The position numbers and the translations under genes were made by a program. This document shows, in pieces, positions 1 through 64,000 of a stretch of 64,000 bases of DNA; within the stretch, counting starts at the first letter, position 1; the number at the start of each line of letters is the position of its first letter. Source of the stretch: a bacterium (GTDB lineage Bacteria; Patescibacteriota; Minisyncoccia; Phycocordibacterales; UBA1550); NCBI GenBank assembly GCA_030649835.1, contig JAUSES010000029.1, forward strand, positions 4,130 through 68,129, read 5' to 3'. The notes beneath the pieces are model-generated. The model was given only the letters and a program-made list of their open reading frames with translations. It searched no databases and was not told the origin of the DNA.

Positions 1-3000
1 CCTGTGCCGTTGGTAAAGCGTGCAACTACTCCGGTTGCGGTTTGTGAGACATGCAATCGTTGCTCTGGGGTGGTGGTGCCAATTCCCACATTCACTGCAA
101 ACGCTCCTGTCCCACCCAAAATGAGCGTATTTGAAGCGGTAGCTTGCGCCAAATAACCGATCGCGGCTGCATTGACGAGGTTGTTTGGAGTAGTCACGGT
201 GCCATCAGTGTATCCAGAGCTATATCCAATAAAAGTGTTCTGGTAGCCAACTGTGTTTGCGTTTCCTGATTGATATCCGATTGCCACAGATGAAGTGCCC
301 GTAGTATTGCTTGCTAGGGCTGAGTCTCCGATTGCAGTGTTTTGAATCCCACTTGAATTTGAAAACAATGCCGATTCCCCAATTGCAGTATTAGAATAAC
401 CTATTGTATTTAGATTAAGAGCTGAGTATCCAATTGCTACATTGAAAAAGCCTGTAGTATTTGAAAAAAGCGCTCTCCATCCTATTGCCGTGTTGAAGTC
501 AGAAGAAGTAGCGACATTAAGCGCCTGATATCCTATCGCAGTATTCTGTGAGCCGTCTGAAAGAAGCGCTGCTCCAGCACCTATCCCCGCTAGTGTTGAA
601 AAGTTTGTCGATGAAGCATACAAAATAGTATTTCCTGCCTGCTTGTAGCCGGAGTATTGGTCAGTGTTGATGAAGCCTGAAACGTCGAGTTTGTAGCCGG
701 GGATAGTCGTCCCTATTCCAACATTGTTTGATGAGTAATCATACACGAATCCGTTTGTTTCCACTGCGAATCCTCCAGCAAAGGTCGAGGTGGCGGTGGT
801 GCTTGTTGCCGTAAGGTAGTTGACCGTGGGACTTGTTGAGGAAGTGAGCGTCGTTCCATCAGAATGGAGCCACCCTTGTCCGAAGGATGTTTGACCCGTG
901 CCTCCCTTTGCGACTGTGAGGGTGCCGGAGATTGTGGCAAGAGTAGTCGTCGCCACCCATGCAGGCAAGCCGTTTGAAACACCGAGGACGTATCCACCGG
1001 TACCAATGCTGAGTTTGTTTAATACGTTTGCAGAGCCAGAATAGAGGAGATCACCTGCGGTATAGGTGGAGAAACCGGTACCACCGTAGAACTGGGAGAG
1101 CGTGGAGCTTGCAGAAACGAGACCACTAATTGCTTGGAGTGGGCCAGTCAATGTACCGAGTGAGAAGTTTGAAGTGAAAAGGTTGGTTGAGGATGCAGTG
1201 GTGGAGAAGGAATTTGTTGAGGTTGCGCTCGTTGTCGTTGCATTCGTAGAAACTAGACTCGGGAAGGTGTTGTTTGAAGTGGTAGTTGCGGTGAAGAATG
1301 CCCCCACAACTTCGCCCACGACGGAGAGTTTCGCGTAGGGGGTGGTGGTACCAATTCCCACATTCACGGCGTCCGCTCCAGTGCCACCGAGGACGATCGT
1401 GTTTGATGCACCGACGCGGGCATTTTTCCCGATGGCGGTAATGTTGGTAAGAACAGAGGTGCTTGCAACCGTTTCAGAACGTGAGGCTTGGTAACCAAGA
1501 AACGTTGCAAACGTGTCGATGACGGACCGCTGATCCTGAGTTGTCCCATCTCCATATCCTGCCTGATAACCAAGAGCAGTTCCTCCTTGCCCCGTGGTGT
1601 TTGAATAGAATGTACGAAATCCGTTCACTGTATTGCTTCCTCCTGAAATATTAGAAAAAAGCGAGTCCACGCCGCTAGCCGTGTTACTCCCTCCTGTTGT
1701 ATTAGAGGACATTGCAGACCTACCAATCGCCGTGTTGTTTCCTCCTGTAGTATTAGTTAGGAGTGCATTCATTCCCACACCTGTGTTATTGCCAGCAGTA
1801 GTGTTTGCAAAAAGCGAGCGATATCCAAGAGCCGTATTGCTATCCGACGATGTCGCCACATTAAGCGCCTGGTACCCTATCGCAGTATTCTGTATGCCAT
1901 CAAAAAGGAGTGCTGCTCCAGCGCCATTTCCCACGAGCGTTGAGAAGCTGGTGGATGATGCATATAAAATAGTATTTCCTGCTTGCTTGTAGCCGGAGTA
2001 TTGGTCAGTGTTGATGAAGCCTGAAACGTCGAGCTTGTAGCCGGGGATAGTCGTCCCTATTCCAACATTGTTTGATGAGTAATCATACACGAATCCGTTT
2101 GTTTCCACTGCGAATCCTCCCGCAAACGTGGAAGTGGCGGTGGTAGAAGTGGCATTTATGATATTTGAAGTGATCGTCCCTGCAACCGCAAGCATCGACA
2201 TCGGACTTGTCGTACCAATTCCCACATTCACGGCGTCCGCTCCAGTGCCACCGAGGACGATCGTGTTTGATGCACCGACGCGGGCGTTTTTCCCGATGGC
2301 GGTGCCGTTGGTGAGTGCTGTTGTGGATGCGACAGATGCATCACGTGAGGCTTGAAAACCAAAAAATGTCATAAATGTATCAATCACCGACTGCTGGTCT
2401 AGAGTGGTGCCGTCTCCTACTCCTGCTTGATACCCGATAGCAGTAGAAGAGGCGCCGGTGGTGTTGAACTGTAGGGCACCGTATCCATTTGCGGTGTTGG
2501 AAGAGCCGGTGGTGTTCTGGTTGAGTGAATAACTTCCCTCTGCGGTATTGTTCTCGCCCGTGGTATTAGCAGCTAGAGATACCACTCCGTTTGCTGTGTT
2601 TAAAGAGCCGGTAGTATTGTTAGCAAGCGACTGATAACCGCTTGAGGTATTAGAAGCCCCCGTAGTATTCAAAGTAAGAGCCCTATTTCCGTTTGCTGTA
2701 TTGAAAAGACCAGTGGTATTAGCACGGAGTGCAAAATAGCCATTTGCGGTATTGTAAGAGCCTGTTGTATTTCCCGAAAGAGCCTGCGCCCCTATCGCGC
2801 TATTCTGAATACCACTCGTGTTTGCGGTGAGCGCTATATATCCTACTGCTGTATTGTAGTCGGTAGATGTTGCTGTGTAGAGAGTTTGATAACCTATTGC
2901 CACATTCCCATCTCCCGATGTGTTAGAGTAAAGTGATTGATAACCATTACCAAGATTAAAAAAGCCCGTTGTATTTGAATAGCCTGCTTGATATCCAGTA

Positions 3001-4148
3001 GCAGAATTGCTAAATCCTGTTGTATTTGAACGAAGTGATTCATTCCCATTTGCGGTGTTTTGATAACCAGTGGTATTAGCGTATAGTGCCTTAAATCCAT
3101 TTGCTGTGTTTCTATATCCAGTTGTGTTGGAGAAAAGAGATTGATACCCCATTGAAGTAGATGACGCGCCTGTCGTATTAGAAAAAAGCGATTGATAGCC
3201 ATTTGTAGTATTTTCAGAGCCCGTAGTATTAGAGTAAAGGGACTGGTACCCCACAGCAGTTTGGTTACTGACAGTGGTATTTGAGTAGAGGGACTGATAG
3301 CCAAAAGCAGTATTGTTGGAGCCGGTGGTATTTGAAGCAAGAGATTGAGAGCCATTTGCAGTATTGTTAGAGCCGGTGTTGGTTAAAGCAGAGAGAGTGC
3401 CATACCCAATTGCGGTATTATTAGAGCCCGTAGTGGCAAAAACAAGGGCACCAGAACCGTTCGCGGTATTGTAGGATCCCGTAGTATTTAGAGAAAGGGA
3501 TTGGTCGCCATGTGCGGTGTTATCTGTTCCTGTAGTATTAAGGGTTAAGGCACCACGACCAGTTGCAGTGTTGGAAAATCCTGTAGTATTGGAACGAAGA
3601 GCCTGAACTCCAACCGCGGTATTATTATCCGACGATGTCGCCACATTAAGCGCCTGATACCCGATCGCAGTATTCTGTATGCCATCAAAAAGGAGCGCCG
3701 CTCCTGCGCCATTTCCCACGAGCGTTGAGAAGCTGGTGGATGATGCATATAAAATAGTATTTCCTGCCTGCTTGTAGCCGGAGTATTGGTCAGTGTTGAT
3801 GAAGCCTGAAACGTCGAGTTTGTAGCTAGGAATAGTCGTTCCAATCCCCACGTTGTTTGTAAAATAATCGTACACAAGTCCACTCGTTTCTGTGGCGAAC
3901 CCACCTGCAAAAGTAGAGGTTGCAGTGCTGCTGGTTGCTGTAAAATATCCAGCCGAAGCTGAGGCTCCGAGATTTGAGACCGAAACAGTACAGTCAGTTG
4001 TTGTTGGAGAACATGTTGGATCAAGTGTTTCACCCGGTGCGTATAATGGTGCCGCGAATACTGTACTCGAAAAAGCAAACAAGGAAAAAACAAACACGTA
4101 GTATGTTTTTTTAAATAATGCAAATCTGCGCGGGTAGATTATTCGCAT
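1..4148 (-). CDS. giant secreted repeat protein (partial; C-terminus lies beyond the window start). It has a signal peptide, then three near-identical modules, each with a tail-fibre-like 'NNVGIGTTxPxYKLDVSG...' segment followed by long runs of 15-16-aa Hep_Hag/YadA-head-like repeats (consensus SNTTGxxNTAxGxxAL)
   Basis: Manual translation of the minus strand from ATG at 4148..4146, with a TGA stop just upstream and GAGGT 7 nt upstream. Codon phase was checked at positions 4100-3981, 3368 and 2240 and stays open to position 1. Every ORF-track ORF in this span is in a different frame, i.e. a shadow ORF. The ORF is absent from the track, apparently because it is edge-truncated. The N-terminus reads MRIIYPRRFALFKKTYYVFVFSLFAFSSTVFAAPLYAPG... 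(signal peptide). Confidence 0.75.
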   Translation of the reverse strand, partial: MRIIYPRRFALFKKTYYVFVFSLFAFSSTVFAAPLYAPGETLDPTCSPTTTDCTVSVSNLGASASAGYFTATSSTATSTFAGGFATETSGLVYDYFTNNVGIGTTIPSYKLDVSGFINTDQYSGYKQAGNTILYASSTSFSTLVGNGAGAALLFDGIQNTAIGYQALNVATSSDNNTAVGVQALRSNTTGFSNTATGRGALTLNTTGTDNTAHGDQSLSLNTTGSYNTANGSGALVFATTGSNNTAIGYGTLSALTNTGSNNTANGSQSLASNTTGSNNTAFGYQSLYSNTTVSNQTAVGYQSLYSNTTGSENTTNGYQSLFSNTTGASSTSMGYQSLFSNTTGYRNTANGFKALYANTTGYQNTANGNESLRSNTTGFSNSATGYQAGYSNTTGFFNLGNGYQSLYSNTSGDGNVAIGYQTLYTATSTDYNTAVGYIALTANTSGIQNSAIGAQALSGNTTGSYNTANGYFALRANTTGLFNTANGNRALTLNTTGASNTSSGYQSLANNTTGSLNTANGVVSLAANTTGENNTAEGSYSLNQNTTGSSNTANGYGALQFNTTGASSTAIGYQAGVGDGTTLDQQSVIDTFMTFFGFQASRDASVASTTALTNGTAIGKNARVGASNTIVLGGTGADAVNVGIGTTSPMSMLAVAGTITSNIINATSTTATSTFAGGFAVETNGFVYDYSSNNVGIGTTIPGYKLDVSGFINTDQYSGYKQAGNTILYASSTSFSTLVGNGAGAALLFDGIQNTAIGYQALNVATSSDSNTALGYRSLFANTTAGNNTGVGMNALLTNTTGGNNTAIGRSAMSSNTTGGSNTASGVDSLFSNISGGSNTVNGFRTFYSNTTGQGGTALGYQAGYGDGTTQDQRSVIDTFATFLGYQASRSETVASTSVLTNITAIGKNARVGASNTIVLGGTGADAVNVGIGTTTPYAKLSVVGEVVGAFFTATTTSNNTFPSLVSTNATTTSATSTNSFSTTASSTNLFTSNFSLGTLTGPLQAISGLVSASSTLSQFYGGTGFSTYTAGDLLYSGSANVLNKLSIGTGGYVLGVSNGLPAWVATTTLATISGTLTVAKGGTGQTSFGQGWLHSDGTTLTSSTSPTVNYLTATSTTATSTFAGGFAVETNGFVYDYSSNNVGIGTTIPGYKLDVSGFINTDQYSGYKQAGNTILYASSTNFSTLAGIGAGAALLSDGSQNTAIGYQALNVATSSDFNTAIGWRALFSNTTGFFNVAIGYSALNLNTIGYSNTAIGESALFSNSSGIQNTAIGDSALASNTTGTSSVAIGYQSGNANTVGYQNTFIGYSSGYTDGTVTTPNNLVNAAAIGYLAQATASNTLILGGTGAFAVNVGIGTTTPEQRLHVSQTATGVVARFTNGT

Positions 4149-4196
4149 AATACCTCATTCATATTATACACTATCTTCGGTGCGTATGACGAGCAA

Positions 4197-4249
4197 AAAT
4201 CAATAGATGGGGAGGTTCGCTACGCGCACCTCCCCATCTATTGATTTTC
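4197..4249. terminator. perfect 21-bp-stem hairpin with a CGCTACGCG apex, between the ends of two convergent/minus-strand genes
   Basis: aaaatcaatagatggggaggt-tcgctacgcgc-acctccccatctattgatttt. Confidence 0.5.
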
Positions 4250-4266
4250 GCTTTCTGACACACAAA

Positions 4267-6183
4267 TTAAACCTCAAACTTCTTCTGAATAATTCCTCTC
4301 GGTGCCTCAACTTCTTGCGAGAAATCTGCCTGTGCGTAGGAGCCATCCTGTCCTTTTCTCATCACGCCCACATTGTATGTTCCCTTTGCCACCAACATAT
4401 AGTATCTGCCGAGTGCATCGGTAATACTTTTTCGCACCTCAACCTTACTATCCGGATGGGAAACTTTCACGACGCCAAAAGCAAGAGGGAGCCCCGTCTC
4501 TTTTTCAATGACTACCCCATGCGGTCTGTCCCCAGTTCCTACCTTGCGGAGAACCCAAACAAAAACATACAGTCCCCAAATTGCAAAATTATACGGCTGA
4601 GGATCAATAAAAATAATAAAAAGAGTTACAATAAAACCAACTATAAATAGGATGCGCGATAGTCGCTCAATAAAAATAATATTACGCGAATAAAACCCCA
4701 TAAGGTGCTGTGTGCGTTTTGCATATTCGTTCCAGTCAAACCCTTCGGGGTCCATGGGAATATCACGCGCAAGAAATGCCCCACCTTCAGTTAGTATAAG
4801 AGGTTCCCCAAAATATAGATTTCCGTAAAACTCATCCGCTGTTTTCCCCGCAAGCACCGTTGACGGAAATTTATAATTTGTTTTATTTACTACAATGCGA
4901 TAGATCCCCGGGGGCGCAAAAAACCCATACCGTCCATCAAGGTCAGTAAATGCCGTCGCAACTTCTTTCCCCTCAAGGGTTTGCAGTTCAACATACGCAG
5001 GATCAAGTGGTTGTTTTGTCACACTGTCATACACAGCGCCCCATGGGCGATGACGACGTTTGAGCCCAAACACGGTGAGCAGGAGTCCCCACAGCTGTGC
5101 GGGAAGTAGGAGCAACTCAGAAAATGAAAATGCCTGCGCAAACAGAAGCGAAAAGAGAGACGTGGTTCCTCCCATCACTACACCAGCAGTAGTTACCGTA
5201 TTACTTGTAATCGCCCCCTGAGGTGTATCTAAAACTATTTTTGCCCCTTGCCGAACATTATCAACTGACTTACGCGCCTGTACCGTACTTCTGTTTACTG
5301 ATTCTTTTGCATTTGAAAATGCGGTGCCTATGCTCGTGATAATATTACCGACTTGTTCTGAAACAGTGTTAACCACTGACGAAAAAGTACCTCCTCCTCC
5401 GCCACCCCCACCAGATGACCCACTATTATTTTGCCCTCCATTTTGCCCTCCATCGGGAGAAGGAATTGGGATTGGAGTAGGGGTTGGTTCTAATGTAGGA
5501 GTTGGAGTTGGGGTGGGCGCAGGTTCTGGTACGGGTGTAGGTTCGGGTATCGGCGTTGGAGGAGGTGTTGGTTCTGGGGTCGGTTCTGACGTTGGTGTAG
5601 GTGGCACAACCACTGGTCCCCCTCCCACAGGATCCGTTTCATTATTGTCACCTGTCCCTGTACACCCAGGATCTGTGGGATAATCTACTTTCCCATCACT
5701 GTCATCATCAATAACATTGCTACACTGTGGAGGTAACCAGTTTGTTTGTACTTTGTGTGAGAGCGTGCCACACGTGCTATCTGTCGCGCAGCTAAAAACA
5801 AGCCAGCCTTTTGTTTCACTCCACGCATAGCCATTAAAGTTTCCCGATGCATCGATGGTCACCCCGCCATTTGTGGGCTTAAAATTTATCCAGCCTGTGT
5901 TTTGCCCCCATGCATACCCGGTAAGGACGCCACTTCCGTTGTTTGTCACACCGCCATTTGTGGGTGCCAAATTGATCCAGCCAAAATTTGTACTCCATGC
6001 GTAACCAGTTATGTTTCCGCTATTCACCACCACGCCACCATTCGTACTACCAAAATTCACCAAAGAATTGTCATCCAAAAACCGCGCATACTTGTTTGTT
6101 GTATCAATGGTCCCCGCAGATGTAAGAAGAGGGACGGCGAAAAAGAAAAAAAGAGTGAGGGCGAGACGCTTCATTGACAACAT
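4267..6183 (-). CDS. modular membrane/surface protein: signal peptide, four Trp-rich beta-repeats (GYAWSxxxGWINF), a Pro/Thr-rich linker, a Gly-rich tract, TM helices and two carboxypeptidase-regulatory-like (CarboxypepD_reg-type) domains
   Basis: ORF-track translation shows a PTPEPTP linker, a GGGGGGGG run, hydrophobic helices, and motifs 'DLDGRYGFFAPPGIYRIVV' and 'DALGRYYMLVAKGTYNVGV'. The track starts at a TTG; the true start is probably MKRLAL at ~6174. Confidence 0.6.
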   Translation of the reverse strand: MLSMKRLALTLFFFFAVPLLTSAGTIDTTNKYARFLDDNSLVNFGSTNGGVVVNSGNITGYAWSTNFGWINLAPTNGGVTNNGSGVLTGYAWGQNTGWINFKPTNGGVTIDASGNFNGYAWSETKGWLVFSCATDSTCGTLSHKVQTNWLPPQCSNVIDDDSDGKVDYPTDPGCTGTGDNNETDPVGGGPVVVPPTPTSEPTPEPTPPPTPIPEPTPVPEPAPTPTPTPTLEPTPTPIPIPSPDGGQNGGQNNSGSSGGGGGGGGTFSSVVNTVSEQVGNIITSIGTAFSNAKESVNRSTVQARKSVDNVRQGAKIVLDTPQGAITSNTVTTAGVVMGGTTSLFSLLFAQAFSFSELLLLPAQLWGLLLTVFGLKRRHRPWGAVYDSVTKQPLDPAYVELQTLEGKEVATAFTDLDGRYGFFAPPGIYRIVVNKTNYKFPSTVLAGKTADEFYGNLYFGEPLILTEGGAFLARDIPMDPEGFDWNEYAKRTQHLMGFYSRNIIFIERLSRILFIVGFIVTLFIIFIDPQPYNFAIWGLYVFVWVLRKVGTGDRPHGVVIEKETGLPLAFGVVKVSHPDSKVEVRKSITDALGRYYMLVAKGTYNVGVMRKGQDGSYAQADFSQEVEAPRGIIQKKFEV

Positions 6184-6283
6184 TGTACAAAATTTGACAA
6201 CTTTCTACAATTTGATACACTACTTGAGTTAATGTCCGTCCCGAAAGCGGACTTTTTTGTTAATAATTAACTGAAAAATCACC

Positions 6284-7549
6284 ATGTTAGACTTAAAAAC
6301 ACTGGGTTCCGCGCTTGAACAGCTTGAAGTAGAGAGAGGGATTCCGCGCGCAAAAATCATTGAGGCTATTGAGCAGGCTCTTGCTGCTGCCTACAAAAAA
6401 GATTTTGGAAAGAAGGGGCAAATTGTCCGTGGGGTTTTTGATATAAACTCTGGCAAAGCAGAATTCATTCAAGTGAAAATTGTAGTTGATGAAAATGCCG
6501 TACGTATGCCGGACGACAGTGACGAGGAGGCGGAAGCAAAAGAAAAAGCGCTCAACGCTGATGTTCCCGAAGGTGAGGAAATCTCCCTCCGCCGTTTCAG
6601 CCCTGAGCACGACATTCTTCTCGCAGATGCGCGCCGTATCAAGCGCGACGCCGTTTCGGGCGACGAAGTTATTTTCCCTCTTGAGGCGCACGACGACTAC
6701 GGTCGCATCGCTGCGCAAACCGCAAAGCAGGTGATCATTCAGCGTATTCGCGAAGCAGAAAAAGTTTCTATCATTGGTGAATACGGCACAAAGACTGGCG
6801 ACATTGTGCAAGGCACCGTGCAGAGAATGGAGCGCGGAAACATTTTTGTTGACCTCGGCAAAACAACGGGTCTCCTTGCATACGAGGACCAGATCCCAAG
6901 CGAGCGCTACAAGCAAGGCGAGCGCATTAGCGCATTCTTATATAAAGTAGAGGAGACACCTCGTGGCATTGACGTACGTCTTTCTCGTGCGCATCCAAAA
7001 ATGATTGAGAAACTTTTTGCGCAAGAGGCTCCCGAGGTTGCCGCAGGCACCGTGCAAATCAAAGCAGTTGCTCGTGAAGCAGGCTCACGTGCAAAGGTTG
7101 CTGTGTCTTCCTCAGACGAACACATCGACCCCATCGGCTCCTGTGTGGGTCAGCGTGGTGTGCGTGTTTCTACCGTCATGAGTGAGCTCGGTGGTGAGAA
7201 AATTGACCTCATTATGTGGTCGGAGGATTCAAAAAAGTTTATCGAAGACTCTCTTTCTCCTGCACAAGTACAGTCTGTAGTTCTTGATGAAGAAAAACAC
7301 CAAGCCACGGTAACGGTTTCGGCAGACCAGCAGTCACTCGCAATCGGTCGCGGTGGACAAAATGTTCGCCTCGCCGCAAAGCTCACCGGCTGGAAGCTCG
7401 ACATCGTTGGTCTTGCAAGTGAAGTAGTAGCCGAAGCAACACCTGAAGGCGGAGTAAAAACAGAAGAGGCAACTGAGACCCTAGACCTAAAGGCTGCTGT
7501 AGCTGAAGCCACCTCTGAAACAACAGAAACTCCCGCAGTATCCGAATAA
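6284..7549 (+). CDS. nusA: transcription termination/antitermination factor NusA
   Basis: NusA N-terminal domain, S1 and KH regions in the translation (…GDIVQGTVQRMERGNIFVDLG…), with an acidic C-terminal tail. Confidence 0.9.
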   Translation: MLDLKTLGSALEQLEVERGIPRAKIIEAIEQALAAAYKKDFGKKGQIVRGVFDINSGKAEFIQVKIVVDENAVRMPDDSDEEAEAKEKALNADVPEGEEISLRRFSPEHDILLADARRIKRDAVSGDEVIFPLEAHDDYGRIAAQTAKQVIIQRIREAEKVSIIGEYGTKTGDIVQGTVQRMERGNIFVDLGKTTGLLAYEDQIPSERYKQGERISAFLYKVEETPRGIDVRLSRAHPKMIEKLFAQEAPEVAAGTVQIKAVAREAGSRAKVAVSSSDEHIDPIGSCVGQRGVRVSTVMSELGGEKIDLIMWSEDSKKFIEDSLSPAQVQSVVLDEEKHQATVTVSADQQSLAIGRGGQNVRLAAKLTGWKLDIVGLASEVVAEATPEGGVKTEEATETLDLKAAVAEATSETTETPAVSE

Positions 7550-7582
7550 TCCTATTAGCTAATAACCTAACACCTAAAACCT

Positions 7583-8119
7583 ATGTCTACAAATCTCTGG
7601 CATGATATTTCACTCGGCGACAATGCTCCTAAGGAAATCAACGTCATTGTTGAAATTCCAAAAGGCTCCAAAAATAAATACGAAATCGATAAAAAGACGG
7701 GGCTCATTGCGCTTGACCGCGCAATGCATAGCGCGCAGGATTACCCTTTTGACTACGGCTTTGTGCCACAAACACTGTGGGATGACGGCGATGCACTCGA
7801 CGTAGTGCTTCTCACTACCTATCCACTTGCTCCGGGGATTTTGGTAAGTGCTCGTCCAGTTGCTATTATGCACATGATTGATGGCGGTGAGGGCGACGAC
7901 AAAGTGATTGCAGTGCCTGTCGGCGATCCACGCTGGGCGGAAGTGCAGGATTTAAAAGACATCAACAAGCATACACTCAAAGAAATTGAGCATTTTTTCA
8001 CCACCTACAAAACAATTCAAAATAAAGTGGTGGAAGTGTCTGGGTTTGAAGGGAAGGATGCTGCCCATGCAGGGGTTTTAAAGAGTATTGAGCTCTATAA
8101 AAAAGAATTTGGGAAGTAG
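7583..8119 (+). CDS. ppa: inorganic pyrophosphatase (family I)
   Basis: Typical family-I PPase sequence (…VIVEIPKGSKNKYEIDKKTG…DGDALDVVLL…). Confidence 0.9.
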   Translation: MSTNLWHDISLGDNAPKEINVIVEIPKGSKNKYEIDKKTGLIALDRAMHSAQDYPFDYGFVPQTLWDDGDALDVVLLTTYPLAPGILVSARPVAIMHMIDGGEGDDKVIAVPVGDPRWAEVQDLKDINKHTLKEIEHFFTTYKTIQNKVVEVSGFEGKDAAHAGVLKSIELYKKEFGK

Positions 8120-8139
8120 CGGGGGGAACTAAAATACAC

Positions 8140-8290
8140 ACTCGGGACGGTGGGAACGGGAACCCACATGAGAAGGAAACGCACAGTCGCTACGCGACTG
8201 TGCGTTTCCTTGTTTTTATGTGTTCTTGCCATCCATATTCCTTCTGTCCCAAATGTTCCTACTGTCCCCTTTCTCTATCCCCTCTCTCCC
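8140..8290. repeat. intergenic palindromic element (family T copy 1) containing a rho-independent terminator hairpin (8173..8219) with a GCTACGCG apex
   Basis: ggaaacgcacagtcgctacgcgactgtgcgtttcc followed by a T-tract. It is flanked by gggacgg…gggaac on the left and gtcccaaatgttcc…ctgtccc on the right. Homologous copies lie at 44330..44445 and 50752..50900. Confidence 0.6.
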
Positions 8291-8389
8291 TTGTAGCCCA
8301 CACTCTTTCCTTATATACTACCTGTATGTGTGAGAAGAGGGGTCGTTGGGACTACAAAATTAATAGTTTTAAATAAACAAATAAAATAT

Positions 8390-9229
8390 ATGAGAAAAAA
8401 CATTATCGCCCTTGCTTTACTTATCGCCTTCGGCGGAGTTGGGATGGCGAGCGCAGAGACAGACGGAACAGGAAGCGCTGATGCATCCGTAACGACAAAC
8501 ACGAGCACGAGTGAGTCATCAACGGGAACCCTCGGGCTACCTCCGACAGTGCCAAAACTTCGCGCAGAAACACGTGAGCAAATGGAAATGAAGGCAAGAG
8601 TGCTTCGCGCGTCTACCACAGAGATGCGCAAGGACATGCGCGCCTCAACCACTGCAGCCATCAAAGTTATGCATGGAGAAATGAAGGGCGACATGAAAGA
8701 CGCACGACACGAAATGGAAGCGCGCGCAAAAGCACTTCGCGCATCAAGCACCATGGCGCGTGAAAACATGAAAGATGAACAGCACAAAAAGCGTCTTGAA
8801 CAAGCACGCAAGAAACTGGAGATGATTGACAAGCGTTTGGAAGCGGCAATTGAGCGCGTTCAAAAACTTTCTGACCGTGTTTCTGAAAGACTCAGCCAGC
8901 AACCAGCAGGCTCAACGACCGTTTCCCTATCTCATCTCGCAGAAGCTAAAGTAAAGCTCGATGAAGCGCGCACCAAATCTGCGTCCCTCAAGCTTTCTAT
9001 TGAAACAGCCCTCGCAAGCTCAGGCTCTGGAACCGCATCAAGCACCACACCAAAAGATGTACTCAAGGATGTGCGCGACGCAGTGAAAGATACTACCGAC
9101 TTGATAAAAGAAGCACACCGCCATGTTGTTCTTGCAATTTCTTCACTAAAGCCAGGACTTAAAAAAGATCGTCCTGCAACAACGACAGCACAAGTGGGCG
9201 CTACTACTAGTGCTACGGTAACTCAGTAA
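8390..9229 (+). CDS. secreted coiled-coil protein (signal peptide; K/E/R-rich helical repeats)
   Basis: The ORF-track ORF is 8330..9229. The likely true start is MRKNIIALALLIAFGGVGMASA at 8390, giving a signal peptide. Confidence 0.6.
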   Translation: MRKNIIALALLIAFGGVGMASAETDGTGSADASVTTNTSTSESSTGTLGLPPTVPKLRAETREQMEMKARVLRASTTEMRKDMRASTTAAIKVMHGEMKGDMKDARHEMEARAKALRASSTMARENMKDEQHKKRLEQARKKLEMIDKRLEAAIERVQKLSDRVSERLSQQPAGSTTVSLSHLAEAKVKLDEARTKSASLKLSIETALASSGSGTASSTTPKDVLKDVRDAVKDTTDLIKEAHRHVVLAISSLKPGLKKDRPATTTAQVGATTSATVTQ

Positions 9230-9341
9230 TCTTATTAGCGACGTAGGACGAGCGAAGCGAAAAGTAATCTTTTCATTTCCGAGCCGAGGAGCTAATATAA
9301 GGGTTGAATACCGCTTTTATTCGTATAATTCATTAACTATT

Positions 9342-9638
9342 ATGGACACCAACATGAACATGGGCACACAAATGCCTACAGAAAAAAAATCAACGGGTGC
9401 AACAATAAGCATTATTGTTATCGTACTCGTTCTTGCATTCGGCGCATACTACTTCCTAAAGCAGGTTCCTGCCGGAATGGACAATGGCGCCGTCACCGAA
9501 TCTGAACTCCAAAATGACCAAGTAGCAAACGCACTTTCTACTCAAGGGTCATCGACAGACATCGCTGATATCCAAAAAGACCTTGACGCAACCGACTTCT
9601 CCGGTATCGACGCAGGCCTAAGCGACGTAACAATCTAA
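9342..9638 (+). CDS. small single-pass membrane protein
   Basis: One hydrophobic helix (ISIIVIVLVLAFGAYYFL), followed by a terminator hairpin at 9664..9709. Confidence 0.5.
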   Translation: MDTNMNMGTQMPTEKKSTGATISIIVIVLVLAFGAYYFLKQVPAGMDNGAVTESELQNDQVANALSTQGSSTDIADIQKDLDATDFSGIDAGLSDVTI

Positions 9639-9663
9639 CAATCCTTTTCTCTCTCAAAAAATA

Positions 9664-9709
9664 AAGGACCGACCTTCTTGAATACTTAAGGTCGGTCCTT
9701 TATTTTTTG
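9664..9709 (+). terminator. rho-independent terminator
   Basis: aaaggaccgacc…ggtcggtccttt followed by attttttg. Confidence 0.6.
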
Positions 9710-9854
9710 TAAACTTTCCTGCCCCTACACCTATTCCCGCATTGTTTAGCTTTTAGAATATTCGGTTACGAGGCGACATTAATCCTTTTTATATTTTCCA
9801 TTCAGTGGTGGTTGTTTAGAAGAACAAAAGCGATACGGGGATAGGTGTAGGGGC

Positions 9855-10907
9855 TTGCAGAACTGTCTTCAAAAGTATATATTGGGGCTCATGATAAATA
9901 TCAAAACCACCCTAAAAAACATTTCTGAAAGCGAAGTAGAGATTCTTTGTGAGGTTCCCTCTGACACATTTGAGAAAGAACGCCCTATTGCACTCAAGAA
10001 AATTGGTGAGGAAGTAACACTTCCGGGTTTTCGCAAGGGGCACGTGCCGGAGTCAATGATTGTTCAAAAATTTGGTGAGGCACTCATCCTCGAAGAAATG
10101 GCAAACCTCGCCATGGACCGCGCCTACAGCGAGATTTTAAATCGCCACAAGGTGAATGCGATTGCAATGCCAAATGTACAGATAAAAAAGCTCGCTATGG
10201 GTAACCCTTTTGAGTTCACACTCACCTTTCAAGTGATGCCTGAAATAAAACTTCCTGATTATAAAAAAATTGCAAAGGAAGTGATGACTATTACAGAAAA
10301 AACTGATGTTACCGACGAGGAAGTGGCGCAAGCAGAAAAGGAGCTCAGCAAACAATTTGCAACCAAAGATCCCGAGGGAAAAGAAGTTCTCCCAGAAATA
10401 ACCGACGAACTTGCACAGAAGTTTGGACCATTTAAAGATGTGGCAGAGTTCCGCACAAAAATCCGTGAGTCAATCGCCCATGAAAAAACAACTCGCGCTC
10501 GCGAAAAGAAACGTATGCAGATTATGGAAAAGGTTGCAGACGGTATCACCACAAAGCTTCCACAAGTATTAATAGACGGTGAGCTTGAGAGAATGATCGG
10601 TCAGTTCAAACACGATGTGGAACAAATGGGGATGAAGTTTGAAGACTACCTCGCGACCACAAAGAAAACTATTGAGGAAATGCGCAAAGAATGGACTTCC
10701 GACGCAGAGAAGCGCGCGAAAGTGCAAATAGCCCTCAACGAAATTTCTCTTTTAGAAAAAATTGAGCCACTTGCAGACGACATCGAGCGCGAATCCAAAT
10801 TTTTCCTCGAAAAATACCCCGACACCGATCCCGCACGTGTCCGCCTCCACCTCTCCATGATGCTCACCAATGAAAAAGTCTTCCAGTTTTTGGAAGCTCA
10901 AAAATAA
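9855..10907 (+). CDS. tig: trigger factor (short form; the PPIase domain appears reduced or absent)
   Basis: N-terminal ribosome-binding domain with the GFRKGHVP signature. The start is possibly MINIKTT at 9891. Confidence 0.75.
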   Translation: MQNCLQKYILGLMINIKTTLKNISESEVEILCEVPSDTFEKERPIALKKIGEEVTLPGFRKGHVPESMIVQKFGEALILEEMANLAMDRAYSEILNRHKVNAIAMPNVQIKKLAMGNPFEFTLTFQVMPEIKLPDYKKIAKEVMTITEKTDVTDEEVAQAEKELSKQFATKDPEGKEVLPEITDELAQKFGPFKDVAEFRTKIRESIAHEKTTRAREKKRMQIMEKVADGITTKLPQVLIDGELERMIGQFKHDVEQMGMKFEDYLATTKKTIEEMRKEWTSDAEKRAKVQIALNEISLLEKIEPLADDIERESKFFLEKYPDTDPARVRLHLSMMLTNEKVFQFLEAQK

Positions 10908-10917
10908 TCTCAGAAAA

Positions 10918-10942
10918 GACCGGCATAATGCCGGTTTTTTCT
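10918..10942 (+). terminator. rho-independent terminator after tig
   Basis: gaccggcataatgccggtc followed by a T-tract. Confidence 0.55.
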
Positions 10943-11328
10943 TAGCTACAAATGATTTGATACTCCTCTTTAATAATCGCTTTCCACTCTGCTGTTTCGT
11001 TTTTGCTACTTAAATCAGTTTTTGTGTATACCAATAAAACTGAGACGGATTGTTTCTCCTTGTTTAACGCAACAATACATCTATTGCCCGAACTCTTTGC
11101 GGATTCTTTTGTTCCTGCTATCCTAAATTTCGTTTTTATAATTTGTACACCTTCTACATCACTAATAGTTTCGGCACGATCAGTCAGAAGTAGATTATCA
11201 ACACGCTCAAGCTCAGCAACAATCGCAAGTCGGGTAATGTCCCATTTCCCTTGGTACTTCTTTTGAAAACTTTTGATGAAATGCCGTTCGGCGAAATCTT
11301 CAATCATTACTGAAAAATTTCCTTGCAT
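10942..11328 (-). CDS. 128-aa protein encoded 12 nt downstream of the HTH-Panacea gene; candidate toxin partner (family not recognised)
   Basis: Operon position. The C-terminal beta-rich segment (NRCIVALNKEKQSVSVLLVYTKTD) is loosely RelE/YoeB-like. Confidence 0.35.
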   Translation of the reverse strand: MQGNFSVMIEDFAERHFIKSFQKKYQGKWDITRLAIVAELERVDNLLLTDRAETISDVEGVQIIKTKFRIAGTKESAKSSGNRCIVALNKEKQSVSVLLVYTKTDLSSKNETAEWKAIIKEEYQIICS

Positions 11329-11340
11329 AATTTTGAACGA

Positions 11341-12042
11341 CTAATACACCACCTCAGGGTCTTCCTGTGTAATGAGTTCGTATGGGATAAGTTCATTGTC
11401 GCGACACAAAAAATATGGAAGTTGATTGTGGGTAAAGTTTACAATTTCATTCGTGTTTTTATCCTTCCACTTTGTTGCAATTTTTTTCATAAGCGACATC
11501 TCCTCTACAGAAAGTGTTCGTATCTTTTCATTTTTATTGCTATCTGATTCGCTCACGAGAAGCATGCCTTTGCCATCAGTATTTTTGCGGTCTATCACAA
11601 TTTTGCCAGACTCCTCAAGCTCGTCGAGTGCGCGAAAAAAGGTATCTGGTACGGGACCATATGAAATCTTCCGATACTGCATGCCACTCATACTTTCAAG
11701 ATGTTCATAGAACCACGCGAAATCTGCAAGATAAAGCAACTTCGCAAGTTTTGTTTTAGTTACTTTGCCGTCATCTTTTTGCGTTAGACTCATGCGTAGA
11801 AAAGAAAGGATCATGTGTTTGTACTTTTCAATGTCGGGGATGGTGCCAGAGAGTAGAGTATCCACTCCGATACTAAAAAAACTTGCGAGCTTCTTTACTT
11901 CATCCACATCAAGCGGTTGTTTCCCTGCCTCTATCGCTGTATATGTTGAGCGAGAAACACCTATCGCTGTGGCGACCTGTTCCTGCGAAAGCCCTCGCCC
12001 TACCCGAAGACTCTTTATGAATTGTGCATATTTATTAGTCAT
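11341..12042 (-). CDS. XRE-family HTH protein fused to a Panacea (DUF4065, SocA/PanA-like antitoxin) domain
   Basis: N-terminus LSQEQVATAIGVSRSTYTAIEAGKQ is an HTH_3 motif. KLAKLLYLADFAWF…YRKISYGPVPDTFF matches the Panacea signature KLxKLLYxAxxW…YGPV. The likely start is MTNKYAQ at 12042; the track ORF extends to a TTG at 12078. Confidence 0.6.
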   Translation of the reverse strand: MTNKYAQFIKSLRVGRGLSQEQVATAIGVSRSTYTAIEAGKQPLDVDEVKKLASFFSIGVDTLLSGTIPDIEKYKHMILSFLRMSLTQKDDGKVTKTKLAKLLYLADFAWFYEHLESMSGMQYRKISYGPVPDTFFRALDELEESGKIVIDRKNTDGKGMLLVSESDSNKNEKIRTLSVEEMSLMKKIATKWKDKNTNEIVNFTHNQLPYFLCRDNELIPYELITQEDPEVVY

Positions 12043-12173
12043 ACACAGATTATACACTGTTTTATGCACAGAAAGCAAGCAATTTTGGTCAAGAATTCAC
12101 ACAAAGGGTGGTATAATGAATGTGCTGGCGTAGTCGAGCCAGCACCTAAATTACTAGAAAATTCGTAGAATTT

Positions 12174-12377
12174 ATGAAGTATTACGTAAACAAAAACCAG
12201 CAAACAAACGGCGACCATGAAGTGCACACAGCAAACTGTTCGCGATTACCGAACCTCGAGAATCGGTTATACCTTGGAGACTTTCTTTATTGCTCACAAG
12301 CAGTAAATGAAGCAAAGAGGTATTATCGGCAATCTAATGGCTGTTATTACTGTTCAAACCCTTGCCATACACAGTAG
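12174..12377 (+). CDS. small Cys/His-rich conserved hypothetical protein (possible Zn-binding)
   Basis: 67 aa with C22, C40, C57, C60, C64 and H65. An extended -10 (TGgTATAAT, 12109..12117) and a 5'-UTR hairpin (12122..12145) lie upstream. Confidence 0.45.
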   Translation: MKYYVNKNQQTNGDHEVHTANCSRLPNLENRLYLGDFLYCSQAVNEAKRYYRQSNGCYYCSNPCHTQ

Positions 12378-12518
12378 ACCAAAGAGGTAAATTGAGCAAA
12401 ATGTGACGGACTATTGAGAGCCAACGGAGAAGGAGGAACGATTTTATGGCCAATCACCTGCGGTGCTAGAAAGGCACACCTCGCTCATAACAAAACCCAC
12501 GAAAGTGGATTTTGTTAT

Positions 12519-12779
12519 TTATATAATTAGAATTATTTGAATTAAAAAACTAAAAGCAATAAGTAGTAGCCCAAAATAACTAAGTTTTTTATATCTTTCG
12601 TACTTTCTTTTTTCAGTTTCGTCAGTTTGTTCTAAAAGAAGACAACTGTCCCCCTCAGGATTAACCCGAGGAGGTAGCCCGAAGAAAAACAATATCATTG
12701 TTCCAACCAACCCAAAAAATGCGCTCCACAATTCAAGATTCATTAAATAGCCAATGAGAATTTCTAAATAATTCTCCAT
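12519..12779 (-). CDS. small two-TM membrane protein, immediately downstream of the restriction-modification gene
   Basis: Two hydrophobic helices. Start lies 3 nt after the stop of the upstream gene. Confidence 0.4.
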   Translation of the reverse strand: MENYLEILIGYLMNLELWSAFFGLVGTMILFFFGLPPRVNPEGDSCLLLEQTDETEKRKYERYKKLSYFGLLLIAFSFLIQIILII

Positions 12780-12781
12780 AT

Positions 12782-15487
12782 CTATTTACTCGTGTACTTC
12801 TTATATAGCTCAAATAAAAATTCAATGCGGGATTCTTTGGTGGGGAATTTTTTGTTGTAGCAGGCGTCGACGGCGCGGTCGAGGTCGGTGTGGGCTTTGA
12901 CGAGCTCGGGTGGCATGGTGTTGGGATCGTATAGATCAGCAAGTGAGCTATGTGGAAATTGCGCACGAGCATCAAGCACACCTTGTGCGGACTCCTCTAC
13001 TTTTTTCTTTTGTTCATCTAAAATATTTTCTGGCCAGGGGAAGTTGTTATAAACAATGTTGATTGAATAATTGTAGTCACTTTTTAATCTTCCACACACT
13101 CTATTAACCCATGTCATGTGCATCAAGGAACTAAGTATTCCAAAAATATATAATAAATTATCTGAAACAACTGATGCTCCTTTGTTGTTGATAACGACAT
13201 TTTTGTGCATAAATCCAATGGGGATTACATCCCTGCTTTCAGAAGAAATGAGTGGGAAAAATAAAAAATTTTCCTCTGGTTGTCTCCTCTCTGCAAAAAT
13301 GGCAGGTGTACTTGCTAATTTTTGAGTTGCTTCACGCGAACTTTCTAAGCGGTGATTTTTAGTCTTCTCAATTCTTTCTAAAACCATCGGCATCATTCTT
13401 AATTTTGAAGGCTCAACACCAACAAGCCACAAGCAATATCGTTTTCTGCTGTTAATTAGTTCCTCAGATCCAATATACTCTCTAAAATACTCTGCACTTT
13501 GTGGTTCAGAATTAACGAACTCGAGGTACTCTTCTTTTGTAAAAATAAGATTACCTCCGTCATTCGGCATACTTCCAAAATTCATTTCTGGGACATTACA
13601 AATGGGCTTTCTGCGACTTTCCAAAAAAATATCATTTCCTTCTGAAAGATACGAGTTGATCTTTTTAACTTCTTTTTCCTTTGGCTCGCTTTTTATTGTC
13701 TCGTATTCATAGAGATATTTTTTAGAAGTCTCCACTGTCGCAAAACCCACAATGACACAATACACAGCTGCAACTCCAGGCGCATCATTATTCCATTTGA
13801 ATGTCTGATGTGCGAAGTGAATTACAATGCCATATTTTTCTTTTAATCTCTTCCACAAAATTCCCACTTGCTCACCTTGGCAGATTGAGTTAGTAGAAAC
13901 GAACGCGGTTTTGATATTGGTACCAACCATATATCGTGATGCCTTTTCATACCATGCAGTTACAAAATCCAAATTGCCTGCACCTTTTGCATTATCAAAA
14001 ATACTCAAGAACACCTCTTTTTGCCCTTTGCTCATTATTCGAGCGCCCACAAAAGGCGGATTACCGAGGATGTACGAGAGTTTGTGCTTGGGTACAACTT
14101 CTTCCCATTTTCTAGTAAGCGCGTTATCATTTACAATTGTCGCTGGTTCACGAAGCGGTAAGCGCAGGTATGGAATGCCAAATTTTGCCGAGAGCTCGTT
14201 GTTCATCTGATGATCTACAAGATACATTGCCGTGCGCGCAATCAGCGCTGGCGACTCCTCTATTTCTATTCCATAAAACTGATTAACATTGAGGAGCGAG
14301 AGGTCTTCGGTGCCAAACATTCTCATCTGTCCTGTTTTATTTTTTATATCAAGGATTTCGAGCTCAAGCCTGCGAAGTTCGCGATACGTAACCACAAGGA
14401 AGTTGCCGCAGCCGCACGCTGGGTCGAGGAATGTGAGCTTTGCAAGCTTTTGATGAAATGCATCAAGTTTTTTTGGATCATACTTCGCTTGATCAAATTC
14501 AACATACAACTCATCAAGAAAAAGTGGTTGAATGACTTTTAAAATATTTTTTTCAGAAGTATAGTGGGCTCCGAGCTGACGTCGACTATCTTCGTTCATT
14601 ACCCCTTGGAACAGGGAGCCGAAAATAGATGCTGATATTTCTGACCAACCAAAACTGCAACACTTCACGAGCTTTAGGCGCGCTCCTGCATCCAAAGATA
14701 CTGGAGCGATACGTTCCGCAAAAACTCCGCCGTTGATGTGTGGGAATGCGTTTAACTGCTCATCGAGATTTGTTTGTCGCTTTTCTCGTGGAGTGTTGAG
14801 GACTTCAAAAATTTGGAGCAAGTGAATGCCTAAATCACTACCGTCTATATTTGTGCGGTCTTCTATATAGGTGCGAAACTGCCCTTGCTGAAATATTCCA
14901 GTGTCCTCGGCAAAGAGGCAGAACAATATACGTGCGAGAAAAACATCAAGGTCATGCCCGCTGTATCCCGTCTTTGCAATCTCGTTGTGAAAATCCGCCA
15001 TCAATTTTGCCGCCTTGATGCTTGCCTCTTCTTCTTTTTCATAATGACGAACAGTATACCCAGAAATGAACCCAAAAAGTTCTATGTTTTTATGTAAATC
15101 TTTAAGCAAAAATTCTTCGTGCTTATTTTCTTCCAAGTCATATACTCGTATTTTTTCAAAATCGGAAACAACAATATAGCGTGGTAGCTCTGCGTTTTTT
15201 AATCCCGGGATATAGTCCTTTGCTTGAGCATATGCTTTGTCGAGGTCTTTGCCTCGCGACTTGTGTTCCGCAAGCATCACCCCTTTCCAGAGAACGTCGA
15301 TAAACCCCTGCGCGCCATCCTGCTTTTTAACATTATATTCAAATGCTGCGACCCTGCGACGAGGAACGCCAAAAACCTCAAAAAATCCGTCCCAAAAACT
15401 TTTTGCTTCTGCGTCTTCGTTGCATTCTCGCTCCCATTCGTGGGCAAAAACGAGGGCGCGGTTTCGTATTTCGTTGAGACTTATCAT
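12782..15487 (-). CDS. Type IIG/IIL single-polypeptide restriction-modification enzyme, MmeI family (N-terminal PD-ExK nuclease, N6-adenine methyltransferase, TRD)
   Basis: FIDVLWKGVMLAEHKSRGKDL matches the MmeI nuclease D-x9-E-x-K motif. LDPACGCGNFLV is motif I. GNPPFVG is motif IV (N6-A methyltransferase). The C-terminal LADLYDP…AH.DLD..V tail is MmeI-like. Length is ~900 aa. Start ATG at 15487 with GGAGG upstream. Confidence 0.75.
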   Translation of the reverse strand: MISLNEIRNRALVFAHEWERECNEDAEAKSFWDGFFEVFGVPRRRVAAFEYNVKKQDGAQGFIDVLWKGVMLAEHKSRGKDLDKAYAQAKDYIPGLKNAELPRYIVVSDFEKIRVYDLEENKHEEFLLKDLHKNIELFGFISGYTVRHYEKEEEASIKAAKLMADFHNEIAKTGYSGHDLDVFLARILFCLFAEDTGIFQQGQFRTYIEDRTNIDGSDLGIHLLQIFEVLNTPREKRQTNLDEQLNAFPHINGGVFAERIAPVSLDAGARLKLVKCCSFGWSEISASIFGSLFQGVMNEDSRRQLGAHYTSEKNILKVIQPLFLDELYVEFDQAKYDPKKLDAFHQKLAKLTFLDPACGCGNFLVVTYRELRRLELEILDIKNKTGQMRMFGTEDLSLLNVNQFYGIEIEESPALIARTAMYLVDHQMNNELSAKFGIPYLRLPLREPATIVNDNALTRKWEEVVPKHKLSYILGNPPFVGARIMSKGQKEVFLSIFDNAKGAGNLDFVTAWYEKASRYMVGTNIKTAFVSTNSICQGEQVGILWKRLKEKYGIVIHFAHQTFKWNNDAPGVAAVYCVIVGFATVETSKKYLYEYETIKSEPKEKEVKKINSYLSEGNDIFLESRRKPICNVPEMNFGSMPNDGGNLIFTKEEYLEFVNSEPQSAEYFREYIGSEELINSRKRYCLWLVGVEPSKLRMMPMVLERIEKTKNHRLESSREATQKLASTPAIFAERRQPEENFLFFPLISSESRDVIPIGFMHKNVVINNKGASVVSDNLLYIFGILSSLMHMTWVNRVCGRLKSDYNYSINIVYNNFPWPENILDEQKKKVEESAQGVLDARAQFPHSSLADLYDPNTMPPELVKAHTDLDRAVDACYNKKFPTKESRIEFLFELYKKYTSK

Positions 15488-15541
15488 GTGTTTTACGTCC
15501 TCCAAGTATACGCCCAATTGTTTTTAATACAAAACGTGCGA

Positions 15542-16255
15542 CTATTTCACAAGTGCCAAGGTGAGTGCGACGATTGCTGCTGTTTCGGCGCGGAGGATTT
15601 GGGGGCCGGTGGTAACAATGGGGATTTTGTGTGAGTGTAAAAACGCTATTTCCTCATCTGTGAAACCTCCTTCGGGGCCGATGAACAGCGAAACGGGTGA
15701 GACTGTGTGCTTCGTGAAATACTCTCGCGCGGATGTTTCTCCACGTGGGTCAAACACGATAAAGTTTTTGTGGGGGATATCTTCCGTTTTTATAATTTCT
15801 AAAATCTCTGGCACCGTTGTGCGCCCAGACTGTTCTGATGCTTCACGCACTATCTTTTGCGCGCGTTCATAGTTCACTCCCTTCTTTTCACTTCGGTCTG
15901 CTTGCACGGGCACAATGCGCGAGGCACCAAGCTCGGTTGCTTTTTCCAACACCATTTCAAAATTATCCTTTTTAATAAGTGCTAGATACAAAGTAACTTC
16001 ACGAAGTGATGAAGGAATGTGTTTCTTTTCCAAAACTTTAAGTGTTGCGAGACTTTTAGACAGTGAAACAAATTCACACAAGGCCTCATCCCCTTTCCCA
16101 TCAAAAAGAACAGCCTTGTCGCACGCCTCCATGCGAAGCACATTCCGCCATTGATTAAGGAGACCCTTGTCCACTAGATTAAACTCAGCGCCCTCAGGCG
16201 GAAGCTCTTTCTTCGGAAAATCCTTATCGTCCACAAAAAATCTATGTAGTTTCAT
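15542..16255 (-). CDS. rsmE: 16S rRNA (uracil1498-N3)-methyltransferase RsmE
   Basis: The RsmE C-terminal motif FIGPEGGFTDEE is present. Confidence 0.8.
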   Translation of the reverse strand: MKLHRFFVDDKDFPKKELPPEGAEFNLVDKGLLNQWRNVLRMEACDKAVLFDGKGDEALCEFVSLSKSLATLKVLEKKHIPSSLREVTLYLALIKKDNFEMVLEKATELGASRIVPVQADRSEKKGVNYERAQKIVREASEQSGRTTVPEILEIIKTEDIPHKNFIVFDPRGETSAREYFTKHTVSPVSLFIGPEGGFTDEEIAFLHSHKIPIVTTGPQILRAETAAIVALTLALVK

Positions 16256-16381
16256 CCCGTTAGAAGTAGGAAATTATTAAAAATTTCCGTAGTTAACTAA
16301 TAAATTGTCAGCCTAAATACATTTATCATAAATTCCCCCTAAACGCCACCCCTGAACCATATGACTTCTAACGGGATTCAT
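16253..16381. repeat. family-1 TIR element copy A (CATCCCGTTAGAAGT … ACTTCTAACGGGATTCAT), with an internal ggaaat…atttcc hairpin
   Basis: The left terminus CAT is the rsmE start codon. Copies also lie at 29577..29703, ~38914..39043 and 55077..55254. Confidence 0.7.
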
Positions 16382-16391
16382 GTTGTTAAAA

Positions 16392-16670
16392 TTATTCAAA
16401 CAAAGAGGCGTGTGTGCCAATGTTTACCAAAAGCAATACTAACACGTCTTTTTCTTTGCGATACAGAAGTAAAATATCATTTTGAACATGACATTCTCGT
16501 ATTCCAACGAATTCACCTTTCAACTCATGATCTTTATATTGAGCAGGGATTTTTTCGCTTTTCTTAAGCAACAAAACTACTTCATCAAGCTTTTTAATAT
16601 GGAAATCCTTGTGCTGCTCAACACGCTTAAGTGACTTTCTGTATTGATTCGATGAAATAACGTGGTACAT
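16392..16670 (-). CDS. type II toxin, YafQ/RelE family
   Basis: YKDHELKGEFVGIRECHVQNDILLLYR matches YafQ-like toxins. Confidence 0.7.
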   Translation of the reverse strand: MYHVISSNQYRKSLKRVEQHKDFHIKKLDEVVLLLKKSEKIPAQYKDHELKGEFVGIRECHVQNDILLLYRKEKDVLVLLLVNIGTHASLFE

Positions 16671-16672
16671 AT

Positions 16673-16960
16673 TTATTTACCAAGAATTTCACGGTGCATC
16701 TGTTCAACATCGTCATACGCTTTAATCTTTCCACTTTTATAATCCCTAAGGGTTTTTTCTGCAATACGTACCAACTCTCGTTTCTTTTCCTCAGGCCAAT
16801 AGTCGGCACTCATTACCGGAAAAGGAATGGACTTTGTATTTACTACTTGTGCAAGAAAAAGCTTCATTCCTGTCGACATATCCAAACCCATAGACTTAAA
16901 GATTTTACTCGCATCACTTTTCATCTTCTTGTCCACCCTAAATTGTAGTGTTGTGGTCAT
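16673..16960 (-). CDS. type II antitoxin, RelB/DinJ family
   Basis: TTLQFRVDKKMKSDASKIFKSMGLDMSTGMKLFLAQVV is a DinJ-like RHH. It lies 3 nt upstream of the toxin. Confidence 0.7.
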   Translation of the reverse strand: MTTTLQFRVDKKMKSDASKIFKSMGLDMSTGMKLFLAQVVNTKSIPFPVMSADYWPEEKKRELVRIAEKTLRDYKSGKIKAYDDVEQMHREILGK

Positions 16961-17094
16961 AAATACAGTATACACCCGCAATCTTCCTTGTCAATACATT
17001 GTCACTACATCAAAATAGTCTATCAGGTCAGCGCAGAAAACAAAAACTCGGCCTGCCGTGAAGCAGACCGAGGTATTGAAAATGAATGCAAAAA

Positions 17095-17601
17095 TTAAAT
17101 AGTGCGACGAAAAAAAACGAAATTTGTATCTGCGCTCCATTCACCGTCATAATGATAATTATTGGGAAGATTCTTCCTTAAATCACTCCTTTTGTAATAC
17201 TCTTGAATTCGTTTATATTCGTTCAAGACAACATTCACCTCCTCTATTAAAGCAACTTCGAATCCACCTTTATCTGAGAGACTGCTACATTGTAAGAACA
17301 TTTGTAGTCCGCGACGACTTTGCGGAAATAGCTCATAGCCAAGCTCTGAAATACGAGCATATGTGTTTCTAAGTTTTGCGCCATTTCCAAAGCCAAGATT
17401 ACGATTAGACGCTATGACTAACTCAGCCCCCGTCTCCTTGCTGTACGTCCTTTCATAATGTCCAACATCCTTAATGGAAGTGGCGGCCTGACTCAAAGCA
17501 GTCAACACCATATTTCTGAGGCATTCTTTTCTGTCTTTTGCCAGCCTATGATTAACACCAGGGGTAATTGTACTAAATGTTGAAAAACGTGAATTGTTCA
17601 T
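17095..17601 (-). CDS. hypothetical protein (168 aa, no recognisable domain)
   Basis: ORF only. Confidence 0.35.
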   Translation of the reverse strand: MNNSRFSTFSTITPGVNHRLAKDRKECLRNMVLTALSQAATSIKDVGHYERTYSKETGAELVIASNRNLGFGNGAKLRNTYARISELGYELFPQSRRGLQMFLQCSSLSDKGGFEVALIEEVNVVLNEYKRIQEYYKRSDLRKNLPNNYHYDGEWSADTNFVFFRRTI

Positions 17602-17740
17602 CGTGCTTCTCCCAAAGTTGATAAAACGGTTAAATTTTGCCCCTCAATCCTCAAAGGACTACTGAAACAAATATAGCAAGTATTTAGGCTTTTGTCAAGT
17701 CAAAATTTGCAACAATTTAGAATTGTGGTACGATACCCAC

Positions 17741-18337
17741 ATGTCCTACTTAATCCCAACTGTTATTGAAAAGTCGCCACAAGGCGAACGTGCGTATGAT
17801 ATTTACTCGCGCCTACTCAAGGAGCGCATCATTTTCCTTTCGGGCGCTATTGATGATGACACGGCAAACATCACCATCGCTCAGCTTCTTTTTCTTGAAT
17901 CTGAAGATCCAAAAAAAGATATTTCTTTATACATCAACTCCCCCGGTGGCTCCGTGACTGCAGGAATGGCGCTCTACGACACCATGCAACACGTGAAGCC
18001 AGATGTTTCTACTATTTGTGTTGGAATGGCAGCATCAATGGGTGCAGTGCTTCTCTCTGCGGGCGCAAAGGGTAAGCGTTTCATACTTCCCAATGCTGAG
18101 GTAATGATTCACCAGCCACTCGGGGGCACCGAGGGGCAGGCGTCCGACATCGCCATCACTGCAAAACATATTTTGAAAATAAAGGAGAATTTGAATAAAA
18201 TACTTTCAAAAAACACCGGCAAGCCTCTCGCACAAATAGAAAAAGACACCGACCGCGACTTTTTCATGTCCGCCGAAGAGGCTAAAAAGTATGGCATCAT
18301 CGACGAGATTTACAAACCCAAGAATCCGCGAAGCTAG
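17741..18337 (+). CDS. clpP: ATP-dependent Clp protease proteolytic subunit
   Basis: [11 protein letters not shown] (Ser), MIHQP (His) and the Asp of the catalytic triad are present. Confidence 0.9.
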
Positions 18338-18403
18338 CCTGCAAAAAAACATCCCCCGCCTTTTTGAAAAAGGCGGGGGATGTTTTTTTGCAGGCTAGCT
18401 TCG
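18331..18403. terminator. long perfect palindrome acting as a bidirectional terminator between clpP (+) and the AAA ATPase gene (-)
   Basis: gaagctagcctgcaaaaaaacatcccccgcc tttttgaaaaa ggcgggggatgtttttttgcaggctagcttc. Confidence 0.6.
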
Positions 18404-18414
18404 GCCAAATATCA

Positions 18415-19566
18415 CTAAAGCAGGTACTCCGGCCATGTATCTTTATTGATCACTTTAATACCTAAATTCTTAAATCTCTTTGCAAAAGCTTCTCTAGTTA
18501 ATGCATTAACCTTACTATCTTGCCATTTGCATTCAAAAGCATTGATATATTCACTTTTTCTTTCAACTATATCCACCTCACTCCCGCTATAGGTGCGCCA
18601 AAAACACATATCGACTGATTCATTTTCATGACGATATTTCTTGAGTCGTTCAATAAATACAAAATTTTCCCACAGTTGTCCGATGTCAGTGCGATTTTCA
18701 ATTTGTGCAAAGTTACTTACCACTGCATTACGAATACCGAGATCAACAAAATAGTATCGTTTATTTTTCCCAATTTCGTTTCTTTCGTTCTCAGTATTTA
18801 CGCTTGTTGAAGATGCAATAATGAATGATTTTTCTAAAATACCAATATATTTTTCTACTGTAGTTCGCGACAGCTGTACCCTTGTTGCAATCTCGTTAAT
18901 AGACACATCGTGCCCAATTTGGAGTGCCAACATTTTAAGCACACTTCTAATTCCTTCATGATTTCTTACCCCCTCAAATTCAAGAATGTCTTTATACAAA
19001 TACGCTTGCGTGATATCACGCATCATTATTTCTTTTAGCTTCGTATCATTTTCTTTGCGTATTGCTGGATAATTACCGTATACCAAAACATCGTGAACGA
19101 CCGAAAGCGTCATCACTCGCCCCAAAGTGAGGTCTATCTCGTGCATATCAAGAGGATAGAGATTGAGATAGCTTGCCCTTCCCGTGAGTGGCTCCGTGGT
19201 ATGGTGCGCGAGTCCGAAAGCAGAAGAACCTGTCACTATAAAAATGGCATCCTTATATGTATCCACCAAGAACTTTAAGGTAAGTCCCGGCTCTTCCAAA
19301 TACTGAGCCTCATCTATGATCACCAATTTTGCATTATTGAGGATCGGCGACACTCTCCCTATTGTTCGTGAGGAAAGCTCCTTTGCTGCAATCCGGTCAT
19401 CCCCCTGTAGCCAAACCTTTTTGCCAGAATAGGCGTCAAAATAATCTCGCAGTAGTGTTGTTTTTCCTGCCTGACGCGGTCCATAGACAACAAGGACTTT
19501 TCCTTCTCGCGCAAATTTTTCAATGTTCTTAGATTGTCTGCGAATGAATTTCATTACTGAAAGCAT
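18415..19566 (-). CDS. AAA+ ATPase with a C-terminal DUF4143-like domain (ATP-binding protein)
   Basis: Walker A VVYGPRQAGKTTLL, Walker B VIIDEAQ; the architecture is typical of AAA_14/DUF4143 proteins. Confidence 0.65.
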   Translation of the reverse strand: MLSVMKFIRRQSKNIEKFAREGKVLVVYGPRQAGKTTLLRDYFDAYSGKKVWLQGDDRIAAKELSSRTIGRVSPILNNAKLVIIDEAQYLEEPGLTLKFLVDTYKDAIFIVTGSSAFGLAHHTTEPLTGRASYLNLYPLDMHEIDLTLGRVMTLSVVHDVLVYGNYPAIRKENDTKLKEIMMRDITQAYLYKDILEFEGVRNHEGIRSVLKMLALQIGHDVSINEIATRVQLSRTTVEKYIGILEKSFIIASSTSVNTENERNEIGKNKRYYFVDLGIRNAVVSNFAQIENRTDIGQLWENFVFIERLKKYRHENESVDMCFWRTYSGSEVDIVERKSEYINAFECKWQDSKVNALTREAFAKRFKNLGIKVINKDTWPEYLL

Positions 19567-19818
19567 AGCATACTAGCAATTTTAAAGCAAATATCGCAAA
19601 CATAGTTACATAATTAAAGCAAATATCGCTTTTTTTGAGTGTCTTCACCTCCTGCCCACAGTCTCAAACACTTGCTTGTGCTCAGCACAAGCGGTATTAT
19701 AAAAATGTACCCAATTTTGTAATTTATATTGACACTTTTATTAAGGGGCGATAACCACCCGCAGATTTGGAGAAAACCGCATAAACATTAAGGATTTCGA
19801 GAACTGGCGGGATTATAT

Positions 19819-21351
19819 ATGGACATTAACATTGCACTCACGCTGGGCGGCGTGATGGCAATTTTGGTCGGAGCGATACTAGGCTATGTTTTGCGGTGGT
19901 TTATTTCAATCAGCAAACGGGGATCTGTTGAAATAGAAATAAAGCAGGTGCTCCTTTCTGCAAAGGAAGAGGCACAAAAAATAATAGAAGATGCCGACCG
20001 AAAAGCCGAAGTGTACGGACGCGAGCTTCACGAGGAAGAACGCGAACAAAGTGAACGATTCAAAAAAATAGAAGAGCGACTTATAAAAAAAGAAGAGTTT
20101 CTCGACAAACGACAGCTTGATGTAGATGGCGAAGCAAATCAGATAAAAGAAAAGGAGGAGGAGCTCCGTATGCTCCGTGAAAAAACAAAAAAAGAAACGG
20201 AGCTTGCGCGTCATGAGCTTGAGCGTGTTGCACATCTCGACACAGAGAGCGCAAAAGAGGAATTACTAAAGCGCGTGGAAATGCAGAGTGAGGAAGACAT
20301 CCTCGTACGTATCAAAAAAATAGAGACCGATGGAGAAGCTCGCCTTGCATTAAAAGCACGCGATATCCTTGCGACATCCATTCAGCGTCTCGCTACTTCC
20401 ACCGTCGCAGAAATGATGGCAACTTCGGTTCCTATTGCATCAGATGAAATCAAGGGGAAGATTATTGGGAAGGAAGGCCGTAATATCCGCGCATTTGAGC
20501 GCGCAGCGGGTGTTGAGGTTATTATTGATGACACCCCAGGCTCTATCCTCATTTCATCTTTTGACCCCGTTCGTCGGCAAATCGCTCGTGTAGCACTCGA
20601 GCAACTCATAGAAGACGGGCGTATCCAGCCTGCAAAAATAGAAGAGGCTGTGGAAAAAGCAAAAGAAGAAGTAAATAAAATAACGAGAGAGAAAGGCGAG
20701 CAGGCTGCATATGAGTGTGGTGTGTTCAACCTTGACCCGCGCATCATTGCCATCCTTGGGCGCCTTCATTTCCGTACAAGCTTCGGACAAAATGTTTTGC
20801 AACACTCAATAGAAATGGCGCACATAGGCGGAATGATAGCAGAGGAAATAGGCGGAGATGTCGCCGTCACAAAAGCAGGAGCGCTCCTTCACGACCTCGG
20901 CAAGGCGGTAGACCACGAAGTGCAAGGGACCCATGTGGAAATTGGAAGAAAGATTCTGCAAAAGTTTGGCGTGGATGTGCGGATCATCCAAGCAATGCAG
21001 TCCCACCACGAGGAATACCCCTACGAGACACTAGAGTCAATTATTGTCCAGACTGCAGACTCCATTTCTGGTGGGCGCCCCGGTGCGCGACGTGACTCTG
21101 CAGAAAACTACATAAAGCGCCTTGAAGACCTTGAGGGTATTGCAAAATCCTTCCCCGCTGTGGAAAAAACCTATGCAATACAAGCCGGAAGAGAGCTTCG
21201 CGTGTTTGTACGCCCAGAGGAAATCAGCGACCTCGAAGCAAAGAAGCTTGCGCGCGACATCGCAATACGCGTAGAAAAGGAGCTCAAGTACCCAGGTGAA
21301 ATAAAAGTAGCAGTGATTCGTGAATCACGAGCGATAGAGTACGCGAGGTAG
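19819..21351 (+). CDS. rny: ribonuclease Y
   Basis: N-terminal TM, coiled coil, KH (IIGKEGRNIRAFE) and HD (LLHDLGKAVDHE) domains. Confidence 0.9.
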   Translation: MDINIALTLGGVMAILVGAILGYVLRWFISISKRGSVEIEIKQVLLSAKEEAQKIIEDADRKAEVYGRELHEEEREQSERFKKIEERLIKKEEFLDKRQLDVDGEANQIKEKEEELRMLREKTKKETELARHELERVAHLDTESAKEELLKRVEMQSEEDILVRIKKIETDGEARLALKARDILATSIQRLATSTVAEMMATSVPIASDEIKGKIIGKEGRNIRAFERAAGVEVIIDDTPGSILISSFDPVRRQIARVALEQLIEDGRIQPAKIEEAVEKAKEEVNKITREKGEQAAYECGVFNLDPRIIAILGRLHFRTSFGQNVLQHSIEMAHIGGMIAEEIGGDVAVTKAGALLHDLGKAVDHEVQGTHVEIGRKILQKFGVDVRIIQAMQSHHEEYPYETLESIIVQTADSISGGRPGARRDSAENYIKRLEDLEGIAKSFPAVEKTYAIQAGRELRVFVRPEEISDLEAKKLARDIAIRVEKELKYPGEIKVAVIRESRAIEYAR

Positions 21352-21373
21352 GACAGAAATAAAATTGTGTATT

Positions 21374-21414
21374 AGTAAGCCCCTGATTTTGCTTCGCAAA
21401 ATCAGGGGCTTACT
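21374..21414 (+). terminator. rho-independent terminator after rny
   Basis: agtaagcccctgattttgc ttcg caaaatcaggggcttact. Confidence 0.6.
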
Positions 21415-21461
21415 AAATTAATAGTTCAAAAAATAAACCCCCAAAAGTCCAAGTCCCCAAT

Positions 21462-21497
21462 TTCGCAATAAACAGCTATAGCTGTTTATTGCGCGAA
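21462..21497. promoter_or_regulatory. ~35-bp palindrome P1 (ttcgcaataaacagctatagctgtttattgcgcgaa) just upstream of the PaaX-like gene
   Basis: Perfect dyad. A near-identical palindrome P2 lies at 22141..22190, just downstream of the same gene. Confidence 0.6.
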
Positions 21498-21505
21498 TCA
21501 ATTAA

Positions 21506-22111
21506 GTGGTATATACTATCAAAATGTCCGCAAGTAAACTCCAAAGGCATGCGCGCCAAAAGCCCCGTCGTAGTGCCTTGCAGCAAAAAATTCTTCTTCT
21601 CTTGTCCGCTGGCCTCGCGCTCGGGCTTACCCGTAACCCAAATCAATACTTTCGCATTGTACGAGAGGCAGGAAAAGAGTTGGACAAAATAAACCGCGGC
21701 TCTCTTAATCGCGCGATCCGCTCTCTGTATGAATCAAAGCTTGTTTCCACAAAAGACAACCATGATGGCACACTGACACTAGTGTTGTCTAAAGAAGGGA
21801 AGCAGCTTGCGTTGACGTACAACATTAATAACATGGAGATAAAAAAGCCGACACAATGGGACGGAAAGTGGCGGATTGTGATGTTTGATGTGCCAGAGCC
21901 ACTCAAAAAAGTGCGCGACTCGCTTCGTATGCATTTTAAAAATATGGGATTTTATGAATTTCAGAAATCTGTGTTTGTGCATCCGTATCCGTGCGCAAAG
22001 GAGATAGAGTATATTGTGGAGTTTTATGAGGCGCAAAAATATATTCGATTTATTGTTGCGACAGATATTGATAACGCACTGGAGCTGAAGAAGAATTTCC
22101 ATCTTCTTTGA
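21506..22111 (+). CDS. PaaX-like transcriptional regulator domain protein (wHTH plus PaaX-C-like domain)
   Basis: WDGKWRIVMFDVPEPLKKVRDSLRMHFKNMGFYEFQKSVFVHP resembles the PaaX C-terminal domain (Cas2/VapD-like fold). Confidence 0.45.
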   Translation: MVYTIKMSASKLQRHARQKPRRSALQQKILLLLSAGLALGLTRNPNQYFRIVREAGKELDKINRGSLNRAIRSLYESKLVSTKDNHDGTLTLVLSKEGKQLALTYNINNMEIKKPTQWDGKWRIVMFDVPEPLKKVRDSLRMHFKNMGFYEFQKSVFVHPYPCAKEIEYIVEFYEAQKYIRFIVATDIDNALELKKNFHLL

Positions 22112-22140
22112 ACGCTCAGTGTCACCGCCCCCGCCGCCAC

Positions 22141-22190
22141 TCTCTCCCGCGCAATAAACAGCTATCGCTGTTTATTGCGCGGGAGAGAGC
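22141..22190. repeat. 45-bp palindrome P2 (ctctcccgcgcaataaacagcta tcg ctgtttattgcgcgggagag)
   Basis: It shares its core with P1 and sits between convergent genes, so it is likely also a terminator. Confidence 0.6.
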
Positions 22191-22317
22191 TAGTGGGAAA
22201 CATTAGTGTTATTTCCGTACGTGTCTTTAGTAAGGGGTTTTATGGTTTTGCAGAAAAAAGCCCACTGCGCCTTGGGAGACGAGCGGGCTGAATTAGAACC
22301 AAAATATTGTATAGAGG

Positions 22318-23049
22318 TTAAGAAACTGCTGAACGGAGACCGCACCGCGCGCCCGAACTGCCGGGGCCGTCCCAATGCACGCGCACCCTGTCGTCGTCCA
22401 GGCCCACGCTCGGCACATAGCCATCGGCACGGCGAGAACCGGTGCAGAGTGTCCACCCAATGATGTCCAAGTGTTCCCCCGTTTCATCGAAATAAGAAAT
22501 CTCGAGAAACATCCTCTCAAGAAGCGTCATTCCGATTTTCATGTCAGGATCCGCTTGGTAGGTCGACTTGCCCAAATACTTCTCATCAGGTTCTACCCCT
22601 ACACGTACCCAAATGGCATACGTTTCCTTGGTGTCGCGCGCATTTTTTGTAACACTCTCATCAAGGTTATCAGAATATTTCCAACACTTGAATGCTTTGC
22701 TCATTCGGTCATACACTTGATTCAGTGTCAGTCCACGCGCGATGATAAGCAAACGCCAATCGCCTTCTGTTGGCACATCAGGGATATGCACGTCAGCTAC
22801 ATTGAGGTCAAGCGAAAAATACTTCTGGTAGAATTTCCGCCAGGCTTCGCGCTTCTCAACATACAAGTCGGTTTGATTGAACATCTCCCGTAATTGCTTG
22901 CGGATTGATTCCTTCTTGCCGATATAATACTGTAGTTGGGAATCAGTCATTTGACTGAAAATTGCTATTAGTATCTCAGTGATAAACCCGATGAGAATGC
23001 CGATTTTCGTAAAGAATTTCGGGCTTTTGGGGGTCTGTTCCATTTTCAT
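22318..23049 (-). CDS. hypothetical membrane-anchored protein (N-terminal TM). The 3' ~130 nt are anomalously GC-rich.
   Basis: ORF. The N-terminal helix is IGILIGFITEILIAIF. Confidence 0.4.
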   Translation of the reverse strand: MKMEQTPKSPKFFTKIGILIGFITEILIAIFSQMTDSQLQYYIGKKESIRKQLREMFNQTDLYVEKREAWRKFYQKYFSLDLNVADVHIPDVPTEGDWRLLIIARGLTLNQVYDRMSKAFKCWKYSDNLDESVTKNARDTKETYAIWVRVGVEPDEKYLGKSTYQADPDMKIGMTLLERMFLEISYFDETGEHLDIIGWTLCTGSRRADGYVPSVGLDDDRVRVHWDGPGSSGARCGLRSAVS

Positions 23050-23279
23050 GGTCTTTTCCTTTGTAAAAGTGCTACGACTTCCAGATCTGCTGGACCAGTA
23101 ACTAGCTTCAAGAATAGCACGATTGGATAGAACTTGTCAAGTAGCATAAAAATCCTTGTATCTATTGCGTAAAAAAACAGACGGGGGTATACTATTTGAT
23201 AAGGGGGCTCGGGGAGCCGTTGCGCCCGAGAAACTCGGTTTTAGTATTAAAAGTTTAATAGTTAATTACATAATATATT

Positions 23280-23552
23280 ATGAACAAAGCAGCTATCGCA
23301 GAAATCATCCACGAGAAAATGGGTGGTACAAAAGTTTCAGCAGAGCAGACACTTGAGGCAATCCTCGAGGCAATGGTAAAGACCCTTAAGGGTGGTGGGG
23401 AGGTTTCAATCGCAGGACTTGGTATCTTTTCAACAAAGGCACGCGCAGCTCGCACCGCACGTAACCCAAAGACTGGTGAAGCTATTCAGGTGAAAGCAAC
23501 AACCGTTCCAAAGTTCCGCGCCGCAAAGGCTCTCAAGGACGCAGTAAAGTAG
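23280..23552 (+). CDS. hup: DNA-binding protein HU
   Basis: IHF/HU fold sequence (…GEVSIAGLGIFSTKARAARTARNPKTGEAIQV…). Confidence 0.9.
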   Translation: MNKAAIAEIIHEKMGGTKVSAEQTLEAILEAMVKTLKGGGEVSIAGLGIFSTKARAARTARNPKTGEAIQVKATTVPKFRAAKALKDAVK

Positions 23553-23612
23553 GTTCAAAAAAAAGAAAACTCAGGCTTTTAAAAAGCCTGAGTTTTCTTT
23601 TTTTTTGAACCT
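23553..23612. terminator. bidirectional palindromic terminator between hup (+) and the methyltransferase gene (-)
   Basis: gttcaaaaaaaagaaaactcaggcttttt aa aaagcctgagttttctttttttttgaac. Confidence 0.6.
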
Positions 23613-23627
23613 ACAAGTACAGTCCAT

Positions 23628-24236
23628 TTAGATTTTATAAATAAACCATGCGCCAACAATCCCACCCAACAACGGCACAAAAGATATTTTCTTAGATTTG
23701 ATGACCTCAAATATTTTTGGGTCTGTAATTCGTCCATGTCGAGCGCGAGCCCCCAATCGTAGTGCATTGATTCCTTTTTCTTTTGACCGAGTACGAAGTG
23801 TGTCACTTACTGCCACTTGCGTCATTTTGTCAGTTGGTTCAATAACGAGCAAGACACCGCCATGTTTTACCGCACTAAAAAGCGAGATTAGGGCGGCAGA
23901 CTTATCTTCAAGTGTCGCAAGTAAAGAAGACGCGGAAACAACATCCGCACTTTCTTTCTTGAGATGCAATGCATCTCCAACCTCAAAAACCGCATTTGAC
24001 CTTTCATTGTGAGCAATTCTCCTTGCCTCACGAATCATAAAAGGATCTGTGTCTATTCCTGTTGCGTCGTATCCATTTTCTACGGCAAGACGGGTCATGA
24101 GCCCTGGCCCACAGCCAACATCAAGCCACTTCCCGTTTTCAATCCTTGGAAGAATGTTCACCGCTTCAGAGTGTAGGTTTTTGTAAAAAACTGCTCCTTG
24201 TAACCAAACAAATAATTTTGCACTTAGATAGCTCAT
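23628..24236 (-). CDS. class I SAM-dependent methyltransferase
   Basis: LDVGCGPGLMT is motif I. Confidence 0.7.
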   Translation of the reverse strand: MSYLSAKLFVWLQGAVFYKNLHSEAVNILPRIENGKWLDVGCGPGLMTRLAVENGYDATGIDTDPFMIREARRIAHNERSNAVFEVGDALHLKKESADVVSASSLLATLEDKSAALISLFSAVKHGGVLLVIEPTDKMTQVAVSDTLRTRSKEKGINALRLGARARHGRITDPKIFEVIKSKKISFVPLLGGIVGAWFIYKI

Positions 24237-24620
24237 TTATTGGTCGTTAGACTTTTTCGGCATCCAAAACAAGAGAAGAGCCACAAAAGCCGTCGCATTT
24301 ACCATCGGGAATAATGACACCGACAAAGCGAGTGTACCATTTATCGTATAGAATATTCCCACCGCAAGATCGACAATCTGGATAAATAACATGTTTTTTA
24401 TCCAAAATACATTCTTTTCTGGATTTTTGGCGATAGCAAACATCCCTACCCCGTATGCGAGAAACCGTGCGGCCAGCATTCCAAGCAAATAAGCGCCGTC
24501 AGTGGGAATGACGGAGAGCCCCATCCATCCAACAAGATTAAGTGGCACAAAAAGAAGCCCAGCCCCTAAAATGAGTTGCACAACACCAATTAATCTTAAT
24601 AGAATCTTCAATTTTTTCAT
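24237..24620 (-). CDS. four-TM membrane protein, directly abutting the downstream methyltransferase gene
   Basis: Hydropathy; operon adjacency. Confidence 0.45.
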   Translation of the reverse strand: MKKLKILLRLIGVVQLILGAGLLFVPLNLVGWMGLSVIPTDGAYLLGMLAARFLAYGVGMFAIAKNPEKNVFWIKNMLFIQIVDLAVGIFYTINGTLALSVSLFPMVNATAFVALLLFWMPKKSNDQ

Positions 24621-24705
24621 AATATTTTTTAAAAATTAATAAACTTGCACCTCAAAAGAATAGCAAGTATACTATCTAATGTAAAGTAGTTACCTTTTAG
24701 AAACC

Positions 24706-25044
24706 ATGAAAAACACAAAACTTATCAAAGATGTCCCGTCTCTCTGTAGTCCAGACTGTCCTGTGAAAAAGACTGCCGATATTATTGATGGGAAATGGGT
24801 TACCCTTATTGTTCGTGACCTTTTATCAGGCAAAAAAAGATATTCGGAATTATTAAAGTCCCTTGTGGGCGTTAGTCCCAAAATCCTTGCAGCACGACTA
24901 AAATATCTTGAGGAAAAGGGAATCCTCACGAGAAAGCCTTATCCTACGGTCCCTCCAAAAACAGAATATGAATTAACAAAATTAGGACTAAAATTAAAGG
25001 ACGTTGTACTTGCAATGGAGGTGTTTGGAGAACATCTTTCATAA
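24706..25044 (+). CDS. HxlR-family winged-helix transcriptional regulator
   Basis: CPV…IIDGKWVTLIVRDLLSGKKRYSELLKSL…YPTVPPKTEYELT is HxlR-type. Confidence 0.75.
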   Translation: MKNTKLIKDVPSLCSPDCPVKKTADIIDGKWVTLIVRDLLSGKKRYSELLKSLVGVSPKILAARLKYLEEKGILTRKPYPTVPPKTEYELTKLGLKLKDVVLAMEVFGEHLS

Positions 25045-25133
25045 AATATGACATCTCTCATACTACCTTCCTATTGCATTTTTTAGTAAACTGGTTTACT
25101 ATATCTTAACCCTGCTAATGGGGCAAATAAAAA

Positions 25134-25553
25134 ATGTGGATTAAAACTTATAGCAAAAAAGTAACGGGAGTGAATATAAATAAAATCTGGAGCGTTTGGA
25201 CTGATGTAAATAATTGGCATACATGGCAAGATGATATTGATTATGCAAAAATAGAAGGAGTATTTGAAGTTGGTAATACTTTTCTGCTCAAGCCAAAGGG
25301 TGGCCCTAAAGTGAAGATTGAAATTATTAGAGTTGAAGAAACTGTAAATTTTACTGATCTAACTAAATTTCCTCTTGCGAAAATGATTGGATCTCACGAT
25401 TTTATTATAGATGGGAACGAATTAGAAATTCGAACAACAATGTCCATAAAGGGGCCATTGTCTTTCCTATGGAGAAAAATAGTTGCAGAAGGTGTTGCAA
25501 ATGGAATGGAGGAGCAAACTAATAAACTTATTGAGCGTGCAAGAAATGTCTAG
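25134..25553 (+). CDS. SRPBCC (polyketide cyclase/AHSA1-like) family protein
   Basis: Typical partner of HxlR regulators; beta-rich 139-aa protein. Confidence 0.5.
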   Translation: MWIKTYSKKVTGVNINKIWSVWTDVNNWHTWQDDIDYAKIEGVFEVGNTFLLKPKGGPKVKIEIIRVEETVNFTDLTKFPLAKMIGSHDFIIDGNELEIRTTMSIKGPLSFLWRKIVAEGVANGMEEQTNKLIERARNV

Positions 25554-26016
25554 ACAATCTACTTTTAAACATGAGGAAGCTGACGACAGCGCAGGGTTCT
25601 TGCTTTGGAAAATAACAGTTCTGTGGCAAAAAAAGCTGTCAACAGTACTTGATCGCTTTAAGATTACTCAAACACAATATGCAATACTTGCTTCTTTAAG
25701 GTGGTTTGAAGAAAGAAATGAGCCACTGAAACAATCTCACCTAGCAGAACATACAAAAATAGACAAAATGACCCTCTCTAAAGCTATTCGGATGCTCGAG
25801 AAAAATGGATTAGTACTTCGGAAGAAATCAGTGCGTGATAGCCGAGCTACGGATGTTTTCTTTACTCCCCAAGGAAAAAAAATTACTGAGAAAGCTATCG
25901 TTGCTATTGAAAAAGCTGATGATGAGTTTTTTGCATGCCTCACCATAAAAACCCTTATTGAGTATAAAACCTTTACTAAGGTAATTATCTCGACAAATGA
26001 CTCCGCCTCGAATTAA
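25546..26016 (+). CDS. MarR-family transcriptional regulator
   Basis: wHTH (QYAILASLRWFEE…LAEHTKIDKMTLSKAIRMLEKNGLV). Its start overlaps the upstream stop as ATGTCTAG. Confidence 0.7.
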   Translation: MSRQSTFKHEEADDSAGFLLWKITVLWQKKLSTVLDRFKITQTQYAILASLRWFEERNEPLKQSHLAEHTKIDKMTLSKAIRMLEKNGLVLRKKSVRDSRATDVFFTPQGKKITEKAIVAIEKADDEFFACLTIKTLIEYKTFTKVIISTNDSASN

Positions 26017-26336
26017 AAAACTAAAACCTTATCAGATTGTTCGATCATCTTGAGGAGGTCATTCATTGTGGAGGTCGGAGCAATTTCTATTTTCTCTTTA
26101 CCGCGGATCTTTAGACAACTTCCACAAGCATAAATTTGGCCATTTAGTTTTTGAAACTCCAAAACCTTTACTGATATATCAAAATCGGTACTATCGGAAA
26201 TGGTATCAATCTCAGAGCCTTCATTCATTAGAAAAATTTCTACCTGATGCCCTGCTTTCATAGCGGTTAGACCAAGACGAAATGTATTATAGACACTTTC
26301 TATTTTATTCGTCTGTAGGATGATGCCAAGTTTCAT
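26013..26336 (-). CDS. DsrE/DsrF/TusD-like sulfur-relay family protein
   Basis: 107 aa with a DsrE-like fold and a conserved Cys (YACGSC). Confidence 0.55.
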   Translation of the reverse strand: MKLGIILQTNKIESVYNTFRLGLTAMKAGHQVEIFLMNEGSEIDTISDSTDFDISVKVLEFQKLNGQIYACGSCLKIRGKEKIEIAPTSTMNDLLKMIEQSDKVLVF

Positions 26337-26354
26337 GATTTATTTATCTTTAAA

Positions 26355-26372
26355 AAGTTTTCTGTGTGGGAT
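26355..26372. repeat. direct repeat of the 3' end of tRNA-Gly(TCC) (gtgtgggataggggaa vs gtgcgggataggggaa), ~210 bp distal to the tRNA
   Basis: 16/17 nt match with tRNA positions 26565..26580. Confidence 0.55.
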
Positions 26373-26565
26373 AGGGGAACCGGGGTCAAGTTTCTAAGCT
26401 CGTAAACTTGCTAAGAACTTTCTCCCCCGGGAGTCCAAGACACAAATCTGCTGATTCGTCTGCGCCCTTTCGCAAGCTCAAGGTGCCCGCCTCCGCCTTT
26501 CGATTCTCCGTACCCGCTACAAAATGCAACAACGCAGAAACTTTCGTTTCAGCGTTGGCATTTTG

Positions 26566-26636
26566 TGCGGGATAGGGGAATCGAACTCCTGATTTCAGTT
26601 TGGAAAACTGAAGTTATACCATTTAACTAATCCCGC
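26566..26636 (-). tRNA. tRNA-Gly (anticodon TCC)
   Basis: Cloverleaf: acceptor GCGGGAT/ATCCCGC, anticodon loop TTTCCAA, T-loop TTCGATT. Confidence 0.85.
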
Positions 26637-26727
26637 AATTTCTTAGAGAATATCAGAAACGACCGAGTTTCGCAACTGCGAAACTCGGTCGTTTCTAACA
26701 CCTACCAACTAAAACCTATCAACTGTT

Positions 26728-27594
26728 TTAGCCCACAATTGACCTCACTTTTGTCACAATCTCATCCAGTGTAAAGTTTGCCTTTACCATAAAATCTTTT
26801 GCTCCGAGTGTCATTGCCTTGTCAAAATCTTCCTTCTGTCCAAGGTTACTCAATATAACAACAGGGATATCAGCTGTCTTTGGTTCATTCTTAATGCGCT
26901 TTAGTATTTCAAAACCATCCACTCCTGGCAAAATAAGGTCACACAAAATTATTTTTGGCTTCCGTTCTGACAAAATGGTAAATGCTGCCTGTGCATCTAT
27001 CGCATTTTGCACATCAAAACCTTCACCTGATAGTTTTCTGACAAGGAGTTCGCGTAAAAATTTATCATCCTCAATAACTAGTATAAATATTTTTTCGCCC
27101 GTAGAAGGGGCGGGTGTTTCGCTTATTTTTTTTTCATCGTTCATAATTTCTTTAGTTACTCCTGTGCTTTTTATATTTTGTGCCCTAATTCCCCATTCTC
27201 CAGGTGGCGCCATCCCTCCACCTGAGAGCACGTGTTCAACTTTTTCTAAAACTTCATTTGGATCAAATACCGCCTTAATTAAAAATTCTCGCGCACCAAG
27301 CTCCTGCGCACGCTTTATTTCTAGTGGCTGGCCAGAGTTTGAAATAATTATAACAGGAATCGTTCTAAGCTCTGCGTCGGCAAAAAGGTCCTCAAGAACC
27401 TCAATCCCCCCTTTGCGAGGCATTAAAATATCCAAAAGAACACAGTCTGGTCGTTTAGCACGGATCTTTTCCATTGCGATAACCCCATCCTCGGCCTTAT
27501 CCACTATGTAGCCATTTTTTTCAAGCTTCTCCGAGAGTACATCTCGCAAGATAGCATCGTCCTCAACAATTATTATTCTTTTTTTCTCAGGCAT
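26728..27594 (-). CDS. response regulator with two receiver (REC) domains and no output domain
   Basis: Two copies of the D-D-K receiver pattern (IIVEDD…LLDILMP… and ILVIEDD…LCDLILP…). Confidence 0.8.
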   Translation of the reverse strand: MPEKKRIIIVEDDAILRDVLSEKLEKNGYIVDKAEDGVIAMEKIRAKRPDCVLLDILMPRKGGIEVLEDLFADAELRTIPVIIISNSGQPLEIKRAQELGAREFLIKAVFDPNEVLEKVEHVLSGGGMAPPGEWGIRAQNIKSTGVTKEIMNDEKKISETPAPSTGEKIFILVIEDDKFLRELLVRKLSGEGFDVQNAIDAQAAFTILSERKPKIILCDLILPGVDGFEILKRIKNEPKTADIPVVILSNLGQKEDFDKAMTLGAKDFMVKANFTLDEIVTKVRSIVG

Positions 27595-27611
27595 AATATT
27601 TATATATTATA

Positions 27612-29579
27612 TTATGAAATCGTCTTGTTTGCCAGCGAAACATCATTGTGTCCACTTCCGGCCCCAACGATGTTCACAGATTCTCCATTATTTGATACAT
27701 CCTCTTTTGGTATTAGCTCTGTAATGGTTGGTATCAATACGGTAAAAGCTGTTCCCTTGCCTTCAACAGTATCAACCCATATCTGCCCGCCGTGGCGCAC
27801 TACAATACTCTTTACAATAAAGAGTCCTAGTCCTGAACCATCTGTCTGCAAATGAATCACATTTGCAGCACGGAAAAACTTAGAAAATAGTTTTGGAAGG
27901 TCTGTTTTAGGAATACCTACACCCGTATCACTAATTTTTATCTCTATATAATCACCATGTTTACTAACTGAGATGGTGACCCTCCCCCTTGGGAACGTGT
28001 ACTTCATAGCATTATCAACAATGTTCTGGAGCGCTATGAGAAGTTTTTCTGGATCAAAAACAAAGTCAGGAATTGTGCCAGCATGATTTTCAAGCCGTAC
28101 CTCAATATTTCGTTCTTTTGAAGGAAGGACGGTGCTTTCCATAAGCATACTAAGAAGTCTCATAAAGTCATTTTTCCCAAAATCATACCCAAACTTACTA
28201 TTCTCTATACGTGAAACATTAAGTAAGTCATTAACGAGCTGGATCATTTTCTCGTTCGTTTCATACCCACGCCTTAACATACCTTTTTGGGTCTCAGAGA
28301 CTTCACCAAGATCTCCATCAAGTAACAGCTTAAGTACCCATTTCACTCCCGAAAGCGGTGTGCGTAGCTGATGTGCAGCCACAGAGATAAAATCTGATTT
28401 CAGTTTATCAAATTCTCTTAGGCTACCTACCATGGAGTTAAAAACATCTCCGAATTGCCCAATCTCATCGTTAGATGTATGCTCTACAGTTTGATTAAAA
28501 TCACCCCCCGCTATTTTTTTAGCAACCAAAGAGTATTTACGTATAGGACCAACGACCTCCGTTTCCAAAATAACAGCGAGTACAACAACGAGAATTACCG
28601 TAAACACTAAACCAATCCACAACATGCGAAGTTTAAGTTGGTTCACCCGAACCTTATAGACATCTTTAAATACCTGAATTTCGGTTAGTCCTGCTATTTG
28701 TTTTTTCCCGTCTGTTCCAACAAAAAATACTGGATTTAATCGCACAATAACATCTACGGTTTTCCCGTTTGGCGTTATGTATGTACGATCAATTTCAAAC
28801 GGGGCCTTTAGTTCGCCACTCATTACACCAAGACGAGCTTTTTTATACTCAGGAGGATCGTCCTTAGTTTCGTTTGGGTTGTTTTGAGTACTTGCTATAA
28901 TATTTAATTTTTCATCAAAAATGATAAAGTTATTAAAAAAATAGAAGTCTTTTACGCTATTTACAATTCGCTGAAGTACGTCAACACTAATTTTTCTAGT
29001 AACAATAAGTGAGCGCATATTTTGGTCAACAAATCTCGTAACAACCTGAAGAACCTTTTTCGCTTCTTCAATATCTGACAAATTTTTTGAGCGCGACGAG
29101 ACAGAAATATCAATAACATTTACCATTTCTGATGAAGTATCGTCGCCTTTAAAAAACACAGGAACATGTCTCTCAAATTCGTAAAAAGTCCCCCTGTCTT
29201 TTTCTGCACTTATTCCCACTCTTTCAACTTCTATCTTTTTCAAGATTTCCCTGTCCTCAAAACTAATCTCCTTTCCTATCAGCTCGTGGTCTTTTGCAGC
29301 AACATAGTATCCGCGCGCATCATTAACATTAATATATTTCAGCTCAGAGCCTGCTCCAATTTTATCTATTGTTGTTTGTAGAGTATCTTGCTGTATATAA
29401 TTTTGAATAAAGGTACGTTCTATCTGATCCCCCAAAATATTTATCACCCCTTGTGAGTCTTCTAAAACTTGCTGTCGTAGGTTTACCGAAACCATATCTA
29501 CGATAACCCAAAAAACTATCGCGAGAATAAACGTAGTTACCGTAACCAAAACAAGATTTACTTTTGTGCCAAGCTTCAT
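27612..29579 (-). CDS. sensor histidine kinase (N-terminal TM, extracytoplasmic domain, HAMP, HisKA, HATPase_c)
   Basis: H-box SVAAHQLRTPL and G-boxes DTGVGIP / GSGLGL. Confidence 0.85.
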   Translation of the reverse strand: MKLGTKVNLVLVTVTTFILAIVFWVIVDMVSVNLRQQVLEDSQGVINILGDQIERTFIQNYIQQDTLQTTIDKIGAGSELKYINVNDARGYYVAAKDHELIGKEISFEDREILKKIEVERVGISAEKDRGTFYEFERHVPVFFKGDDTSSEMVNVIDISVSSRSKNLSDIEEAKKVLQVVTRFVDQNMRSLIVTRKISVDVLQRIVNSVKDFYFFNNFIIFDEKLNIIASTQNNPNETKDDPPEYKKARLGVMSGELKAPFEIDRTYITPNGKTVDVIVRLNPVFFVGTDGKKQIAGLTEIQVFKDVYKVRVNQLKLRMLWIGLVFTVILVVVLAVILETEVVGPIRKYSLVAKKIAGGDFNQTVEHTSNDEIGQFGDVFNSMVGSLREFDKLKSDFISVAAHQLRTPLSGVKWVLKLLLDGDLGEVSETQKGMLRRGYETNEKMIQLVNDLLNVSRIENSKFGYDFGKNDFMRLLSMLMESTVLPSKERNIEVRLENHAGTIPDFVFDPEKLLIALQNIVDNAMKYTFPRGRVTISVSKHGDYIEIKISDTGVGIPKTDLPKLFSKFFRAANVIHLQTDGSGLGLFIVKSIVVRHGGQIWVDTVEGKGTAFTVLIPTITELIPKEDVSNNGESVNIVGAGSGHNDVSLANKTIS

Positions 29580-29703
29580 CCCGTTAGAGGTAGGAAACGC
29601 TGTGCGTTTCCGTAGTTATTTAATAAATAGTAATACATCAATGTTTTATTATTATAATCCCGCTCTCTCATTATACAAACCTGATGACCTCTAACGGGAT
29701 TCA
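29577..29703. repeat. family-1 TIR element copy B (CATCCCGTTAGAGGT … ACCTCTAACGGGATTCAT)
   Basis: The left terminus CAT is the histidine-kinase start codon. Internal hairpin ggaaacgctgtgcgtttcc. Confidence 0.7.
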
Positions 29704-29824
29704 TTTCAATATAGTATAGCAGAATTTTTTTATTAAAAGTGAAGCGTGGGTGTGTATAAATGGAAGAATGGAAAAACAATTGGGCGCCCGCAAGCGGACG
29801 CCCAATAGATCAATTCATTGTCTT

Positions 29825-30349
29825 TCACTCCTTTGGGGAAAAAATCCCTATTGCGTCAAAAAGAAGCTTGTCGAAATCAGAGCCTAAAGGATTCTCCTTT
29901 AAAAGCTCGTCAACACGCATGACTATTTCACTATATCCAAAGGTATATCTAAAAACTGTCAGTTCATCTTCTCTATCCCCAAAAACACGAAAAAAGAACG
30001 GCCCGTCAACCAAAGCAATATCCTTGTCACGATTTCCCCATTGCGCATATTTGGTTGCAGGAATTACAACTGTCTGCATTTTTTCGGATCCCTTGTAAAG
30101 ATCCACATCTGGATTTTCAACCAAACCAAAAATACGGTACCTAACTTGCTCGTGTCCAACGAGCTCTGGGAAGTAGCCTTTGTAAACCTCTCTCAGACAT
30201 ACTCCCTCAACCAAAAATGGTACACCTGCATTCCATCTTACTTCCAAGTTAATCTTATCTCTCATTGCGAGGATTCCACCTAGGTCAACAAATCCATCGG
30301 TATTACCAAGCCCCTCCTCGGGTAAAGGAAAGCCACTATTTCTCTTCAT
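29825..30349 (-). CDS. hypothetical protein (174 aa)
   Basis: ORF only. Confidence 0.35.
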   Translation of the reverse strand: MKRNSGFPLPEEGLGNTDGFVDLGGILAMRDKINLEVRWNAGVPFLVEGVCLREVYKGYFPELVGHEQVRYRIFGLVENPDVDLYKGSEKMQTVVIPATKYAQWGNRDKDIALVDGPFFFRVFGDREDELTVFRYTFGYSEIVMRVDELLKENPLGSDFDKLLFDAIGIFSPKE

Positions 30350-30686
30350 TTGCTACCTCCATTTAAATAATGCACTTCGAAAAAAATAAAAGTTTTATTT
30401 ACACCTACCCTCCCTTACCCTACGCTTGTAGTTGCAAAAGTCAATGTGCCAAAACAGCTTCTTTCTGTGGGTACTGTGGTCACGGATCACTAAGTCTCCT
30501 CATTTGCTCTGCAAATTACGGGGACTAAGTATCCGCTACCCCACCTCGCGGTTTTTGAAAAAATCGGAAAGAAAACTTTTTTTAAAAACATCGCTGCGGT
30601 CGGCACAGCAGTACGGAAGCAAAGCTGTTTGCTTCTTAATTCAAACAGTTACGCAAGCTTATGAGTAACTGTTTGAATTACTGTTG

Positions 30687-30758
30687 TGCCCTCAATAGGA
30701 ATCGAACCTATATTGCAAGCTTCGGAAGCTTGAATCCTATCCATTGAATGATGAGGGC
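30687..30758 (-). tRNA. tRNA-Arg (anticodon CCG)
   Basis: Acceptor GCCCTCA/TGAGGGC, anticodon loop TTCCGAA, T-loop TTCGATT. Confidence 0.8.
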
Positions 30759-30889
30759 TTATAGATAAAACTGTCCTTACTCCGCGCTGAGTTAAATTCC
30801 GTGGAACTCTTTATAGACTAAGCATAACAATGATGTGGGCTTTTTGGTACTGGGGTCCGTTGTACTACGGACGCAAATCCTGTACAGAG

Positions 30890-31963
30890 TTAATTAATCT
30901 CAATATCAATATGTCTCACCGCGGGGATTTCTTTTTTAATTCTTTCTTCTATTTTATCAATACGTTTCCCAATAACCCGTGGCACGCGATCAGTATAGTC
31001 CACGACATACTTGAGAAAATCCTGATAATCCCCTCTTATGGTTTCATAATCTTCCTTAAGCATTCCGCCGTTTGAAAGTTCGCGGAAAAGCGCTGTGCCA
31101 TTCACCTCCACTTCACACTTTGCGCGATATTTCCCAAGCTCTACCACAGATGATTTGAAATCATGTACGCGCTCAATCATGGGGTCCGCAACAAGTATTT
31201 CGATAATTCGCTCCTGCACTTCCTCGGGGATAGACTTTTCCACAAGGAAGCGCTTGTTTTTCATAATCAAAACAACCGCAACCCATGCCAAGAGGACACC
31301 GATGATAATGGAACCACCGGCATCCCACATTGGATTACCCGTAATGTATGAAAGCCAAATAGAAACCATTGCGACAGAAACACCAAAGACTGCGACTCCA
31401 TCTTCATACACCACGGCAAGCACTGTCGGATCACCATCCTGAAATGTCTCCGAAAACGTTGCGTCCTCCCCTCTCGCTTTCCACAACTCACGAAAAGCAA
31501 CAGAGAAAGTAATCATCTCCACCACAAAAGAAACTCCTAATATTATAAATATTTCGGGCTTGAAAAAAATTTCCTCTGGATGAAGCAGTGTGCTGATGCC
31601 GTGATAGACAGTAACTCCAGCACCAACAAAAAATACTCCACAGGCGGAAATTAACGCCCAAAAGAAACGCTCGAGCCCATATCCATATGAAGAATCTTCG
31701 TCGGGTGCGCGGCGACTTTTCACAATTCCCACAAGCAAAAGAGTTTGGTTTGCAGTGTCAGCGAGGCTGTGCACTGCCTCAGAAAAAAGTGAACTTGAAC
31801 CAGAAACAGCAAACCCGATAGCCTTCAAAATAGTAATAACAAAATTACCTAGCAATGCAAATATTACAGAAATAAATCCGTGCTCTTGCATGTAAGGACG
31901 AGCACCTCTATTTAGTTTTTCATTAATATTCATAGTTTTTACCAAAATCTGGTAAAACATCAA
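30890..31963 (-). CDS. cation diffusion facilitator (CDF) family metal efflux transporter
   Basis: Six TM helices plus a C-terminal cytoplasmic domain, with the typical HSLADT motif. The start may be at 31933. Confidence 0.75.
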   Translation of the reverse strand: MMFYQILVKTMNINEKLNRGARPYMQEHGFISVIFALLGNFVITILKAIGFAVSGSSSLFSEAVHSLADTANQTLLLVGIVKSRRAPDEDSSYGYGLERFFWALISACGVFFVGAGVTVYHGISTLLHPEEIFFKPEIFIILGVSFVVEMITFSVAFRELWKARGEDATFSETFQDGDPTVLAVVYEDGVAVFGVSVAMVSIWLSYITGNPMWDAGGSIIIGVLLAWVAVVLIMKNKRFLVEKSIPEEVQERIIEILVADPMIERVHDFKSSVVELGKYRAKCEVEVNGTALFRELSNGGMLKEDYETIRGDYQDFLKYVVDYTDRVPRVIGKRIDKIEERIKKEIPAVRHIDIEIN

Positions 31964-31974
31964 TACAAAATTCT

Positions 31975-32320
31975 AGTCGGGGTGCCGTGCCCAAGGCATG
32001 AATCAGCTGATTCAGAATCGAACTCGGCCTAATCTAAATTTCTTATGGAAATTTCCGCGGAAGTGTTTGGACACTTCCGGTTAAAGCTTTAGTCGGGGTG
32101 CCGAGGAATCCCCGCCTGCCATCGCCTGACTGATCCTTACGAAGCGATTGGCAGTGGCGGGCAGGGAACTCGGCCTATATTCTAGTGAGTGAGCGAAAAG
32201 TAAATACCAATTTACTTTTCCGAGCGAACGACGAATATATTGTACCCAGTTATATCTAAATTTCTAAAGGAAATTTCCGCGAAAGCATCTATATGCTTTC
32301 GGTTAAAGAATGTGTCGGGG
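31975..32320. repeat. two degenerate tRNA-Pro 3'-fragment copies (gtcggggtgccg…aactcggcc), each interrupted by an insertion of ~27 or ~60 nt and followed by a conserved ~60-nt hairpin segment
   Basis: Compared against the intact tRNA at 32315..32385; shared downstream block atctaaatttctNaNggaaatttccgcg…ttNcggttaaag. Confidence 0.55.
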
Positions 32321-32385
32321 TGCCGAGAATCGAACTCGGCCTATCTGCTCCCAAAGCAGACGTACTACCGATATACTACACCCCG
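32315..32385 (-). tRNA. tRNA-Pro (anticodon GGG)
   Basis: C1:G72 and A73 as in bacterial tRNA-Pro, anticodon loop TTGGGAG, T-loop TTCGATT. Confidence 0.75.
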
Positions 32386-32399
32386 ACACATTCTTCAAC

Positions 32400-32495
32400 C
32401 CCACGCAGACGTACTACCGATATACTACACCCCGACTAAAGCTTCAACCCCAAAGCAGACGTACTACCGATATATAACTGCATACAATATATCCT
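32400..32495. repeat. two additional partial copies of the tRNA-Pro 5' half (gcagacgtactaccgatata…) in tandem upstream of the tRNA
   Basis: Period ~45-49 bp with three copies including the tRNA itself. Confidence 0.55.
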
Positions 32496-32647
32496 GCGTT
32501 CGCTCGAAAATACAAACTCCATGTTTGTATTTTACTCACTCACTTGGATATACTACACCCCGTTACACGTGAAACGTAGGAGAATATTAGCACACAAGAG
32601 GCAAATTACGAAATTTGAACACTTGGAACCAGAACATGGGGTAGGTT

Positions 32648-33070
32648 TTACAAAACAAAATTTTCCAAAAACTTTACTTTCGCTGTGCGATTTTTGACAT
32701 CTATCTGCACAGTTATCGCATCAAATACCCACTCAATCTGGTCTTCTGGTCGTCTTTCATACAAATAAACCTGTGTCGTTCGCCTTAAACGCTTTAATTT
32801 ATAAGGGTGCAGATTGTCTTCTGCCCTATATTTATCCGTCCTACTGGAAATACATAGGTCCGACCTATGTGAAGTAGGTATGTTTTCACGTGTAACGCTT
32901 TTTACCTCAATAAAATGCAAAATTTTGCCTTTTTTAGCAATAATATCTATTTCCCCGCATTTTCTGAGAAAATTCTGCTCAATTATTGAAAAACCCTTAT
33001 TTTCTAAGTATTTTTGAGCAATATCCTCTCCTAAACGCCCAATTTTCTGCTTTTCCGTCTTTTCAGCCAT
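32648..33070 (-). CDS. YraN-family (UPF0102) endonuclease
   Basis: GEIDIIAKKGKILHFIEVKS is the YraN signature. Confidence 0.7.
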   Translation of the reverse strand: MAEKTEKQKIGRLGEDIAQKYLENKGFSIIEQNFLRKCGEIDIIAKKGKILHFIEVKSVTRENIPTSHRSDLCISSRTDKYRAEDNLHPYKLKRLRRTTQVYLYERRPEDQIEWVFDAITVQIDVKNRTAKVKFLENFVL

Positions 33071-33453
33071 TAAATATAGTGTAGCATCTTGAGCGTTTCC
33101 CGTGAAGCACGCATTTTACGCTTTTTTGATCCGCCAAGCCCCGTCCTTGGCAAGATTGCCAGGGACGGGGCTTGGCGGATTGCTGGCGTTTCCCGTGAAA
33201 CATCCAATTTTAGGACAATTTTAGAGATCAAAATAGACTATTTCACATGAAACCTATATTTATCAAGGTTTTATGGAAAAATATGGGTATTTTAGCACGT
33301 TTTAGGATCTAAAAAGACCGATTTTAATGTCCTTTATCAACAGTATCCACATGGTTATCCACAGTTTTGGGTCATTTTCCCCATATTTTCCGCCTCAAAC
33401 CGTTGACATGGTGTGTCGGCGTGGTGATTTTGAGAGCAAATGTCCTTTAAAAA

Positions 33454-34191
33454 ATGTGCGAATTTGTATTAAATTGTACTCCTGTGTTATACTTTATACG
33501 TATGCGTACAGACAAAGAGAAGGCGACACAGCTTCGTAGGTTTGGTAAAAGCTATCAGGAAATCGCAGGCGAGCTAGGAATCCCTAAAAGCACTTTATCA
33601 GCGTGGTTTGGCGCCTCTTTGTGGTCACAGAAAATAAAAGATGATCTGAATGTTGTTACACATAGAAAGCACACGATCCGCATAGAAGAGCTCAACAAGG
33701 TGCGTGGGGAACATCTTAGGAATCTTTATATTCAAGCACGACATGAGGCACTTGAGGATTTTGAAATTCTAAAATACCATCCAGCTTTTATTTCAGGTGT
33801 TATGCTCTATTGGGGCGAAGGGGACAAGGCTTCCCTTCACCGCGTATCGCTAACCAACACCGATCCAGCAATGATAAGAATATTCATGGGGTTCCTTAAA
33901 GATGTGTGTGGAGTTGAGGAAAAGAGAATTAAGGCCTGGCTCCTTTTATATCCAGATCTTCAAGAATCTGAGTGCAAAAAATATTGGAAAGAGGAGGCAC
34001 ATTTACAAAATGTAATCTTCAATAAAAGCATGGTAATAGACGGGAGGCATAAAACAAAACGTCTAGGGCATGGTGTTTGCACTGTTGGTGTTTCTAGTAG
34101 ATATTTTAAAGAAAAAATGTTATTGTGGATTTCGTTGTTCCCTGATATGCTTGCAAACAGGGAACTATATGGGAAAGATGCGGATATATGA
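33454..34191 (+). CDS. HTH-domain protein with a possible LAGLIDADG-like nuclease domain
   Basis: N-terminal HTH SYQEIAGELGIPKSTLSAWF. LYWGEGDKAS loosely resembles the LAGLIDGDG motif. The true start may be 33502. Confidence 0.4.
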   Translation: MCEFVLNCTPVLYFIRMRTDKEKATQLRRFGKSYQEIAGELGIPKSTLSAWFGASLWSQKIKDDLNVVTHRKHTIRIEELNKVRGEHLRNLYIQARHEALEDFEILKYHPAFISGVMLYWGEGDKASLHRVSLTNTDPAMIRIFMGFLKDVCGVEEKRIKAWLLLYPDLQESECKKYWKEEAHLQNVIFNKSMVIDGRHKTKRLGHGVCTVGVSSRYFKEKMLLWISLFPDMLANRELYGKDADI

Positions 34192-34256
34192 GTACATATA
34201 TCCGCGACATTCGTGAAAAGTGAATATTATGGGTATACTCACTTTGTCACTCATTT

Positions 34257-34327
34257 GCGGATATAATTTAGTGGTAGAATTCCTCGTTGCCAACGAGAGA
34301 GTGGGAGTTCGATTCTCCCTATCCGCA
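34257..34327 (+). tRNA. tRNA-Gly (anticodon GCC)
   Basis: Acceptor GCGGATA/TATCCGC, anticodon loop TTGCCAA, T-loop TTCGATT; terminator hairpin gccccgaaaggggc+T5 at 34337..34362. Confidence 0.85.
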
Positions 34328-34511
34328 CAATTAAAATTGCCCCGAAAGGGGCTTTTTAATTGTGCGGATAGAGCAAGCCTCCTGCTTGGCTTGCGTGGAG
34401 AATCGAAAGCCGGAATATATTTTTGTAATCAAAAATAATGAGGTGGGGTCGAGGGTACTTAGATTTTTGTGAGTAATGCGATACAAAAAGCTTAGTAACC
34501 CGTGACCGAAA

Positions 34512-34527
34512 GCCCTATCCGCACAAT
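34512..34527. repeat. direct repeat of the tRNA-Gly(GCC) 3' end (ccctatccgcacaat), ~195 bp distal to the tRNA
   Basis: Exact 15-nt repeat of 34318..34332. The intervening segment starts with tgcggatagag (tRNA 5'-like) and contains ggagaatcgaaagccgg, shared with the element next to tRNA-Gly(TCC). Confidence 0.55.
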
Positions 34528-34579
34528 AAATATAAAATAGTCAGCCTCTCTTGAGAGGCTGACTATTTTATATTTATTG

Positions 34580-34651
34580 TGCCCACGCCAGGATTCGAAC
34601 CTGGAATAACGGTTTCGAAGACCGTTGTGATATCCATTTCACTACGAGGGC
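34580..34651 (-). tRNA. tRNA-Arg (anticodon TCG)
   Basis: Acceptor with one T·T mismatch, anticodon loop CTTCGAA, T-loop TTCGAAT. Bidirectional terminator hairpin at 34541..34566. Confidence 0.7.
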
Positions 34652-34720
34652 GTACGAAGACTGTACCGCAAAAGTAGTCAAAAGGCAAAAAAAACGGTAT
34701 GCTTTCAATACTTATTAAAT

Positions 34721-36190
34721 ATGGAAATCAACTATCCAATTCCAAAAGAAGTTTCACGTGTAACAGAAACATTGCGAAACGCAGGTTTTGAGGCGTATTT
34801 GGTGGGTGGATGTGTGCGTGACATATTGCAGGGGATTAAGCCAAAGGATTGGGATGCCACAACAAACGCAACTCCCGAGCAAATCCAGGCACTTTTTGAG
34901 AATTCTTTTTATGAAAATGACTATGGCACAGTTGGAATTGTGAATGAAACAGAGGATGAAACACTGAATGTGGTGGAAGTTACTCCTTACCGCACAGAAG
35001 GTGCCTATACCGACAAACGCCGTCCAGACAGCGTTTCGTTTCACGGGAAACTAGATGATGATCTCACAAGACGGGACTTTACTATCAACGCCATTGCATT
35101 TGATGATTCTAAAGGACATCTAAAGGACATTAGCAACGGACTAAAGGACATTAAGGACAAAGTCTTAAGGACAGTGGGAAACCCTGAGGAACGTTTCAAT
35201 GAAGACGCTCTCCGCGTACTTCGTGCAGTACGTCTTGCCACAGATCTTGGTTTCACGATTGAGTCAGAAACACAAAATGCCATTGTTAAGAAAGCGGGGG
35301 ATTTGAAGCATATTTCTATGGAGCGTATTCGTGATGAATTTTCCAAGATGATTATGACAAAGAATCCTATGGTCGGCATTGTGATATGCCAGAAGCTTGG
35401 GCTACTCAAATACATTGCGCCTGATCTTGAGCGGGGGATTGGGGTAGAACAAAACGGCGACCATATTTACACCGTGTGGGAGCACAACCTTCGCGCCCTT
35501 CAGCATGCAGCCGACCGCGACTGGCCACTTCACGTGCGCCTCGGTGCGCTCTTTCATGATGTTTCAAAACCAGAGACTCGCAGATGGTCAGATGAAAAAA
35601 ATAACTGGACATTTTATGGACACGATGTGGTGGGTGGGCGTGTTACAGAAAAAGCTCTTGAGCGTTTGAAATATCCTAAAAAAATTGTGGAGGTAGTTAC
35701 ACTCCTCGTAAGGCACCATTTGTTTTTCTCCGACATAGAAAAGATTACGCTTTCTGCCGCACGTCGCATTGTAAAAAATGTTGGCCCCGACAACGTATGG
35801 GACTTGATGAAGGTGCGCGCCTGCGACCGTATCGGCATGGGTCGCCCAAAAGAAGCGCCGTATCGTTTGCGTAAGTATGAATCAATGATTGAAGAGGCGA
35901 TGCGCGCTCCGGTATCTGTAGGAATGCTCAAGATTGACGGTGTAAAAATTATGGAAGTTACTCGTGAAACACCTGGACCAAAACTTGGATTCATCCTCCA
36001 CGCACTCCTCGAGGAAGTTCTCGACGACCCAGAGCGCAACACTGAAGAGTACCTCGTGAAACGCACTCTCGACCTCGCAAAGCTCCCCATTGATGAACTA
36101 AAAAAACTCGGCGAAGAAGGGAAGGGGAAAAAGGATGAGGCCGAACAAGGAGAACTCGCGGTAATCCGAAAGCGACACGGGGTAAATTAA
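34721..36190 (+). CDS. cca: CCA-adding tRNA nucleotidyltransferase with HD domain
   Basis: Pol-beta nucleotidyltransferase motif (GGCVRD…WDATT), RRDFTINAIA, and HD motif (HNLRALQH…LFHDVSKP). Confidence 0.8.
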   Translation: MEINYPIPKEVSRVTETLRNAGFEAYLVGGCVRDILQGIKPKDWDATTNATPEQIQALFENSFYENDYGTVGIVNETEDETLNVVEVTPYRTEGAYTDKRRPDSVSFHGKLDDDLTRRDFTINAIAFDDSKGHLKDISNGLKDIKDKVLRTVGNPEERFNEDALRVLRAVRLATDLGFTIESETQNAIVKKAGDLKHISMERIRDEFSKMIMTKNPMVGIVICQKLGLLKYIAPDLERGIGVEQNGDHIYTVWEHNLRALQHAADRDWPLHVRLGALFHDVSKPETRRWSDEKNNWTFYGHDVVGGRVTEKALERLKYPKKIVEVVTLLVRHHLFFSDIEKITLSAARRIVKNVGPDNVWDLMKVRACDRIGMGRPKEAPYRLRKYESMIEEAMRAPVSVGMLKIDGVKIMEVTRETPGPKLGFILHALLEEVLDDPERNTEEYLVKRTLDLAKLPIDELKKLGEEGKGKKDEAEQGELAVIRKRHGVN

Positions 36191-36226
36191 AAAATCCAAG
36201 GATGAACCTTGGATTTTAAATTTTGA

Positions 36227-36556
36227 TTACTCCGACACCATCTTTTTAGGTTCATATTTCACAACGGGCAAATGCGCGTTTTCAGGTCGTCTAAAAAACT
36301 CTGGAAAGCGTTCGTCTTTAAATCCGTGAACGGCAAAATACCGATTGGTTCCTGTCATCCACACTAGGTGAATATAATGTTTAGGTGTTGCATTTTCACT
36401 ACCATAGAAAGGGTCAGGGCCAGTCTCACAATTTCCTAAGGTTTGATAAGAACCAAGCGGCAAGTCCCATGAGCGAAGCTCCTTTCGCTCCTTAAAGCCA
36501 ACATCCCTTTCTCTATTCATCTTTTCTGCTTGTTCTTTTCCCGTCAACAAAATCAT
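36227..36556 (-). CDS. hypothetical protein (109 aa)
   Basis: ORF. It is preceded by the shared leader motif (family 3). Confidence 0.4.
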   Translation of the reverse strand: MILLTGKEQAEKMNRERDVGFKERKELRSWDLPLGSYQTLGNCETGPDPFYGSENATPKHYIHLVWMTGTNRYFAVHGFKDERFPEFFRRPENAHLPVVKYEPKKMVSE

Positions 36557-36620
36557 TATAATCTCCTTCTCGATACCGTCGAGAATGTCGGTTGGGCGGT
36601 TGCCCGCTTCAATGAACGGC

Positions 36621-37004
36621 CTAATGTCCCCGGAAGAACATTACTGCTAGTTTTTCGTATTCCGGATCTTCGGGGTAAATTACTTTAATCGAATAAGCTC
36701 CGGGAGAACTGGTAACTGAACCATAAGCATCATCGGAAGCGGAATGCATTCTTACGGAGTGACCATCTCGCTCGGCCACAACCGTGTAAACTCGCCCGCC
36801 CGCTTCTGTGAGACAAGTGTAACCCCTCCCTACAGTTTTGCATTTCTTTACTATCAGCTTGAACGATTCTGGGGCCGCCATCGCTTCTGAACGATTTTTT
36901 TGAGAGATCGACTCGCTCGCTGCCGAAATTATCACAAAAAATAAGAGGAACAAGAGAATAAGCACGAACACCACTCCAACGGATCCTTTTTGTTTACTAA
37001 TCAT
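36621..37004 (-). CDS. membrane-anchored hypothetical protein
   Basis: Start MISKQKG. N-terminal TM helix, preceded by the family-3 leader. Confidence 0.45.
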   Translation of the reverse strand: MISKQKGSVGVVFVLILLFLLFFVIISAASESISQKNRSEAMAAPESFKLIVKKCKTVGRGYTCLTEAGGRVYTVVAERDGHSVRMHSASDDAYGSVTSSPGAYSIKVIYPEDPEYEKLAVMFFRGH

Positions 37005-37059
37005 TTTGACACTCCTCAACCCAGGAACACGCCTGGAATCGTTGGGCGACTACCCGTTG

Positions 37060-37650
37060 TTACTGTTTGCACGCACAACCTTCATATTCTTGACGAATTC
37101 TCGTTACTAAGAAACAACAAGGGAGAAAAATTACGAGCCATATCAAGCCAACAATTATTCCTCTCTCGTGGGATCCTGGATTGCTATCACTTGGCAGAAA
37201 CATGGAAAGAAAAATTGCCATAGCGAATGTAAGTACGACCAGGATTACTCTTGTCATTTTTCTACTCGAAAAATAATACTGATCAACAATCTTACTTGGG
37301 TATTTATCCCTTTTTTTCACTTCGTCTTCACTGTTTGCTGGCACCATCCACCCAGAGTGAAATCCTTCAGTAGTACTACCGCTAGGCGTATCCGCTCTAA
37401 CGACTACATGTTGTCCGAGCCCAAGCGGGTCTACTCTTTCTCTATTCCACAGATCTCCTGGATTAACGTCGAATGTTTTTATTACTTCAATGCGTGCTGA
37501 ACCAAATTTCAATAAATTCTCATTTTGATTCATATACTTCTTTGAGCCGCTCCATTTCCGAAAAACAACTATGTCCCCTTTATTGAATTGATAACCAATT
37601 AGGAGCTTGTCGCAAAAAAGCAACATAAACCAACGCATCAACTGTTCCAT
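37060..37650 (-). CDS. hypothetical protein with C-terminal TM helices
   Basis: Start MEQLMRWF with GAGGAG 7 nt upstream, preceded by the family-3 leader. Confidence 0.45.
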   Translation of the reverse strand: MEQLMRWFMLLFCDKLLIGYQFNKGDIVVFRKWSGSKKYMNQNENLLKFGSARIEVIKTFDVNPGDLWNRERVDPLGLGQHVVVRADTPSGSTTEGFHSGWMVPANSEDEVKKRDKYPSKIVDQYYFSSRKMTRVILVVLTFAMAIFLSMFLPSDSNPGSHERGIIVGLIWLVIFLPCCFLVTRIRQEYEGCACKQ

Positions 37651-37879
37651 TTTATTCTCCTCAATCCAGGAACGCGCCTGGAATCGTTGGGCGACTGCCC
37701 GTTTCAATGAACTTCCTATTAGGAGTATAGACTATTGCCATAAATAATGTTGAAATAATAATATTTTTGACGAATTGTCCGTACTTAATGCTACTAAACC
37801 TTATAAAATAAGAATATTATAATTGTTCTTTAACAATGAAACAATTGACATAAATGTTGTCATTTTGTATTATTTAAAC

Positions 37880-38641
37880 ATGAAAACACTTACACACAAG
37901 CTTGAGCGACTCGGGCTATCAGAAAAAGAATCAGCAACCTATTTAACGCTCTTGGAGGCGGCCTTTGGCTTGTCTATCGCCATAATTTCTAAAAAAACCT
38001 CTATAAAAAGAAGTACGGTATATCTCACCCTAGAGTCCCTCAAAAAACGTGGTCTCGTCAGCATGACAAAAAATCGTAACCGTCATGTGTATGTAGCCGA
38101 AGACCCAAGAATCTTTGACCAAAAAATAAAAGAGCAGGGGGTATACCTTCAAGAAATTCTCCCTGAACTTCTTTCTATAACGAATGTCCTTGCGAGAAAA
38201 CCACAAATTAGATTTTTTGAAGGTATTGAAGGTATCAAGGAAGTCTATAGAGATACGCTGCAACAACCAAAGGGGAGCGAGATACTCGCGTGGGCAACGG
38301 ATGACTTTGACGAGAAGTTTGACCCATTGTGGTTGACAGAGAAATATGTACCGTCACGAGTCGGCGCAAAAATACATTCTCGCGTCTTGGCGCCAAATAC
38401 GTCATATCTTAAAGACTTAGCGGGAGATAATGTTGCCGCACTTCGCAAAATTAGATTACTGCCACCTGAAGAAGCTACCTTTACAGTGGAAGTAAATCTA
38501 TACAATAAAAGGAAGGTCGCACTGGTTGCACCCAGCGAACAATTCGGTATCATCATTGAAAGCCAATCGGTATTTGAAACACTGAAAGCGATATTTGAAA
38601 ATGCGTGGAAAAATTCAAGTGACTCAAAGATTTTAAACTAG
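37880..38641 (+). CDS. TrmB-family transcriptional regulator
   Basis: N-terminal wHTH LGLSEKESATYLTLLEA…IAIISKKTSIKRSTVYLTLESLKKRGLV. Confidence 0.65.
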   Translation: MKTLTHKLERLGLSEKESATYLTLLEAAFGLSIAIISKKTSIKRSTVYLTLESLKKRGLVSMTKNRNRHVYVAEDPRIFDQKIKEQGVYLQEILPELLSITNVLARKPQIRFFEGIEGIKEVYRDTLQQPKGSEILAWATDDFDEKFDPLWLTEKYVPSRVGAKIHSRVLAPNTSYLKDLAGDNVAALRKIRLLPPEEATFTVEVNLYNKRKVALVAPSEQFGIIIESQSVFETLKAIFENAWKNSSDSKILN

Positions 38642-38660
38642 CACATTCAACTAATACTAC

Positions 38661-38790
38661 TTAATCTCTAGCGTGATCGGGCAGTGGTCCGAACCATAGA
38701 AATCGCTCATGATTGATGCCTGTTTCACGCGGGGGAGGAGGTCGGGGGAAATGAAAAAGTAGTCAATGCGCCAGCCGATAATATCTACTT
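38661..38790 (-). pseudogene. truncated duplicate of the 3' end of xth (~42 codons, ~85% identical to 40164..40290)
   Basis: Minus-strand translation is …IIGWRIDYFFISPDLLPRVKQASIMSDFYGSDHCPITLEIK*, compared with the Xth C-terminus …VGWRIDYFFISPDLLPHVKQATIMTDFLGSDHCPITLVM*. Confidence 0.75.
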
Positions 38791-38795
38791 TTTTT

Positions 38796-38847
38796 CCTAA
38801 CTATCTACTTATAAAATACTATCGTATTTTATAAGTAGATAGTTAGG
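38796..38847. repeat. 52-bp near-perfect palindrome (cctaactatctacttataaaatac tatcg tattttataagtagatagttagg) at the junction of the xth fragment and the toxin-antitoxin cassette
   Basis: Seen directly in the sequence. Confidence 0.7.
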
Positions 38848-38913
38848 GAGCATAACAATTACTTCGAAAAACTCGCTTGCAAACAAGTTAATCTTAAGAT
38901 AAACTTACGGTAT

Positions 38914-39043
38914 ATGAATCCCGTTAGAGGTCGCTCAGTTTATTAAACAGCACCTGCGGGACTTTATGATAAAAGGTTAGATTTATTTACTATGCGATAA
39001 TTAACTACGGAAATGCATGGCATTTCCTACCTCTAACGGGATG
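38914..39043. repeat. family-1 TIR element copy C in inverse orientation (ATGAATCCCGTTAGAGGT … TTTCCTACCTCTAACGGGATG)
   Basis: The right terminus ATG is the start codon of the Phd-like antitoxin. Coordinates are ±2 nt. Confidence 0.65.
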
Positions 39044-39292
39044 AAAACAGCTACCAAAAACATTGTGGGGCTCAAGGAATTGCGAGAAAATATGGACTCG
39101 TATATTTCTGGTGTTCAAAAAGGTAAGTCTTTTATTGTGGTTCGACGTTCAGAGCCAATTTTTCGCCTTTCTCCTGTTGATATTTGGGGAGACGAGGGCG
39201 TGTGGGAAACTGCTGTCGATTTCACCAAAATAAAAAAGGGAGGTGTGCCACTTGCTGATGTAATTGCTTCACTTAAGCGCCGCAATGCATAA
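39041..39292 (+). CDS. type II antitoxin, Phd/YefM-like
   Basis: IVGLKELRENMDSYISGVQKGKSFIVVRRSEPIFRL. Overlaps the toxin start as ATGCATAA. Confidence 0.6.
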   Translation: MKTATKNIVGLKELRENMDSYISGVQKGKSFIVVRRSEPIFRLSPVDIWGDEGVWETAVDFTKIKKGGVPLADVIASLKRRNA

Positions 39293-39527
39293 GATAGACA
39301 AGTTCCTTGCAAAACTGGATGCAGAGCGGCGGGAAAAGGTCCTTGCCATTCTTTTGCGAATACAATCCGAGAATTTTGAAAATCTCGATATCAAAAAACT
39401 AAAAGGGTTCACCCAAATCTATCGCGTGCGTGTTGGTCAATGCCGTATCAAATTTGAAACAGTGCAGAGTAGCATCAACATTATTAATATTGAATTTAAA
39501 GGGGATAATACTTACAAAAACAGCTGA
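39285..39527 (+). CDS. type II toxin, RelE/ParE family
   Basis: LKGFTQIYRVRVGQCRIKFE…INIINIEFKGDNTY. Confidence 0.6.
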   Translation: MHKIDKFLAKLDAERREKVLAILLRIQSENFENLDIKKLKGFTQIYRVRVGQCRIKFETVQSSINIINIEFKGDNTYKNS

Positions 39528-39778
39528 TAAACCTTATGGTCTCCTACTGCCAAAAGCGCCACTTCATTTTCAGACATGTATTCAAAAACGATACGATTTT
39601 TGTAGTCAACAGAAAAACCATAAAACTTTTTCAGTCTTCCCTTTAACTTGTGTACTTCTAACCGCTGATGATTATTTACATCTTTAAACAAGTCAATCTT
39701 TTCAATTACATCATCCTGTAAACCCACTGGCAACTTCTTAAAGAGTCTCAAGAATCTAGGCGTGTATGCAACTTTCAT
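39512..39778 (-). CDS. type II toxin, RelE/ParE family
   Basis: HKLKGRLKKFYGFSVDYKNRIVFEY…ALLAVGDHKVY. Confidence 0.65.
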   Translation of the reverse strand: MKVAYTPRFLRLFKKLPVGLQDDVIEKIDLFKDVNNHQRLEVHKLKGRLKKFYGFSVDYKNRIVFEYMSENEVALLAVGDHKVYQLFL

Positions 39779-39780
39779 AA

Positions 39781-39999
39781 TTAGATTCTTTTCGCAAGTT
39801 CGCGCAAATCCCCACGCAATATTTTGCCATCTCTTACTTCTTGCGATGCCTCAAGGACAGCTCGCACTGCCTCATCTTCAGAAAAACGAGTGAGGGCGCG
39901 ACGAACGACATCTGCCTTGTTGGCTGCGTTACCGCTTTTTACTTGGTTGTTTATGAATTTCTCCAGTTCAGGAGATAGTGGGACGGATAGTGTGGACAT
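39781..39999 (-). CDS. type II antitoxin, ParD/CopG (RHH) family
   Basis: LSVPLSPELEKFINNQVKSGNAANKADVVRRAL. AT-rich inverted repeats tgatat/atatca upstream (40000..40050) are a candidate operator. Confidence 0.65.
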   Translation of the reverse strand: MSTLSVPLSPELEKFINNQVKSGNAANKADVVRRALTRFSEDEAVRAVLEASQEVRDGKILRGDLRELAKRI

Positions 40000-40068
40000 A
40001 TGATATATATTTAATGATATGATATTATCATACTAAATTATCATATAATTTTCAAGTCTTCTTCGAGC

Positions 40069-40118
40069 CTCACCCACCATACATTCCAAGTCATGACTTG
40101 GAATGTATGGTGGGTGGG
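40069..40118. repeat. 48-bp perfect palindrome (cacccaccatacattccaagtcatgacttggaatgtatggtgggtg) between the ParD promoter region and the xth stop
   Basis: Seen directly in the sequence. Confidence 0.7.
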
Positions 40119-40163
40119 TGACTTTAACTCCTATCTCAATTCAAACACAATAGGGCAGTGGCC

Positions 40164-40928
40164 CTACATCACTAGCGTGATTGGGCAGTGGTCGGAGCCG
40201 AGGAAGTCGGTCATGATGGTGGCTTGTTTCACGTGGGGGAGGAGGTCGGGGGAGATGAAGAAATAGTCAATGCGCCAGCCGACGTTGCGCGCGCGGGCGC
40301 CGGTTTTCATATCCCAGTACGTGTATGCATCTTTTTTGTTTGGATTGAGGTGCCGATAAATATCTACATAGCCATGGTAAATGAGCTCATCTATCCATGC
40401 GCGCTCCTCGGGGAGGAAGCCGGTGTTCTTTTCATTTTCTTTTGGGCGGGCGAGGTCCACTGCCTCATGCGCGGTATTCACATCTCCGCAAATAATAATC
40501 TTGTGCCCTTTTTTGCGGAGGCTCTCGGTAAATTCCAAAAAATGATCGTAAAAATCGAGTTTATATTTAAGTCGCACGGGTCCACCACCACCATTGGGGA
40601 AGTAACAATTCAAAAGGACAAAGTCTTGAAAGTAAAGGACAAGGAGTCTCCCTTCTTGATCCATGTCCCTTATCCCCATTCCTTCTTCTACTTTTTCTGG
40701 CTTCACTTTTGTATACACCGCGACCCCGCTGTAGCCCTTGCGCATCTTTGAATGTGAAAAATATGAAAAATAGCCTTTTGGATTGCGCACTTCTTCGGGA
40801 AGTTGCTCTGCCTCTACTTTTGTTTCCTGTAGACACAAAATATCCGCATCCCTTTTTATAATATCGGCAAAATTCCCCTTCTTGTGTATCGCGCGCAATC
40901 CATTTACGTTCCAGGATATAAGTTTCAT
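40164..40928 (-). CDS. xth: exodeoxyribonuclease III
   Basis: AP-endonuclease family sequence (…SWNVNGLRA…LCLQETK…DHCPITL). Confidence 0.9.
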   Translation of the reverse strand: MKLISWNVNGLRAIHKKGNFADIIKRDADILCLQETKVEAEQLPEEVRNPKGYFSYFSHSKMRKGYSGVAVYTKVKPEKVEEGMGIRDMDQEGRLLVLYFQDFVLLNCYFPNGGGGPVRLKYKLDFYDHFLEFTESLRKKGHKIIICGDVNTAHEAVDLARPKENEKNTGFLPEERAWIDELIYHGYVDIYRHLNPNKKDAYTYWDMKTGARARNVGWRIDYFFISPDLLPHVKQATIMTDFLGSDHCPITLVM

Positions 40929-41019
40929 ATTGAATCAATAATAACACATCCGACCATTGTACATTTTATGAATAGGTACTAAGCTTATGTTGTATCAGTT
41001 TACAGAGAGGAGGTGTTTC

Positions 41020-41301
41020 ATGAGTACATTCACTACCAACAAAGAGGATCAAGAATATCGAATAGTTAGACAAGAGATCCAAGCACTGCAGGAAAGTATT
41101 GTGCGTCAACGGGCAGAAATTATTGCACTAATCACAAAACTTGAACTTATTCGCACCAGAAAAGTATTTTCATTGAAAGAACAAGTCGAGAAAAGTGAGC
41201 AAGCGAAGTTAGCCGAGCGGCAACTCAATGAATCACGTCGCTCCCTCAATCGCTCCGAAGCACGAGTCTTGGAACTGGCACAATTGATTGGCATCGATTA
41301 G
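41020..41301 (+). CDS. small coiled-coil protein
   Basis: ORF 40987..41301, probable start MSTFTTNKED. Confidence 0.4.
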   Translation: MSTFTTNKEDQEYRIVRQEIQALQESIVRQRAEIIALITKLELIRTRKVFSLKEQVEKSEQAKLAERQLNESRRSLNRSEARVLELAQLIGID

Positions 41302-41331
41302 CGCGTCATGAAACATTTCGTGGCGCGTTTT

Positions 41332-42261
41332 TTATTTATTGTGAAATTTTTTGTGCACATCTCTCAACTGGTTGTCGGTGATGTGGGTGTAGATTTGGGT
41401 GGTGGAAATGTTGGCGTGGCCGAGCATCATTTGGACAGAGCGAATGTCTGCGCCATTTTGGAGAAGGTCGGTGGCGAAGCTATGGCGCAAAATGTGCGGA
41501 GTAACTTTATCCATTATTCCCGCCTTGGTAGCATAAAACTTTACCATGCGCTCAATGGAGCGGGGAGTGAGGCGCGTGGAGCCATCTTCGCGGGTGCGTT
41601 TTGTTTCACTAACAAAAAGCGCATCGTCCATGTCAGTTCTTTTTTTCAAATATGCGGTGATGGCTTTTTTTGCATCATCGGAAATAAATACCACACGTAC
41701 TTTTTCACCTTTTCCTCGTACAGATATTTCGTCACGCGTGAGGTCGATGTCGCGCTGTAGTGCACACAATTCTGAAAGGCGAAGCCCTGTGGAGAAAAAT
41801 AATTCCAAAATCGCTTTGTCACGGAGCTCCTTGATACTTTCGCCGCTGGGCGCATCAAGAAGGCGACGCAGGTCAACCGGTTTCAAAAGGTCAATCGTGC
41901 GCTCGGCTACTTTTGCAAGTTCAATTTTTTCTGGCGCGTACGACTCCACACCGCGCTTTCGCAAATACTTTAAAAAACTCCGCAAAGCAATGAGATAATA
42001 ATTTTGCGTTTTCTTTTTGAGTGTTTCCGCGCGCCCCTCGTGTACTCCGGCGCTTTGGCGGTTGAGCCACAAGCGAAACGTACGCATCATCTCGTCGGTG
42101 ATGTCGCTTGGCACTGAAGCACCACTTGCTACCAAAAATCGGGTGAGGTAACGCTCGTAATTTTCAATTGTATTCAAACTTCTCCCACGTTCTATTTCCA
42201 AATACTCTAAATATTGACGGGCATATTTACCAAGCGGGGTTTGGGGGATATTGTGCGACAT
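41332..42261 (-). CDS. tyrosine site-specific recombinase, XerC/XerD family
   Basis: RHSFATDLL, LGHANISTTQIYTH and the catalytic Tyr. The probable start is MSHNIP at 42261; the ORF-track N-terminal extension to 42516 runs through a repeat element. Confidence 0.8.
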   Translation of the reverse strand: MSHNIPQTPLGKYARQYLEYLEIERGRSLNTIENYERYLTRFLVASGASVPSDITDEMMRTFRLWLNRQSAGVHEGRAETLKKKTQNYYLIALRSFLKYLRKRGVESYAPEKIELAKVAERTIDLLKPVDLRRLLDAPSGESIKELRDKAILELFFSTGLRLSELCALQRDIDLTRDEISVRGKGEKVRVVFISDDAKKAITAYLKKRTDMDDALFVSETKRTREDGSTRLTPRSIERMVKFYATKAGIMDKVTPHILRHSFATDLLQNGADIRSVQMMLGHANISTTQIYTHITDNQLRDVHKKFHNK

Positions 42262-42414
42262 GAGTACAGTATACAACTGACGACTCACAACTACCAACCA
42301 ACTGACTGACTGGCGCATTTGGCCTTCGGCCAAATGCGCTTTAACGTGCGTTTTTGTAGACCACACACCCCCAGTATCTAGCCAGGAAATTGCATCCTTC
42401 GAATCGTCTTTTGA

Positions 42415-42520
42415 ATTAGCAAATTCACGTCTTGGACGCAGACTCTCAGTAGACACTCCTGGGAAGCAATCCAGTGAGTTGGTACTTAATCCTGGATTGC
42501 TTCGCCTTGCTCGCAAAGAC
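42415..42520. repeat. family-2 element (partial copy): …attcacgtcttggacgca…cctggattgcttcg…ctcgcaaagac
   Basis: Homologous to 57650..57765 and 60225..60330. Confidence 0.6.
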
Positions 42521-42636
42521 GGAGTTTGAAGTTATATAAGGTGTGAGGTGTTACGCGTTTTTTAGTTGTTAGTTGTAAATTGTATCTCGTTAGTTGTATC
42601 TTGTCAGTTGAGAGTAGTTAGTGGTATTATTTCCCC

Positions 42637-42891
42637 ATGAGCTCGTCAAGCAAATATATTGTCATTACCGAATCCCACGACCTGGACGACGGCCCGATGG
42701 ACTCTGCTACAAAAGCTCATGAGGAGGCTGACGAGGCGTCCCTTCTTGCTCTTGAAAAACAAGGCATTTCTATTCTTAGTGAAGAAAGCAGTCCTGCAAG
42801 CGATGAACATCGCGACAATTTTGTTGAAGAATTAATGAATAACAGTGGTATTGAGATAGTTTCTAGTGTTGATAATGAAGAGGAGTTTTAA
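42637..42891 (+). CDS. small acidic hypothetical protein
   Basis: ORF; D/E-rich. Confidence 0.4.
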   Translation: MSSSSKYIVITESHDLDDGPMDSATKAHEEADEASLLALEKQGISILSEESSPASDEHRDNFVEELMNNSGIEIVSSVDNEEEF

Positions 42892-42902
42892 TATAAAATA
42901 AT

Positions 42903-44315
42903 ATGGTAGCAACATTTGTTCTTGTCTATATGCTGATGATGATACCAATAGGTATCTATGCATCAAAGCGGGTCAAGTCTTCTCAGGATTTTGCACTCGC
43001 GGGCAGGCATTTGCCTTTTTCTATGGCAATGGCGACCGTGTTTGCCACATGGTTTGGTTCAGAGACATTTATGGGCGCGGGGTCACGCATGGCAGAGGGG
43101 GGCTTTCTTTCTGTTATTGAAGATCCGTTCGGCGCAGGGCTTTGTCTCATACTCATTGGTTTCTTTTTTGCAAAAAAACTCTACGCGCGTCACAACCTCA
43201 CTATCGGTGACTATTTTCACGAGCGCTACAACAAAGTTGTCGCGACAATGCTTTCCGTTGCAATCATTCTCACCTATTTTGGTTGGGTGGCTGCGCAGTT
43301 TGTCGCGCTCGGCATCATCCTCAATCTGCTCCTCGGTATCCCAGCAATAACCGGAATGCTCATTGCGGCAATTATCATCGTAATCTACACCTACATCGGC
43401 GGTATGTGGGCGGTGTCTATTACTGACACCGTGCAAATGGCGGTAATAGTCATTGGTCTTATTGTTATTTTAGTTGAGGTGCTTTCTCAAAACGGTGGTG
43501 TTTCGTCTATTATTGCAAACACTCCTTCTGACTTTTTTAGAGTAACCCCAAGCGATGCCACCACAAAAGACTGGCTTGCATGGGTCGCCGCATGGATGAC
43601 CATCGGGCTTGGGTCTATTCCCCAACAAGATGTGTATCAGCGTGTCATGTCTGCAAAGTCTGCAGTAATCGCAAAGTGGGCATCGGTCTCTGCGGGGGTT
43701 CTTTACTTCACTATTGCGCTTATTCCACTTACGCTTGGGCTCATCGCTCGCATAAAATATCCCGAGCTCGTGATAAGCGACCCGCAACAACTCCTCCCTA
43801 CACTTATTTTGGACAATACAAACATGATCACGCAAATATTTTTCTTTGGTGCACTTCTCTCTGCCATTATGAGCACCGCGTCCGGCGCGCTCCTCGCTCC
43901 CGCAACACTCCTTGGAGAAAATGTGATTAAGCCATTTTACAACAATATTTCTGACAAAACTCGTCTCTCTATTATTCGTTTCTCTATTATTGTTGTTGCT
44001 TTGGGAGCACTTGCCCTTGCTTCATCTCAAGGGAGTATTTATGAGCTAGTTAGTGGCGCGTATTCAATAACTCTTGTTTCAGCATTTATTCCGCTGGTGT
44101 TTGGGCTCTACACACACAAAGCAAATAGTCTGGGGGCCCTCTTTGCGATTATTCTTGGTGCGGGGGGTTGGCAATTTACCGAGCTCTACGTTACAGACCC
44201 GATGGTTCCCGCAACACTTGTTGGTTTAGGCCTTAGTTTCTCGGGAATGCTGCTTGGGATTTTACTTGAGAAACATATTCACAAGGTAACTCATCACTTT
44301 AGGAAAACAACTTGA
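42903..44315 (+). CDS. sodium:solute symporter (SSS) family transporter
   Basis: ~13 TM helices; PutP/PanF-like N-terminal region with GRxL and GSETFMG motifs. Confidence 0.75.
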   Translation: MVATFVLVYMLMMIPIGIYASKRVKSSQDFALAGRHLPFSMAMATVFATWFGSETFMGAGSRMAEGGFLSVIEDPFGAGLCLILIGFFFAKKLYARHNLTIGDYFHERYNKVVATMLSVAIILTYFGWVAAQFVALGIILNLLLGIPAITGMLIAAIIIVIYTYIGGMWAVSITDTVQMAVIVIGLIVILVEVLSQNGGVSSIIANTPSDFFRVTPSDATTKDWLAWVAAWMTIGLGSIPQQDVYQRVMSAKSAVIAKWASVSAGVLYFTIALIPLTLGLIARIKYPELVISDPQQLLPTLILDNTNMITQIFFFGALLSAIMSTASGALLAPATLLGENVIKPFYNNISDKTRLSIIRFSIIVVALGALALASSQGSIYELVSGAYSITLVSAFIPLVFGLYTHKANSLGALFAIILGAGGWQFTELYVTDPMVPATLVGLGLSFSGMLLGILLEKHIHKVTHHFRKTT

Positions 44316-44329
44316 AAACAAAAGGAACA

Positions 44330-44445
44330 TTTGGGACAGGAAGAACCGAGAGACAAGTGAACGCCCAATCGCTACGCGATTGGGCGTTCACTTGTCTCTA
44401 TTCCTTGTTCCCACCCGTCCCAAACGTTCCCCCTGTCCACGCGTA
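44330..44445. repeat. family-T palindromic element copy 2 (gggacagg…agagacaagtgaacgcccaatcgctacgcgattgggcgttcacttgtctct…gtcccaaacgttcc…cctgtcc)
   Basis: Hairpin with a GCTACGCG apex; likely terminator of the transporter gene. Confidence 0.6.
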
Positions 44446-44481
44446 TTGCATTTTTAGGCAAGATATGCTACAGTACTGTCA

Positions 44482-44745
44482 ATGATTACGACAAAGCAGA
44501 AACAAACTATTATCAAGAAAGCGCAGGTTCATGCGACAGATACTGGCTCACCAGAGGCTCAGGTTGCTATTCTTTCAAAGAGTATTGACCTTCTCGCTCT
44601 TCATTTGAAGAAAAACCACAAGGACAACCATTCAAGACGTGGCCTCCTTCAGATGGTTGCAGATCGTCGCACACACTTGAACTACTTGAAGCGAAAGAGT
44701 AAAAATCGCTATGAGGTGCTCGTCAAGAAGATCGGCCTCAAGTAA
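44482..44745 (+). CDS. rpsO: 30S ribosomal protein S15
   Basis: 87 aa (…GSPEAQVAILSKSIDLLALHLKKNHKDNHSRRGLLQMV…). Terminator hairpin at 44878..44908. Confidence 0.9.
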   Translation: MITTKQKQTIIKKAQVHATDTGSPEAQVAILSKSIDLLALHLKKNHKDNHSRRGLLQMVADRRTHLNYLKRKSKNRYEVLVKKIGLK

Positions 44746-45024
44746 CGAATTCCCCATTTTTGCGTATTTCTTTGTTGCTCGTTTTGTTTGCTCTCGCGAA
44801 GTACTGTTCGTACATCTTGGTCGCAAACATCACTCGCGCCTCGAACTACACTAAAAATGAGAAATTCTGGCCATAAGAAACTCCGCTTCGCGGAGTTTCT
44901 TATTTTCTCGCTTCATGCGATACTATTTGTGGGTACAACTAATCATTTTTAATAAACGAGTCACTGGCATTTTTTGTATTTTCTAATGGCTAGTGGCCAA
45001 CAACTAACAACTATTTTATATATG

Positions 45025-45615
45025 GCAATTATCAAACAAAAAGAACAGCGCGTTGCAATGTTCATTGACGCACAAAACCTTTATCATAGCGCTCGCAATC
45101 TATACGGAGCAAGAGTTAATTTCGGCGCAGTGCTTAAAGAAGCAGTGGCAGGCAGGCACCTCGTGCGCGCTATCGCATACGTCATCACCACAGAAGGTGA
45201 AGACGAGAAAAACTTTTTTGAAGCATTAAACTCCCTCGGTATTGAAACGAAAACCAAAGACCTTCAAATCTTTTTTGGTGGAGCAAAAAAAGCCGACTGG
45301 GACGTGGGTCTTGCGGTGGATGCTATTCGTCTCGGCTCAAAAGTGGATGCGGTGGTGCTCGCATCGGGCGATGGTGACTTTGTTCCGCTCGTAGAATATT
45401 TAAAATTTATGGGAACACAGGTTGAAGTCATCACCTTTGGACGCTCAGCATCAGGCAAGCTCCGTGAGGTTGCCGATGACTTTATCGATATGTGCGATGA
45501 CCAGCGCAAATATCTCCTCGGCTCTCGTGGAGGAAACTCAAACGGTGGAAACACTCGTCGCCCTGCTCGCAAGCAAGCACCTCGCGGAAGGAAAGAACCT
45601 CCAAAGACAGAGTAG
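45025..45615 (+). CDS. NYN/LabA-like domain protein (PIN-like nuclease fold)
   Basis: VAMFIDAQNLYHSAR … VVLASGDGDFVPLVEYLK. Terminator at 45633..45658. Confidence 0.65.
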   Translation, partial: AIIKQKEQRVAMFIDAQNLYHSARNLYGARVNFGAVLKEAVAGRHLVRAIAYVITTEGEDEKNFFEALNSLGIETKTKDLQIFFGGAKKADWDVGLAVDAIRLGSKVDAVVLASGDGDFVPLVEYLKFMGTQVEVITFGRSASGKLREVADDFIDMCDDQRKYLLGSRGGNSNGGNTRRPARKQAPRGRKEPPKTE

Positions 45616-45672
45616 AAAATTCAAAAAATAAGCCCGACACTTGCGTGTCGGGTTTTTTGATTGCTTTCGCAA

Positions 45673-45873
45673 TCAAATTATTTCAGTTCTTGAAATGTCG
45701 TTGTGAATTGGTCTTTTGTCTTGTTTTTGGGCAAGTGCGGCAAATTCTTCCCTCCTCTTTTTTTGATCTATCTCATGTGCCATCATGCGTTGTGCAAATT
45801 TCCCAGCACCCGGTGACCCCGTGTGTGGATGTGTTTGTTGTGTGGCCCCTTGTTTCACTATCTGATTGCTCAT
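45673..45873 (-). CDS. small hypothetical protein (66 aa)
   Basis: GGAGAAGAT immediately upstream of the ATG. Confidence 0.4.
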   Translation of the reverse strand: MSNQIVKQGATQQTHPHTGSPGAGKFAQRMMAHEIDQKKRREEFAALAQKQDKRPIHNDISRTEII

Positions 45874-46003
45874 ATCTTCTCCAATTTTGGAACAAAAAAA
45901 TCAACAGATTGCTCTGTTGAACCAGCCCACACCCTAACACACTAGACATAAAGTTGCAAGTCCGCGCTTTGATAGCGCGCCTGAACAGGCTATAATACAT
46001 GCA

Positions 46004-46993
46004 ATGGAACGAATGATCCCCCACAAAAAATTATTGCCGGGTGTGTACCAAGGAACACCTGAGCAGTTTGACCAAAAGAAAGATGCTGGTCCGCGTCTCT
46101 TTCGTACTATGAAAATGGACGTTGCCGATGCAGTAAAAAACCAAAATGAAACGGCTGTTTCCATAGCGATAGCTGAGGAAAAGAAGAAGGCAGTCGCGCG
46201 GGCAAAAGAGGCAGAGCAGAAACCGACAGTGGCCTCTGCGCCTCCTGCGCCGAAGCCTATTGGGCGCATCATTGTTGTGATTATCGTTTTGCTCGTGATC
46301 GCGCTTACGGGGCTTGCCTCCGTGTATCTTTTGCCAAAAATTAAACAAATAAACCTTCCCACGATTTCTTTTCCTTCGTTTAGTAAAGCAGAAAAAGAAA
46401 GTGCTGTGGTTATACCGATCGTGCCCACACTACTTCCTGCACTCATTCCTGTTCAATACGAAAAGCGTTTTGATATGAGCATGGAGTCAAGAGAGGGTAT
46501 TCTTTCTGGGGTCGCAGGAGCACTGACGGAGGAGCTTCCCTTGGGGGCGATGAAGAACATCTACTTTAGCGAAAAGGCGGGTAGTGCCATTTCATCCTCT
46601 CGTTTTTTTAGTTTTTTTGGAGTTCAAACTCCCGATATTCTCAACCGCTCACTTGAAAAACCTTTTATGGTAGGGCTCGTGGGCGACACCACGGGAAAGC
46701 CTGCGCCATTTCTCATATTAAAAGTTTCCTCATATGAAGCTGGTCTTGCGGGGATGCTTGAGTGGGAGGCGGGGCTACCTGCTTTTTTCAGCACAGTGTT
46801 TGGGTCAAACATCACACAGACAGCAACTCCCACAGCAAAGTTCCGCGATATTGTTATCCTAGAAAAGGATGCACGATTATTCACTCCCGCATTTGGAGAG
46901 CCCATTGCCTATGCATTTGCAAATCCAAATACTATTGTGATTGCTGGAAGTCGTACTGCGCTTGAAACACTTCTTCCGCTAAAAAATAATTGA
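46004..46993 (+). CDS. membrane-anchored hypothetical protein (single TM)
   Basis: Helix IIVVIIVLLVIALTGLASVYLL. Confidence 0.45.
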   Translation: MERMIPHKKLLPGVYQGTPEQFDQKKDAGPRLFRTMKMDVADAVKNQNETAVSIAIAEEKKKAVARAKEAEQKPTVASAPPAPKPIGRIIVVIIVLLVIALTGLASVYLLPKIKQINLPTISFPSFSKAEKESAVVIPIVPTLLPALIPVQYEKRFDMSMESREGILSGVAGALTEELPLGAMKNIYFSEKAGSAISSSRFFSFFGVQTPDILNRSLEKPFMVGLVGDTTGKPAPFLILKVSSYEAGLAGMLEWEAGLPAFFSTVFGSNITQTATPTAKFRDIVILEKDARLFTPAFGEPIAYAFANPNTIVIAGSRTALETLLPLKNN

Positions 46994-47091
46994 CATCCCT
47001 ATCCATATACCATAGTATCTTAATCAGAATACCTGTTCAAAAAACTAGTCACCATCAACCCACTTTCTACATTTTATCGAGGAGAAGTTAT

Positions 47092-47940
47092 ATGCAAGCT
47101 AAAATAATAAATGGTCATGAAATCGCAGAGAAAATACGTGCCTCATTAAAAAGTCAGCTTGAAGGGATTCAATTAAAACTCGGAATCCTCTGTTCAGATA
47201 CATCGCCTGCTTCAATCTCGTACCAAGAAACCCTCATAAAAATTGCTCGCTCGCTTGATATACAGGTGGAAATTGTTCGTTTCCAAAAGGGTACTCCCCA
47301 GGAGGCTTTTAAGACAAAAATCTCTGAGTGGAATGAGGACACTGAAATACATGGAATCTTTCTGCTGCAACCACTTTTTGAGGGTATTAATGTAAGCGAA
47401 CTTAGAGTGCTTATTCACCCCCTGAAAGATATTGAGTGTGTTCACCCATATAATTCGAGCCTTAAACACTTCTCGGAAGATCACGTTGGGTCGTGCACCG
47501 CAAAGGCAATAATGGAGATCTTAGAATCCACTGGTGTCCAGTTAGAGGGTGCGGAGATTGTGGTTGTGGGGCACAGTAACATTGTTGGACAGCCGGTAAG
47601 CAAGCTGCTTATTGAAAGAAATGCGACTGTCACAACCTGCAACAAAGCAACATCAAACAGGGGGCTTCTTCGTAATCACGTAGAGCGTGCCGAAGTGCTT
47701 GTAGTTGCCGTCGGTAAAGCAAACTGCATTCCAGGAGATTGGATAAGGGTGGGCTCTGTGGTTATTGATGTTGGGTTTAATGATGTTGGCAATGGAAAAG
47801 TTGCTGGGGACGTCGAATTTGCTGTTGCGCAAAAACGGGCCAGTTACATCACTCCTATGGTTGGTGGTGTGGGCCCAGTCACTGCAATTATTGCAATGAG
47901 GCAATTGCTAATTGCTTACAAATTGCAACAAAAAAAGTAG
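47092..47940 (+). CDS. folD: bifunctional methylenetetrahydrofolate dehydrogenase/methenyl-THF cyclohydrolase
   Basis: Start MQAKIING with GGAGAAG upstream. GHSNIVGQPVS…VGGVGPVT are FolD motifs. Confidence 0.8.
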   Translation: MQAKIINGHEIAEKIRASLKSQLEGIQLKLGILCSDTSPASISYQETLIKIARSLDIQVEIVRFQKGTPQEAFKTKISEWNEDTEIHGIFLLQPLFEGINVSELRVLIHPLKDIECVHPYNSSLKHFSEDHVGSCTAKAIMEILESTGVQLEGAEIVVVGHSNIVGQPVSKLLIERNATVTTCNKATSNRGLLRNHVERAEVLVVAVGKANCIPGDWIRVGSVVIDVGFNDVGNGKVAGDVEFAVAQKRASYITPMVGGVGPVTAIIAMRQLLIAYKLQQKK

Positions 47941-48034
47941 TTTATGAGACAGCTCGTTTACTCAAGCCATTTTGGCAGAAGTAGACGAGCTGTTTTTATT
48001 AAAATTTAAGAATACGAGAGATGCTCGCTCCTTT

Positions 48035-48643
48035 TTATATAAACGAATTTACTCCTGATGCCGCACGAATTTGCTGTAATGCCCCCAGTATGTAGTCGCG
48101 CTTTTCTTTGCAAAACCCAACATCCGTAATACCATCCAAGTTCACCACCACGTTGACCTTAGAACCAAGTAGACATGCGAGCAATAAATATCGACCTACT
48201 TCAACATCGCTTATCACTGACGGATTACAAATTTTTCCCAACCTCTCCGCCACAAGAAGAACCTTCAAACATATTTTAAATACTGCGAACGGAACTTCTG
48301 ATGAAGCCTTCAATGCTTCCTGTATGGCTTTTGCTCGTATTTCAGTTTCAATAGAATTTTCTTTGGGCAACCTGCGTGCCACTATGACCGCTTTGAAACT
48401 AGCGGCATCCTGTTCTGCAAGATTAAGAAGATTACGTCGGTTTGTTTCTAAATTTACAAGAATTAATCGAATCTCTTCATCGACCTTAGTAAATTTTTGT
48501 TTACCAAGAGTAAGATTACAGACCATTGCCAATAAGGCAACCCCTTGAGCCCCTGTTATTGCTGTTACGACTCCCCCACCAGGCGTAGGGTTAGCGCTAG
48601 CAAGATCATCAAAATACTCCGCTATTGTCTGTTTACTAAACAT
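48035..48643 (-). CDS. formiminotransferase-cyclodeaminase C-terminal-like (methenyl-THF cyclohydrolase FchA-like) protein
   Basis: GGGVVTAITGAQGVALLAMVCNLTLGK. Confidence 0.65.
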   Translation of the reverse strand: MFSKQTIAEYFDDLASANPTPGGGVVTAITGAQGVALLAMVCNLTLGKQKFTKVDEEIRLILVNLETNRRNLLNLAEQDAASFKAVIVARRLPKENSIETEIRAKAIQEALKASSEVPFAVFKICLKVLLVAERLGKICNPSVISDVEVGRYLLLACLLGSKVNVVVNLDGITDVGFCKEKRDYILGALQQIRAASGVNSFI

Positions 48644-48737
48644 GATTGATTATCATCTTACCGTAACTATCACAAAGTATCTACATGGTCCTCCCTAAAT
48701 ATTGCATTTCATACTTCATATGATAAACTGTTCTCAT

Positions 48738-49097
48738 ATGATAAATACCGACGATCTCAAAAATACTCTTCTGGAAGAAAAGGCACGGCTCATGCTCGAG
48801 CTTTCTGGTGTTGGACATGAAAATCCTGAGATAGAGGGCGACTGGCAACCATCTGCGCCAGACTTAAATATCCCCACCGCAGACATCAATGATACCGCAG
48901 ACAGCATGGAAGCTTTTGAAGAAGCTGCTGCCATAGAAGTGGAGCTTGAAGCGCGACTTCTTGAAGTAGACTCTGCGCTCTCACGCATTGAAGCCGGCAC
49001 ATACGGCATTTGTCGCATCTGCGGAAGCGCCATCGAAGATGCGCGTTTGCATGCAAACCCCGCAGCACCAACCTGCATCGCGCACCGAGAAGGATAA
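48738..49097 (+). CDS. DksA/TraR-family C4 zinc-finger protein
   Basis: C-terminal CRICGSAIEDARLHANPAAPTCIAH, a four-Cys finger. A hairpin at 49082..49124 overlaps the stop. Confidence 0.65.
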   Translation: MINTDDLKNTLLEEKARLMLELSGVGHENPEIEGDWQPSAPDLNIPTADINDTADSMEAFEEAAAIEVELEARLLEVDSALSRIEAGTYGICRICGSAIEDARLHANPAAPTCIAHREG

Positions 49098-49201
49098 GTT
49101 GCTCCGCAACTTATCCTTCTCGGTGCGCACAATTGACCTGTGACAATTAACATGTGACGAATGCACCCTCTGTCAATTGTCAAATGTTAATTGTTAAACG
49201 T

Positions 49202-49218
49202 CCCCCCCCCTTTTTTTT
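49202..49218 (+). promoter_or_regulatory. C9T8 homopolymeric tract directly abutting the comM start codon
   Basis: cgtccccccccc tttttttt ATG. No Shine-Dalgarno sequence. Confidence 0.5.
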
Positions 49219-50751
49219 ATGCAATTTTCAAAACTATTTTCTGCGCAAATAGTTGGTCTTGTCCCCCATATTGTTGAAGTTGATCTCTCCAAGGGGCTCA
49301 ACAATTTTTCTCTAGTGGGGCTTCCGAGTGCGTCGGTAGATGAGTCCCGCGACCGCGTGAGCGCTGCAGTCAAAAACTCTGGCTACGAATCACCAAAACA
49401 AAAAAATCAAAAAACAGTAATCTCCCTCGCGCCTGCCGAGCTCAAAAAAGAGGGCTCGCATTACGACCTCGCCATCGCACTCGCGTATCTTTTTGCATCC
49501 GGTGAAACAAACTTTGACCCCAAAGGGAAACTTTTTCTCGGCGAGCTCGCGCTGGACGGCACCCTTCGCCCCATTCACGGTGCTCTTCTCATTACCAACG
49601 CCGCAAAACAAGCCGGCTTCACAGAAATATTTTTACCAAAAGTGAATGCCGAGGAAGCCGCACTCGTAGAGGGGATAGTTGTGTATGGTGTGCGCAATCT
49701 CATTGAAGCACTGCACCACCTTGATAAAAAGATGAAATTTAATTTGACCGCGTTTGAGCGAACTGAAAAAACTCCACAGACAAATACAACAAACAAAACA
49801 AACGTTGATCTCTCGCACATCAAGGGACAAGAGTTTGCAAAACGCGCACTTGAAATAGCCGCCGCAGGCAATCACAACCTTGCTTTGTGGGGGCCACCAG
49901 GAACAGGGAAGACAATGCTCGCGCAGGCGTTTCCGCACTTGCTCCCCGATTTACAAAATGAACATTCGCTGGAGGTGACTGGTATTCACTCGGTCGCAGG
50001 AACACTCCGTGAAAACATTATGACGCGCCCGCCTCTTCGCGCGCCACATCACACTGCCTCGTACCCTGCGGTTATTGGCGGAGGAACCACACCAAAGCCG
50101 GGGGAGATTACACTCGCGCATCGCGGTGTGCTTTTTTTAGATGAATTTCCTGAGTTTGATAGGCGTGTCATTGAGTCACTTCGTGAGCCACTTGAAGAGG
50201 GGCACATTCGCATCACGCGTTCAAAAGGTCATGACACATTTCCTGCACGATTCATTTTGCTCGCCGCAATGAACCCATGCCCGTGTGGAAAATATGGAAG
50301 CGAAGAACGCTGTACCTGTATGCCCGGCACGCTCGCTTCATACACGCGGAAAATTTCTGGCCCCATTGTAGACCGCATTGAGCTTTGGGTAAAAGTTTCC
50401 CACATGAGCCACGATAAACTCTCACAAAAAAGTGCGAGTGAAAACACGGAGAGAGTTCGTGCGCGGATTGAATCTGCGCGCAAAGTACAACAAGCACGCT
50501 TCGCAAACCATTCGCGTAAGATTACGACCAATAGCGAAATGCGCGCAGATGATATTGAAACTTTTATACAACTCTCACCAAAACTTCGCACTCTTTTCAA
50601 TGCTTCCGCTGAACGCCTCAGGCTTTCCCCACGCGCACATCACAAAACCATCAAGGTCGCCCGCACCATTGCAGACCTCGACCAGTCTCCCGATATCCAA
50701 GAAAAACATCTCCTCGAAGCCTTTGCATATAGACCAACGGAGCTGAGGTAG
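49219..50751 (+). CDS. comM: YifB/ComM-family Mg-chelatase-like AAA+ ATPase
   Basis: ChlI-type ATPase with Walker A GPPGTGKTMLA and an N-terminal Lon-protease-like domain. Confidence 0.85.
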   Translation: MQFSKLFSAQIVGLVPHIVEVDLSKGLNNFSLVGLPSASVDESRDRVSAAVKNSGYESPKQKNQKTVISLAPAELKKEGSHYDLAIALAYLFASGETNFDPKGKLFLGELALDGTLRPIHGALLITNAAKQAGFTEIFLPKVNAEEAALVEGIVVYGVRNLIEALHHLDKKMKFNLTAFERTEKTPQTNTTNKTNVDLSHIKGQEFAKRALEIAAAGNHNLALWGPPGTGKTMLAQAFPHLLPDLQNEHSLEVTGIHSVAGTLRENIMTRPPLRAPHHTASYPAVIGGGTTPKPGEITLAHRGVLFLDEFPEFDRRVIESLREPLEEGHIRITRSKGHDTFPARFILLAAMNPCPCGKYGSEERCTCMPGTLASYTRKISGPIVDRIELWVKVSHMSHDKLSQKSASENTERVRARIESARKVQQARFANHSRKITTNSEMRADDIETFIQLSPKLRTLFNASAERLRLSPRAHHKTIKVARTIADLDQSPDIQEKHLLEAFAYRPTELR

Positions 50752-50900
50752 GGGAACGAGGGGGACACACGGGACAGGAAGAACGAAAAATATACGAAAC
50801 AACGCGCTGTCGCGTAGCGACTGCGCGCTTCTTCCCCGTGTGGGGTTCCCCTTGTGTGCCCCTGTTCTTCTTGTCCCAAATGTTTCCCCCCCCCCGCCCC
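50752..50900. repeat. family-T palindromic element copy 3 (gggacaggaagaac…cgcgctgtcgcgtagcgactgcgcg…gttcttcttgtcccaaatgtttccccccccc)
   Basis: Outer IR gggacaggaagaac/gttcttcttgtccc, a GCGTAGCG apex hairpin, and a terminal C9GC5 tract. Confidence 0.6.
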
Positions 50901-51974
50901 CTAAAACGGATTCTTCGCTCCACGCACTTCAAAGTGCAAATGTGAACCACTAGATTTTCCTGTATTCCCCACCTCGCCAATAAATTGCCCCTTGTCCACG
51001 CGTCCACCCACTGCGGTAAATACAGTGCTCAAATGTCCATACAAAGTTTGTGTACCGTTTGGATGTTCAATCACAATATAGTTGCCATAGCCACCCCCAC
51101 ACGTTCGTCCACAAGCGCCTGTTTTAAACTTGCTTACAATCACAATACCTTCCGCCGAGGCATACACTGGAGTCCCCCTCGGTGCGCCATAGTCCACACC
51201 ATTGTATCCATGAATCCCCTGTGTCTTGTGTCCCAAAGGAACTGGGTGAGCATAGTATCCATTATATGCAGGATATGAAGCAATAGTACGAGAGCGACTT
51301 CCACTTGTGGTGCTTCCTGATGTTGTTGGCACTACTACCTCAGCTCCATTTGGCACAATGACAATATCTCCCACAGAAAGTTTTTCTGTCGCAGTCATGT
51401 CGTTAAATTCAAGAATTTCTGCCATATCTCCTTTGTATTTCTTTGCAATACTCTGAAGTGTGTCTCCTTTTTGTACCGTGTGCTGAACGCCGTCAATTGG
51501 TAAAACAACAAGGTGCTGACCGTCACGAAGCGTAGCCCCTCGAGAAAGGTCGTTTGCCCAAAGAATAGTGTTGACTGACACCCCAAACATTTTCGCCACC
51601 TGAGCTATCGTGTCCCCAGAACGAACAACGTAGAGACTTACTTTACCCTGATGATCTCCTTGCTCCACGTCAGCGAGGGTTCCGGATGGTCCTGTTTCTG
51701 AAAGGAGGGCGCTGTCGTCCACAACAGTAATATCGCCACCTCCTTTTGCGGGATTTGGGTCAAAATTAACCGCCCCTTCCAAAAGGCTAATTGTCTGCGA
51801 ATTCTGCGCCTCAGAACGCACCGCCAAAACAGCTGTATTATTTGACTTCTTTTCAGATAAATAGAAAAAACCCCTAGCCTCTACTACGGCAAGGGGGGCG
51901 AGGAGCCCAAAAATAACAGACAAAAGAAAAACTAAGGTGCTCAAAAACCCGCCGAAAGTCGCGCCCTTTTGCAT
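50901..51974 (-). CDS. M23-family peptidoglycan endopeptidase with two LysM domains
   Basis: LysM copies (YVVRSGDTIAQVA…, HTVQKGDTLQSIA…) and the M23 HxH motif (GSHLHFEV). Confidence 0.8.
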   Translation of the reverse strand: MQKGATFGGFLSTLVFLLSVIFGLLAPLAVVEARGFFYLSEKKSNNTAVLAVRSEAQNSQTISLLEGAVNFDPNPAKGGGDITVVDDSALLSETGPSGTLADVEQGDHQGKVSLYVVRSGDTIAQVAKMFGVSVNTILWANDLSRGATLRDGQHLVVLPIDGVQHTVQKGDTLQSIAKKYKGDMAEILEFNDMTATEKLSVGDIVIVPNGAEVVVPTTSGSTTSGSRSRTIASYPAYNGYYAHPVPLGHKTQGIHGYNGVDYGAPRGTPVYASAEGIVIVSKFKTGACGRTCGGGYGNYIVIEHPNGTQTLYGHLSTVFTAVGGRVDKGQFIGEVGNTGKSSGSHLHFEVRGAKNPF

Positions 51975-52217
51975 GGTTACCTCTGCTTTTATTCCAGCTT
52001 TCCTCGAGATGGAAAGACCAAAAATAGTCCACCACGACTTTTTTCGGGTAAACCTTGAAAAATATGAGTATTTCGCCCGGACTGCTTTCTTTTGCCCTCG
52101 TCCGAGGTCCTGTAATTTTGTAGAAATAGGTCTATATAATAGGTGCCGTTCGGTCGTACGGTCAGGTCGGGAAAAGTCGTGTTTTCTGTGAACCTGGGGC
52201 CAATCCCCATGGTTAAG

Positions 52218-52403
52218 GGTCGGTCCAAGATTTAATGTCTAGCAAAAACTTTAAAATTTACTGCGAAAATCATGAATCTCGAGGAGGCATATATCATATG
52301 CTGACAAGAGATTGATGATTTGCAGCGGAAATTTTAGGGTTTTGGCAGACAAACAAGCGCAAGCTGTATCTTTATGCCCTGTGTTTAAATCTTGGACCGA
52401 CCC
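52218..52403. repeat. long-range inverted repeat (gggtcggtccaagatttaa … ttaaatcttggaccgaccc) enclosing ~145 nt within a 580-bp intergenic region
   Basis: 18-19-bp perfect arms. Confidence 0.6.
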
Positions 52404-52484
52404 TGTTTAACGATAGCATAAATCATTACTGAAAAGGAGGGCTCTGGGGATATGTTGTGGACAACTTTTGGGTCGAAAATCCCT

Positions 52485-52512
52485 TGACTTTTCTATATAT
52501 TCTTGGCATAAT
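52485..52512 (+). promoter_or_regulatory. sigma-70-type promoter (TTGACT, 16-nt spacer, CATAAT) upstream of the 836-aa gene
   Basis: Consensus-like hexamers ~40 nt upstream of ATG 52554. Confidence 0.5.
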
Positions 52513-52553
52513 TCTATGTACATAAACACAAGCTTGTGTAATAATTCAAACTA

Positions 52554-55064
52554 ATGAACAACTCAAAAGAAACATTTGAATTTAAACCTCATCTGCAAGA
52601 AATTTCTGATGTAGAAGTCATCGGCACCCCTTCAACATTGGACTCAACAAACCCAAATAAGCCTGCGGAAGCAGCGAGCTACGGCATGGGTGCCCACTTT
52701 GAAAAGGCAGGAATCACAGCAGCAAGCTTTCCTGCTGAAAAACCAGAGGCGCCTGTCGCCTCTGCGGCAAACGAGACTTTTGAAAAAGGCACGGCCGGGA
52801 CAGTGAACGAGAATAAGGCTCCTCGCGGTGGAAGAGGGACAAAAGGGGCGCCAGATGAAATCAAAGAAGCTATTGAGGAGGCACAGAAAATAGAAGTCAA
52901 AATTGACCACGATTTTGCAAAACTAAAGAAGCACAAGGATGATCTCGTTCGTACGCTCGCCAAACTTCACCTTCAAGAAACTGAGGCCCTGAGGCGTGGG
53001 GTTTCTCTTGATCTTCAAAAAAAACTACGAGGCAAGGTAGATAGAGCTCAAGCAAGCCTTGATAAAATAAATGGCATTCTTCCAAAGACAACAGAAAATG
53101 GTGCGCCGAGCGAACATCAGGCTATTTTAAAAATAGTTGAAGATTATAGAAAAAATAAAGATGTCCTTAAAAAACTTTATTCAAAAATAGGAAAGGCAGA
53201 AAACGACCTTAAGAAAAAGCCGGGGGACGGCAGGATACAAGGAGAGGAAAATCGCGCTCAAGCAGAAAAGGCAATCGTGGAAACAAACCTTGCAAAAATT
53301 GCAGCCGATGCTGAGCAACTACTTGCAAAAACAGAGGCTCCATCGCTTTCAGAAGAGGCGGGGCTTTCATACACACACGCACAAGCTGTTGCCGACCGCA
53401 AGGAATGGGAAGAGCGTCACAAAAATGCGCAGGCAGATGCCGTGCTTGAATCAGTGCCAGCAGAGAATGAAATTGAGTTTGAGTCACAAGCAGTAGAAAA
53501 ATCAGCACAAGAAAACTACGCGGAGGGGTGGGAGCGTATTTGGGGTAAAAAAGAAACAGAAAAAAACAATTCAGAAATTCCCACCCTTACCGAGGTGGTT
53601 GAGGAGCCAATTGCAAAATTTGAATTGTCCGAAAGAGCGCGAAGTGGTCTCAACCCTGAACAACTAGAACTTTTTGAGAAGGTGCAGGAAGGAATTTCTA
53701 ATGCGGAAAAATCCGCCACAGAGCAAGTAAAAAAAGCAGGGATGCCAGAAAAAATGTTGGGTCTTTTACGCAAAGGTGGGGAGTCATATTCAAAGTTGCC
53801 ACTAAAAACAAAACTTCTTGTTTCTATAGCACTCTTTGGAGTAGCGTGGGCAGCAGGCGGAACCATTGCGAGCGTAGCAATAGGAGGTTCTGCTATCCAG
53901 CGCGCCCTCGGTGGTATGGCAACATTTGTCGCAGCAGAAGGGGCATTGAAAGCAAGTGCGGAAAAGGGTGGGGGTGGGCGTGGAAAATTTGAAAAATCTC
54001 GACACACCGCGGAAGCTCTGCTTGCCGGGTTCCTCGTTGGAGGTGGGGCACTCGGTCTTGCTATCAATAATGCTTTGGCTGAAGGACTCCCTTCTCATGA
54101 AACAGCAACCGCGCCTGTGGAAACTGATGCTGAAAAAATTGAAAAGTTGCGATCAGAAATAATGCCTAAAGCAAATCTTGCAGCGCTTGATACTGCACCA
54201 AATACTGACTACACTGCTGTCGCAGAGGCAGGGGATTCTCGTTGGACTCTCGTGGGCGAGGCCCTTGCCAAGGGCCCTTACGAAAAGGAGTTCAGTCTTC
54301 TTCCTCAAGGTCAGCAGGAATACGTCATTGATGCAATCAAGGATAAACTTACTGCGGGAATGACCGCGGAACAAGCGAATATGCTGAACGTAGGAGATGA
54401 AATTGATTTCAAAGAAATTTTTGCAGACAAGGATTTCATAGAGAAAACGTTTGCTGATGCGCAAAACCTCAGCACGCCGGAGCTCGAAAATATTGCGAAT
54501 TACAATCCTGATGAAGTTGCAGATGCGCCCACGGTTAAGGAAATTTTTGAACCTAAAGTAATGGATTTTTCTCCCCACGGTGCGCTTGAGGGGTCATCTT
54601 CTCCAGTACCAACAATTCCATCAGAAATTCTTCCGGGAGATCCTCCAAAAATTATAGAAAACTTCTCTCTTGAAAACCTTTCTACTCCAGATGCTCCCAC
54701 GCTAACTGAAAATCTAGCTTCAATATCTCCTATTTTTACGCCGAGCGATCCACAGATTCTTATTTACGCAAAAGAGGTAACAGACAATAATATACAATCA
54801 GTTTTTGGTAAGGTGGGTGGGTTTCTTGGATTTGGTTCTTCAGACGGGCAAGAAATATTTAAAAACTTTGCCGACAAGCCGGTTGACCAATTTATTGGAA
54901 CGAAGGCTCCGTCAGTACTTACTGTGGATGAAGGAAAAATGAAAGAACTAATTGAAAAATCAGTTGAGCAGACGCATGTCAAATCAATGCCTGGAGAAAA
55001 GGTTGTGGATTATTTAAACCGCTCTGCAGCAATCAACATTGAAAGGTTCACAAAAAACGGTTAA
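52554..55064 (+). CDS. large coiled-coil protein (836 aa) with central Gly/Ala-rich TM segments
   Basis: ORF. The N-terminal ~400 aa are K/E-rich helical. TM-like segments LLVSIALFGVAWAAGG… and LLAGFLVGGGALGLAI. Confidence 0.5.
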   Translation: MNNSKETFEFKPHLQEISDVEVIGTPSTLDSTNPNKPAEAASYGMGAHFEKAGITAASFPAEKPEAPVASAANETFEKGTAGTVNENKAPRGGRGTKGAPDEIKEAIEEAQKIEVKIDHDFAKLKKHKDDLVRTLAKLHLQETEALRRGVSLDLQKKLRGKVDRAQASLDKINGILPKTTENGAPSEHQAILKIVEDYRKNKDVLKKLYSKIGKAENDLKKKPGDGRIQGEENRAQAEKAIVETNLAKIAADAEQLLAKTEAPSLSEEAGLSYTHAQAVADRKEWEERHKNAQADAVLESVPAENEIEFESQAVEKSAQENYAEGWERIWGKKETEKNNSEIPTLTEVVEEPIAKFELSERARSGLNPEQLELFEKVQEGISNAEKSATEQVKKAGMPEKMLGLLRKGGESYSKLPLKTKLLVSIALFGVAWAAGGTIASVAIGGSAIQRALGGMATFVAAEGALKASAEKGGGGRGKFEKSRHTAEALLAGFLVGGGALGLAINNALAEGLPSHETATAPVETDAEKIEKLRSEIMPKANLAALDTAPNTDYTAVAEAGDSRWTLVGEALAKGPYEKEFSLLPQGQQEYVIDAIKDKLTAGMTAEQANMLNVGDEIDFKEIFADKDFIEKTFADAQNLSTPELENIANYNPDEVADAPTVKEIFEPKVMDFSPHGALEGSSSPVPTIPSEILPGDPPKIIENFSLENLSTPDAPTLTENLASISPIFTPSDPQILIYAKEVTDNNIQSVFGKVGGFLGFGSSDGQEIFKNFADKPVDQFIGTKAPSVLTVDEGKMKELIEKSVEQTHVKSMPGEKVVDYLNRSAAINIERFTKNG

Positions 55065-55076
55065 TATTACACAAAC

Positions 55077-55254
55077 ATGAATCCCGTTAGAGATGAAAGC
55101 GTTATGTTTTTGTCACCAATAGGATATACTGAAGCTATTACTATTAACAGATTGATATAATAAGGATACGGAAACTTGTCCCGTTAGAAGCCGCGAGAGA
55201 ATCGCAACGCTGAGTTGCTTCTAACGGGATAAATTTCCTATCTCTAACGGGATG
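55077..55254. repeat. family-1 TIR element copy D (ATGAATCCCGTTAGAGAT … TTTCCTATCTCTAACGGGATG) with a nested inner copy of the arms (cccgttagaag…cttctaacggg)
   Basis: The right terminus ATG (55252) is the start codon of the downstream gene. Confidence 0.7.
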
Positions 55255-55584
55255 AATAACACAGAACTCAGAGAAATTTTAATAAAAGAACTTGGCATTG
55301 AGGGACTGCCCGAGGAAGCGCAGGATGAAATCGTGGGCAAGCTTGGGGAGATTATTTTGAAGTCGCTTACGGTTGCGATTTTTGACAAGCTTTCTGGCGA
55401 GGCGCGAGAGGAATTTGAGCGCATTAGTGAAGCGGGGGATTCTGATTTGATTCAGGAATTTCTTGAAAAAAGTGTTCCAGACTTACATCTTCTTATGGAA
55501 GAGGAGGTCAAAAAAACGCTAAATAACTTTGCAGACAAGGGTGCGAGCGGAGAGGAGAGACCAAAAGAAAGGGGAGAGATATAG
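55252..55584 (+). CDS. small acidic hypothetical protein (110 aa)
   Basis: ORF. Followed by a 62-bp perfect palindromic terminator at 55591..55652. Confidence 0.45.
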   Translation: MNNTELREILIKELGIEGLPEEAQDEIVGKLGEIILKSLTVAIFDKLSGEAREEFERISEAGDSDLIQEFLEKSVPDLHLLMEEEVKKTLNNFADKGASGEERPKERGEI

Positions 55585-55666
55585 AGTCAGCACAAAAAAG
55601 AAACAGATGCCTCGCCAAAACTTTGGCGAGGCATCTGTTTCTTTTTTGTGCTAAAGTAGCTACACC

Positions 55667-57610
55667 ATGGAACACCTCGCTCATCTAAATGAAAAACAAA
55701 AAGAGGCGGCGATGCACAAAAATGGCCCTCTTCTCATCATTGCAGGTGCGGGAACTGGCAAGACGAGCACACTCACGCACCGTATTTTAAATCTCGTAAA
55801 GGAAGGTATTGCGCCGAGCGAAATACTCGCCATCACCTTTACCAACAAAGCCGCAAAAGAAATGGGCGACCGCGTAAGTGAGCTTTTTTTGAAACACGGT
55901 TTTGATGCCGGCGTACGCTACGGCGACGCGCGTCCCTTCATTGGCACGTTTCACTCTCTTGGCGTGCACATTCTCCGTGCGCATGCGCAGGTGTTTGGGC
56001 TCACAAAACATTTCACTATTGTAGACAAAAATAGCGCAAGCTCGCTTATCAAGGAGGCGATGAAGGAGCAGGGGCTGGATTCAAAACAGTTTCCTCCGGA
56101 CCGCATTGCGGGCGTCATCTCTCGGCAAAAGGGCGCGCTTGTTACGCTTGCTCAATATAAAAGCGATGTGGGAAATGCGTACTTCCCGATGATTGTTTCC
56201 GCTGTATGGGAGCGCTATGAGCGTCTCCTCGCACGCGAAAGCGCGCTTGATTTTGATGATCTTATTTTAAAAACAGTAATCCTTCTTCGTGACCACGCTG
56301 AAATCCGCCGTGCATATCAATCACGCTGGAAGTACGTTCATATCGATGAATACCAAGACACCAACGCAGTGCAGTATGAAATGGCGCGCTTGCTCGCGGG
56401 TGAAACAATGAACATTTGCGCGGTGGGGGACGGCGACCAAAACATTTACAGCTGGCGTGGCGCAAACCTTCAAAACATTTTGAATTTTGAAAATGACTAC
56501 AAGGGCGCACAGACAATTCTTCTCGAGGAAAATTATCGCTCTACACAAACCATTCTCGCTGCTGCAAACGACATTATCAAAAAAAACACGGTACGTAAAG
56601 AAAAAAATCTTTTTACCAGAAATGCAGAGGGCGACAAAATTTCTCTCATTGAAAGCTACGATGAAGGGGGCGAGGCGCGCACCGTAGGAGAAAAAATAAA
56701 ACACCTAATAGACAGTGGCACCGACCCAGAAGCTATTGCCGTGCTCTACCGTGCAAACTTTCAATCCCGCGCACTTGAAGAAGCGTTTCTTATGATGGAG
56801 ATACCGTACCAAGTCCTTGGTGTTCGTTTTTTTGAACGTAAAGAAGTGAAGGATGTTTTATCTTTCATTCGCGCGGCTCTCAACCCCGAAAGTCTGTCGG
56901 ATATCAAGCGCATTATTGATTCACCTCCGCGCGGTATCGGAAAAGCGACCCTCATGAAAATGTTTGCAAAAGACGAAGCGAGCCTCACGCCCGCTGCCCA
57001 AAAGCGCGTGAAGGAATTTTGGGCACTTCTAGAGTCAATCAAGGAATTCGCTCTTGTAGAAAAAACCTCCAATCTTATTAAATTTGTTTCTGAAAAATCA
57101 GGACTTGAGACATCTCTCAAGACAGGGACCGACGAGGACAATGACCGTCTTGAAAATATTCACGAGCTCGTAACGCTCGCCACAAAGTACGACTTTCTCC
57201 CACCAGAAGAGGCAGTGGAAAAACTTTTGGGAGATGCAGCTCTCGCAAGCGACCAAGACTCAATGATGAAAAGCTCCCGTGCAGTCAAAATGATGACGGT
57301 GCACGCTGCAAAAGGCCTTGAATTCCCTTACGTATTTGTGACAGGGTTGGAGCAAGATTTGTTTCCGCACAAACGCATGGGGCCAGGAACTGGCTCAAAA
57401 GAAGACAGCGAGGAGGAGCGCCGGCTTTTTTATGTGGCTATCACGCGCGCAAAGAAAAAACTTTATCTTTCGTACGCATCCGTACGCACTATTTTCGGAC
57501 AGCGCCAGGTAAATGCTCCGTCAGAATTCCTATCCGACATCGACGACGCTCACACCGAGCACGAAGTTGGCAACACCGACAACGAGCCGGTGATTAATAT
57601 CAGCTGGTAA
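55667..57610 (+). CDS. pcrA: ATP-dependent DNA helicase, UvrD/PcrA/Rep family
   Basis: Motif I AGAGTGKT, motif II DEYQDTN, motif VI VAITRAKK. Confidence 0.85.
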   Translation: MEHLAHLNEKQKEAAMHKNGPLLIIAGAGTGKTSTLTHRILNLVKEGIAPSEILAITFTNKAAKEMGDRVSELFLKHGFDAGVRYGDARPFIGTFHSLGVHILRAHAQVFGLTKHFTIVDKNSASSLIKEAMKEQGLDSKQFPPDRIAGVISRQKGALVTLAQYKSDVGNAYFPMIVSAVWERYERLLARESALDFDDLILKTVILLRDHAEIRRAYQSRWKYVHIDEYQDTNAVQYEMARLLAGETMNICAVGDGDQNIYSWRGANLQNILNFENDYKGAQTILLEENYRSTQTILAAANDIIKKNTVRKEKNLFTRNAEGDKISLIESYDEGGEARTVGEKIKHLIDSGTDPEAIAVLYRANFQSRALEEAFLMMEIPYQVLGVRFFERKEVKDVLSFIRAALNPESLSDIKRIIDSPPRGIGKATLMKMFAKDEASLTPAAQKRVKEFWALLESIKEFALVEKTSNLIKFVSEKSGLETSLKTGTDEDNDRLENIHELVTLATKYDFLPPEEAVEKLLGDAALASDQDSMMKSSRAVKMMTVHAAKGLEFPYVFVTGLEQDLFPHKRMGPGTGSKEDSEEERRLFYVAITRAKKKLYLSYASVRTIFGQRQVNAPSEFLSDIDDAHTEHEVGNTDNEPVINISW

Positions 57611-57649
57611 ATAATAGACCTCCTTCAAAAGTCGTAATCTTACCACCGA

Positions 57650-57765
57650 GTGTCTTTATCTGTCTTTGCGAGAAGGTACCCCGACGTGGCAATCTACAGG
57701 TTATTCCTGGATGCTTCTGAATCAGCAGATTCACGTCTTGGACGCAAGCCTCGCAAAGACACGAG
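57650..57765. repeat. family-2 element copy (gtctttgcgag … gattcacgtcttggacgca … ctcgcaaagac)
   Basis: Terminal IR GTCTTTGCGAG/CTCGCAAAGAC. Confidence 0.6.
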
Positions 57766-57929
57766 GAAGGACTTTTGAAAGAGGTCTAATATTTACAATT
57801 TTGTGCTTCCTCTACCATGTCTTCGCACATACATCCCAGCAATAGAACGCTATAGCGTTCTATTGCGCGGAGGAGATTTTTATAAAATATTGTGGTTTTT
57901 GAAGGGTGGTTGGTATACTCATAACATCT

Positions 57930-58799
57930 ATGGTTTATGCGAAAAAATCACTGGGGCAGAATTTTTTAAATTCGAAAACTGTTGCACGTGACATTGTGCG
58001 GGCAGGGGAACTTTTGCCTACCGACACCGTACTTGAGATCGGCCCAGGGAAGGGGTTTCTTACAGTCGAGCTTCTTGCGACGGGGGCCCGTGTGGTTGCA
58101 GTAGAAAAAGACGACAGAATGATACCAATACTTCAGGAAAAGTTTGCAAATGAGATCAAAAAAGGCCAACTTTCGCTCATTAATGCTGATATCATGGATG
58201 TTTTTCAAAATAAAGGACCGTCCTTTATTTTTGGGGCAAAGAAGGAGAAAATAAAGGACGGTCCTTTATTTGAATACAAACTTGTGGCTAATATTCCATA
58301 CTATTTAACAGGACAAATTATTCGCACATTTTTAGAAGCGGGAAAAAAGCCCGAGCGAATGATCTTGATGCTCCAAAAAGAAGTAGCAACACGCATCGTT
58401 GCACGCGACAAAAAAGAAAGCATCCTTTCCATCGCGGTAAAAGCCTATGGCACACCAAAGCTTATAAAAAAGGTCCCTGCGCGCTACTTTACTCCCTCAC
58501 CAAAGGTTGACTCTGCTATTCTTGCTATTTTAAATATTTCAGGAAAACATTTTCTCGACAAAAAATCGGAGGAACATTTTTTTGAAATTGTTCGCGCTGG
58601 CTTTGCTCACAAAAGAAAATTCCTTGCAGGAAATTTAAAGGAATTTTTTAAAGAAAAAACGGCAGATATTCTCAAAGGTGCAAATATTTCAGAAACTGCG
58701 CGAGCAGAAAACCTCACTCTGGAAAATTGGCTCGCTATTGCGAAACGAAGTCCACGGGCACACCAGTGTCTGAAGACAAGGATGTCCCCGCGGTCATAA
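57930..58799 (+). CDS. rsmA: 16S rRNA (adenine1518/1519-N6)-dimethyltransferase RsmA/KsgA
   Basis: MVYAKKSLGQNFL…LEIGPGKGFLT…NIPY. The 3' end may be shorter than the ORF. Confidence 0.8.
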   Translation: MVYAKKSLGQNFLNSKTVARDIVRAGELLPTDTVLEIGPGKGFLTVELLATGARVVAVEKDDRMIPILQEKFANEIKKGQLSLINADIMDVFQNKGPSFIFGAKKEKIKDGPLFEYKLVANIPYYLTGQIIRTFLEAGKKPERMILMLQKEVATRIVARDKKESILSIAVKAYGTPKLIKKVPARYFTPSPKVDSAILAILNISGKHFLDKKSEEHFFEIVRAGFAHKRKFLAGNLKEFFKEKTADILKGANISETARAENLTLENWLAIAKRSPRAHQCLKTRMSPRS

Positions 58800-59223
58800 T
58801 TGAGCCTATTGCAGGAGGTAGAGTGAAGCATCCATCCGGCACTGTCACCAAGCATAATGGTGCTGCGCCCTTGGTATACGACCCTAAAATCCAATTACCT
58901 GGAGGTTCTGTTGAAAGCCATGTATACCCTGCCCACATCCCAACAGGGCTATAAACTGTATGGGTATAATCGTACATAAAAGTTTCTGCTGTTTGTATAA
59001 ATTCTCCCCCCGCAGGCGGTCCTACAACCACATAGGCAAGGGCTGCTCCCTCTGAGCATGTACACGGAGTTGTAGACAAAATCTGCCCGCCAAAACCTAA
59101 AAGTGCTCCTGCTTTTTGTGTTTTTGCGCTAAACGAAACTCCAACAACCAAAATAGCAATCGCAAAACTAAGCAAAACTGTTTGCGCTCGGGTTTTTTTG
59201 AAAATTTTAAATAGAAATTTCAT
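58735..59223 (-). CDS. secreted/membrane-anchored hypothetical protein
   Basis: N-terminal hydrophobic helix; Cys-containing motif TTPCTCSEGA. Confidence 0.4.
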   Translation of the reverse strand: MKFLFKIFKKTRAQTVLLSFAIAILVVGVSFSAKTQKAGALLGFGGQILSTTPCTCSEGAALAYVVVGPPAGGEFIQTAETFMYDYTHTVYSPVGMWAGYTWLSTEPPGNWILGSYTKGAAPLCLVTVPDGCFTLPPAIGSIMTAGTSLSSDTGVPVDFVSQ

Positions 59224-59224
59224 A

Positions 59225-60175
59225 TTACAGAAGTTTCAACGAAAAAGGTTTTGCATTGCTTACACCATTTTCATTCATTATATATACCGACACAGGAATT
59301 GAGAAATTTTTTATTTTTGGCGTACTGGTCGCATTGTTGAAAAGATTTTTCGGGATTACAAAACTCATGGTAGCACCATCTATAGATGAAACATTTTTAA
59401 AAGCACCGATGCCTGCGACCATCATTGTGTTGCCCGTGCTCAAAAATCCACTACCGATAACTACTACAGTATCTCCCGTTGAGACAGCCGTAGGCAAAAC
59501 ACTCTCTATTTTTGGCCCCGCTGTCACACCGTCTGTCACAATAAAAAATGCATCTTTATTGCTTTCTCCGCGCGCATTTTTTACAAAAAGAGGATACACG
59601 CCTTTTGGAATTTCTGGAACTTTTAAAGAAATAGACTGTCCGTTCCACGAGGTCGCCCATGAGACAGCGTGGTCAGCGCCAAAATACACCGTGTTGTCCT
59701 TTGGCGTAAAACCAGCGCCTGAAATTGAAATCGTGGTCCCCGGCTTTGCAGAATACTGCGAAGGGAACATCACGACTACTTTTCCTTTTTCAACTGCAAG
59801 TGTAGGAAGTTCTTTCAAAGGAATGTTTGTCGCTGGTGCTCCTATAGTGAGTGCCTTTATTTTTTCTCTTGTTTTGGGGCCAAAAATTCCAGTGCCGAAG
59901 GGAAGCCCATTAGGAGTGAGTATTTCCGCGCGATATTTCTCTTGGAATTTTACCAACCCGCGTTTTGTCCCAGCGCCAAAATAACTGGTTTCATTACCCA
60001 CCGACCCCACACCGCTTTCCGCCACACGCGTATCGCTATCCGTATTCAAAAAAACTTGAAGCGCACGCACGTCATCCCCCCGCATTCCCAAAGAAAGTGT
60101 GCGGGTGAATGTTGCCCCAAAAACGACATTAGGAAAAACGAGAACGGCTACAAAAAATATCCCTAAAAACTTCAT
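59225..60175 (-). CDS. secreted protein with a peptidoglycan-binding (PG_binding_1-like) domain and IPT/TIG-like beta domains
   Basis: LSLGMRGDDVRALQVFLN…GYFGAGTKRGLVKFQEKY. Start MKFLGIFF. Confidence 0.55.
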   Translation of the reverse strand: MKFLGIFFVAVLVFPNVVFGATFTRTLSLGMRGDDVRALQVFLNTDSDTRVAESGVGSVGNETSYFGAGTKRGLVKFQEKYRAEILTPNGLPFGTGIFGPKTREKIKALTIGAPATNIPLKELPTLAVEKGKVVVMFPSQYSAKPGTTISISGAGFTPKDNTVYFGADHAVSWATSWNGQSISLKVPEIPKGVYPLFVKNARGESNKDAFFIVTDGVTAGPKIESVLPTAVSTGDTVVVIGSGFLSTGNTMMVAGIGAFKNVSSIDGATMSFVIPKNLFNNATSTPKIKNFSIPVSVYIMNENGVSNAKPFSLKLL

Positions 60176-60224
60176 TTCTAAATGATACCATATTATTTTT
60201 GGAACCATTCACCTCACTACGTAA

Positions 60225-60330
60225 ATTTAGTTTCAGTCTTTGCGAGCGAAGCAATCTAGGGTCCTGGATAGCGCCCGAGACGTGAATCTGGTGATTCAGC
60301 CACGCACTACGTGCTCGCAAAGACAGGGAT
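60225..60330. repeat. family-2 element copy in inverse orientation
   Basis: gtctttgcgagcgaagcaatc…cgagacgtgaatctg…ctcgcaaagac. Confidence 0.6.
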
Positions 60331-60386
60331 GAAGGAAGTCTCTCTTTTTTGCTGTACAAAAAATACCTGCACGGTATACTAATATC

Positions 60387-62042
60387 ATGAACATACAAGA
60401 AGTCCTTCACGGTGAAAATAGGAAAAAGATTATTATTGGCATTGTGGTAGTTATTGTAATTATTCTTTTGCTTAGCATTACCGTTAGTGTTGGCAAAAAA
60501 AATACCTCCGAAGCAGATTTGGCGAAGCAAACCGAAACTCAAATTCTTGCAGACCTTGCTCAGCTTTCCCCACCCGGAGAAGGGGAGAATGGCGTCCTCT
60601 CACACAGCGAACGCGTGCGTCTTGAAATGCCCCTTATTACGCTCTCAGCAGACACCACCACCGTTGCCCCAGGGCAACCTGCAGTGATTACGTGGGCTTC
60701 AAAAAATGCAACAGATTGTGCCGACGGTATTGGTAACCAAATTCGCCTTGAGGGAAGCTACTCTATTACTCCAAAAGAAGACTATACTCTAGATATTTTG
60801 TGTACCGGCCCAAAAGGCGCGGCGGCACAGTCTCTCACGATATCTGTCATTACAGCTCCGCTCATAAATTTGTCTGCATATCCTACCGAGGTTGCGCCCG
60901 GGCAACAATCATTTATTACATGGAATACTTCCAATGCAACAAGCTGTCTTGATGGTAGTGGAAAAACACTTCGGCTAAATGACACACTCGCCATTACTCC
61001 TCTGCGAGCCTACACTTTTGAAATAAAATGCACCGGCGAAAAAGGAACAGCCAAAAAGTCCCTCGCAATAGCAGTTAATCCCCGAGCTCAATATGCCACT
61101 ACAAAAACAGGAACTACCGGCACTGTTGGTACGGTAAAAACGGGGACACCACCAACTGATTCAAAAACACCGATAAAAGTAGCGCCTATTATCGTTTCTG
61201 CTCCCGGAGAACGAACGGTGACAAGTGTGGGCCCCGGGCCAAAAATCACACTCACTTTTAATCCTGACACACTTCTAAAGGATACTGATTCATCCACTTT
61301 TTCGTGGACAGTAGAAAACGCTACTTCCTGTACTCACTCTGCCCCCACGGGAATAGTTGTTCCCAGTGCAACAAACAGTTCTGCTACGCGCCTGCTTACG
61401 GGAGCAGCCGTAGACGAAGCAGGTCTTTTTAGTGAAATGACTGGCTCAAAACAAATTTGGCTCCCAAGTGGAAAAACGAGCGCAAAAATTACTTTTAACT
61501 GCGTAAGCGTCGACGGTAGATCCACCGCATCAAATACACTTTCGCTGGACAATGCGCTTGCTTCCATTACTGCTAAGCCAACAATTGAACTTTTTGCAAA
61601 TCCCGGCACGGTATCAGCCGGTGGCACATCCGAAGTCTCGTGGGAAACCACAAACACAATCCCTGGCGGACAATGTTTTGCAAGAGTTACCGCAGAAGCA
61701 CATGTTTATAATCCAGTTACAGATACCTATGGGAGTTCCTTATACAGCTCAAAAGCAGGTGTGCCGGTAAACGGAAAAATGAAGGTTACTCCCGGACTTT
61801 CAAACAGCCCTATTCCAGGGGGTGGCACTAGTTTTAATGAAATAAACGCAGGAGCAGTAACTGGTCTTGGGCCCGGGCTTACAAGCCTCCTGGGTGGTGG
61901 CGATGATACCTCTTGGTACACCCCCGCGAACGTTACTCTCTATTGTGGAAACAGGTTTGGAACAACAGAGAAATCAATTACGGTGCAGGTTCCTCCACCA
62001 CCCGACTGTGGTGGATGGCTTTCGTGTACTTTTCGTTTCTAA
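60387..62042 (+). CDS. membrane-anchored surface protein with ~5 tandem Ig-like repeat domains
   Basis: Repeats of the form TxVAPGQxxxITWxxxNATxCxDG…C(T)GxKG. Confidence 0.5.
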   Translation: MNIQEVLHGENRKKIIIGIVVVIVIILLLSITVSVGKKNTSEADLAKQTETQILADLAQLSPPGEGENGVLSHSERVRLEMPLITLSADTTTVAPGQPAVITWASKNATDCADGIGNQIRLEGSYSITPKEDYTLDILCTGPKGAAAQSLTISVITAPLINLSAYPTEVAPGQQSFITWNTSNATSCLDGSGKTLRLNDTLAITPLRAYTFEIKCTGEKGTAKKSLAIAVNPRAQYATTKTGTTGTVGTVKTGTPPTDSKTPIKVAPIIVSAPGERTVTSVGPGPKITLTFNPDTLLKDTDSSTFSWTVENATSCTHSAPTGIVVPSATNSSATRLLTGAAVDEAGLFSEMTGSKQIWLPSGKTSAKITFNCVSVDGRSTASNTLSLDNALASITAKPTIELFANPGTVSAGGTSEVSWETTNTIPGGQCFARVTAEAHVYNPVTDTYGSSLYSSKAGVPVNGKMKVTPGLSNSPIPGGGTSFNEINAGAVTGLGPGLTSLLGGGDDTSWYTPANVTLYCGNRFGTTEKSITVQVPPPPDCGGWLSCTFRF

Positions 62043-62180
62043 TTGTTTCGTGGGCAAAATAACCGGGACCATTTGGCTTCGCCAAATGGTCCCGGTTATT
62101 TTTGAACCTCCCAATATTTGTCAATTATCTCTACCTCTTCTCTTTTCTCTCTGCTATACTATGTGTGAGAAGTGTAGAAT

Positions 62181-62963
62181 ATGGGACAACATTCAAAAAA
62201 AATTTTTTCTGTCCTTTTCGCACTTCTCATTGGTGCGGGTATTATTTTCTTTGCGTGGAAAGGGGGTGGGGTAACGTACCTAAAAGATTCATCAACGACC
62301 ACGAATGAAGAATGGAAAGACACCCTAAGCGTCATCCCCGAAATCTCTCCGTTAAAAACTCTTGGGTTTTCTGGAGGGGTTGCAACAGGGAAAAACGATG
62401 CTACCACCACCACGAGCGCCCTTGCGCGTGACCTTTTGGTGGAGTATGCGCTCACACAGACAAGCGCAGCTTCTACAACCTTAAGCGATGCAGAAGTGGG
62501 TGGAATAGCGCAAACACTTGCTGAACGCGCGCGCGCAAATTCCACGATAAAAACCTACACCGAAAAAGATTTGCATATCGTTCCCGCGAGCACTTCGTCT
62601 TTAGCAATCTATCAAAAAGAAGTTTCTCAAGCACTCGCTCTTTTTCAAAAAGAAAATACTGTAAACGAGCTCCGTGTCGTCTATGAAGCAACCCAAACAA
62701 AAGACGCATCCTCGCTAACGGTGCTTGCCACCTCAGTGAACGCCTACCAAAAGCTTATCAAAACCCTGCTTGCGTTAAATATCCCAAAATCCGTCGTCCC
62801 GTTTCATCTTCTCCTTTTAAAATCACAAGCAACTCTTGTTTCCGGAATACAAGATATGGCACAAATGCTCGCTGACCCCGTGCGCGGAATGAACGGCCTC
62901 GCAACATACCAAAAGGGAACCCAACTTGTAGCCCAAATAAATAAAATTCTCAGTCCAAAGTAA
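62181..62963 (+). CDS. membrane-anchored hypothetical protein
   Basis: ORF with an N-terminal TM helix. Confidence 0.45.
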   Translation: MGQHSKKIFSVLFALLIGAGIIFFAWKGGGVTYLKDSSTTTNEEWKDTLSVIPEISPLKTLGFSGGVATGKNDATTTTSALARDLLVEYALTQTSAASTTLSDAEVGGIAQTLAERARANSTIKTYTEKDLHIVPASTSSLAIYQKEVSQALALFQKENTVNELRVVYEATQTKDASSLTVLATSVNAYQKLIKTLLALNIPKSVVPFHLLLLKSQATLVSGIQDMAQMLADPVRGMNGLATYQKGTQLVAQINKILSPK

Positions 62964-62968
62964 TTTTT

Positions 62969-64000
62969 ATGAAACATATTTCTCGCGCAATTTTAAGAAC
63001 TCTCGCCATCATCGTTTTTTCAAGTGGCACTCTTTTTTCACCAAACATCGTACGAGCAATAAACATAGGTGACGCAACACAACAGGTGAGTGGCGACTGT
63101 GTGTTGGTTGGGGTAGAAACATGGGCGGCAGCAAAAACTGAATCCTTGGTGAGTGGGGCTGTTAGTATTGCGAATAACGTAACCTCTGTTCCAATTTCAA
63201 ACATTCTTATAGAAAACTCGACAGCAACGAGCGACGCATACGCAGGAAAAATAGAGCCTTGGTACACTTGTATTGGCTACAGTATTGGACAACTTGTGCT
63301 CAAGGAACTTACTGATCAAACAATTGCGTGGATTCGTGGTGGCTTCAACGGGAGCCCCTCGTATTCAATAGACACGCACAAGCTTTTTACTGACCTTGCG
63401 GATATGGTGGCTAGCACACTTGCGCGGGATATTCGCAACTATAATATGTGTGACTTTAGGGTTGGTTACAAAAACGACCTTGCAAATTGGGTTGAAACAT
63501 CAGGAAATGATCGAGCAAAGCTTCCTGAAAGATATGCTTGTCCTTTTCAGGATGAGTTCAACTTCACTGCATCAGAGCTCTATGGAAACTTCCAAAAGGG
63601 TGGGTGGAAATTTTTTGAAAAAACCCTCAATGATAACGGAAATCCCTTTGGGGTTGCGGTGATGACTGCAGGCGAGCTCACGAGAGCCCAGGAGCAGGAG
63701 GTGCGGATTCAGGAACAGCGCTTAAGCTGGGGGGCAGGGTTCCTTGAAATTATAGATGAGGACAAATGTATATACCCCGAAGGAATCACCAAGGAAATGG
63801 TTGATGAGATGGCTACAAGTGGAAACTCTGCAGCTGCGGTTTCGTATAAAAAATCCTACTGCGGCGTGACCACACCGGGAAAGGCGATTGAATCAGCAAT
63901 GACGGAATACTCTAAAGTAAGTTGGGATAGACTTAAGCTTGCTGATAACCTTAGCAAGATTACTGCAGCACTCATTAATAGACTCAGTGATGATGCGATA
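62969..64000 (+). CDS. secreted hypothetical protein (partial; continues beyond the window end)
   Basis: Manual translation from ATG 62969 (MKHISRAILRTLAIIVFSSGTLFSPNIVRA…) stays open to 64000. Absent from the ORF track, probably because it is edge-truncated. Confidence 0.6.
   Translation, partial: MKHISRAILRTLAIIVFSSGTLFSPNIVRAINIGDATQQVSGDCVLVGVETWAAAKTESLVSGAVSIANNVTSVPISNILIENSTATSDAYAGKIEPWYTCIGYSIGQLVLKELTDQTIAWIRGGFNGSPSYSIDTHKLFTDLADMVASTLARDIRNYNMCDFRVGYKNDLANWVETSGNDRAKLPERYACPFQDEFNFTASELYGNFQKGGWKFFEKTLNDNGNPFGVAVMTAGELTRAQEQEVRIQEQRLSWGAGFLEIIDEDKCIYPEGITKEMVDEMATSGNSAAAVSYKKSYCGVTTPGKAIESAMTEYSKVSWDRLKLADNLSKITAALINRLSDDAI

Follow-up and report, generated by a model that had tools for sequence, protein, structure and literature searches.

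Short repeats on start codons in Patescibacteria as probable deletion derivatives of a minimal selfish nuclease element

The locus raises the question of what kind of sequence ends, time after time, on the start codon of a gene. The window, meaning the whole 64-kb stretch of DNA analyzed, contains four such repeats, termed copies A to D (Table 1). The motif CCCGTTAGAGG, with up to one mismatch, has 11 occurrences in the window, ten of which form the arms of copies A to D (the nested pair of D among them). All copies share 13-bp terminal inverted repeats and a subterminal hairpin, with sequences as given in the original prediction, and follow the layout 5'-ATGAA-T-CCCGTTAGARRT ... TAACTAC-GGAAA-N-TTTCC-TAYYTCTAACGGG-A-TGAA(gene). 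Polarity relative to the downstream gene is identical in all four copies, with A and B on the minus strand. The proposed relationship also holds outside the short arms, as the copies can be aligned, if only across about 25 nt of the 5' end and about 60 nt of the 3' end; their middle has diverged. An nhmmer scan recovered exactly copies A to D and no degenerate copies elsewhere in the window. The second pair of arms noted in copy D belongs to a 51-bp copy within the hairpin loop, flanked by the hairpin halves (55170-55174 and 55234-55238). This nested mini-copy shows no clear target duplication, and its subfamily is also present at loci L029 and L175.

Table 1. Positions of the four repeat copies and their host genes in the window.
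Feature	Positions	Strand	Remarks
rsmE (RNA methyltransferase)	15542-16255	-	start codon is the target of copy A
Copy A element	16255-16376	-	122 nt including terminal T...A; between yafQ toxin stop (16392) and rsmE start
Copy A 5' ATGAA	16377-16381	-	original rsmE ATG; opens 22-codon remnant ORF (MNPVRSHM...)
Copy A 3' TGAA	16251-16254	-	target-site duplication; with the element's terminal A (16255) gives the rebuilt rsmE ATGAA
Copy A hairpin GGAAA...TTTCC	16269-16288		probable fused halves of the parent's internal inverted repeat
Sensor histidine kinase gene (HAMP/HisKA/HATPase)	27612-29579	-	target of copy B
Copy B element	29579-29699	-	121 nt; at kinase gene start
Copy B 5' ATGAA	29700-29704	-	direct repeat of host start
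Copy B hairpin	29593-29611		GGAAACGC-TGT-GCGTTTCC
83-aa gene	39041-39292	+	target of copy C
Copy C element	38919-39041	+	123 nt; at start of 83-aa gene
Copy C 5' ATGAA	38914-38918	+	duplication
Copy C 3' TGAA	39042-39045	+	duplication
Copy C hairpin	39009-39027		GGAAATGC-ATG-GCATTTCC; spurious in-frame upstream ATG at 39017
DUF5663 protein gene	55252-55584	+	target of copy D
Copy D element	55082-55252	+	171 nt; at DUF5663 gene start
Copy D 5' ATGAA	55077-55081	+
Nested mini-copy in copy D	55179-55229	+	51 nt; other subfamily, arms CCCGTTAGAAGCCGCG...

One end of each copy coincides with the initiation codon of the adjacent gene, as originally described, and these ATGs are genuine starts rather than sequences upstream of a later ATG. 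Homologues match the RsmE N-terminus at 100% coverage. Across 116 related loci, 99 of 100 ATGs following the 3' arm open reading frames of at least 50 codons or frames cut by a contig end, and the median length of the frames is 217 codons versus 4 in control frames. The 83-aa gene following copy C, previously labeled Phd-like, has no Pfam match. ATGAA occurs 221 times on the two strands of the window and TGAA 793 times. The placement of the copies is not due to chance, since only about 13 of the ATGAA sites are predicted gene starts, yet all four copies are located on starts.

The start codon is not donated by the terminal inverted repeat, as had been proposed. ATGAA is found as a direct repeat at both ends of the element and outside of the inverted repeat, which identifies it as a target-site duplication. 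A piece of the host's own start (ATGNN) is duplicated, and the element gives only the first base. The duplication differs among copies (e.g., ATGGA, ATGAG, ATGTA) and is identical within one copy. ATG directly follows the element in 100 of 119 copies, and 83 copies have a direct repeat of 4-6 nt that includes the ATG (ATGAA 66, ATGGA 17, ATGAG 4, ATGTA 2, ATGCA 2). Elements with T...A ends regenerate ATG, and relatives with C...G ends turn the host start into GTG (L131, L156 and L157); the terminal T...A pair of the window copies covaries. The element lands exactly on host start codons, and the ATG is rebuilt upon insertion.

Relatives with empty sites carry a single ATG. Filled and empty loci are paired in L105/L016, in L016/L105 (another locus, in the other direction) and in L021/L092. 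L204/L205 share the relB-yafQ-rsmE synteny of the window with the site of copy A empty, and L201 and L202 are likewise empty. The empty rsmE site of L204/L205 reads TAA-tc-ATGAAGTTACATAGATTTTTTGT, and the filled site in the window reads TAA-ttttaacaac-ATGAA-T[element]A-TGAAACTACATAGATTTTTTGT. The comparison of orthologous loci suggested in the original prediction reveals presence-absence polymorphism, and its reading of a MITE-like mobile repeat is correct.

Longer copies point to an origin of the repeats that the original prediction missed. Copies of 278 bp, found in L036 and L020, bear these arms around a 95-aa ORF, which matches the Pfam GIY-YIG domain (E 2.5e-16) and the UPF0213 protein BH0048 in PDB (E 5e-7). 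The AlphaFold model of the nuclease (pLDDT 85.8) has its best structural matches in UPF0213, then Slx1, before I-TevI and UvrC. Matching proteins form 2685 clusters, most of exactly 95 aa (MNPVRD...FLSLTG). The sole gene of the parent element is a stand-alone GIY-YIG nuclease of 86-95 aa, of UPF0213/YhbQ/Slx1 type. With its first and last codons, the ORF (M-N-PVRD... ...FLSLTG) makes up the 13-bp arms (T-CCCGTTAGAGAT ... ATCTCTAACGGG-A), and its codons ~31-36 and ~86-91 are the two pairing halves of an internal inverted repeat (ACGGAAACGCTTTAA / TTAAAGCGTTTCC).

Metagenomes yielded 72 distinct full-length copies, of which 54 adjoin the ATG or GTG of a host ORF that is 50 codons or longer or is truncated at a contig end. 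In all 54, the codon following GG[A/G] is TGA and overlaps the rebuilt start. At the other end, the original ATG of the host is often joined to the nuclease ORF. Duplications are mainly TGAA (36), with TGAG (4) and TGA (4). About a quarter of the full-length copies, mostly with C...G ends, are not at start codons, which counts against the explanation favored here. An empty site for a full-length copy was not recovered at the one locus tried (L206), where synteny is broken. Codon-position entropy of the ORF (0.60/0.46/1.22) indicates purifying selection on the nuclease protein. At third positions, entropy is as low as 0.18 in the 3' arm versus 1.32 elsewhere, pointing to an additional constraint on the DNA sequence of this arm. 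Both inverted repeats have undergone compensatory changes. Pairing amounts to 99.4% in the arms, with covarying terminal bases (T..A 58, C..G 13, A..T 1), and to 96.3% in the internal repeat, where six pairs have changed on both sides. None of 500 shuffles attained the observed score.

The short and long forms are homologous. In alignment to the 280-nt nhmmer profile, short copies cover positions 1-100 and 258-280 but never positions 110-240, and both forms share contigs in L036, L020, L107 and L175. The remnant ORF of copy D (MNPVRDESVMF...) still matches the nuclease N-terminus; that of copy B has 42 codons, with its terminal TGA overlapping the kinase ATG. Deletion of the approximately 157 nt between the halves of the internal repeat would create the 120-bp form with its GGAAA...TTTCC hairpin. 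The repeats of about 120 bp are hence probably internally deleted, non-autonomous, MITE-like derivatives of a selfish nuclease element of about 278 bp, their arms and hairpin being the remains of the nuclease coding ends and the internal inverted repeat. The hairpin-plus-arm pattern of the 3' end was found at 116 or more loci in many Patescibacteria (CPR) lineages as well as Omnitrophota, a search that demanded an intact 3' end and that decayed copies elsewhere could escape. An arm-only search and the nhmmer scan of the window lessen this concern without abolishing it.

The repeats could alternatively be an ordinary MITE family, with a conventional DDE-type transposase acting on CCCGTTAGAG repeats and the GIY-YIG gene as a passenger or recruited host gene. 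We consider this unlikely. Across about 200 loci, the GIY-YIG gene is the sole ORF ever found between the arms, thousands of protein clusters have the arms as terminal codons of the nuclease, and the short copies derive from the nuclease element by collinear deletion. Inverted repeats combined with a 3-5-bp duplication are the classical signature of DDE transposases, though the variable length of the duplication would be unusual for such an enzyme. Several subfamilies share arms with unrelated interiors, which would also suit a DDE enzyme. To our knowledge, GIY-YIG enzymes are hydrolytic nucleases, and we know of none that joins or transfers DNA strands. This and the DDE-like signature count against a nuclease-driven element, as does the finding that the 64-kb window contains no GIY-YIG gene, the full-length copies being from other Patescibacteria genomes and metagenomes.

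The original prediction also considered a combined terminator, promoter and translation-initiation module, which finds no support. Consensus promoters are located just upstream of the 5' ATG in copies A, B and D, outside of the element. In copy A, a promoter-like TTGGCA-18-AATAAT ends 9 nt upstream of the 5' ATGAA. Copy B has TATACT 8 nt upstream as judged by eye, and a scan places a promoter-like TTAATA-17-TATATT just upstream. In copy D, a promoter-like TTGAAA-17-TAATAT ends 9 nt upstream of position 55077. No terminator was predicted in sense orientation. A Shine-Dalgarno sequence is indeed absent, but not as a trait of the element, as most genes of the window appear by eye to lack one. Judging from these motifs, the host genes in the window are likely transcribed from their old promoters, the element then forming a structured 5' leader.

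Such a leader might itself be what is maintained, i.e., a host regulatory module (a structured 5' leader or operator pair) kept by a host factor or by a stem hiding the AUG, with mobility incidental or extinct. Arms and hairpin are perfectly conserved in the filled orthologues L004/L067 despite diverged interiors and flanks. In the predicted RNA fold, the arms pair with each other and the AU of the start codon is buried, and arm-to-arm distances fall in a tight range (median 118 bp). Descent from coding sequence explains the same features, however. The host genes are functionally unrelated, and their counterparts in close relatives are free of the element. Mismatches show no bias for G-U (21) over A-C (18) and hence no sign of an RNA-strand-specific constraint, and neither an Rfam match nor a conserved uORF or stop position was found for the repeats. 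A regulatory module is therefore very improbable.

The near-exclusive association with start codons could also be a product of selection. The enzyme would merely prefer TGAA-like sites, with copies inside genes being lethal and copies in neutral spacers quickly deleted from streamlined genomes, so that those at start codons alone persist. At start codons, full-length copies would moreover express their nuclease. The target preference is short (TGAA over TGGA, also TTAA, TTTA and TAAA), and some copies are located inside genes or other copies, such as the L020 copy at TTAA and the L107 copy inside the TAT-TTA-AAA codons of another copy. Full-length copies always have a stop codon after the arm, and ATGGA is found in 0 of 54 full-length versus 17 of 97 short copies. 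Such a stop-codon filter, restricted to full-length copies, shows that selection shapes the observed set. Selection as the main cause is a possibility of some weight that we nevertheless doubt. Few of the ATGAA and TGAA sites in the window are starts, yet well over 90% of Patescibacteria-type copies are on starts. Start placement is also found in most copies from the less biased arm-only search, and in other bacteria large numbers of MITEs survive in spacers. We infer that the insertion mechanism itself targets start codons, and that selection did not merely leave these copies behind.

With start codons as the chosen targets, the element would insert at A|TGAA-like sites and duplicate about 4 bp (TGAA over TGGA, range 3-5). 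The 5' junction would join the original host ATG to the nuclease ORF, often in frame, making the promoter and start of the host usable by the nuclease. At the 3' junction, the last base of the element and the duplicated TGAA would form the rebuilt host start codon, overlapped by the TGA stop of the nuclease ORF (ATGA). The host gene could survive by means of this overlap, an arrangement classic for translational coupling. Promoter use, coupling and leaderless starts are predicted here from sequence geometry. The nuclease likely drives mobility and mobilizes the short copies in trans. By analogy with Slx1, which acts on branched DNA, it probably recognizes the element as folded or cruciform DNA.

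Known systems share parts of this organization. Free-standing GIY-YIG homing endonuclease genes (T4 Seg/Mob, I-TevI type) are likewise selfish, have a GIY-YIG nuclease as sole product, are wedged between host genes, rely on host transcription and overlap the neighbor's start. They differ by an added DNA-binding domain, a single cognate target, spread by homologous repair, and the lack of inverted repeats and duplication. The nuclease described here is a bare 86-aa catalytic domain, structurally closer to UPF0213/Slx1 than to I-TevI, and the element has inverted repeats, a duplication, many unrelated target genes and deletion derivatives. Correia/NEMIS MITEs of Neisseria are similar in size (~100-150 bp), terminal inverted repeats, target duplication, proximity to gene starts, co-transcription and arms able to form a long RNA/DNA stem. 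However, they have 26-bp arms, a TA duplication, a spacer location and an unidentified parent transposase, and the element shows no sequence similarity to them. Its arms are instead nuclease coding ends, its location is the start codon, and this codon lies within the duplication. IS200/IS605 and the derived PATEs are also very small, are recognized via folded DNA hairpins, insert in a specific orientation beside a short target and have miniature non-autonomous derivatives. They use a HUH (Y1) transposase and subterminal hairpins rather than terminal inverted repeats, create no target duplication, and the smallest still span ~600-700 bp.

In both sequence and structure, the nuclease is best matched by the structure-selective nucleases Slx1 and UPF0213 (E. 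coli YhbQ, B. subtilis YazA), and the two families are related (PMC7017083). Cleavage of branched DNA by Slx1 would fit an element folding into paired arms and an internal stem. Slx1 is a repair enzyme though, with a zinc-finger domain and a need for Slx4, and our literature search found no UPF0213 member linked to mobility. Rickettsia palindromic elements, inteins and 'byp' translational-bypass elements are selfish insertions that also spare gene function, but by being kept in frame, spliced out or bypassed, whereas here the start is regenerated with an ATGA overlap. No published description of a comparable element was found, and the element probably represents a tiny, nuclease-only selfish DNA that rebuilds the start codons of its hosts.

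The four arm-bounded copies of the original prediction were confirmed by reading the four sites and by an arm-motif search, and the junction of each copy with the start codon of an adjoining gene is borne out. The arms are terminal inverted repeats of 13-14 bp in all four copies, named here 5' and 3' on the strand of the downstream host gene, that is, the gene whose start codon abuts the element. Ten of the 11 occurrences of CCCGTTAGAGG in the window (at most one mismatch) are arms of copies A-D, the nested pair of copy D included. Polarity relative to the downstream gene is identical throughout. On the gene strand, every copy runs ATGAA-T-CCCGTTAGARRT, a diverged interior, TAACTAC, a GGAAA...TTTCC hairpin, TAYYTCTAACGGG-A-TGAA and the gene. 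In keeping with the single family first proposed, the copies align outside the arms, with ~25 nt conserved at the 5' end, ~60 nt at the 3' end and a diverged middle. They measure 121-171 bp and contain only decayed remnants of ORFs. Only about 13 of the 221 ATGAA sites in the window are predicted gene starts, so the location of all four copies on starts is not due to chance. An HMM built from relatives recovered copies A-D in the window and nothing else, including no decayed further copies. A look-up of the DUF5663 protein beside copy D returned a filled copy only, meaning a site with the element. RsmE homologues place the host organism among Paceibacteria/Parcubacteria-type Patescibacteria. 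Copy C lies with two small gene pairs in a block of ~1.5 kb bracketed by a direct repeat, which would fit the insertion of a cassette that duplicated its target site.

Positions of the element copies and of other features, in the window unless a locus is named
Feature	Position	Strand	Remark
Copy A	16255-16376	-	Adjoins rsmE
Copy B	29579-29699	-	Adjoins HAMP/HisKA/HATPase sensor kinase gene
Copy C	38919-39041	+	Adjoins gene of 83-aa protein without Pfam match
Copy D	55082-55252	+	Adjoins gene of DUF5663 protein
ATG in copy C hairpin	39017		Taken as start of the 83-aa gene by the longest-ORF rule, 24 nt too early (MAFPTSNG-MKTATK...)
Direct repeat, 115 nt	38664-38778 / 40168-40282		85% identity; brackets the copy C block
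Exonuclease III-like gene	40164-40928		3' end is the second copy of the 115-nt repeat
Start contexts with TATAAT-/TATACT-like box	60387, 46004, 9342, 26728-27594		Examples; box sometimes with upstream TG
Long, highly repetitive coding region	1-4000		51-nt (17-codon) periodicity and 300-nt repeats (families D1-D8); probable product, one or more giant surface proteins with repeats
911-aa ORF	12782-15517	-	Directly downstream of rsmE; resembles a type IIG/IIL-like restriction-modification protein with fused methyltransferase and endonuclease
Long perfect palindromes, 24-37-bp arms	18329-18403, 23557-23605, 34521-34582, 44349-44399, 55589-55652, 58208-58271		Directly 3' of genes; may be terminators or further repeat families
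Dispersed palindromes, CGCAATAAACAGCTATAGCTGTTTATTGCGCG	21464, 22150, 57838		
Dispersed palindromes, AAAATAAAGGACCGTCCTTTATTT	9658, 58207, 58248		
tRNA-Pro region	32030-32510		Resembles a scar left at a tRNA gene by integration or excision
tRNA-Pro	32314-32385		
49-nt unit with tRNA 5' half	32350-32497		Present three times
74-nt direct repeat	32032/32254		In tRNA-Pro region
39-nt inverted repeat			In tRNA-Pro region
Nuclease ORF without stop	L020:1336-1700		In-frame host fusion
Other miniature subfamilies	L029:3769-3886, L005:6160-6278, L046:5419-5535, L059:7178-7292, L061:1289-1405		At start codons, either orientation

The association with start codons extends far beyond the window. One genome per species was scanned with the hairpin and 3' arm as query, requiring neither an ATG nor a 5' arm, and at least 116 loci were found across many Patescibacteria lineages and Omnitrophota. 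Among the matches listed, an ATG directly follows the element in 100 of 119, and 99 of these 100 ATGs open an ORF that is 50 codons or longer or meets a contig end. The median ORF from this ATG is 217 codons, against 4 in other frames. Among the same matches, the 5' arm lies a median of 118 bp upstream, and up to three short copies occur per 8-kb locus outside the window. Across 92 related copies, positions 1-13 of the arms are paired in at least 98% of cases. The 5-6 nt beyond both arms form a direct repeat that is the same within a copy and different between copies. This repeat is a target-site duplication containing the start codon. Among the matches listed, 70 of 97 copies have flanks that agree exactly in the standard register, and most of the others are offset by one base or have a point change in the upstream flank. 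Host starts among these matches are ATGAA (66), ATGGA (17), ATGAG (4), ATGTA (2) and ATGCA (2). In four loci (L009, L026, L063, L097) the interior is in reverse orientation and the duplicated start is still present. The viral contigs searched contained no copy with both arms. Five other loci hold further miniature subfamilies, which have CCCGTTAGA arms in common and different GC-rich extended palindromic ends (GCCGCGGTCGC..., GCAGATCGCGATC...).

A search of the retrieved loci for arm pairs at any spacing identified 278-bp versions in two of them (L036 and L020), each with a single ORF between the same arms. In L036, the ORF of 95 codons starts at the duplicated host ATG (ATG AAT CCC GTT AGA GAT ...) and ends ...CTA ACG GGA TGA, where the stop overlaps the regenerated host ATG. 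The protein is a GIY-YIG domain and predicted nuclease (Pfam PF01541, E 2.5e-16, 60 bits against a cut-off of 22.6 bits) with conserved catalytic motifs, in which Y14, Y25-T26-G27, R33, H39-N40, E59 and N85 are invariant or nearly so across 113 sequences. Its relatives include the UPF0213 proteins BH0048 and EF2693. A confident structure model (pLDDT 85.8) has the beta-beta-alpha-beta-alpha-alpha order of the GIY-YIG fold, and Foldseek matched it to UPF0213 (1zg2) and then Slx1 (7cq2/6sei/4xlg), better than to I-TevI or UvrC. Slx1, YhbQ and YazA are regarded as a single family (PMC7017083). The UPF0213/YhbQ family has 9214 cluster representatives at E <= 1e-3. No GIY-YIG gene lies within the 64-kb window, and the remnant ORF of copy D still matches the nuclease N-terminus (MNPVRDESVMF...). 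A protein search returned 2685 clusters, most of exactly 95 aa and running MNPVRD-xxx-M(F/Y)Y.Y...SGMGKRYLKNRLKRFLSLTG. These shared ends indicate that the two arms are the first and last codons of the nuclease gene. In more distant relatives the protein begins with MNPDS or MNTVR and its last residues are FLTLSG, FLTLTV or YLTG, variation that suggests sister subfamilies whose arms differ. In L117, from a groundwater organism that is widespread, the duplication reads ATGAAT/ATGAAT and the next gene begins 4 nt before the nuclease stop. Some nuclease ORFs lack a stop and continue in frame into host proteins, and the 600-aa P0265 joins the nuclease to a protein whose N-terminal segment is pilin-like. 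P0241, P0244, P0256 and P0257 are further cases of such fusions or of the more distant relatives.

Full-length copies reveal how the start codon is rebuilt. A metagenome scan returned 80 loci with 72 distinct full-length copies with arms, 54 of which adjoin a start codon, ATG in 50 and GTG in 4, whose ORF reaches 50 codons or more or is truncated at a contig end. The terminal bases of the full-length copies covary (T..A 58, C..G 13, A..T 1), and the duplication after the terminal base is TGAA (36), TGAG (4) or TGA (4). Three C..G copies (L131, L156, L157) have ATGAA/ATGAG in the upstream flank and GTGAA/GTGAG at the host start. The covariation and the GTG starts thus assign the outermost base to the element, with a duplication of ~4 bp (TGNN), and the element gives only the first base of the rebuilt codon. 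The idea that the element end donates the whole ATG is therefore incorrect, as the rest is duplicated host start. All 54 start-codon copies have TGA right after the final codon of the nuclease, and most off-start copies are followed by TAA or TAG, so full-length copies are filtered for an immediate stop codon. Short copies lack this filter, and ATGGA is found in 17 of 97 of them versus 0 of 54 full-length copies. Constant GTTTA flanks in Omnitrophota represent insertions into TAT-TTA-AAA codons of other copies. The outer copy in one such locus (L107) occupies the start codon of an efflux-pump gene. In L020, insertion at TTAA within a gene produced an in-frame fusion with the rest of the gene.

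The short copies descend from this parent, most probably by a single deletion. The full-length element has an internal inverted repeat with halves ACGGAAACGCTTTAA (codons LRKRLK) and TTAAAGCGTTTCC (codons NRLKRF). The second half immediately precedes the 3' arm. With a profile of 75 full-length copies, nhmmer aligned short copies to positions 1-100 and 258-280, never to 110-240, and short and full-length forms alike have TACGGAAAC at ~88 nt from the 5' end. Both observations indicate a deletion of ~157 nt between the internal-repeat halves, and the GGAAA...TTTCC hairpin of the short form is these two halves joined. MAFFT placed the short copies on the 3' part of the ORF instead, but the profile search and the position of TACGGAAAC favour the single deletion. 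Pairing across 61 full-length copies reaches 99.4% in the arms and 96.3% in the internal repeat, where six pairs have changed at both partners (e.g. CG 36, UA 16, AU 5). None of 500 shuffles reaches the observed pairing score, and slid controls are 29-51% paired. Mismatches show no bias of G-T over A-C (21 vs 18), so the constraint looks symmetric, acting on DNA or both strands, rather than RNA-specific. Entropies of 0.60, 0.46 and 1.22 at the three codon positions indicate purifying selection on the nuclease protein. Third positions hardly vary in the 3' arm, where their entropy is 0.18 versus 1.32 elsewhere.

Flank-to-flank comparison among retrieved loci uncovered the presence-absence polymorphism for which a comparison of orthologous loci had been proposed, in three locus pairs. 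Relatives of the window show it at copy A as well. L105 is filled (ATGAG-T[element]ATGAGA) and its orthologue L016 has a single ATGAGA. At a second site L016 is filled and L105 empty. In the third pair L021 is filled and L092 empty, and L021 has since lost the old promoter and upstream ATG copy. Two relatives (L204/L205) share the relB-yafQ-rsmE order of copy A, with RsmE 70% identical, and are empty (yafQ-TAA-tc-ATGAAGTTACATAGATTTTTTGT), against TAA-ttttaacaac-ATGAA-T[122-nt element]-TGAAACTACATAGATTTTTTGT in the window. L201 and L202 are also empty at this site. Given the empty sites in relatives of the same synteny, copy A is a lineage-specific insertion into the rsmE start codon. No empty site for a full-length copy was found among the retrieved loci. 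The closest Ham1 relative (L206), tried for this purpose, differs in downstream synteny.

Regulatory readings of the element find less support. Copies do lack a Shine-Dalgarno sequence before their genes, as originally described, but most window genes lack one too, so the absence is a trait of the organism and not of the element. In many window genes a TATAAT- or TATACT-like box precedes the ATG by 6-9 nt (by eye), a pattern suggesting that mRNAs of this organism are usually leaderless. A two-hexamer scan placed promoter-like sites immediately before the 5' ATG copy of A, B and D, and detected no promoters in sense orientation inside the window copies. TATAAT-like boxes seen by eye inside some copies have no conserved position. 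The proposed module of terminator, promoter and translation initiation is thus not upheld, as the scan places promoter-like sites only upstream of the 5' ATG copy. Transcripts of the host genes in the window would probably carry the element as a structured leader, with the AU of the start codon lying within its arm stem. Translating the remnant ORF from the upstream ATG would open this stem. A conserved leader peptide or uORF coupling was rejected for the short copies, since uORF lengths and stops are scattered and only 10 of 82 uORFs stop at the host ATG or no more than 7 nt from it. An RNA element was rejected for the lack of G-U bias among mismatches and of any Rfam match, at gathering score or at E <= 1 for a short or full-length copy.

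The suggestion of a MITE fits the short copies well, given their arms, varying target-site duplication, small non-coding multicopy form, polymorphism and a longer coding relative. The full element shares some features with free-standing GIY-YIG selfish endonuclease genes and others with MITEs or insertion sequences, and fits neither class. Homing endonuclease genes have one long cognate target, spread by homologous repair and lack inverted repeats and target duplication. The nuclease element, in contrast, has inverted repeats, target duplication, many unrelated host genes as targets and miniature derivatives, which rules out a homing endonuclease gene. Unlike insertion sequences, it has no transposase of known class. 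Pfam and NCBIfam yielded no transposase match for its protein, and a DDE, HUH, serine or tyrosine insertion sequence is ruled out because only the GIY-YIG ORF lies between the arms in ~200 loci. Correia/NEMIS, ERIC and REP repeats are excluded by different arms, a TGAA-type duplication rather than TA (Correia) and hosts in Patescibacteria and Omnitrophota. Integron attC sites have the order RYYYAAC...GTTRRRY, which is reversed here on both strands (GTTAGAG...CTCTAAC). IS200/IS605, piggyBac-like and Tn3-like ends disagree with the inverted repeats plus duplication or with the duplication register. The full-text literature searched, which covers few subscription journals, contains no description of such an element, and a Patescibacteria paper naming GIY-YIG merely lists it among transferred genes. 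The four repeats thus appear to lead to an undescribed kind of mobile element.

We tentatively suggest, with doubt slightly outweighing confidence, a new class in which a bare Slx1-like nuclease of ~86 aa acts on its own folded DNA and aims at gene starts, with the window copies as miniatures mobilised in trans. The folded DNA would comprise the paired termini and the internal stem. By analogy with Slx1, the nuclease probably recognises this folded or cruciform form, and strand joining would come from the host or another activity. Insertion would fuse the nuclease to host initiation signals and rebuild the host ATG or GTG with the element's last base. We infer that the nuclease mobilises both short and full-length forms. 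We also infer that the insertion machinery chooses start codons. Preference for TGAA over TGGA alone cannot explain the near-exclusive location there. Survivorship in streamlined genomes, which would explain the same location, is a serious alternative.

Known transposase chemistries are DDE, HUH, serine, tyrosine and Cas1. If the nuclease is the mobilising enzyme, a GIY-YIG-based class would be added to them and a new lower size limit set for autonomous mobile DNA. To our knowledge, ~278 bp would be the smallest autonomous mobile element. Insertion at a start codon with single-base precision that spares the host gene is unusual for a parasite and a possible lead for precise N-terminal insertion tools. 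For annotation of candidate-phyla genomes, thousands of 95-aa proteins called "GIY-YIG family" or "excinuclease ABC subunit C" are mobile cassettes, and gene starts beside the repeats are easily miscalled, as at 39017. The element also suggests a candidate role for a branch of the large, uncharacterised UPF0213/YhbQ family, and its copies provide natural test cases for translation initiation on the Shine-Dalgarno-less, probably leaderless, mRNAs of Patescibacteria.

Follow-up and report, generated by a model that had tools for sequence, protein, structure and literature searches.

PaaX is a dimeric autorepressor that binds an inverted repeat and sterically hinders RNA polymerase at its own promoter, Px (PMC9493321). 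The PaaX proteins of E. coli and Pseudomonas (8A39, 3L09) have an N-terminal winged helix and a central Cas2-like domain, PaaX_M, and are the best structural match to the product of a regulator gene in the window, the 64-kb stretch of DNA analysed here, from an ultra-small bacterium of the CPR/Patescibacteria (W among the compared loci). Unlike PaaX, this product lacks the ligand-binding C-terminal domain for phenylacetyl-CoA, and no paa genes are nearby. The PaaX site, TGATTC-N27-GAATCA, is found at catabolic promoters, whereas the window gene is bracketed by a pair of long perfect palindromes, P1 and P2, and belongs to a family in which a genome has many paralogs and every paralog its own site.

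The systems of lambda CI (OR/OL), LacI (O1/O2/O3), and the looping MarR-type ScoC (PMC12297555) resemble the locus in having cognate sites on both sides, one of them at the promoter. The specificities of phage immunity regions likewise diversify as linked repressor/operator sets. In contrast, the window has one predicted site per end, only the putative repressor gene is bracketed, and there is no phage context. The sites are also much longer than those of lambda CI, LacI, and ScoC and are perfectly symmetric, and looping and oligomerisation are here proposals from sequence. The layout does have one feature of a looping operator pair, at least two predicted cognate operators with one at the promoter: P1 covers the putative -35 element, and P2 is 686 bp away.

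Insertion sequences and the unit in the window are alike in consisting of one gene with repeats presumably bound by the encoded HTH protein, in having the -35 in the left repeat, and in a copy number of several per genome, with locations that vary among relatives. The unit differs in having no transposase fold, in its old, divergent copies with their own ends and no recent ones, in ends that are themselves palindromic, and in positions that are syntenic across genera. REP/RAYT and dif/attC modules also contain one gene flanked by palindromic repeats. However, REP elements occur as many dispersed copies and the RAYT protein belongs to the HUH enzymes, whereas the palindromes described here are nearly confined to cassettes. 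The dif/attC sites are set by a host recombinase and show no co-variation with the cargo, whereas the palindromes of this family track the recognition helix.

The C-terminal domain of the regulator shares the ferredoxin fold of Cas2/VapD, with the Asp at the catalytic position conserved. In contrast to these proteins, it scores just under the family cut-offs and is fused to a winged helix (195 aa in total), with no neighbouring cas genes. Stand-alone Cas2 has approximately 90-110 aa and is next to cas1 and a CRISPR array. True PaaX, Cas2, insertion sequence, REP/RAYT, and canonical terminator were all rejected as the identity of the unit. In the literature, no publication was found that links PaaX-like/Cas2-like proteins of the CPR with flanking palindromes, and no description of the cassette was found.

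Encoded protein

The initial annotation assigned the gene a 201-aa product from GTG 21506. The likely start is instead ATG 21524, which gives 195 aa, in agreement with P0001, the protein in the database, and with homolog N-termini. The earlier label "PaaX-C-like" is wrong, as the Pfam match is PaaX_M (PF20803, residues 110-182, E = 2.3e-22, 79.3 bits against a cut-off of 24) and the C-terminal domain of PaaX is missing. PaaX_C has no Pfam match at E ≤ 1, and the protein stops at residue 195, directly after PaaX_M. The score for the PaaX equivalog TIGR02277 (29.2 bits) does not reach the cut-off of 264.55, and the Cas2 models PF09827 (21.0 vs. 23.8) and TIGR01573 (24.4 vs. 24.5) are below theirs.

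No sequence model matches the N-terminal domain, and the support for the winged helix is structural. The AF2 monomer model comprises helices at residues 18-35, 39-55, and 58-71, followed by a beta hairpin at 74-88. The best Foldseek matches are E. coli PaaX (8a39) and Rv0674 (3kfw), with Cas2 proteins next, while the solved structures include no sequence-level match, even by profile search. The Cas2-like domain has D122, E125, H137, H153, C157, and E160 among its invariant residues, and the Asp at the Cas2 catalytic position (MFDVPE) is invariant. This strongly conserved domain may have an activity of its own.

Pfam, NCBIfam, and PADLOC detected only PaaX_M/Cas2-like matches and no transposase (DDE, HUH, Ser, Tyr) or recombinase domain, and Y1_Tnp has no Pfam match in the regulator protein. 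A defence system was considered and rejected, with PADLOC giving weak Cas2 matches only. The neighbours in the window are RNase Y (rny), a protein of unknown function, a methyltransferase, an AAA ATPase, and ClpP. No paa or cas genes are among them (for cas, within approximately ±4 kb of the gene).

Palindrome pair and promoter

Table 1. Coordinates of the regulator gene, its palindromes and putative promoter elements, and a solo palindrome in the window.
Feature	Position	Strand	Description
Regulator gene	21524..22111	+	195 aa; winged helix and PaaX_M (Cas2-like); no PaaX_C
P1	21464..21493	n/a	Perfect 30-bp palindrome with halves CGCAATAAACAGCTA and TAGCTGTTTATTGCG, 5' of the gene; proposed promoter-proximal operator
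-35-like hexamer	21489..21494	+	TTGCGC, inside the right arm of P1; read from sequence
-10 hexamer	21512..21517	+	TATACT, 6 nt before the ATG; read from sequence and family geometry
P2	22140..22189	n/a	3' copy of the palindrome, 50 bp, hairpin; proposed distal operator and boundary hairpin
Solo palindrome	57839..57866	n/a	GCAATAGAACGCTATAGCGTTCTATTGC; member of the same palindrome family with different arms, of the L002/L004 type; no adjacent family gene; uvrD-ksgA site

The palindrome pair around a single gene, as described initially, is confirmed. The core common to P1 (21464-21495) and P2 (22150-22181) has 32 nt, 31 of which are identical, and the sole difference is at the dyad centre (GCTATAGC vs. 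GCTATCGC). The core had been said to start with GCGCAAT and to contain two variable positions; the P1 core starts with CGCAAT, and one position varies. With a 1-nt bulge allowed, the P1 dyad spans approximately 21460-21498. P2 consists of the core extended by CTCTCTCCC and GGGAGAGAG, and its arms (22140-22162 and 22167-22189, 23 nt each) are 100% complementary around a 4-nt loop. It starts 28 bp past the stop, in line with the earlier value of about 30 bp. P1 ends approximately 28-30 bp before the start, and not about 10 bp, because the likely start is ATG 21524. Family-wide, the distance between P1 and P2 is 608-839 bp, with no helical phasing, which is uninformative at about 690 bp.

Core matches in the window, with up to three mismatches allowed, are P1 and P2 only, and none of 100 dinucleotide shuffles has any. 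The window contains 15 long palindromes; an arm sequence is common to the P1/P2 pair only, and the other 13 are unique. On these two observations in the window, a generic terminator motif repeated at unrelated sites was rejected, the outcome that the initial annotation had named as evidence against a specific pair. No further full or half-sites of the window type were found above chance in the 64 kb. Rfam matches in the window are tRNAs only, with none at the palindromes or at 57500-57950.

The predicted promoter has the layout TTGCGC-17 nt-TATACT-6 nt-ATG. The -10 is only 6 nt from the ATG, which implies a leaderless or near-leaderless mRNA. The arrangement TTGnnn-17 nt-TATACT recurs in W, L002, L004, L008, L012, L014, L015, L016, and L099, and in the last of these the spacer sequence has diverged while the promoter geometry is unchanged. 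TATACT is 6-7 nt from the ATG in many loci. A -10 at +32 to +34 from the dyad centre is present at 19 of 41 P1 sites, compared to 5 of 41 P2 sites, and in other subfamilies the palindrome covers the -10 instead of the -35. At least 10 other genes of the window are also preceded by TTG-N16-18-TATACT-N6-10-ATG. The promoter at P1 went undetected in a consensus scan, as TTGCGC agrees with TTGACA at only three of six positions. P2 was rejected as a promoter in the window, as neither strand carries a -10 at a distance of 16-18 nt from the TTG of P2.

Family-wide layout and protein-DNA covariation

Two copies of one palindrome flank the gene in 56 of 74 dereplicated, non-redundant homologous loci (34-88% identity) and in none of 222 shuffles, at a score of at least 17 for the shared upstream/downstream element. 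This comparison of relatives, which had been proposed as a check, establishes that the bracketed gene recurs family-wide with its own palindrome pair. The layout holds from 88% to 40% identity, and probably to 34%, and homologous loci have an equivalent palindrome at the P1 position. The palindrome differs among paralogs and genomes, and the two copies at one gene match. Dyad symmetry outlasts massive sequence turnover, with 92.8% paired cells (55% in shuffles) and a covariation score of 0.90 (0.2 in shuffles). The other proposed check, a search for more copies, yields the two in the window and, in 484 kb, 122 family palindromes adjacent to cassettes vs. 6 orphans.

The 195-aa protein has 714 close homologs, and clustering of the family (E ≤ 1e-10) at 50% identity gives 1733 clusters. 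Loci of the regulator family in metagenomes number more than 540. Small genomes contain 3-6 paralogs each. Viral contigs, a phage collection, and plasmids have no relatives apart from one distant PaaX, and a phage or plasmid origin was rejected on this basis. The cassettes are neighboured by housekeeping genes that are unrelated and vary with the context. L053 is a two-gene unit with a palindrome at the 3' end of each gene, and its P1 lies between the divergent promoters of the regulator and a nucleotidyltransferase gene.

When residue columns were compared with base positions in an unbiased scan, residue 63 and half-site position 13 came out as the top pair. Arg occurs with G in 29 of 29 cases, Gln with A in 3 of 3, and Glu/Asp with C in 3 of 3, counts that represent few independent events and are partly confounded by co-inheritance. 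Residue 63 sits in predicted helix 3 (SLNRAIRSLY), the recognition helix. In the sister loci L036 and L039, which are 85% identical, Q63K is paired with A13G in all four half-sites. The covariation argues that the encoded protein reads both sites. The inner 4-5 bp beside the centre change rapidly, with no obvious matching change in the protein. Between N-terminal arm motifs and inner bases, PKKG/TTCTC is the sole notable association, and RRSALQKK occurs with many inner sequences.

Cassette turnover

The W cassette lies between rny and a 243-aa gene, and its L099 counterpart between uvrD and ksgA. Their proteins are 88% identical, the core CGCAATAAACAGC is identical, and nucleotide homology sets in about 10 nt to the left of P1 and again at P2. 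The uvrD-ksgA site contains full cassettes of differing types in at least nine other genomes, and in the window just the solo palindrome. This palindrome is positionally homologous to P2 of L099, with W 57831-58399 aligning with L099 1548-2090. In a test for a P1xP2 deletion scar, its right flank is homologous to the L099 P2 flank, and the similarity of its left flank to the L099 P1 flank is not significant (score 44, shuffle maximum 49).

Paralogous copies in one genome share 67-86% identity, and their palindromes differ from copy to copy. Cassette pairs of at least 93% identity all have near-identical flanks, and thus no recent movement is seen. Synteny across genera is seen for several cassette positions, and the junctions in the window show no recognisable target-site duplication. 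An empty-site test of the rny/243-aa junction found no clean empty site, because homologs of the 243-aa gene occupy other contexts without palindromes. The gene and both palindromes evolve as one unit, which is slowly turned over and at times relocated or lost. The initial suggestion of a one-gene cassette delimited by recombination or att-like sites therefore stands in part: the unit occupies different loci in relatives, and its loss can leave a solo palindrome behind, but no sign of an active recombination/att system and no recent copies are seen.

Proposed function of the cassette

The same layout in nearly every relative, each with its own palindromes, looks like a self-contained, fast-diversifying repressor/operator cassette. 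It is fairly probable that the unit represses itself and is insulated, with P1 as the operator at the promoter and P2 as a distal operator or boundary hairpin. Autoregulatory operators are the best supported of the three options offered initially, as suggested by the putative -35 in the right arm of P1 and the Arg-G/Gln-A/Glu-C covariation. PaaX_M is the dimerisation module in PaaX, and the 195-aa protein most likely binds as a symmetric dimer to both cognate palindromes. P1 overlaps the predicted core promoter, and because its right arm holds the -35, its occupancy would occlude RNA polymerase and repress the gene, as with PaaX at Px.

P2 would be the second cognate site, acting as a distal operator and boundary. 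It may cooperate with P1 via a loop of about 690 bp, or serve as a protein roadblock that halts or ends transcription into or out of the unit, and either role could be aided by a very stable hairpin or by cruciform potential. The gene 3' of P2 is convergent in 35 of 68 loci, including the window, and co-oriented in 33, and P2 is kept in both; its role is therefore that of the cassette and not of the neighbour. A hairpin or boundary role for P2 may apply. With different palindromes in paralogs and orthologs, each repressor would be insulated from the operators of the others, and such repressor/operator sets are at times moved or deleted. A further rationale is needed for a repressor that has hardly any target besides itself.

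It is unlikely that the palindromes are primarily nucleic-acid structures, i.e., non-canonical bidirectional RNA terminators/insulators or DNA cruciforms that isolate the gene, with the ends kept identical by gene conversion and with protein binding secondary or absent. Such structures would be consistent with the RNA fold of the 3' region at P2 (-57 kcal/mol, z = -9.7), the long perfect hairpins in most intergenic regions of the window, the palindrome 3' of each gene in L053, and the outer arms, which are consistently C-rich on the 5' side and G-rich on the 3' side. The arms reach 20-33 bp, and half-sites of this length are beyond the reach of a winged-helix dimer. The outer arms differ between P1 and P2 yet are perfectly self-complementary, and core differences between P1 and P2 alter both arms together in 24 cases vs. 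13 single breaks. The paired changes and self-complementary outer arms point to an additional constraint, from a hairpin or cruciform, or to homogenisation of the arms, neither of which follows from simple operator logic. However, P2 has no T-tract, whereas canonical terminators elsewhere in the same genome carry one. No terminator-like call is present in 21300-22400, and TTTT occurs within 10 nt of P2 at 4 of 41 family sites. A canonical intrinsic terminator at P2 was rejected on these grounds, and the terminator duplicated as an operator, as suggested at first, is unsupported in the canonical sense. G-U cells are very rare in the arms, mismatches (G.T 6 vs. A.C 4) have no strand bias, and the asymmetric centre (GATA or TATC) is found in both orientations in the alignment. 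There is thus no sign of selection on one RNA strand, and a strand-specific RNA signature was rejected. P1 is also upstream of the predicted transcription start, and nucleic-acid structure explains neither the tracking of the recognition helix nor why the unrelated terminators of the window are all unique. An ordinary local regulator, with autoregulation at P1, P2 as the operator of a downstream gene or operon, and more paralog regulon sites across the genome, is very unlikely. In several loci the TATACT of a co-oriented downstream gene is 41-43 nt from the P2 centre or promoter-spaced (L008/L027, L005), ksgA in the window and a YebC-like gene in L004 each have an orphan palindrome upstream, and the divergent promoters around P1 of L053 agree with such a role. 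It is opposed by the retention of P2 next to convergent neighbours, by the lack of a -10 at P2 of the window, by the rarity of orphans, by the lack of additional window-type sites above chance in the 64 kb, and by the varying housekeeping neighbours.

A mobile or recombination cassette, a one-gene element with the palindromes as its ends or as sites of recombination, is decidedly unlikely. Excision, integration, and exchange would be due to the encoded protein, with the winged helix for site recognition and the Cas2-like domain as nuclease, or to a host recombinase. The similar cassettes at different sites in W and L099 with homology edges near the palindromes, the different occupants of the uvrD-ksgA site, the 3-6 copies per small genome, the invariant catalytic-position Asp, and the -35 inside the left repeat, a classic insertion sequence layout, are in line with mobility. 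The absence of a transposase or recombinase domain, the divergence of copies within genomes, the shared flanks of the most similar pairs, the synteny across genera, the lack of target-site duplications and clean empty sites, and the failure to find the family in viral contigs, phages, or plasmids all argue against it. The co-variation of the ends with the cargo is further evidence against a host Xer- or integrase-type site. An autonomous relocatable unit of a new kind, whose protein acts on the palindromes at the ends of its own gene and drives excision, exchange, or homogenisation, is likewise improbable. The protein could, for example, act on extruded cruciforms or hairpins at their conserved centre, C-(T/G)-A-T-(A/C)-G. 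If true, the family would not be a conventional regulator but a selfish element of CPR genomes, slow to move and resembling an immunity region.

Significance

Genomes of CPR/Patescibacteria are tiny and contain very few regulators that can be recognised, and hardly any experimental genetics exists for this group. In this family, the predicted binding sites can be read straight from the flanks of each gene. The autorepressed cassettes would thereby provide a testable catalogue of natural, mutually distinct repressor/operator pairs and a first candidate recognition rule, in which residue 63 reads base 13. The orthogonal pairs are possible parts for synthetic biology. For uncultivated bacteria, the loci also offer direct evidence on how promoters are built and on leaderless expression. 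A regulator whose predicted sites bracket essentially itself alone is an unusual design, and the candidate reasons for it include insulation, a second activity of the Cas2-like domain, and selfish behaviour.

Palindrome pair

P1 and P2, the palindromes upstream and downstream of a single winged-helix/PaaX_M (Cas2-like) gene, have in common a core of 32 nt with a single mismatch at the dyad centre (GCTATAGC versus GCTATCGC). They are the sole two matches to this core in the 64-kb window at up to 3 mismatches, and none of 100 shuffles has any match. Among the 15 long perfect palindromes of the window, the arm sequence is common to this pair only. The possibility of a generic terminator motif, raised in the initial annotation, is therefore not borne out: there are two copies in 64 kb, and the arms are unlike those of the 13 other long palindromes. 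The P2 RNA hairpin is predicted to be very stable (-57 kcal/mol, z=-9.7). P2 has no T-tract in the window and so does not qualify as an intrinsic terminator; a T-tract occurs at 4 of the 41 P2 sites family-wide, and unlike P2, canonical A/T-flanked terminators are present at other places in the window.

Features of the cassette and of the solo site (window positions)
Feature	Position	Description
P1	21464-21493	Perfect 30-bp palindrome CGCAATAAACAGCTA/TAGCTGTTTATTGCG, read directly from the sequence
-35 element	21489-21494	TTGCGC, within P1 right arm
-10 element	21512-21517	TATACT, 17-nt spacer from -35, 6 nt to ATG
Regulator ORF	21524 (best start, ATG)	195 aa; homolog N-termini align to this start
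P2	22140-22162 and 22167-22189 (arms)	23 nt each, 100% complementary, 4-nt centre
Solo palindrome	57839-57866	Arms of the type in loci L002/L004 from other genomes; between uvrD and ksgA; no family gene nearby

Most intergenic regions of the window contain very long perfect palindromes or hairpins with arms of 20-37 bp, each unique in the window (for example 18329-18403, 34521-34582, 40071-40116, 44349-44399, and 55589-55652). Some have UUCG-type loops, and others are perfect through the centre, like the 46-bp palindrome at 40071-40116 (GTCATGAC). The centre of a 52-bp palindrome at 38796-38847, ACTATCGT, fits the family pattern C(T/G)AT(A/C)G; its arms are unrelated and AT-rich, with no family gene nearby.

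Occurrence across the family

Homologous loci comprise 17 from reference genomes, 80 from metagenomes, and a few from exact look-ups. Nearly all homologs are bracketed, with a long palindrome directly upstream and a second copy directly downstream. In a dereplicated set with sufficient flank, 56 of 74 loci have an element shared between the two sides (cut-off score ≥17), versus 0 of 222 shuffles. The layout is kept down to 40% protein identity (L105), and is probably also present at 34% (L106). The family has 1733 clusters (50% identity, E≤1e-10), nearly all of about 180-200 aa, and several paralogs per genome, with six in one MAG and three on one contig in another. Searches of viral, phage, and plasmid collections found no family member. 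In 484 kb of window and loci, 122 family-type palindromes adjoin a cassette (P1, gene, and P2) versus 6 orphans, 3 of which lie within 750 bp of a cassette. No further window-type sites above chance occur in the 64 kb.

An orphan 60-bp palindrome of the CAGCAATTATCC type in a Yonathbacteria genome (L004 343-402) lies upstream of a YebC/TACO1-like gene and is missing at the syntenic site of another (compare L002 1000-1040). N runs in the genome collection fall on or next to palindromes (L002 1619-1620, L004 1690-1825), and the one in L004 conceals its downstream copy from the analysis.

Encoded protein

The 195-aa protein is found verbatim in a public Patescibacteria MAG (locus tag Q7K40_01480). 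Its sole Pfam match is PaaX_M (E=2.3e-22), the central Cas2-like domain of PaaX, the phenylacetyl-CoA-responsive repressor of E. coli and Pseudomonas. Foldseek places E. coli PaaX (8a39) and Rv0674 (3kfw) at the top, followed by many Cas2 structures; the PDB has no match at sequence level. The Cas2-like domain is strongly conserved in the family, and so is its Asp at the position that is catalytic in Cas2. The protein may work like a truncated PaaX. In contrast to PaaX, it lacks the PaaX_C effector domain, falls far short of the equivalog threshold, and has no paa context. Cas2 identity is likewise rejected, with scores slightly under the model cut-offs, and the cassette as a whole does not classify as an IS element or REP/RAYT. 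Housekeeping genes flank the cassette. Upstream is RNase Y, which has a hairpin of its own at 21372-21416; downstream come a convergent gene, whose 243-aa product is of unknown function, and a methyltransferase gene.

Promoter

The TTG/17-nt/TATACT/ATG geometry is seen again in many loci with unrelated spacers, and also in L099, the closest relative. Measured from the dyad centre, a -10 lies at +32 to +34 at 19 of 41 P1 sites versus 5 of 41 P2 sites, and for the P2 of the window neither strand carries one. Palindromes of other subfamilies overlap the -10 itself. A simple consensus scan leaves the P1 promoter uncalled because its -35 matches just 3 of 6 positions, which leaves comparative conservation as the basis of the case. 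These comparisons indicate that P1 forms part of a promoter and that P2 does not. P2 is kept irrespective of the direction of the next gene (convergent at 35 loci, co-oriented at 33).

At least 10 other window genes are preceded by leaderless promoters of the same form. Many window genes have TTG-N16-18-TATACT/TATAAT just 6-10 nt from the start codon and no Shine-Dalgarno sequence, for example at 6174(-), 8330(+), 12042(-), 16960(-), 33502(+), 42261(-), 46004(+), 57930(+), and 60387(+). Leaderless transcription thus appears common in the source genome.

L053 1685-3085 has three copies of one palindrome, in the order Pal0, nucleotidyltransferase gene (-), P1, regulator (+), P2. P1 is flanked by the leaderless promoters of both divergent genes, each with an extended -10. 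The nucleotidyltransferase may be a regulated cargo.

Palindrome anatomy and probable recognition

The centre is (T/G)AT(A/C), or GATC/CATG in other subfamilies, enclosed by an invariant C...G. GC usually adjoins it; outward from there come 4-5 inner bp that evolve fast, an A/T-rich block with TG at its end (TATTG in the group of the window), and variable outer arms. In the dyad alignment (A2), whose outer columns are biased as members were chosen for being palindromic, 92.8% of cells are Watson-Crick paired; shuffles give 55%, and slid partners no more than 43%. Covariation scores 0.90 versus about 0.2, and G-U cells are very few. The twofold symmetry is, by these measures, kept despite massive sequence turnover. 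A gene's two copies usually have the same core sequence; where their cores differ, both arms changed jointly in 24 cases versus 13 single breaks. Outer arms are consistently rich in C on the 5' side and in G on the 3' side; the sequence being palindromic, this polarity is intrinsic and independent of gene strand. From the outer arms of some palindromes (L009 3650-3700, L017 2300-2330), short GAGAGT/CTCTCA-type repeats continue outward.

Protein clusters follow palindrome type, not genomic context. In an unbiased mutual-information scan of residues 10-104 against half-site positions 3-20 in 38 loci, the best pair is residue 63 and base 13 (Arg-G 29/29, Gln-A 3/3, Glu/Asp-C 3/3), with few independent events and with gene and sites co-inherited. 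These pairs reflect classical side-chain/base preference. Residue 63 lies in predicted helix 3 (SLNRAIRSLY), at the recognition-helix position of the winged helix. Between L036 and L039 (85% identical), Q63K occurs together with A-to-G at position 13 in 4/4 half-sites. This is good evidence, short of proof, that the encoded protein reads its palindrome. Residue/base correlation analysis has a precedent in GntR-family regulators (PMC4494728).

Cassette turnover

At least 9 other genomes have a full cassette in the uvrD-ksgA intergenic site, and the palindromes there are of many different types. L099 has there a cassette of the type that adjoins rny in the window (protein 88% identical, palindrome core identical). 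Nucleotide homology between these two cassettes sets in about 10 nt to the left of P1, extends as far as the stop codon and picks up again at the P2 core. The window has at uvrD-ksgA the solo palindrome, about 48 nt upstream of the ksgA -10, which aligns with L099 P2 and on into ksgA. It follows that the P1-gene-P2 unit has undergone relocation or differential loss, and that its deletion can leave one palindrome behind. Either a deletion left the solo palindrome as a scar, or a paralog encoded outside the window acts on it in trans. Cassette movement is not recent: in every pair of cassettes at least 93% identical the flanks are equally identical, and several positions are syntenic across genera. 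A clean empty site was sought and none was recovered.

The window cassette is located at a synteny breakpoint. The gap from stop codon to P2 is merely 28 nt in the window; in L099 a segment of about 180 nt with a long internal inverted repeat (1369-1550) is inserted there. In relatives, homologs of the 243-aa neighbour adjoin an IS200-like Y1 transposase or reverse-transcriptase gene (L102 2161-2853, L103 2602-3387). Between uvrD and the solo palindrome lies a strongly structured, rod-like RNA candidate of about 190 nt (57607-57797; MFE -75 kcal/mol, z=-7.4), for which Rfam gives nothing at a cut-off as loose as E≤1. A homologous segment is present in L007 (3729-3823, nhmmer E=4e-8), where it follows the cassette gene. 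The candidate may be a small RNA that is 6S-like or specific to CPR bacteria.

Proposed mechanism and significance

Autorepression of a self-contained cassette is the best-supported mechanism. A protein dimer would bind P1 and occlude the -35; PaaX likewise represses at its own promoter (PMC9493321). P2 would be a second cognate site, serving as distal operator or boundary through looping, roadblock, or hairpin-assisted insulation. The bracket resembles repressor genes flanked by cooperating operators. Formally, it also resembles an insertion sequence with a promoter in its left repeat.

Plain operator logic fails to explain that the perfectly symmetric arms far exceed a winged-helix footprint, that the four half-sites evolve in concert, that other targets are nearly absent, and that the Cas2-like domain, with its catalytic-position Asp, is so strongly conserved. 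Because of these features, a hairpin- or cruciform-based role of the palindromes and a slowly mobile selfish cassette stay alive beside autorepression. No description of the palindrome-bracketed arrangement was found in the searchable literature. The interest of the cassette family is that it is very widespread, very regular, and directly testable.

Follow-up and report, generated by a model that had tools for sequence, protein, structure and literature searches.

What does a second copy of a tRNA 3' end record when it lies a short distance behind an intact tRNA gene? The question is raised by the tRNA-Gly(TCC) gene of a 64,000-nucleotide stretch of bacterial DNA (the window), where an initial annotation took such a repeat as the possible attL/attR signature of an integrase-borne island that had since been excised or had decayed. 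We find that the segment between the copies is one of a family of structured non-coding elements, ~150-190 nt long and apparently not described before, in the Paceibacteria (CPR bacteria). The family, named X, is defined by a covariance model (CM), R1, and is represented in the window by the copy behind tRNA-Gly(TCC) (copy A) and by two others, B and C.

The repeat behind tRNA-Gly(TCC)

The tRNA-Gly(TCC) gene and the repeat downstream of it were both located where first described, by ARAGORN, Rfam and a mismatch search of the 64 kb. The 3' end of the gene, TTCCCCTATCCCGCAC (26565..26580, minus strand), is repeated on the same strand as TTCCCCTATCCCACAC (26364..26379) with one mismatch, 185 nt downstream. 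The match is better than chance, as with up to two mismatches TTCCCCTATCCCGCAC has two matches in the 64 kb against a shuffled expectation of 0.02, and none of 100 shuffles gives two. Between the tRNA end and its repeat lies a feature previously overlooked, an antisense copy of the tRNA end (GCGGGTACGGAGAATCGAA, 26499..26517), and the sequence of tRNA positions 54-73 is present in two downstream copies. The order on the minus strand is tRNA, 46-nt hairpin, antisense copy (AS), ~120 nt of hairpins and sense repeat (S).

The block GGAGAATCGAAAG(G/C)CGG, reported as common to the segments behind the two tRNA-Gly genes, is indeed found in both (26493..26509, minus strand, and 34397..34413, plus strand). 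Alone it is weak evidence, with an expectation of 0.26 and two of 100 shuffles reaching two matches, and it is explained by the family analysis: from the order of parts in copies A and B, the block is the T-arm piece of the AS and the first core helix, comprising in copy A the AS, the junction and that helix. The proposed relationship of the two segments is confirmed by R1, which matches both, and which finds exactly three copies in the window (B at 141 bits, C at 72.7 bits and A at 24.9 bits; Table 1). The third related segment, behind tRNA-Arg(CCG), had gone unremarked.

Table 1. Features of the three window copies of X and of their host genes (CM, covariance model R1, whose E-values are rough because its calibration was shortened; AS and S, antisense and sense copies of the tRNA 3' end).
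Feature	Position	Strand	Basis or remark
tRNA-Gly(TCC), host gene of copy A	26565/26566..26636	-	ARAGORN; Rfam RF00005, 67 bits
Copy A of X	26365..26517	-	behind tRNA-Gly(TCC), starting 48 nt after the tRNA; CM match 26365..26463, E=1.8e-5
Copy A trailer hairpin 'T', directly 3' of the tRNA	26519..26564	-	sequence and fold; 46 nt, without a U-run
Copy A AS, T loop to acceptor end of tRNA-Gly(TCC), GCGGGTACGGAGAATCGAA	26499..26517	-
Copy A junction AG and core domain 1 (P2/P3 region; common loop of the family GAGCTTGCGAA)	26462..26498	-	weak CM match 26475..26509, 5.5 bits; comparison with other copies
Copy A extra hairpin between core domains, AGACGAATC-AGCA-GATTTGTGTCT	26438..26461	-	variant-specific
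Copy A core domain 2 (P4/P5), CCGGGGGAGAAAGTTCTTAG-CAAGTTTACGAG-CTTAGAAACTTGACCCCGG	26380..26430	-	best-kept part
Copy A S, TTCCCCTATCCCACA	26365..26379	-	one mismatch to the resident tRNA
Copy C of X	30462..30645	-	behind tRNA-Arg(CCG) (30686..30758); CM 72.7 bits, E=1e-18
tRNA-Gly(GCC), host of copy B	34257..34327	+	ARAGORN; Rfam
Copy B trailer hairpin (GCCCC GAAA GGGGC TTTTT)	34328..34363	+	terminator-like
Copy B of X, canonical member	34364..34523	+	CM 141 bits, E=1e-37; fold z=-6.2
Copy B AS, acceptor part (antisense of the acceptor 3' strand), GCGGATAG	34364..34371	+
Copy B CTGC-type hairpin hp1	34373..34394	+
Copy B AS, T-arm part (antisense of the T loop and T-stem 3' strand), GGAGAATCGAA	34397..34407	+
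Copy B core, ending GTGACC	34409..34507	+
Copy B S	34513..34523	+
Bidirectional terminator-like hairpin common to copy B and the convergent tRNA-Arg(TCG)	34530..34573	.

Copy B has the same order of parts as copy A in cleaner form, with the tRNA-Gly(GCC) end CCCTATCCGCACAAT (34317..34331) repeated exactly over 15 nt at 34513..34527 and a trailer hairpin that is called as a terminator. Copy C is of a short-stem type, in which antisense and sense pair at the level of the trailer only, without a copy of the acceptor stem.

Copy A matches R1, lies on the same strand as and behind its tRNA, and has both AS and S. Comparison with other copies gives no recognisable return (3') strand of P2 or YGAG junction, so that the complete core fold is absent, and an extra hairpin is present; its fold scores no better than shuffled sequence does (z=-0.30; copy B, z=-6.2). 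Domain 2 alone aligns well to R1; this domain has 93% identity over 46 nt to positions 2899..2944 of locus L092, from a Kaiserbacteria genome, and 85% to L068. L092 also represents the variant subfamily with extra hairpins between the domains. The trailer hairpin, which receives no terminator call, forms the apex of the inverted repeat made by the tRNA 3' end and the antisense copy. The two ends of copy A are chimeric: its AS is the exact complement of a tRNA-Gly(TCC) end of the type seen in L002 and L014 (TTCGATTCTCCGTACCCGC) and differs at four positions from the complement of the resident tRNA (15 of 19 match), while its S matches the resident tRNA. As the AS fits another tRNA-Gly(TCC) variant and part of domain 1 is missing, copy A is probably no longer fully intact, and we regard it as a divergent, chimeric and probably eroding member of X.

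Distribution and genomic position of X

To judge by matches to its CCA-adding enzyme, the window belongs to a Patescibacterium within the Paceibacteria (Yonath-/Nomurabacteria-like). A core pattern derived from two window copies and the relatives was scanned against species-representative genomes, and identifies at least 118 loci in Patescibacteria. Taxon labels, used as deposited, are for the matches listed nearly all Patescibacteria, Paceibacteria, Parcubacteria or their candidate phyla. Among these same listed matches a same-strand tRNA precedes 86 of 121 cores by 74-250 nt, and the tRNA-trailing cores span 34 anticodons. The pattern has no match in 2.9 million viral contigs, leaving carriage by phage unsupported. 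The covariance model, built from 14 full copies, yields 146 copies in 100 loci, with 101 behind a tRNA, eight behind another copy, seven at locus edges and 30 'orphans', several of which trail the 3' end of tmRNA and have arms matched to it. In an unbiased sample of eight syntenic loci, picked via a protein and not via X, all 19 CM matches are adjacent to a tRNA and on its strand, standing behind about half of the 37 tRNAs present, and their scores grade continuously between 22 and 158 bits. Behind tRNA-Gly(TCC) X is found in many lineages and genera.

Across the whole window only tRNAs pass the gathering threshold of Rfam 15, and at E<=10 the two tRNA-Gly segments give only matches far below that threshold, unrelated and mostly to miRNA precursors; X does not qualify as a member of Rfam families including group I intron, tmRNA, Y RNA, self-cleaving ribozymes and T-box. 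The literature searched, of incomplete coverage, holds no description of X, the related preprint being concerned with group I introns.

Structure of the core

In the layout of X the tRNA is followed by the trailer hairpin, then by an antisense copy of tRNA positions 54-73 together with a few trailer bases, by a ~107-nt core of two domains and, last, by a sense copy from position 57. The trailer hairpin resembles an intrinsic terminator in many copies. The conserved and exchangeable unit is the ~107-nt core, which begins with the 5' strand of P2 (GNC-G-SAG) and ends with an invariant GTGACC, and which on the tRNA-sense strand comprises two hairpin domains meeting at a three-way junction. In the CM alignment 92.7% of paired cells can pair, compared with 69% in shuffled and 32-42% in slid controls, though these percentages overstate the intactness of the family because the copies were gathered by a conserved pattern and the sample is biased to intact members. 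Double changes are seen at all 38 pairs. Pairs of G.U type outnumber those of A.C type (169 versus 40) and the sense strand folds with greater stability than the antisense in 127 of 137 copies, which together assign the fold to the tRNA-sense strand. The same counts and folding energies rule out a structure on the opposite strand, as might belong to a convergent gene ending at a shared hairpin. A kink-turn or box C/D-like reading of the internal loop between P2 and P3 was set aside as the bulge is too short.

Relation of the arms to the host tRNA

The sequences flanking the core follow the tRNA behind which they lie. The antisense acceptor 7-mer of the cognate tRNA is present with at most one mismatch in 52 of 95 elements, compared with 18.9 for non-cognate tRNAs, and the cognate sense 7-mer in 40 of 95 compared with 7.4. 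About half of the copies lack one or both arms, and short-stem copies occur. The AS mirrors T-loop variants of its own tRNA (for example AATTGAA and AATCGGA), position 55 included, and extends to position 54, stopping at 65/66 in copies where a CTGC-type loop hairpin breaks into it. The S most often begins at T-loop position 57, directly after the invariant GTGACC, and the resulting sense duplication is ~17-20 nt long with a variable outer end.

When S and AS are compared with the tRNA at aligned positions they depart from it singly 84 times and jointly once, from which it follows that the closing stem is not evolving as a helix of its own; maintenance of this stem by its own compensatory evolution is thereby ruled out. 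In 17 of 18 acceptor pairs that are not Watson-Crick the AS complements the 3' strand and does not copy the 5' strand. This excludes an acceptor-stem mimic of the grade needed by aminoacyl-tRNA synthetases, the G3.U70 of tRNA-Ala being lost. Both arms have the resident tRNA, and not the other arm, as their source or as the sequence to which they stay identical. What had been called a direct repeat of the tRNA terminus is the S, which with the AS can close X as a long stem.

Variation between loci

The suggestion that an insertion behind the tRNA has the repeat at its far end is borne out by a pair of orthologous loci. In L003, the empty site, tRNA-Gly(TCC) is followed directly by its trailer and terminator, whereas in L005, the filled site, ~290 bp are inserted at this place, after which come a decayed GATTC..CATCCTGTA and then the trailer and terminator orthologous to those of L003. 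A near-identical unit (~97%) stands behind tRNA-Gly(GCC) in L002 and L014 and behind tRNA-Gly(TCC) in L005, with similarity starting right after position 73. In two further pairs, L096/L091 (one genome) and L108/L036, similarity is confined to the ~107 nt from the P2 5' strand to GTGACC, and each locus has a trailer hairpin, arms and an extra hairpin of its own. One core unit is thus combined with different tRNA-specific repeats at different loci, which indicates that the repeats come from the target and not from an att core borne by the element.

Tandem copies are found, the older one distal, as are truncated copies, and syntenic relatives differ in the presence, type and orientation of X. 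Copies within a genome are slightly more alike in their variable hairpins (0.60 versus 0.54, p=6e-7). Near-identical copies at different tRNAs are rare, with one informative pair above 88% identity in the sample, so recent bursts are unsupported. The ORFs downstream of the copies, when clustered, are diverse and include only syntenic housekeeping genes, with no partner or mobility gene; Pfam analysis of the window neighbours gives nothing mobile, and no reverse transcriptase is seen among the ORFs neighbouring any copy.

Discussion

What is shown for X is a core conserved on one strand, arms copied from the target that join it sharply in the T loop, and polymorphism resembling that of insertions. 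We lean, with modest confidence, towards a non-autonomous insertion element of tRNA 3' ends that spares the gene, is probably expressed by read-through, and has a fold that would serve as the handle for an enzyme acting in trans. In such a scheme X would enter tRNA-like genes at the T loop or the 3' end, leaving the host gene intact with its last ~17-20 nt duplicated; repeated entry would build tandem arrays in which the newest copy lies beside the tRNA. Expression is predicted to occur by read-through from the tRNA promoter, an expectation made uncertain by the terminator-like trailer hairpin of many copies, and the strand-specific fold would be the form recognised by a putative trans-acting enzyme encoded elsewhere. 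The antisense copy of the tRNA end speaks against this scheme, as we know of no insertion chemistry that accounts for such a copy. Fold-back fill-in of a long single-stranded target overhang was considered as its origin and rejected, because the repeat ends at 73-77 and the centre of the palindrome lies ~20 nt beyond. Other observations also count against the insertion reading: strong compensatory evolution and a constant site behind tRNA-Gly(TCC) in many genera would fit a host-functional RNA equally well, and there is no moving enzyme near the copies, no match in viral contigs and no sign of a recent burst.

A host-functional non-coding RNA, co-transcribed with the tRNA and acting in cis on the maturation of tRNA and tmRNA, as a switch or a module for processing, is the rival that we take most seriously, as a tentative possibility. 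On such an account the 5' arm could pair either with the 3' half of the tRNA or with the 3' arm of X, the long perfect stem could be a site for RNase III-type or tRNA-processing enzymes, and the core might bind a protein or signal. Beyond the strand-specific, strongly covarying fold conserved over many genera, the constancy of position and orientation behind tRNA and tmRNA genes, and the presence of X behind tRNA-Gly(TCC) in many lineages, it draws support from the minimum-free-energy folds of tRNA plus X, which pair the tRNA 3' half with the AS and S with the tRNA 5' strand. Pairing in cis between the 14 nt 5' of P2 and the 16 nt 3' of P4 reaches -9.5 kcal/mol, compared with -6.0 kcal/mol for permuted partners, hp1 is placed at the acceptor/T-stem junction (65/64) of the AS, just where the body of a tRNA would branch, and the AS tracks position 55, which is outside S and would fit selection for pairing with the tRNA. 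However, the arms show no compensatory co-variation away from the tRNA (the single joint departure against 84), one or both arms are missing from about half of the copies, and short-stem copies occur. X is present at only about half of tRNAs, and orthologous tRNAs may be without it or have it truncated, in tandem or as a different type; identity pairs, G3.U70 among them, are not reproduced, the trailer hairpin is often terminator-like, and the fold of copy A is indistinguishable from shuffles.

The remaining readings can be rejected. The explanation closest to the initial annotation, in which an island or prophage entered the T loop of tRNA-Gly(TCC) by means of a tyrosine integrase, restored the gene with its own copy of the 3' end and then lost nearly all its content, we judge very improbable. 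It has in its favour a direct repeat that starts in the T loop and continues to the end of the tRNA, which is also seen where integrases use T-loop sites (att sites in tRNA genes are reportedly treated in Williams 2002), as well as the tandem arrays and the variable gene islet that adjoins copy A. But the DNA between the repeats, ~150 nt in copy A and without an ORF, is a conserved, covarying and strand-specific structured family and not the debris of decayed genes, and neither an integrase, nor its remnant, nor another mobility gene is found within or beside the copies. One core is associated with different tRNA-specific repeats, the shared sequence beginning after position 73 or at P2; 34 anticodons (among the matches listed) and tmRNA are occupied; the variable genes lie outside the repeat pair, with no further copy of the tRNA end to bound them; and the antisense copy, an integral part of the layout, is not predicted by an att model. 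A degenerate second tRNA-Gly or tRNA-like gene, that is a tandem duplicate which kept its acceptor stem and had its interior replaced, had also been suggested as worth a search and is likewise very improbable. The 5' arm does resemble a tRNA 5' acceptor strand, the 3' arm is the acceptor 3' strand, and hp1 branches at the acceptor/T junction. Yet neither ARAGORN nor the Rfam tRNA model, even at E<=10, finds a tRNA in 26355..26564, the D arm, anticodon arm and T loop are lacking, and the 5' arm extends as the complement of the T loop and trailer and, at G.U pairs, complements the 3' strand instead of repeating the 5' strand. A chance match, which has only the shortness of the repeat to recommend it, can be dismissed with near certainty given the shuffled expectation and the recurrence of the same layout at dozens of unrelated tRNAs.

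X, read here as a small insertion element at tRNA genes, fails the defining tests of each of the nearest known systems. With integrative elements at tRNA and tmRNA genes it shares a repeat from T loop to 3' end, an intact gene, tandem arrays and tmRNA targets, but it is only 150-190 bp long without an integrase, its repeats are target-specific around a common core where theirs are an att core borne by the element, it has an inverted copy of the tRNA end and a conserved strand-specific fold, and it occupies nearly all tRNA species. Like MITEs, REPIN-like elements, the tRNA-associated SINEs of eukaryotes and retroelements targeted to tRNA genes it is short, ORF-less and multi-copy, and like small non-autonomous repeats in general it has a target duplication, one sharp junction (core end/position 57) and one variable, and copies ranging from intact to eroded. 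It differs in having no terminal inverted repeats of its own, the arms being copies of the host tRNA, in its restriction to the 3' ends of tRNA-like genes, always in the orientation of the gene, and in having no known partner element. X is not a MITE in the strict sense, which requires element-specific terminal inverted repeats and a short duplication of fixed length, since its arms vary by locus and the outer end of its duplication is variable. To our knowledge the target duplications of known bacterial DDE elements are shorter than the ~17-20 nt of X.

Casposons duplicate 14-15 bp of target at tRNA 3' ends, and Cas1-type integration into CRISPR arrays is leader-proximal with duplication of the repeat. 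X resembles both in its long target duplication at a tRNA 3' end and in the apparently gene-proximal position of the newest copy, but no Cas1 or casposase gene is seen with it and it has no element-specific terminal repeats. Among tRNA-like modules (the tRNA-like domain of tmRNA, YrlA, viral TLS and mascRNA) there is likewise a stem of acceptor/T-stem sequence, sometimes with a hairpin at the junction; X departs from these in having no T loop or elbow, in a stem that runs on into the trailer, and in matching no Rfam model. The 5' strand of X is complementary to the 3' strand by Watson-Crick pairing, so that X lacks G3.U70 and other pairs of that sort. The group I introns described in tRNA genes of Patescibacteria interrupt the gene in the anticodon loop at 35/36, match the Rfam group I model and are self-splicing (bioRxiv 10.1101/2025.07.03.662931). 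These are structured RNA insertions tied to tRNA genes in the same phylum, as X is, but X, about half their size, follows a gene that is left intact, and no Rfam model matches it. Group I and II introns, IS200/605-type elements, the bridge RNA of IS110, the guide RNAs of TnpB/IscB and integron attC sites were dropped as candidates, the defining gene or motif of each being absent.

There is in our view a real, if minority, chance that X works by a principle not yet described. It may, and we put this forward only tentatively, be a new RNA-structured class that, within a CPR lineage, settles specifically at the T loop or 3' end of tRNA and tmRNA genes of all kinds and copies the last ~20 nt of the host RNA both ways. 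Such a class could be a bacterial SINE-like or single-stranded DNA element that depends on tRNA transcription and a putative T-arm-directed enzyme, or a domesticated cis-RNA whose AS competes with acceptor/T-stem pairing and so gates tRNA maturation. Provided that the family is what it appears to be, about half of the tRNA genes in a large CPR class carry a conserved, structured passenger of ~107 nt, which would make up a sizeable part of the non-coding DNA of these ~1 Mb genomes. X would then be a tractable case, and as an insertion element it might reveal a new route of DNA insertion that triplicates the end of a tRNA-like gene in sense, antisense and sense orientation. Were X instead a host RNA, the biogenesis of tRNA and tmRNA would have a new layer in organisms already known for their odd RNA biology. 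Partial tRNA copies in CPR genomes can mislead the annotation of islands, att sites and tRNAs, and R1 can be used to annotate X elements. Around the window's five tRNAs gene order is kept in relatives, and the neighbours of copy A are genes for a response regulator, DsrE, MarR, SRPBCC and HxlR proteins and a methyltransferase.

Host genes and hairpins of the family X elements

Transfer RNA genes are not the only hosts of family X, the structured non-coding elements found in the window behind tRNA genes. Upstream of the matches to the family's covariance model, inspection by eye shows that tmRNA genes also precede copies of X, at loci L022, L112, L100, L085, L081, L113 and L043 of other genomes. 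At these loci the tmRNA 3' end reads ...GGGGGTTCGATTCCCCCCATCTCCACCA, and the antisense arms of the copies that follow tmRNA genes agree with it, as judged by eye. Two X-bearing contigs have other taxon labels in their records, Parachlamydiaceae for L109 (JBAWVE010000197.1) and Patiriisocius for L021 (JBLHQB010000003.1), which are probably errors of binning or labelling and not signs of a wider host range for X.

A CTGC or similar tetraloop recurs at many loci in the hairpins adjoining the X core (examples in the table). In long-stem copies this hairpin is placed where acceptor stem and T stem meet, within the antisense arm; in short-stem copies it serves also as the terminator-like hairpin behind the tRNA, with its A-run and T-run, and is accompanied by a semi-conserved trailer, CAAAACGTAAAG.

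Positions of the features discussed (window coordinates unless a locus is named)
Feature	Position	Strand	Remarks
Variable islet, 6 accessory genes	23628..26336		Between HU gene and X element of tRNA-Gly(TCC)
Terminator-like hairpin, 20-bp	26654..26697	minus	After response-regulator gene
Core-adjacent hairpin examples	30611..30640; L005 3500..3545		Also L034, L036, L047, L088, L090, L128
tRNA-Pro(TGG)	32314..32385	minus	Nested among extra partial self-copies, 31965..32600
ORF, 245 aa	33454..34191	plus	Immediately upstream of tRNA-Gly(GCC)
tRNA-Gly(GCC) with its X element	34257..34523	plus	

Surroundings of the glycine tRNA genes

The islet beside tRNA-Gly(TCC) encodes a methyltransferase, a DUF6632-like membrane protein, and HxlR, SRPBCC, MarR and DsrE proteins, and in relatives the same spot holds other cargo or is empty. 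No further copy of the tRNA-Gly(TCC) end bounds the islet. On the other side, only ~17 nt separate the end of the response-regulator hairpin from the tRNA, and there is therefore hardly any space for a separate tRNA promoter.

The tRNA-Gly(GCC) gene differs in strand among the syntenic relatives: both the window, where it has its X element, and L008 have it on the plus strand, the others compared (L002, L003, L005, L007 and L011-L014) on the minus strand, which points to an inversion confined to the tRNA unit. The adjoining ORF gives only weak helix-turn-helix matches, with no family assignment, and L008 has a 228-aa homologue at the equivalent position.

Partial copies around tRNA-Pro(TGG)

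The partial copies of tRNA-Pro(TGG) gave no match above noise with the X covariance model. Upstream of the gene its 5' half is present two to three times, once with a D-loop insertion, and downstream its 3' part is present twice, one of these copies containing a ~55-nt hairpin within the T loop, after TTC. Leaders and trailers in the cluster are complementary (TTGAAGCTTTAGTCGGGG versus CCCCGACTAAAGCTTTAACC).
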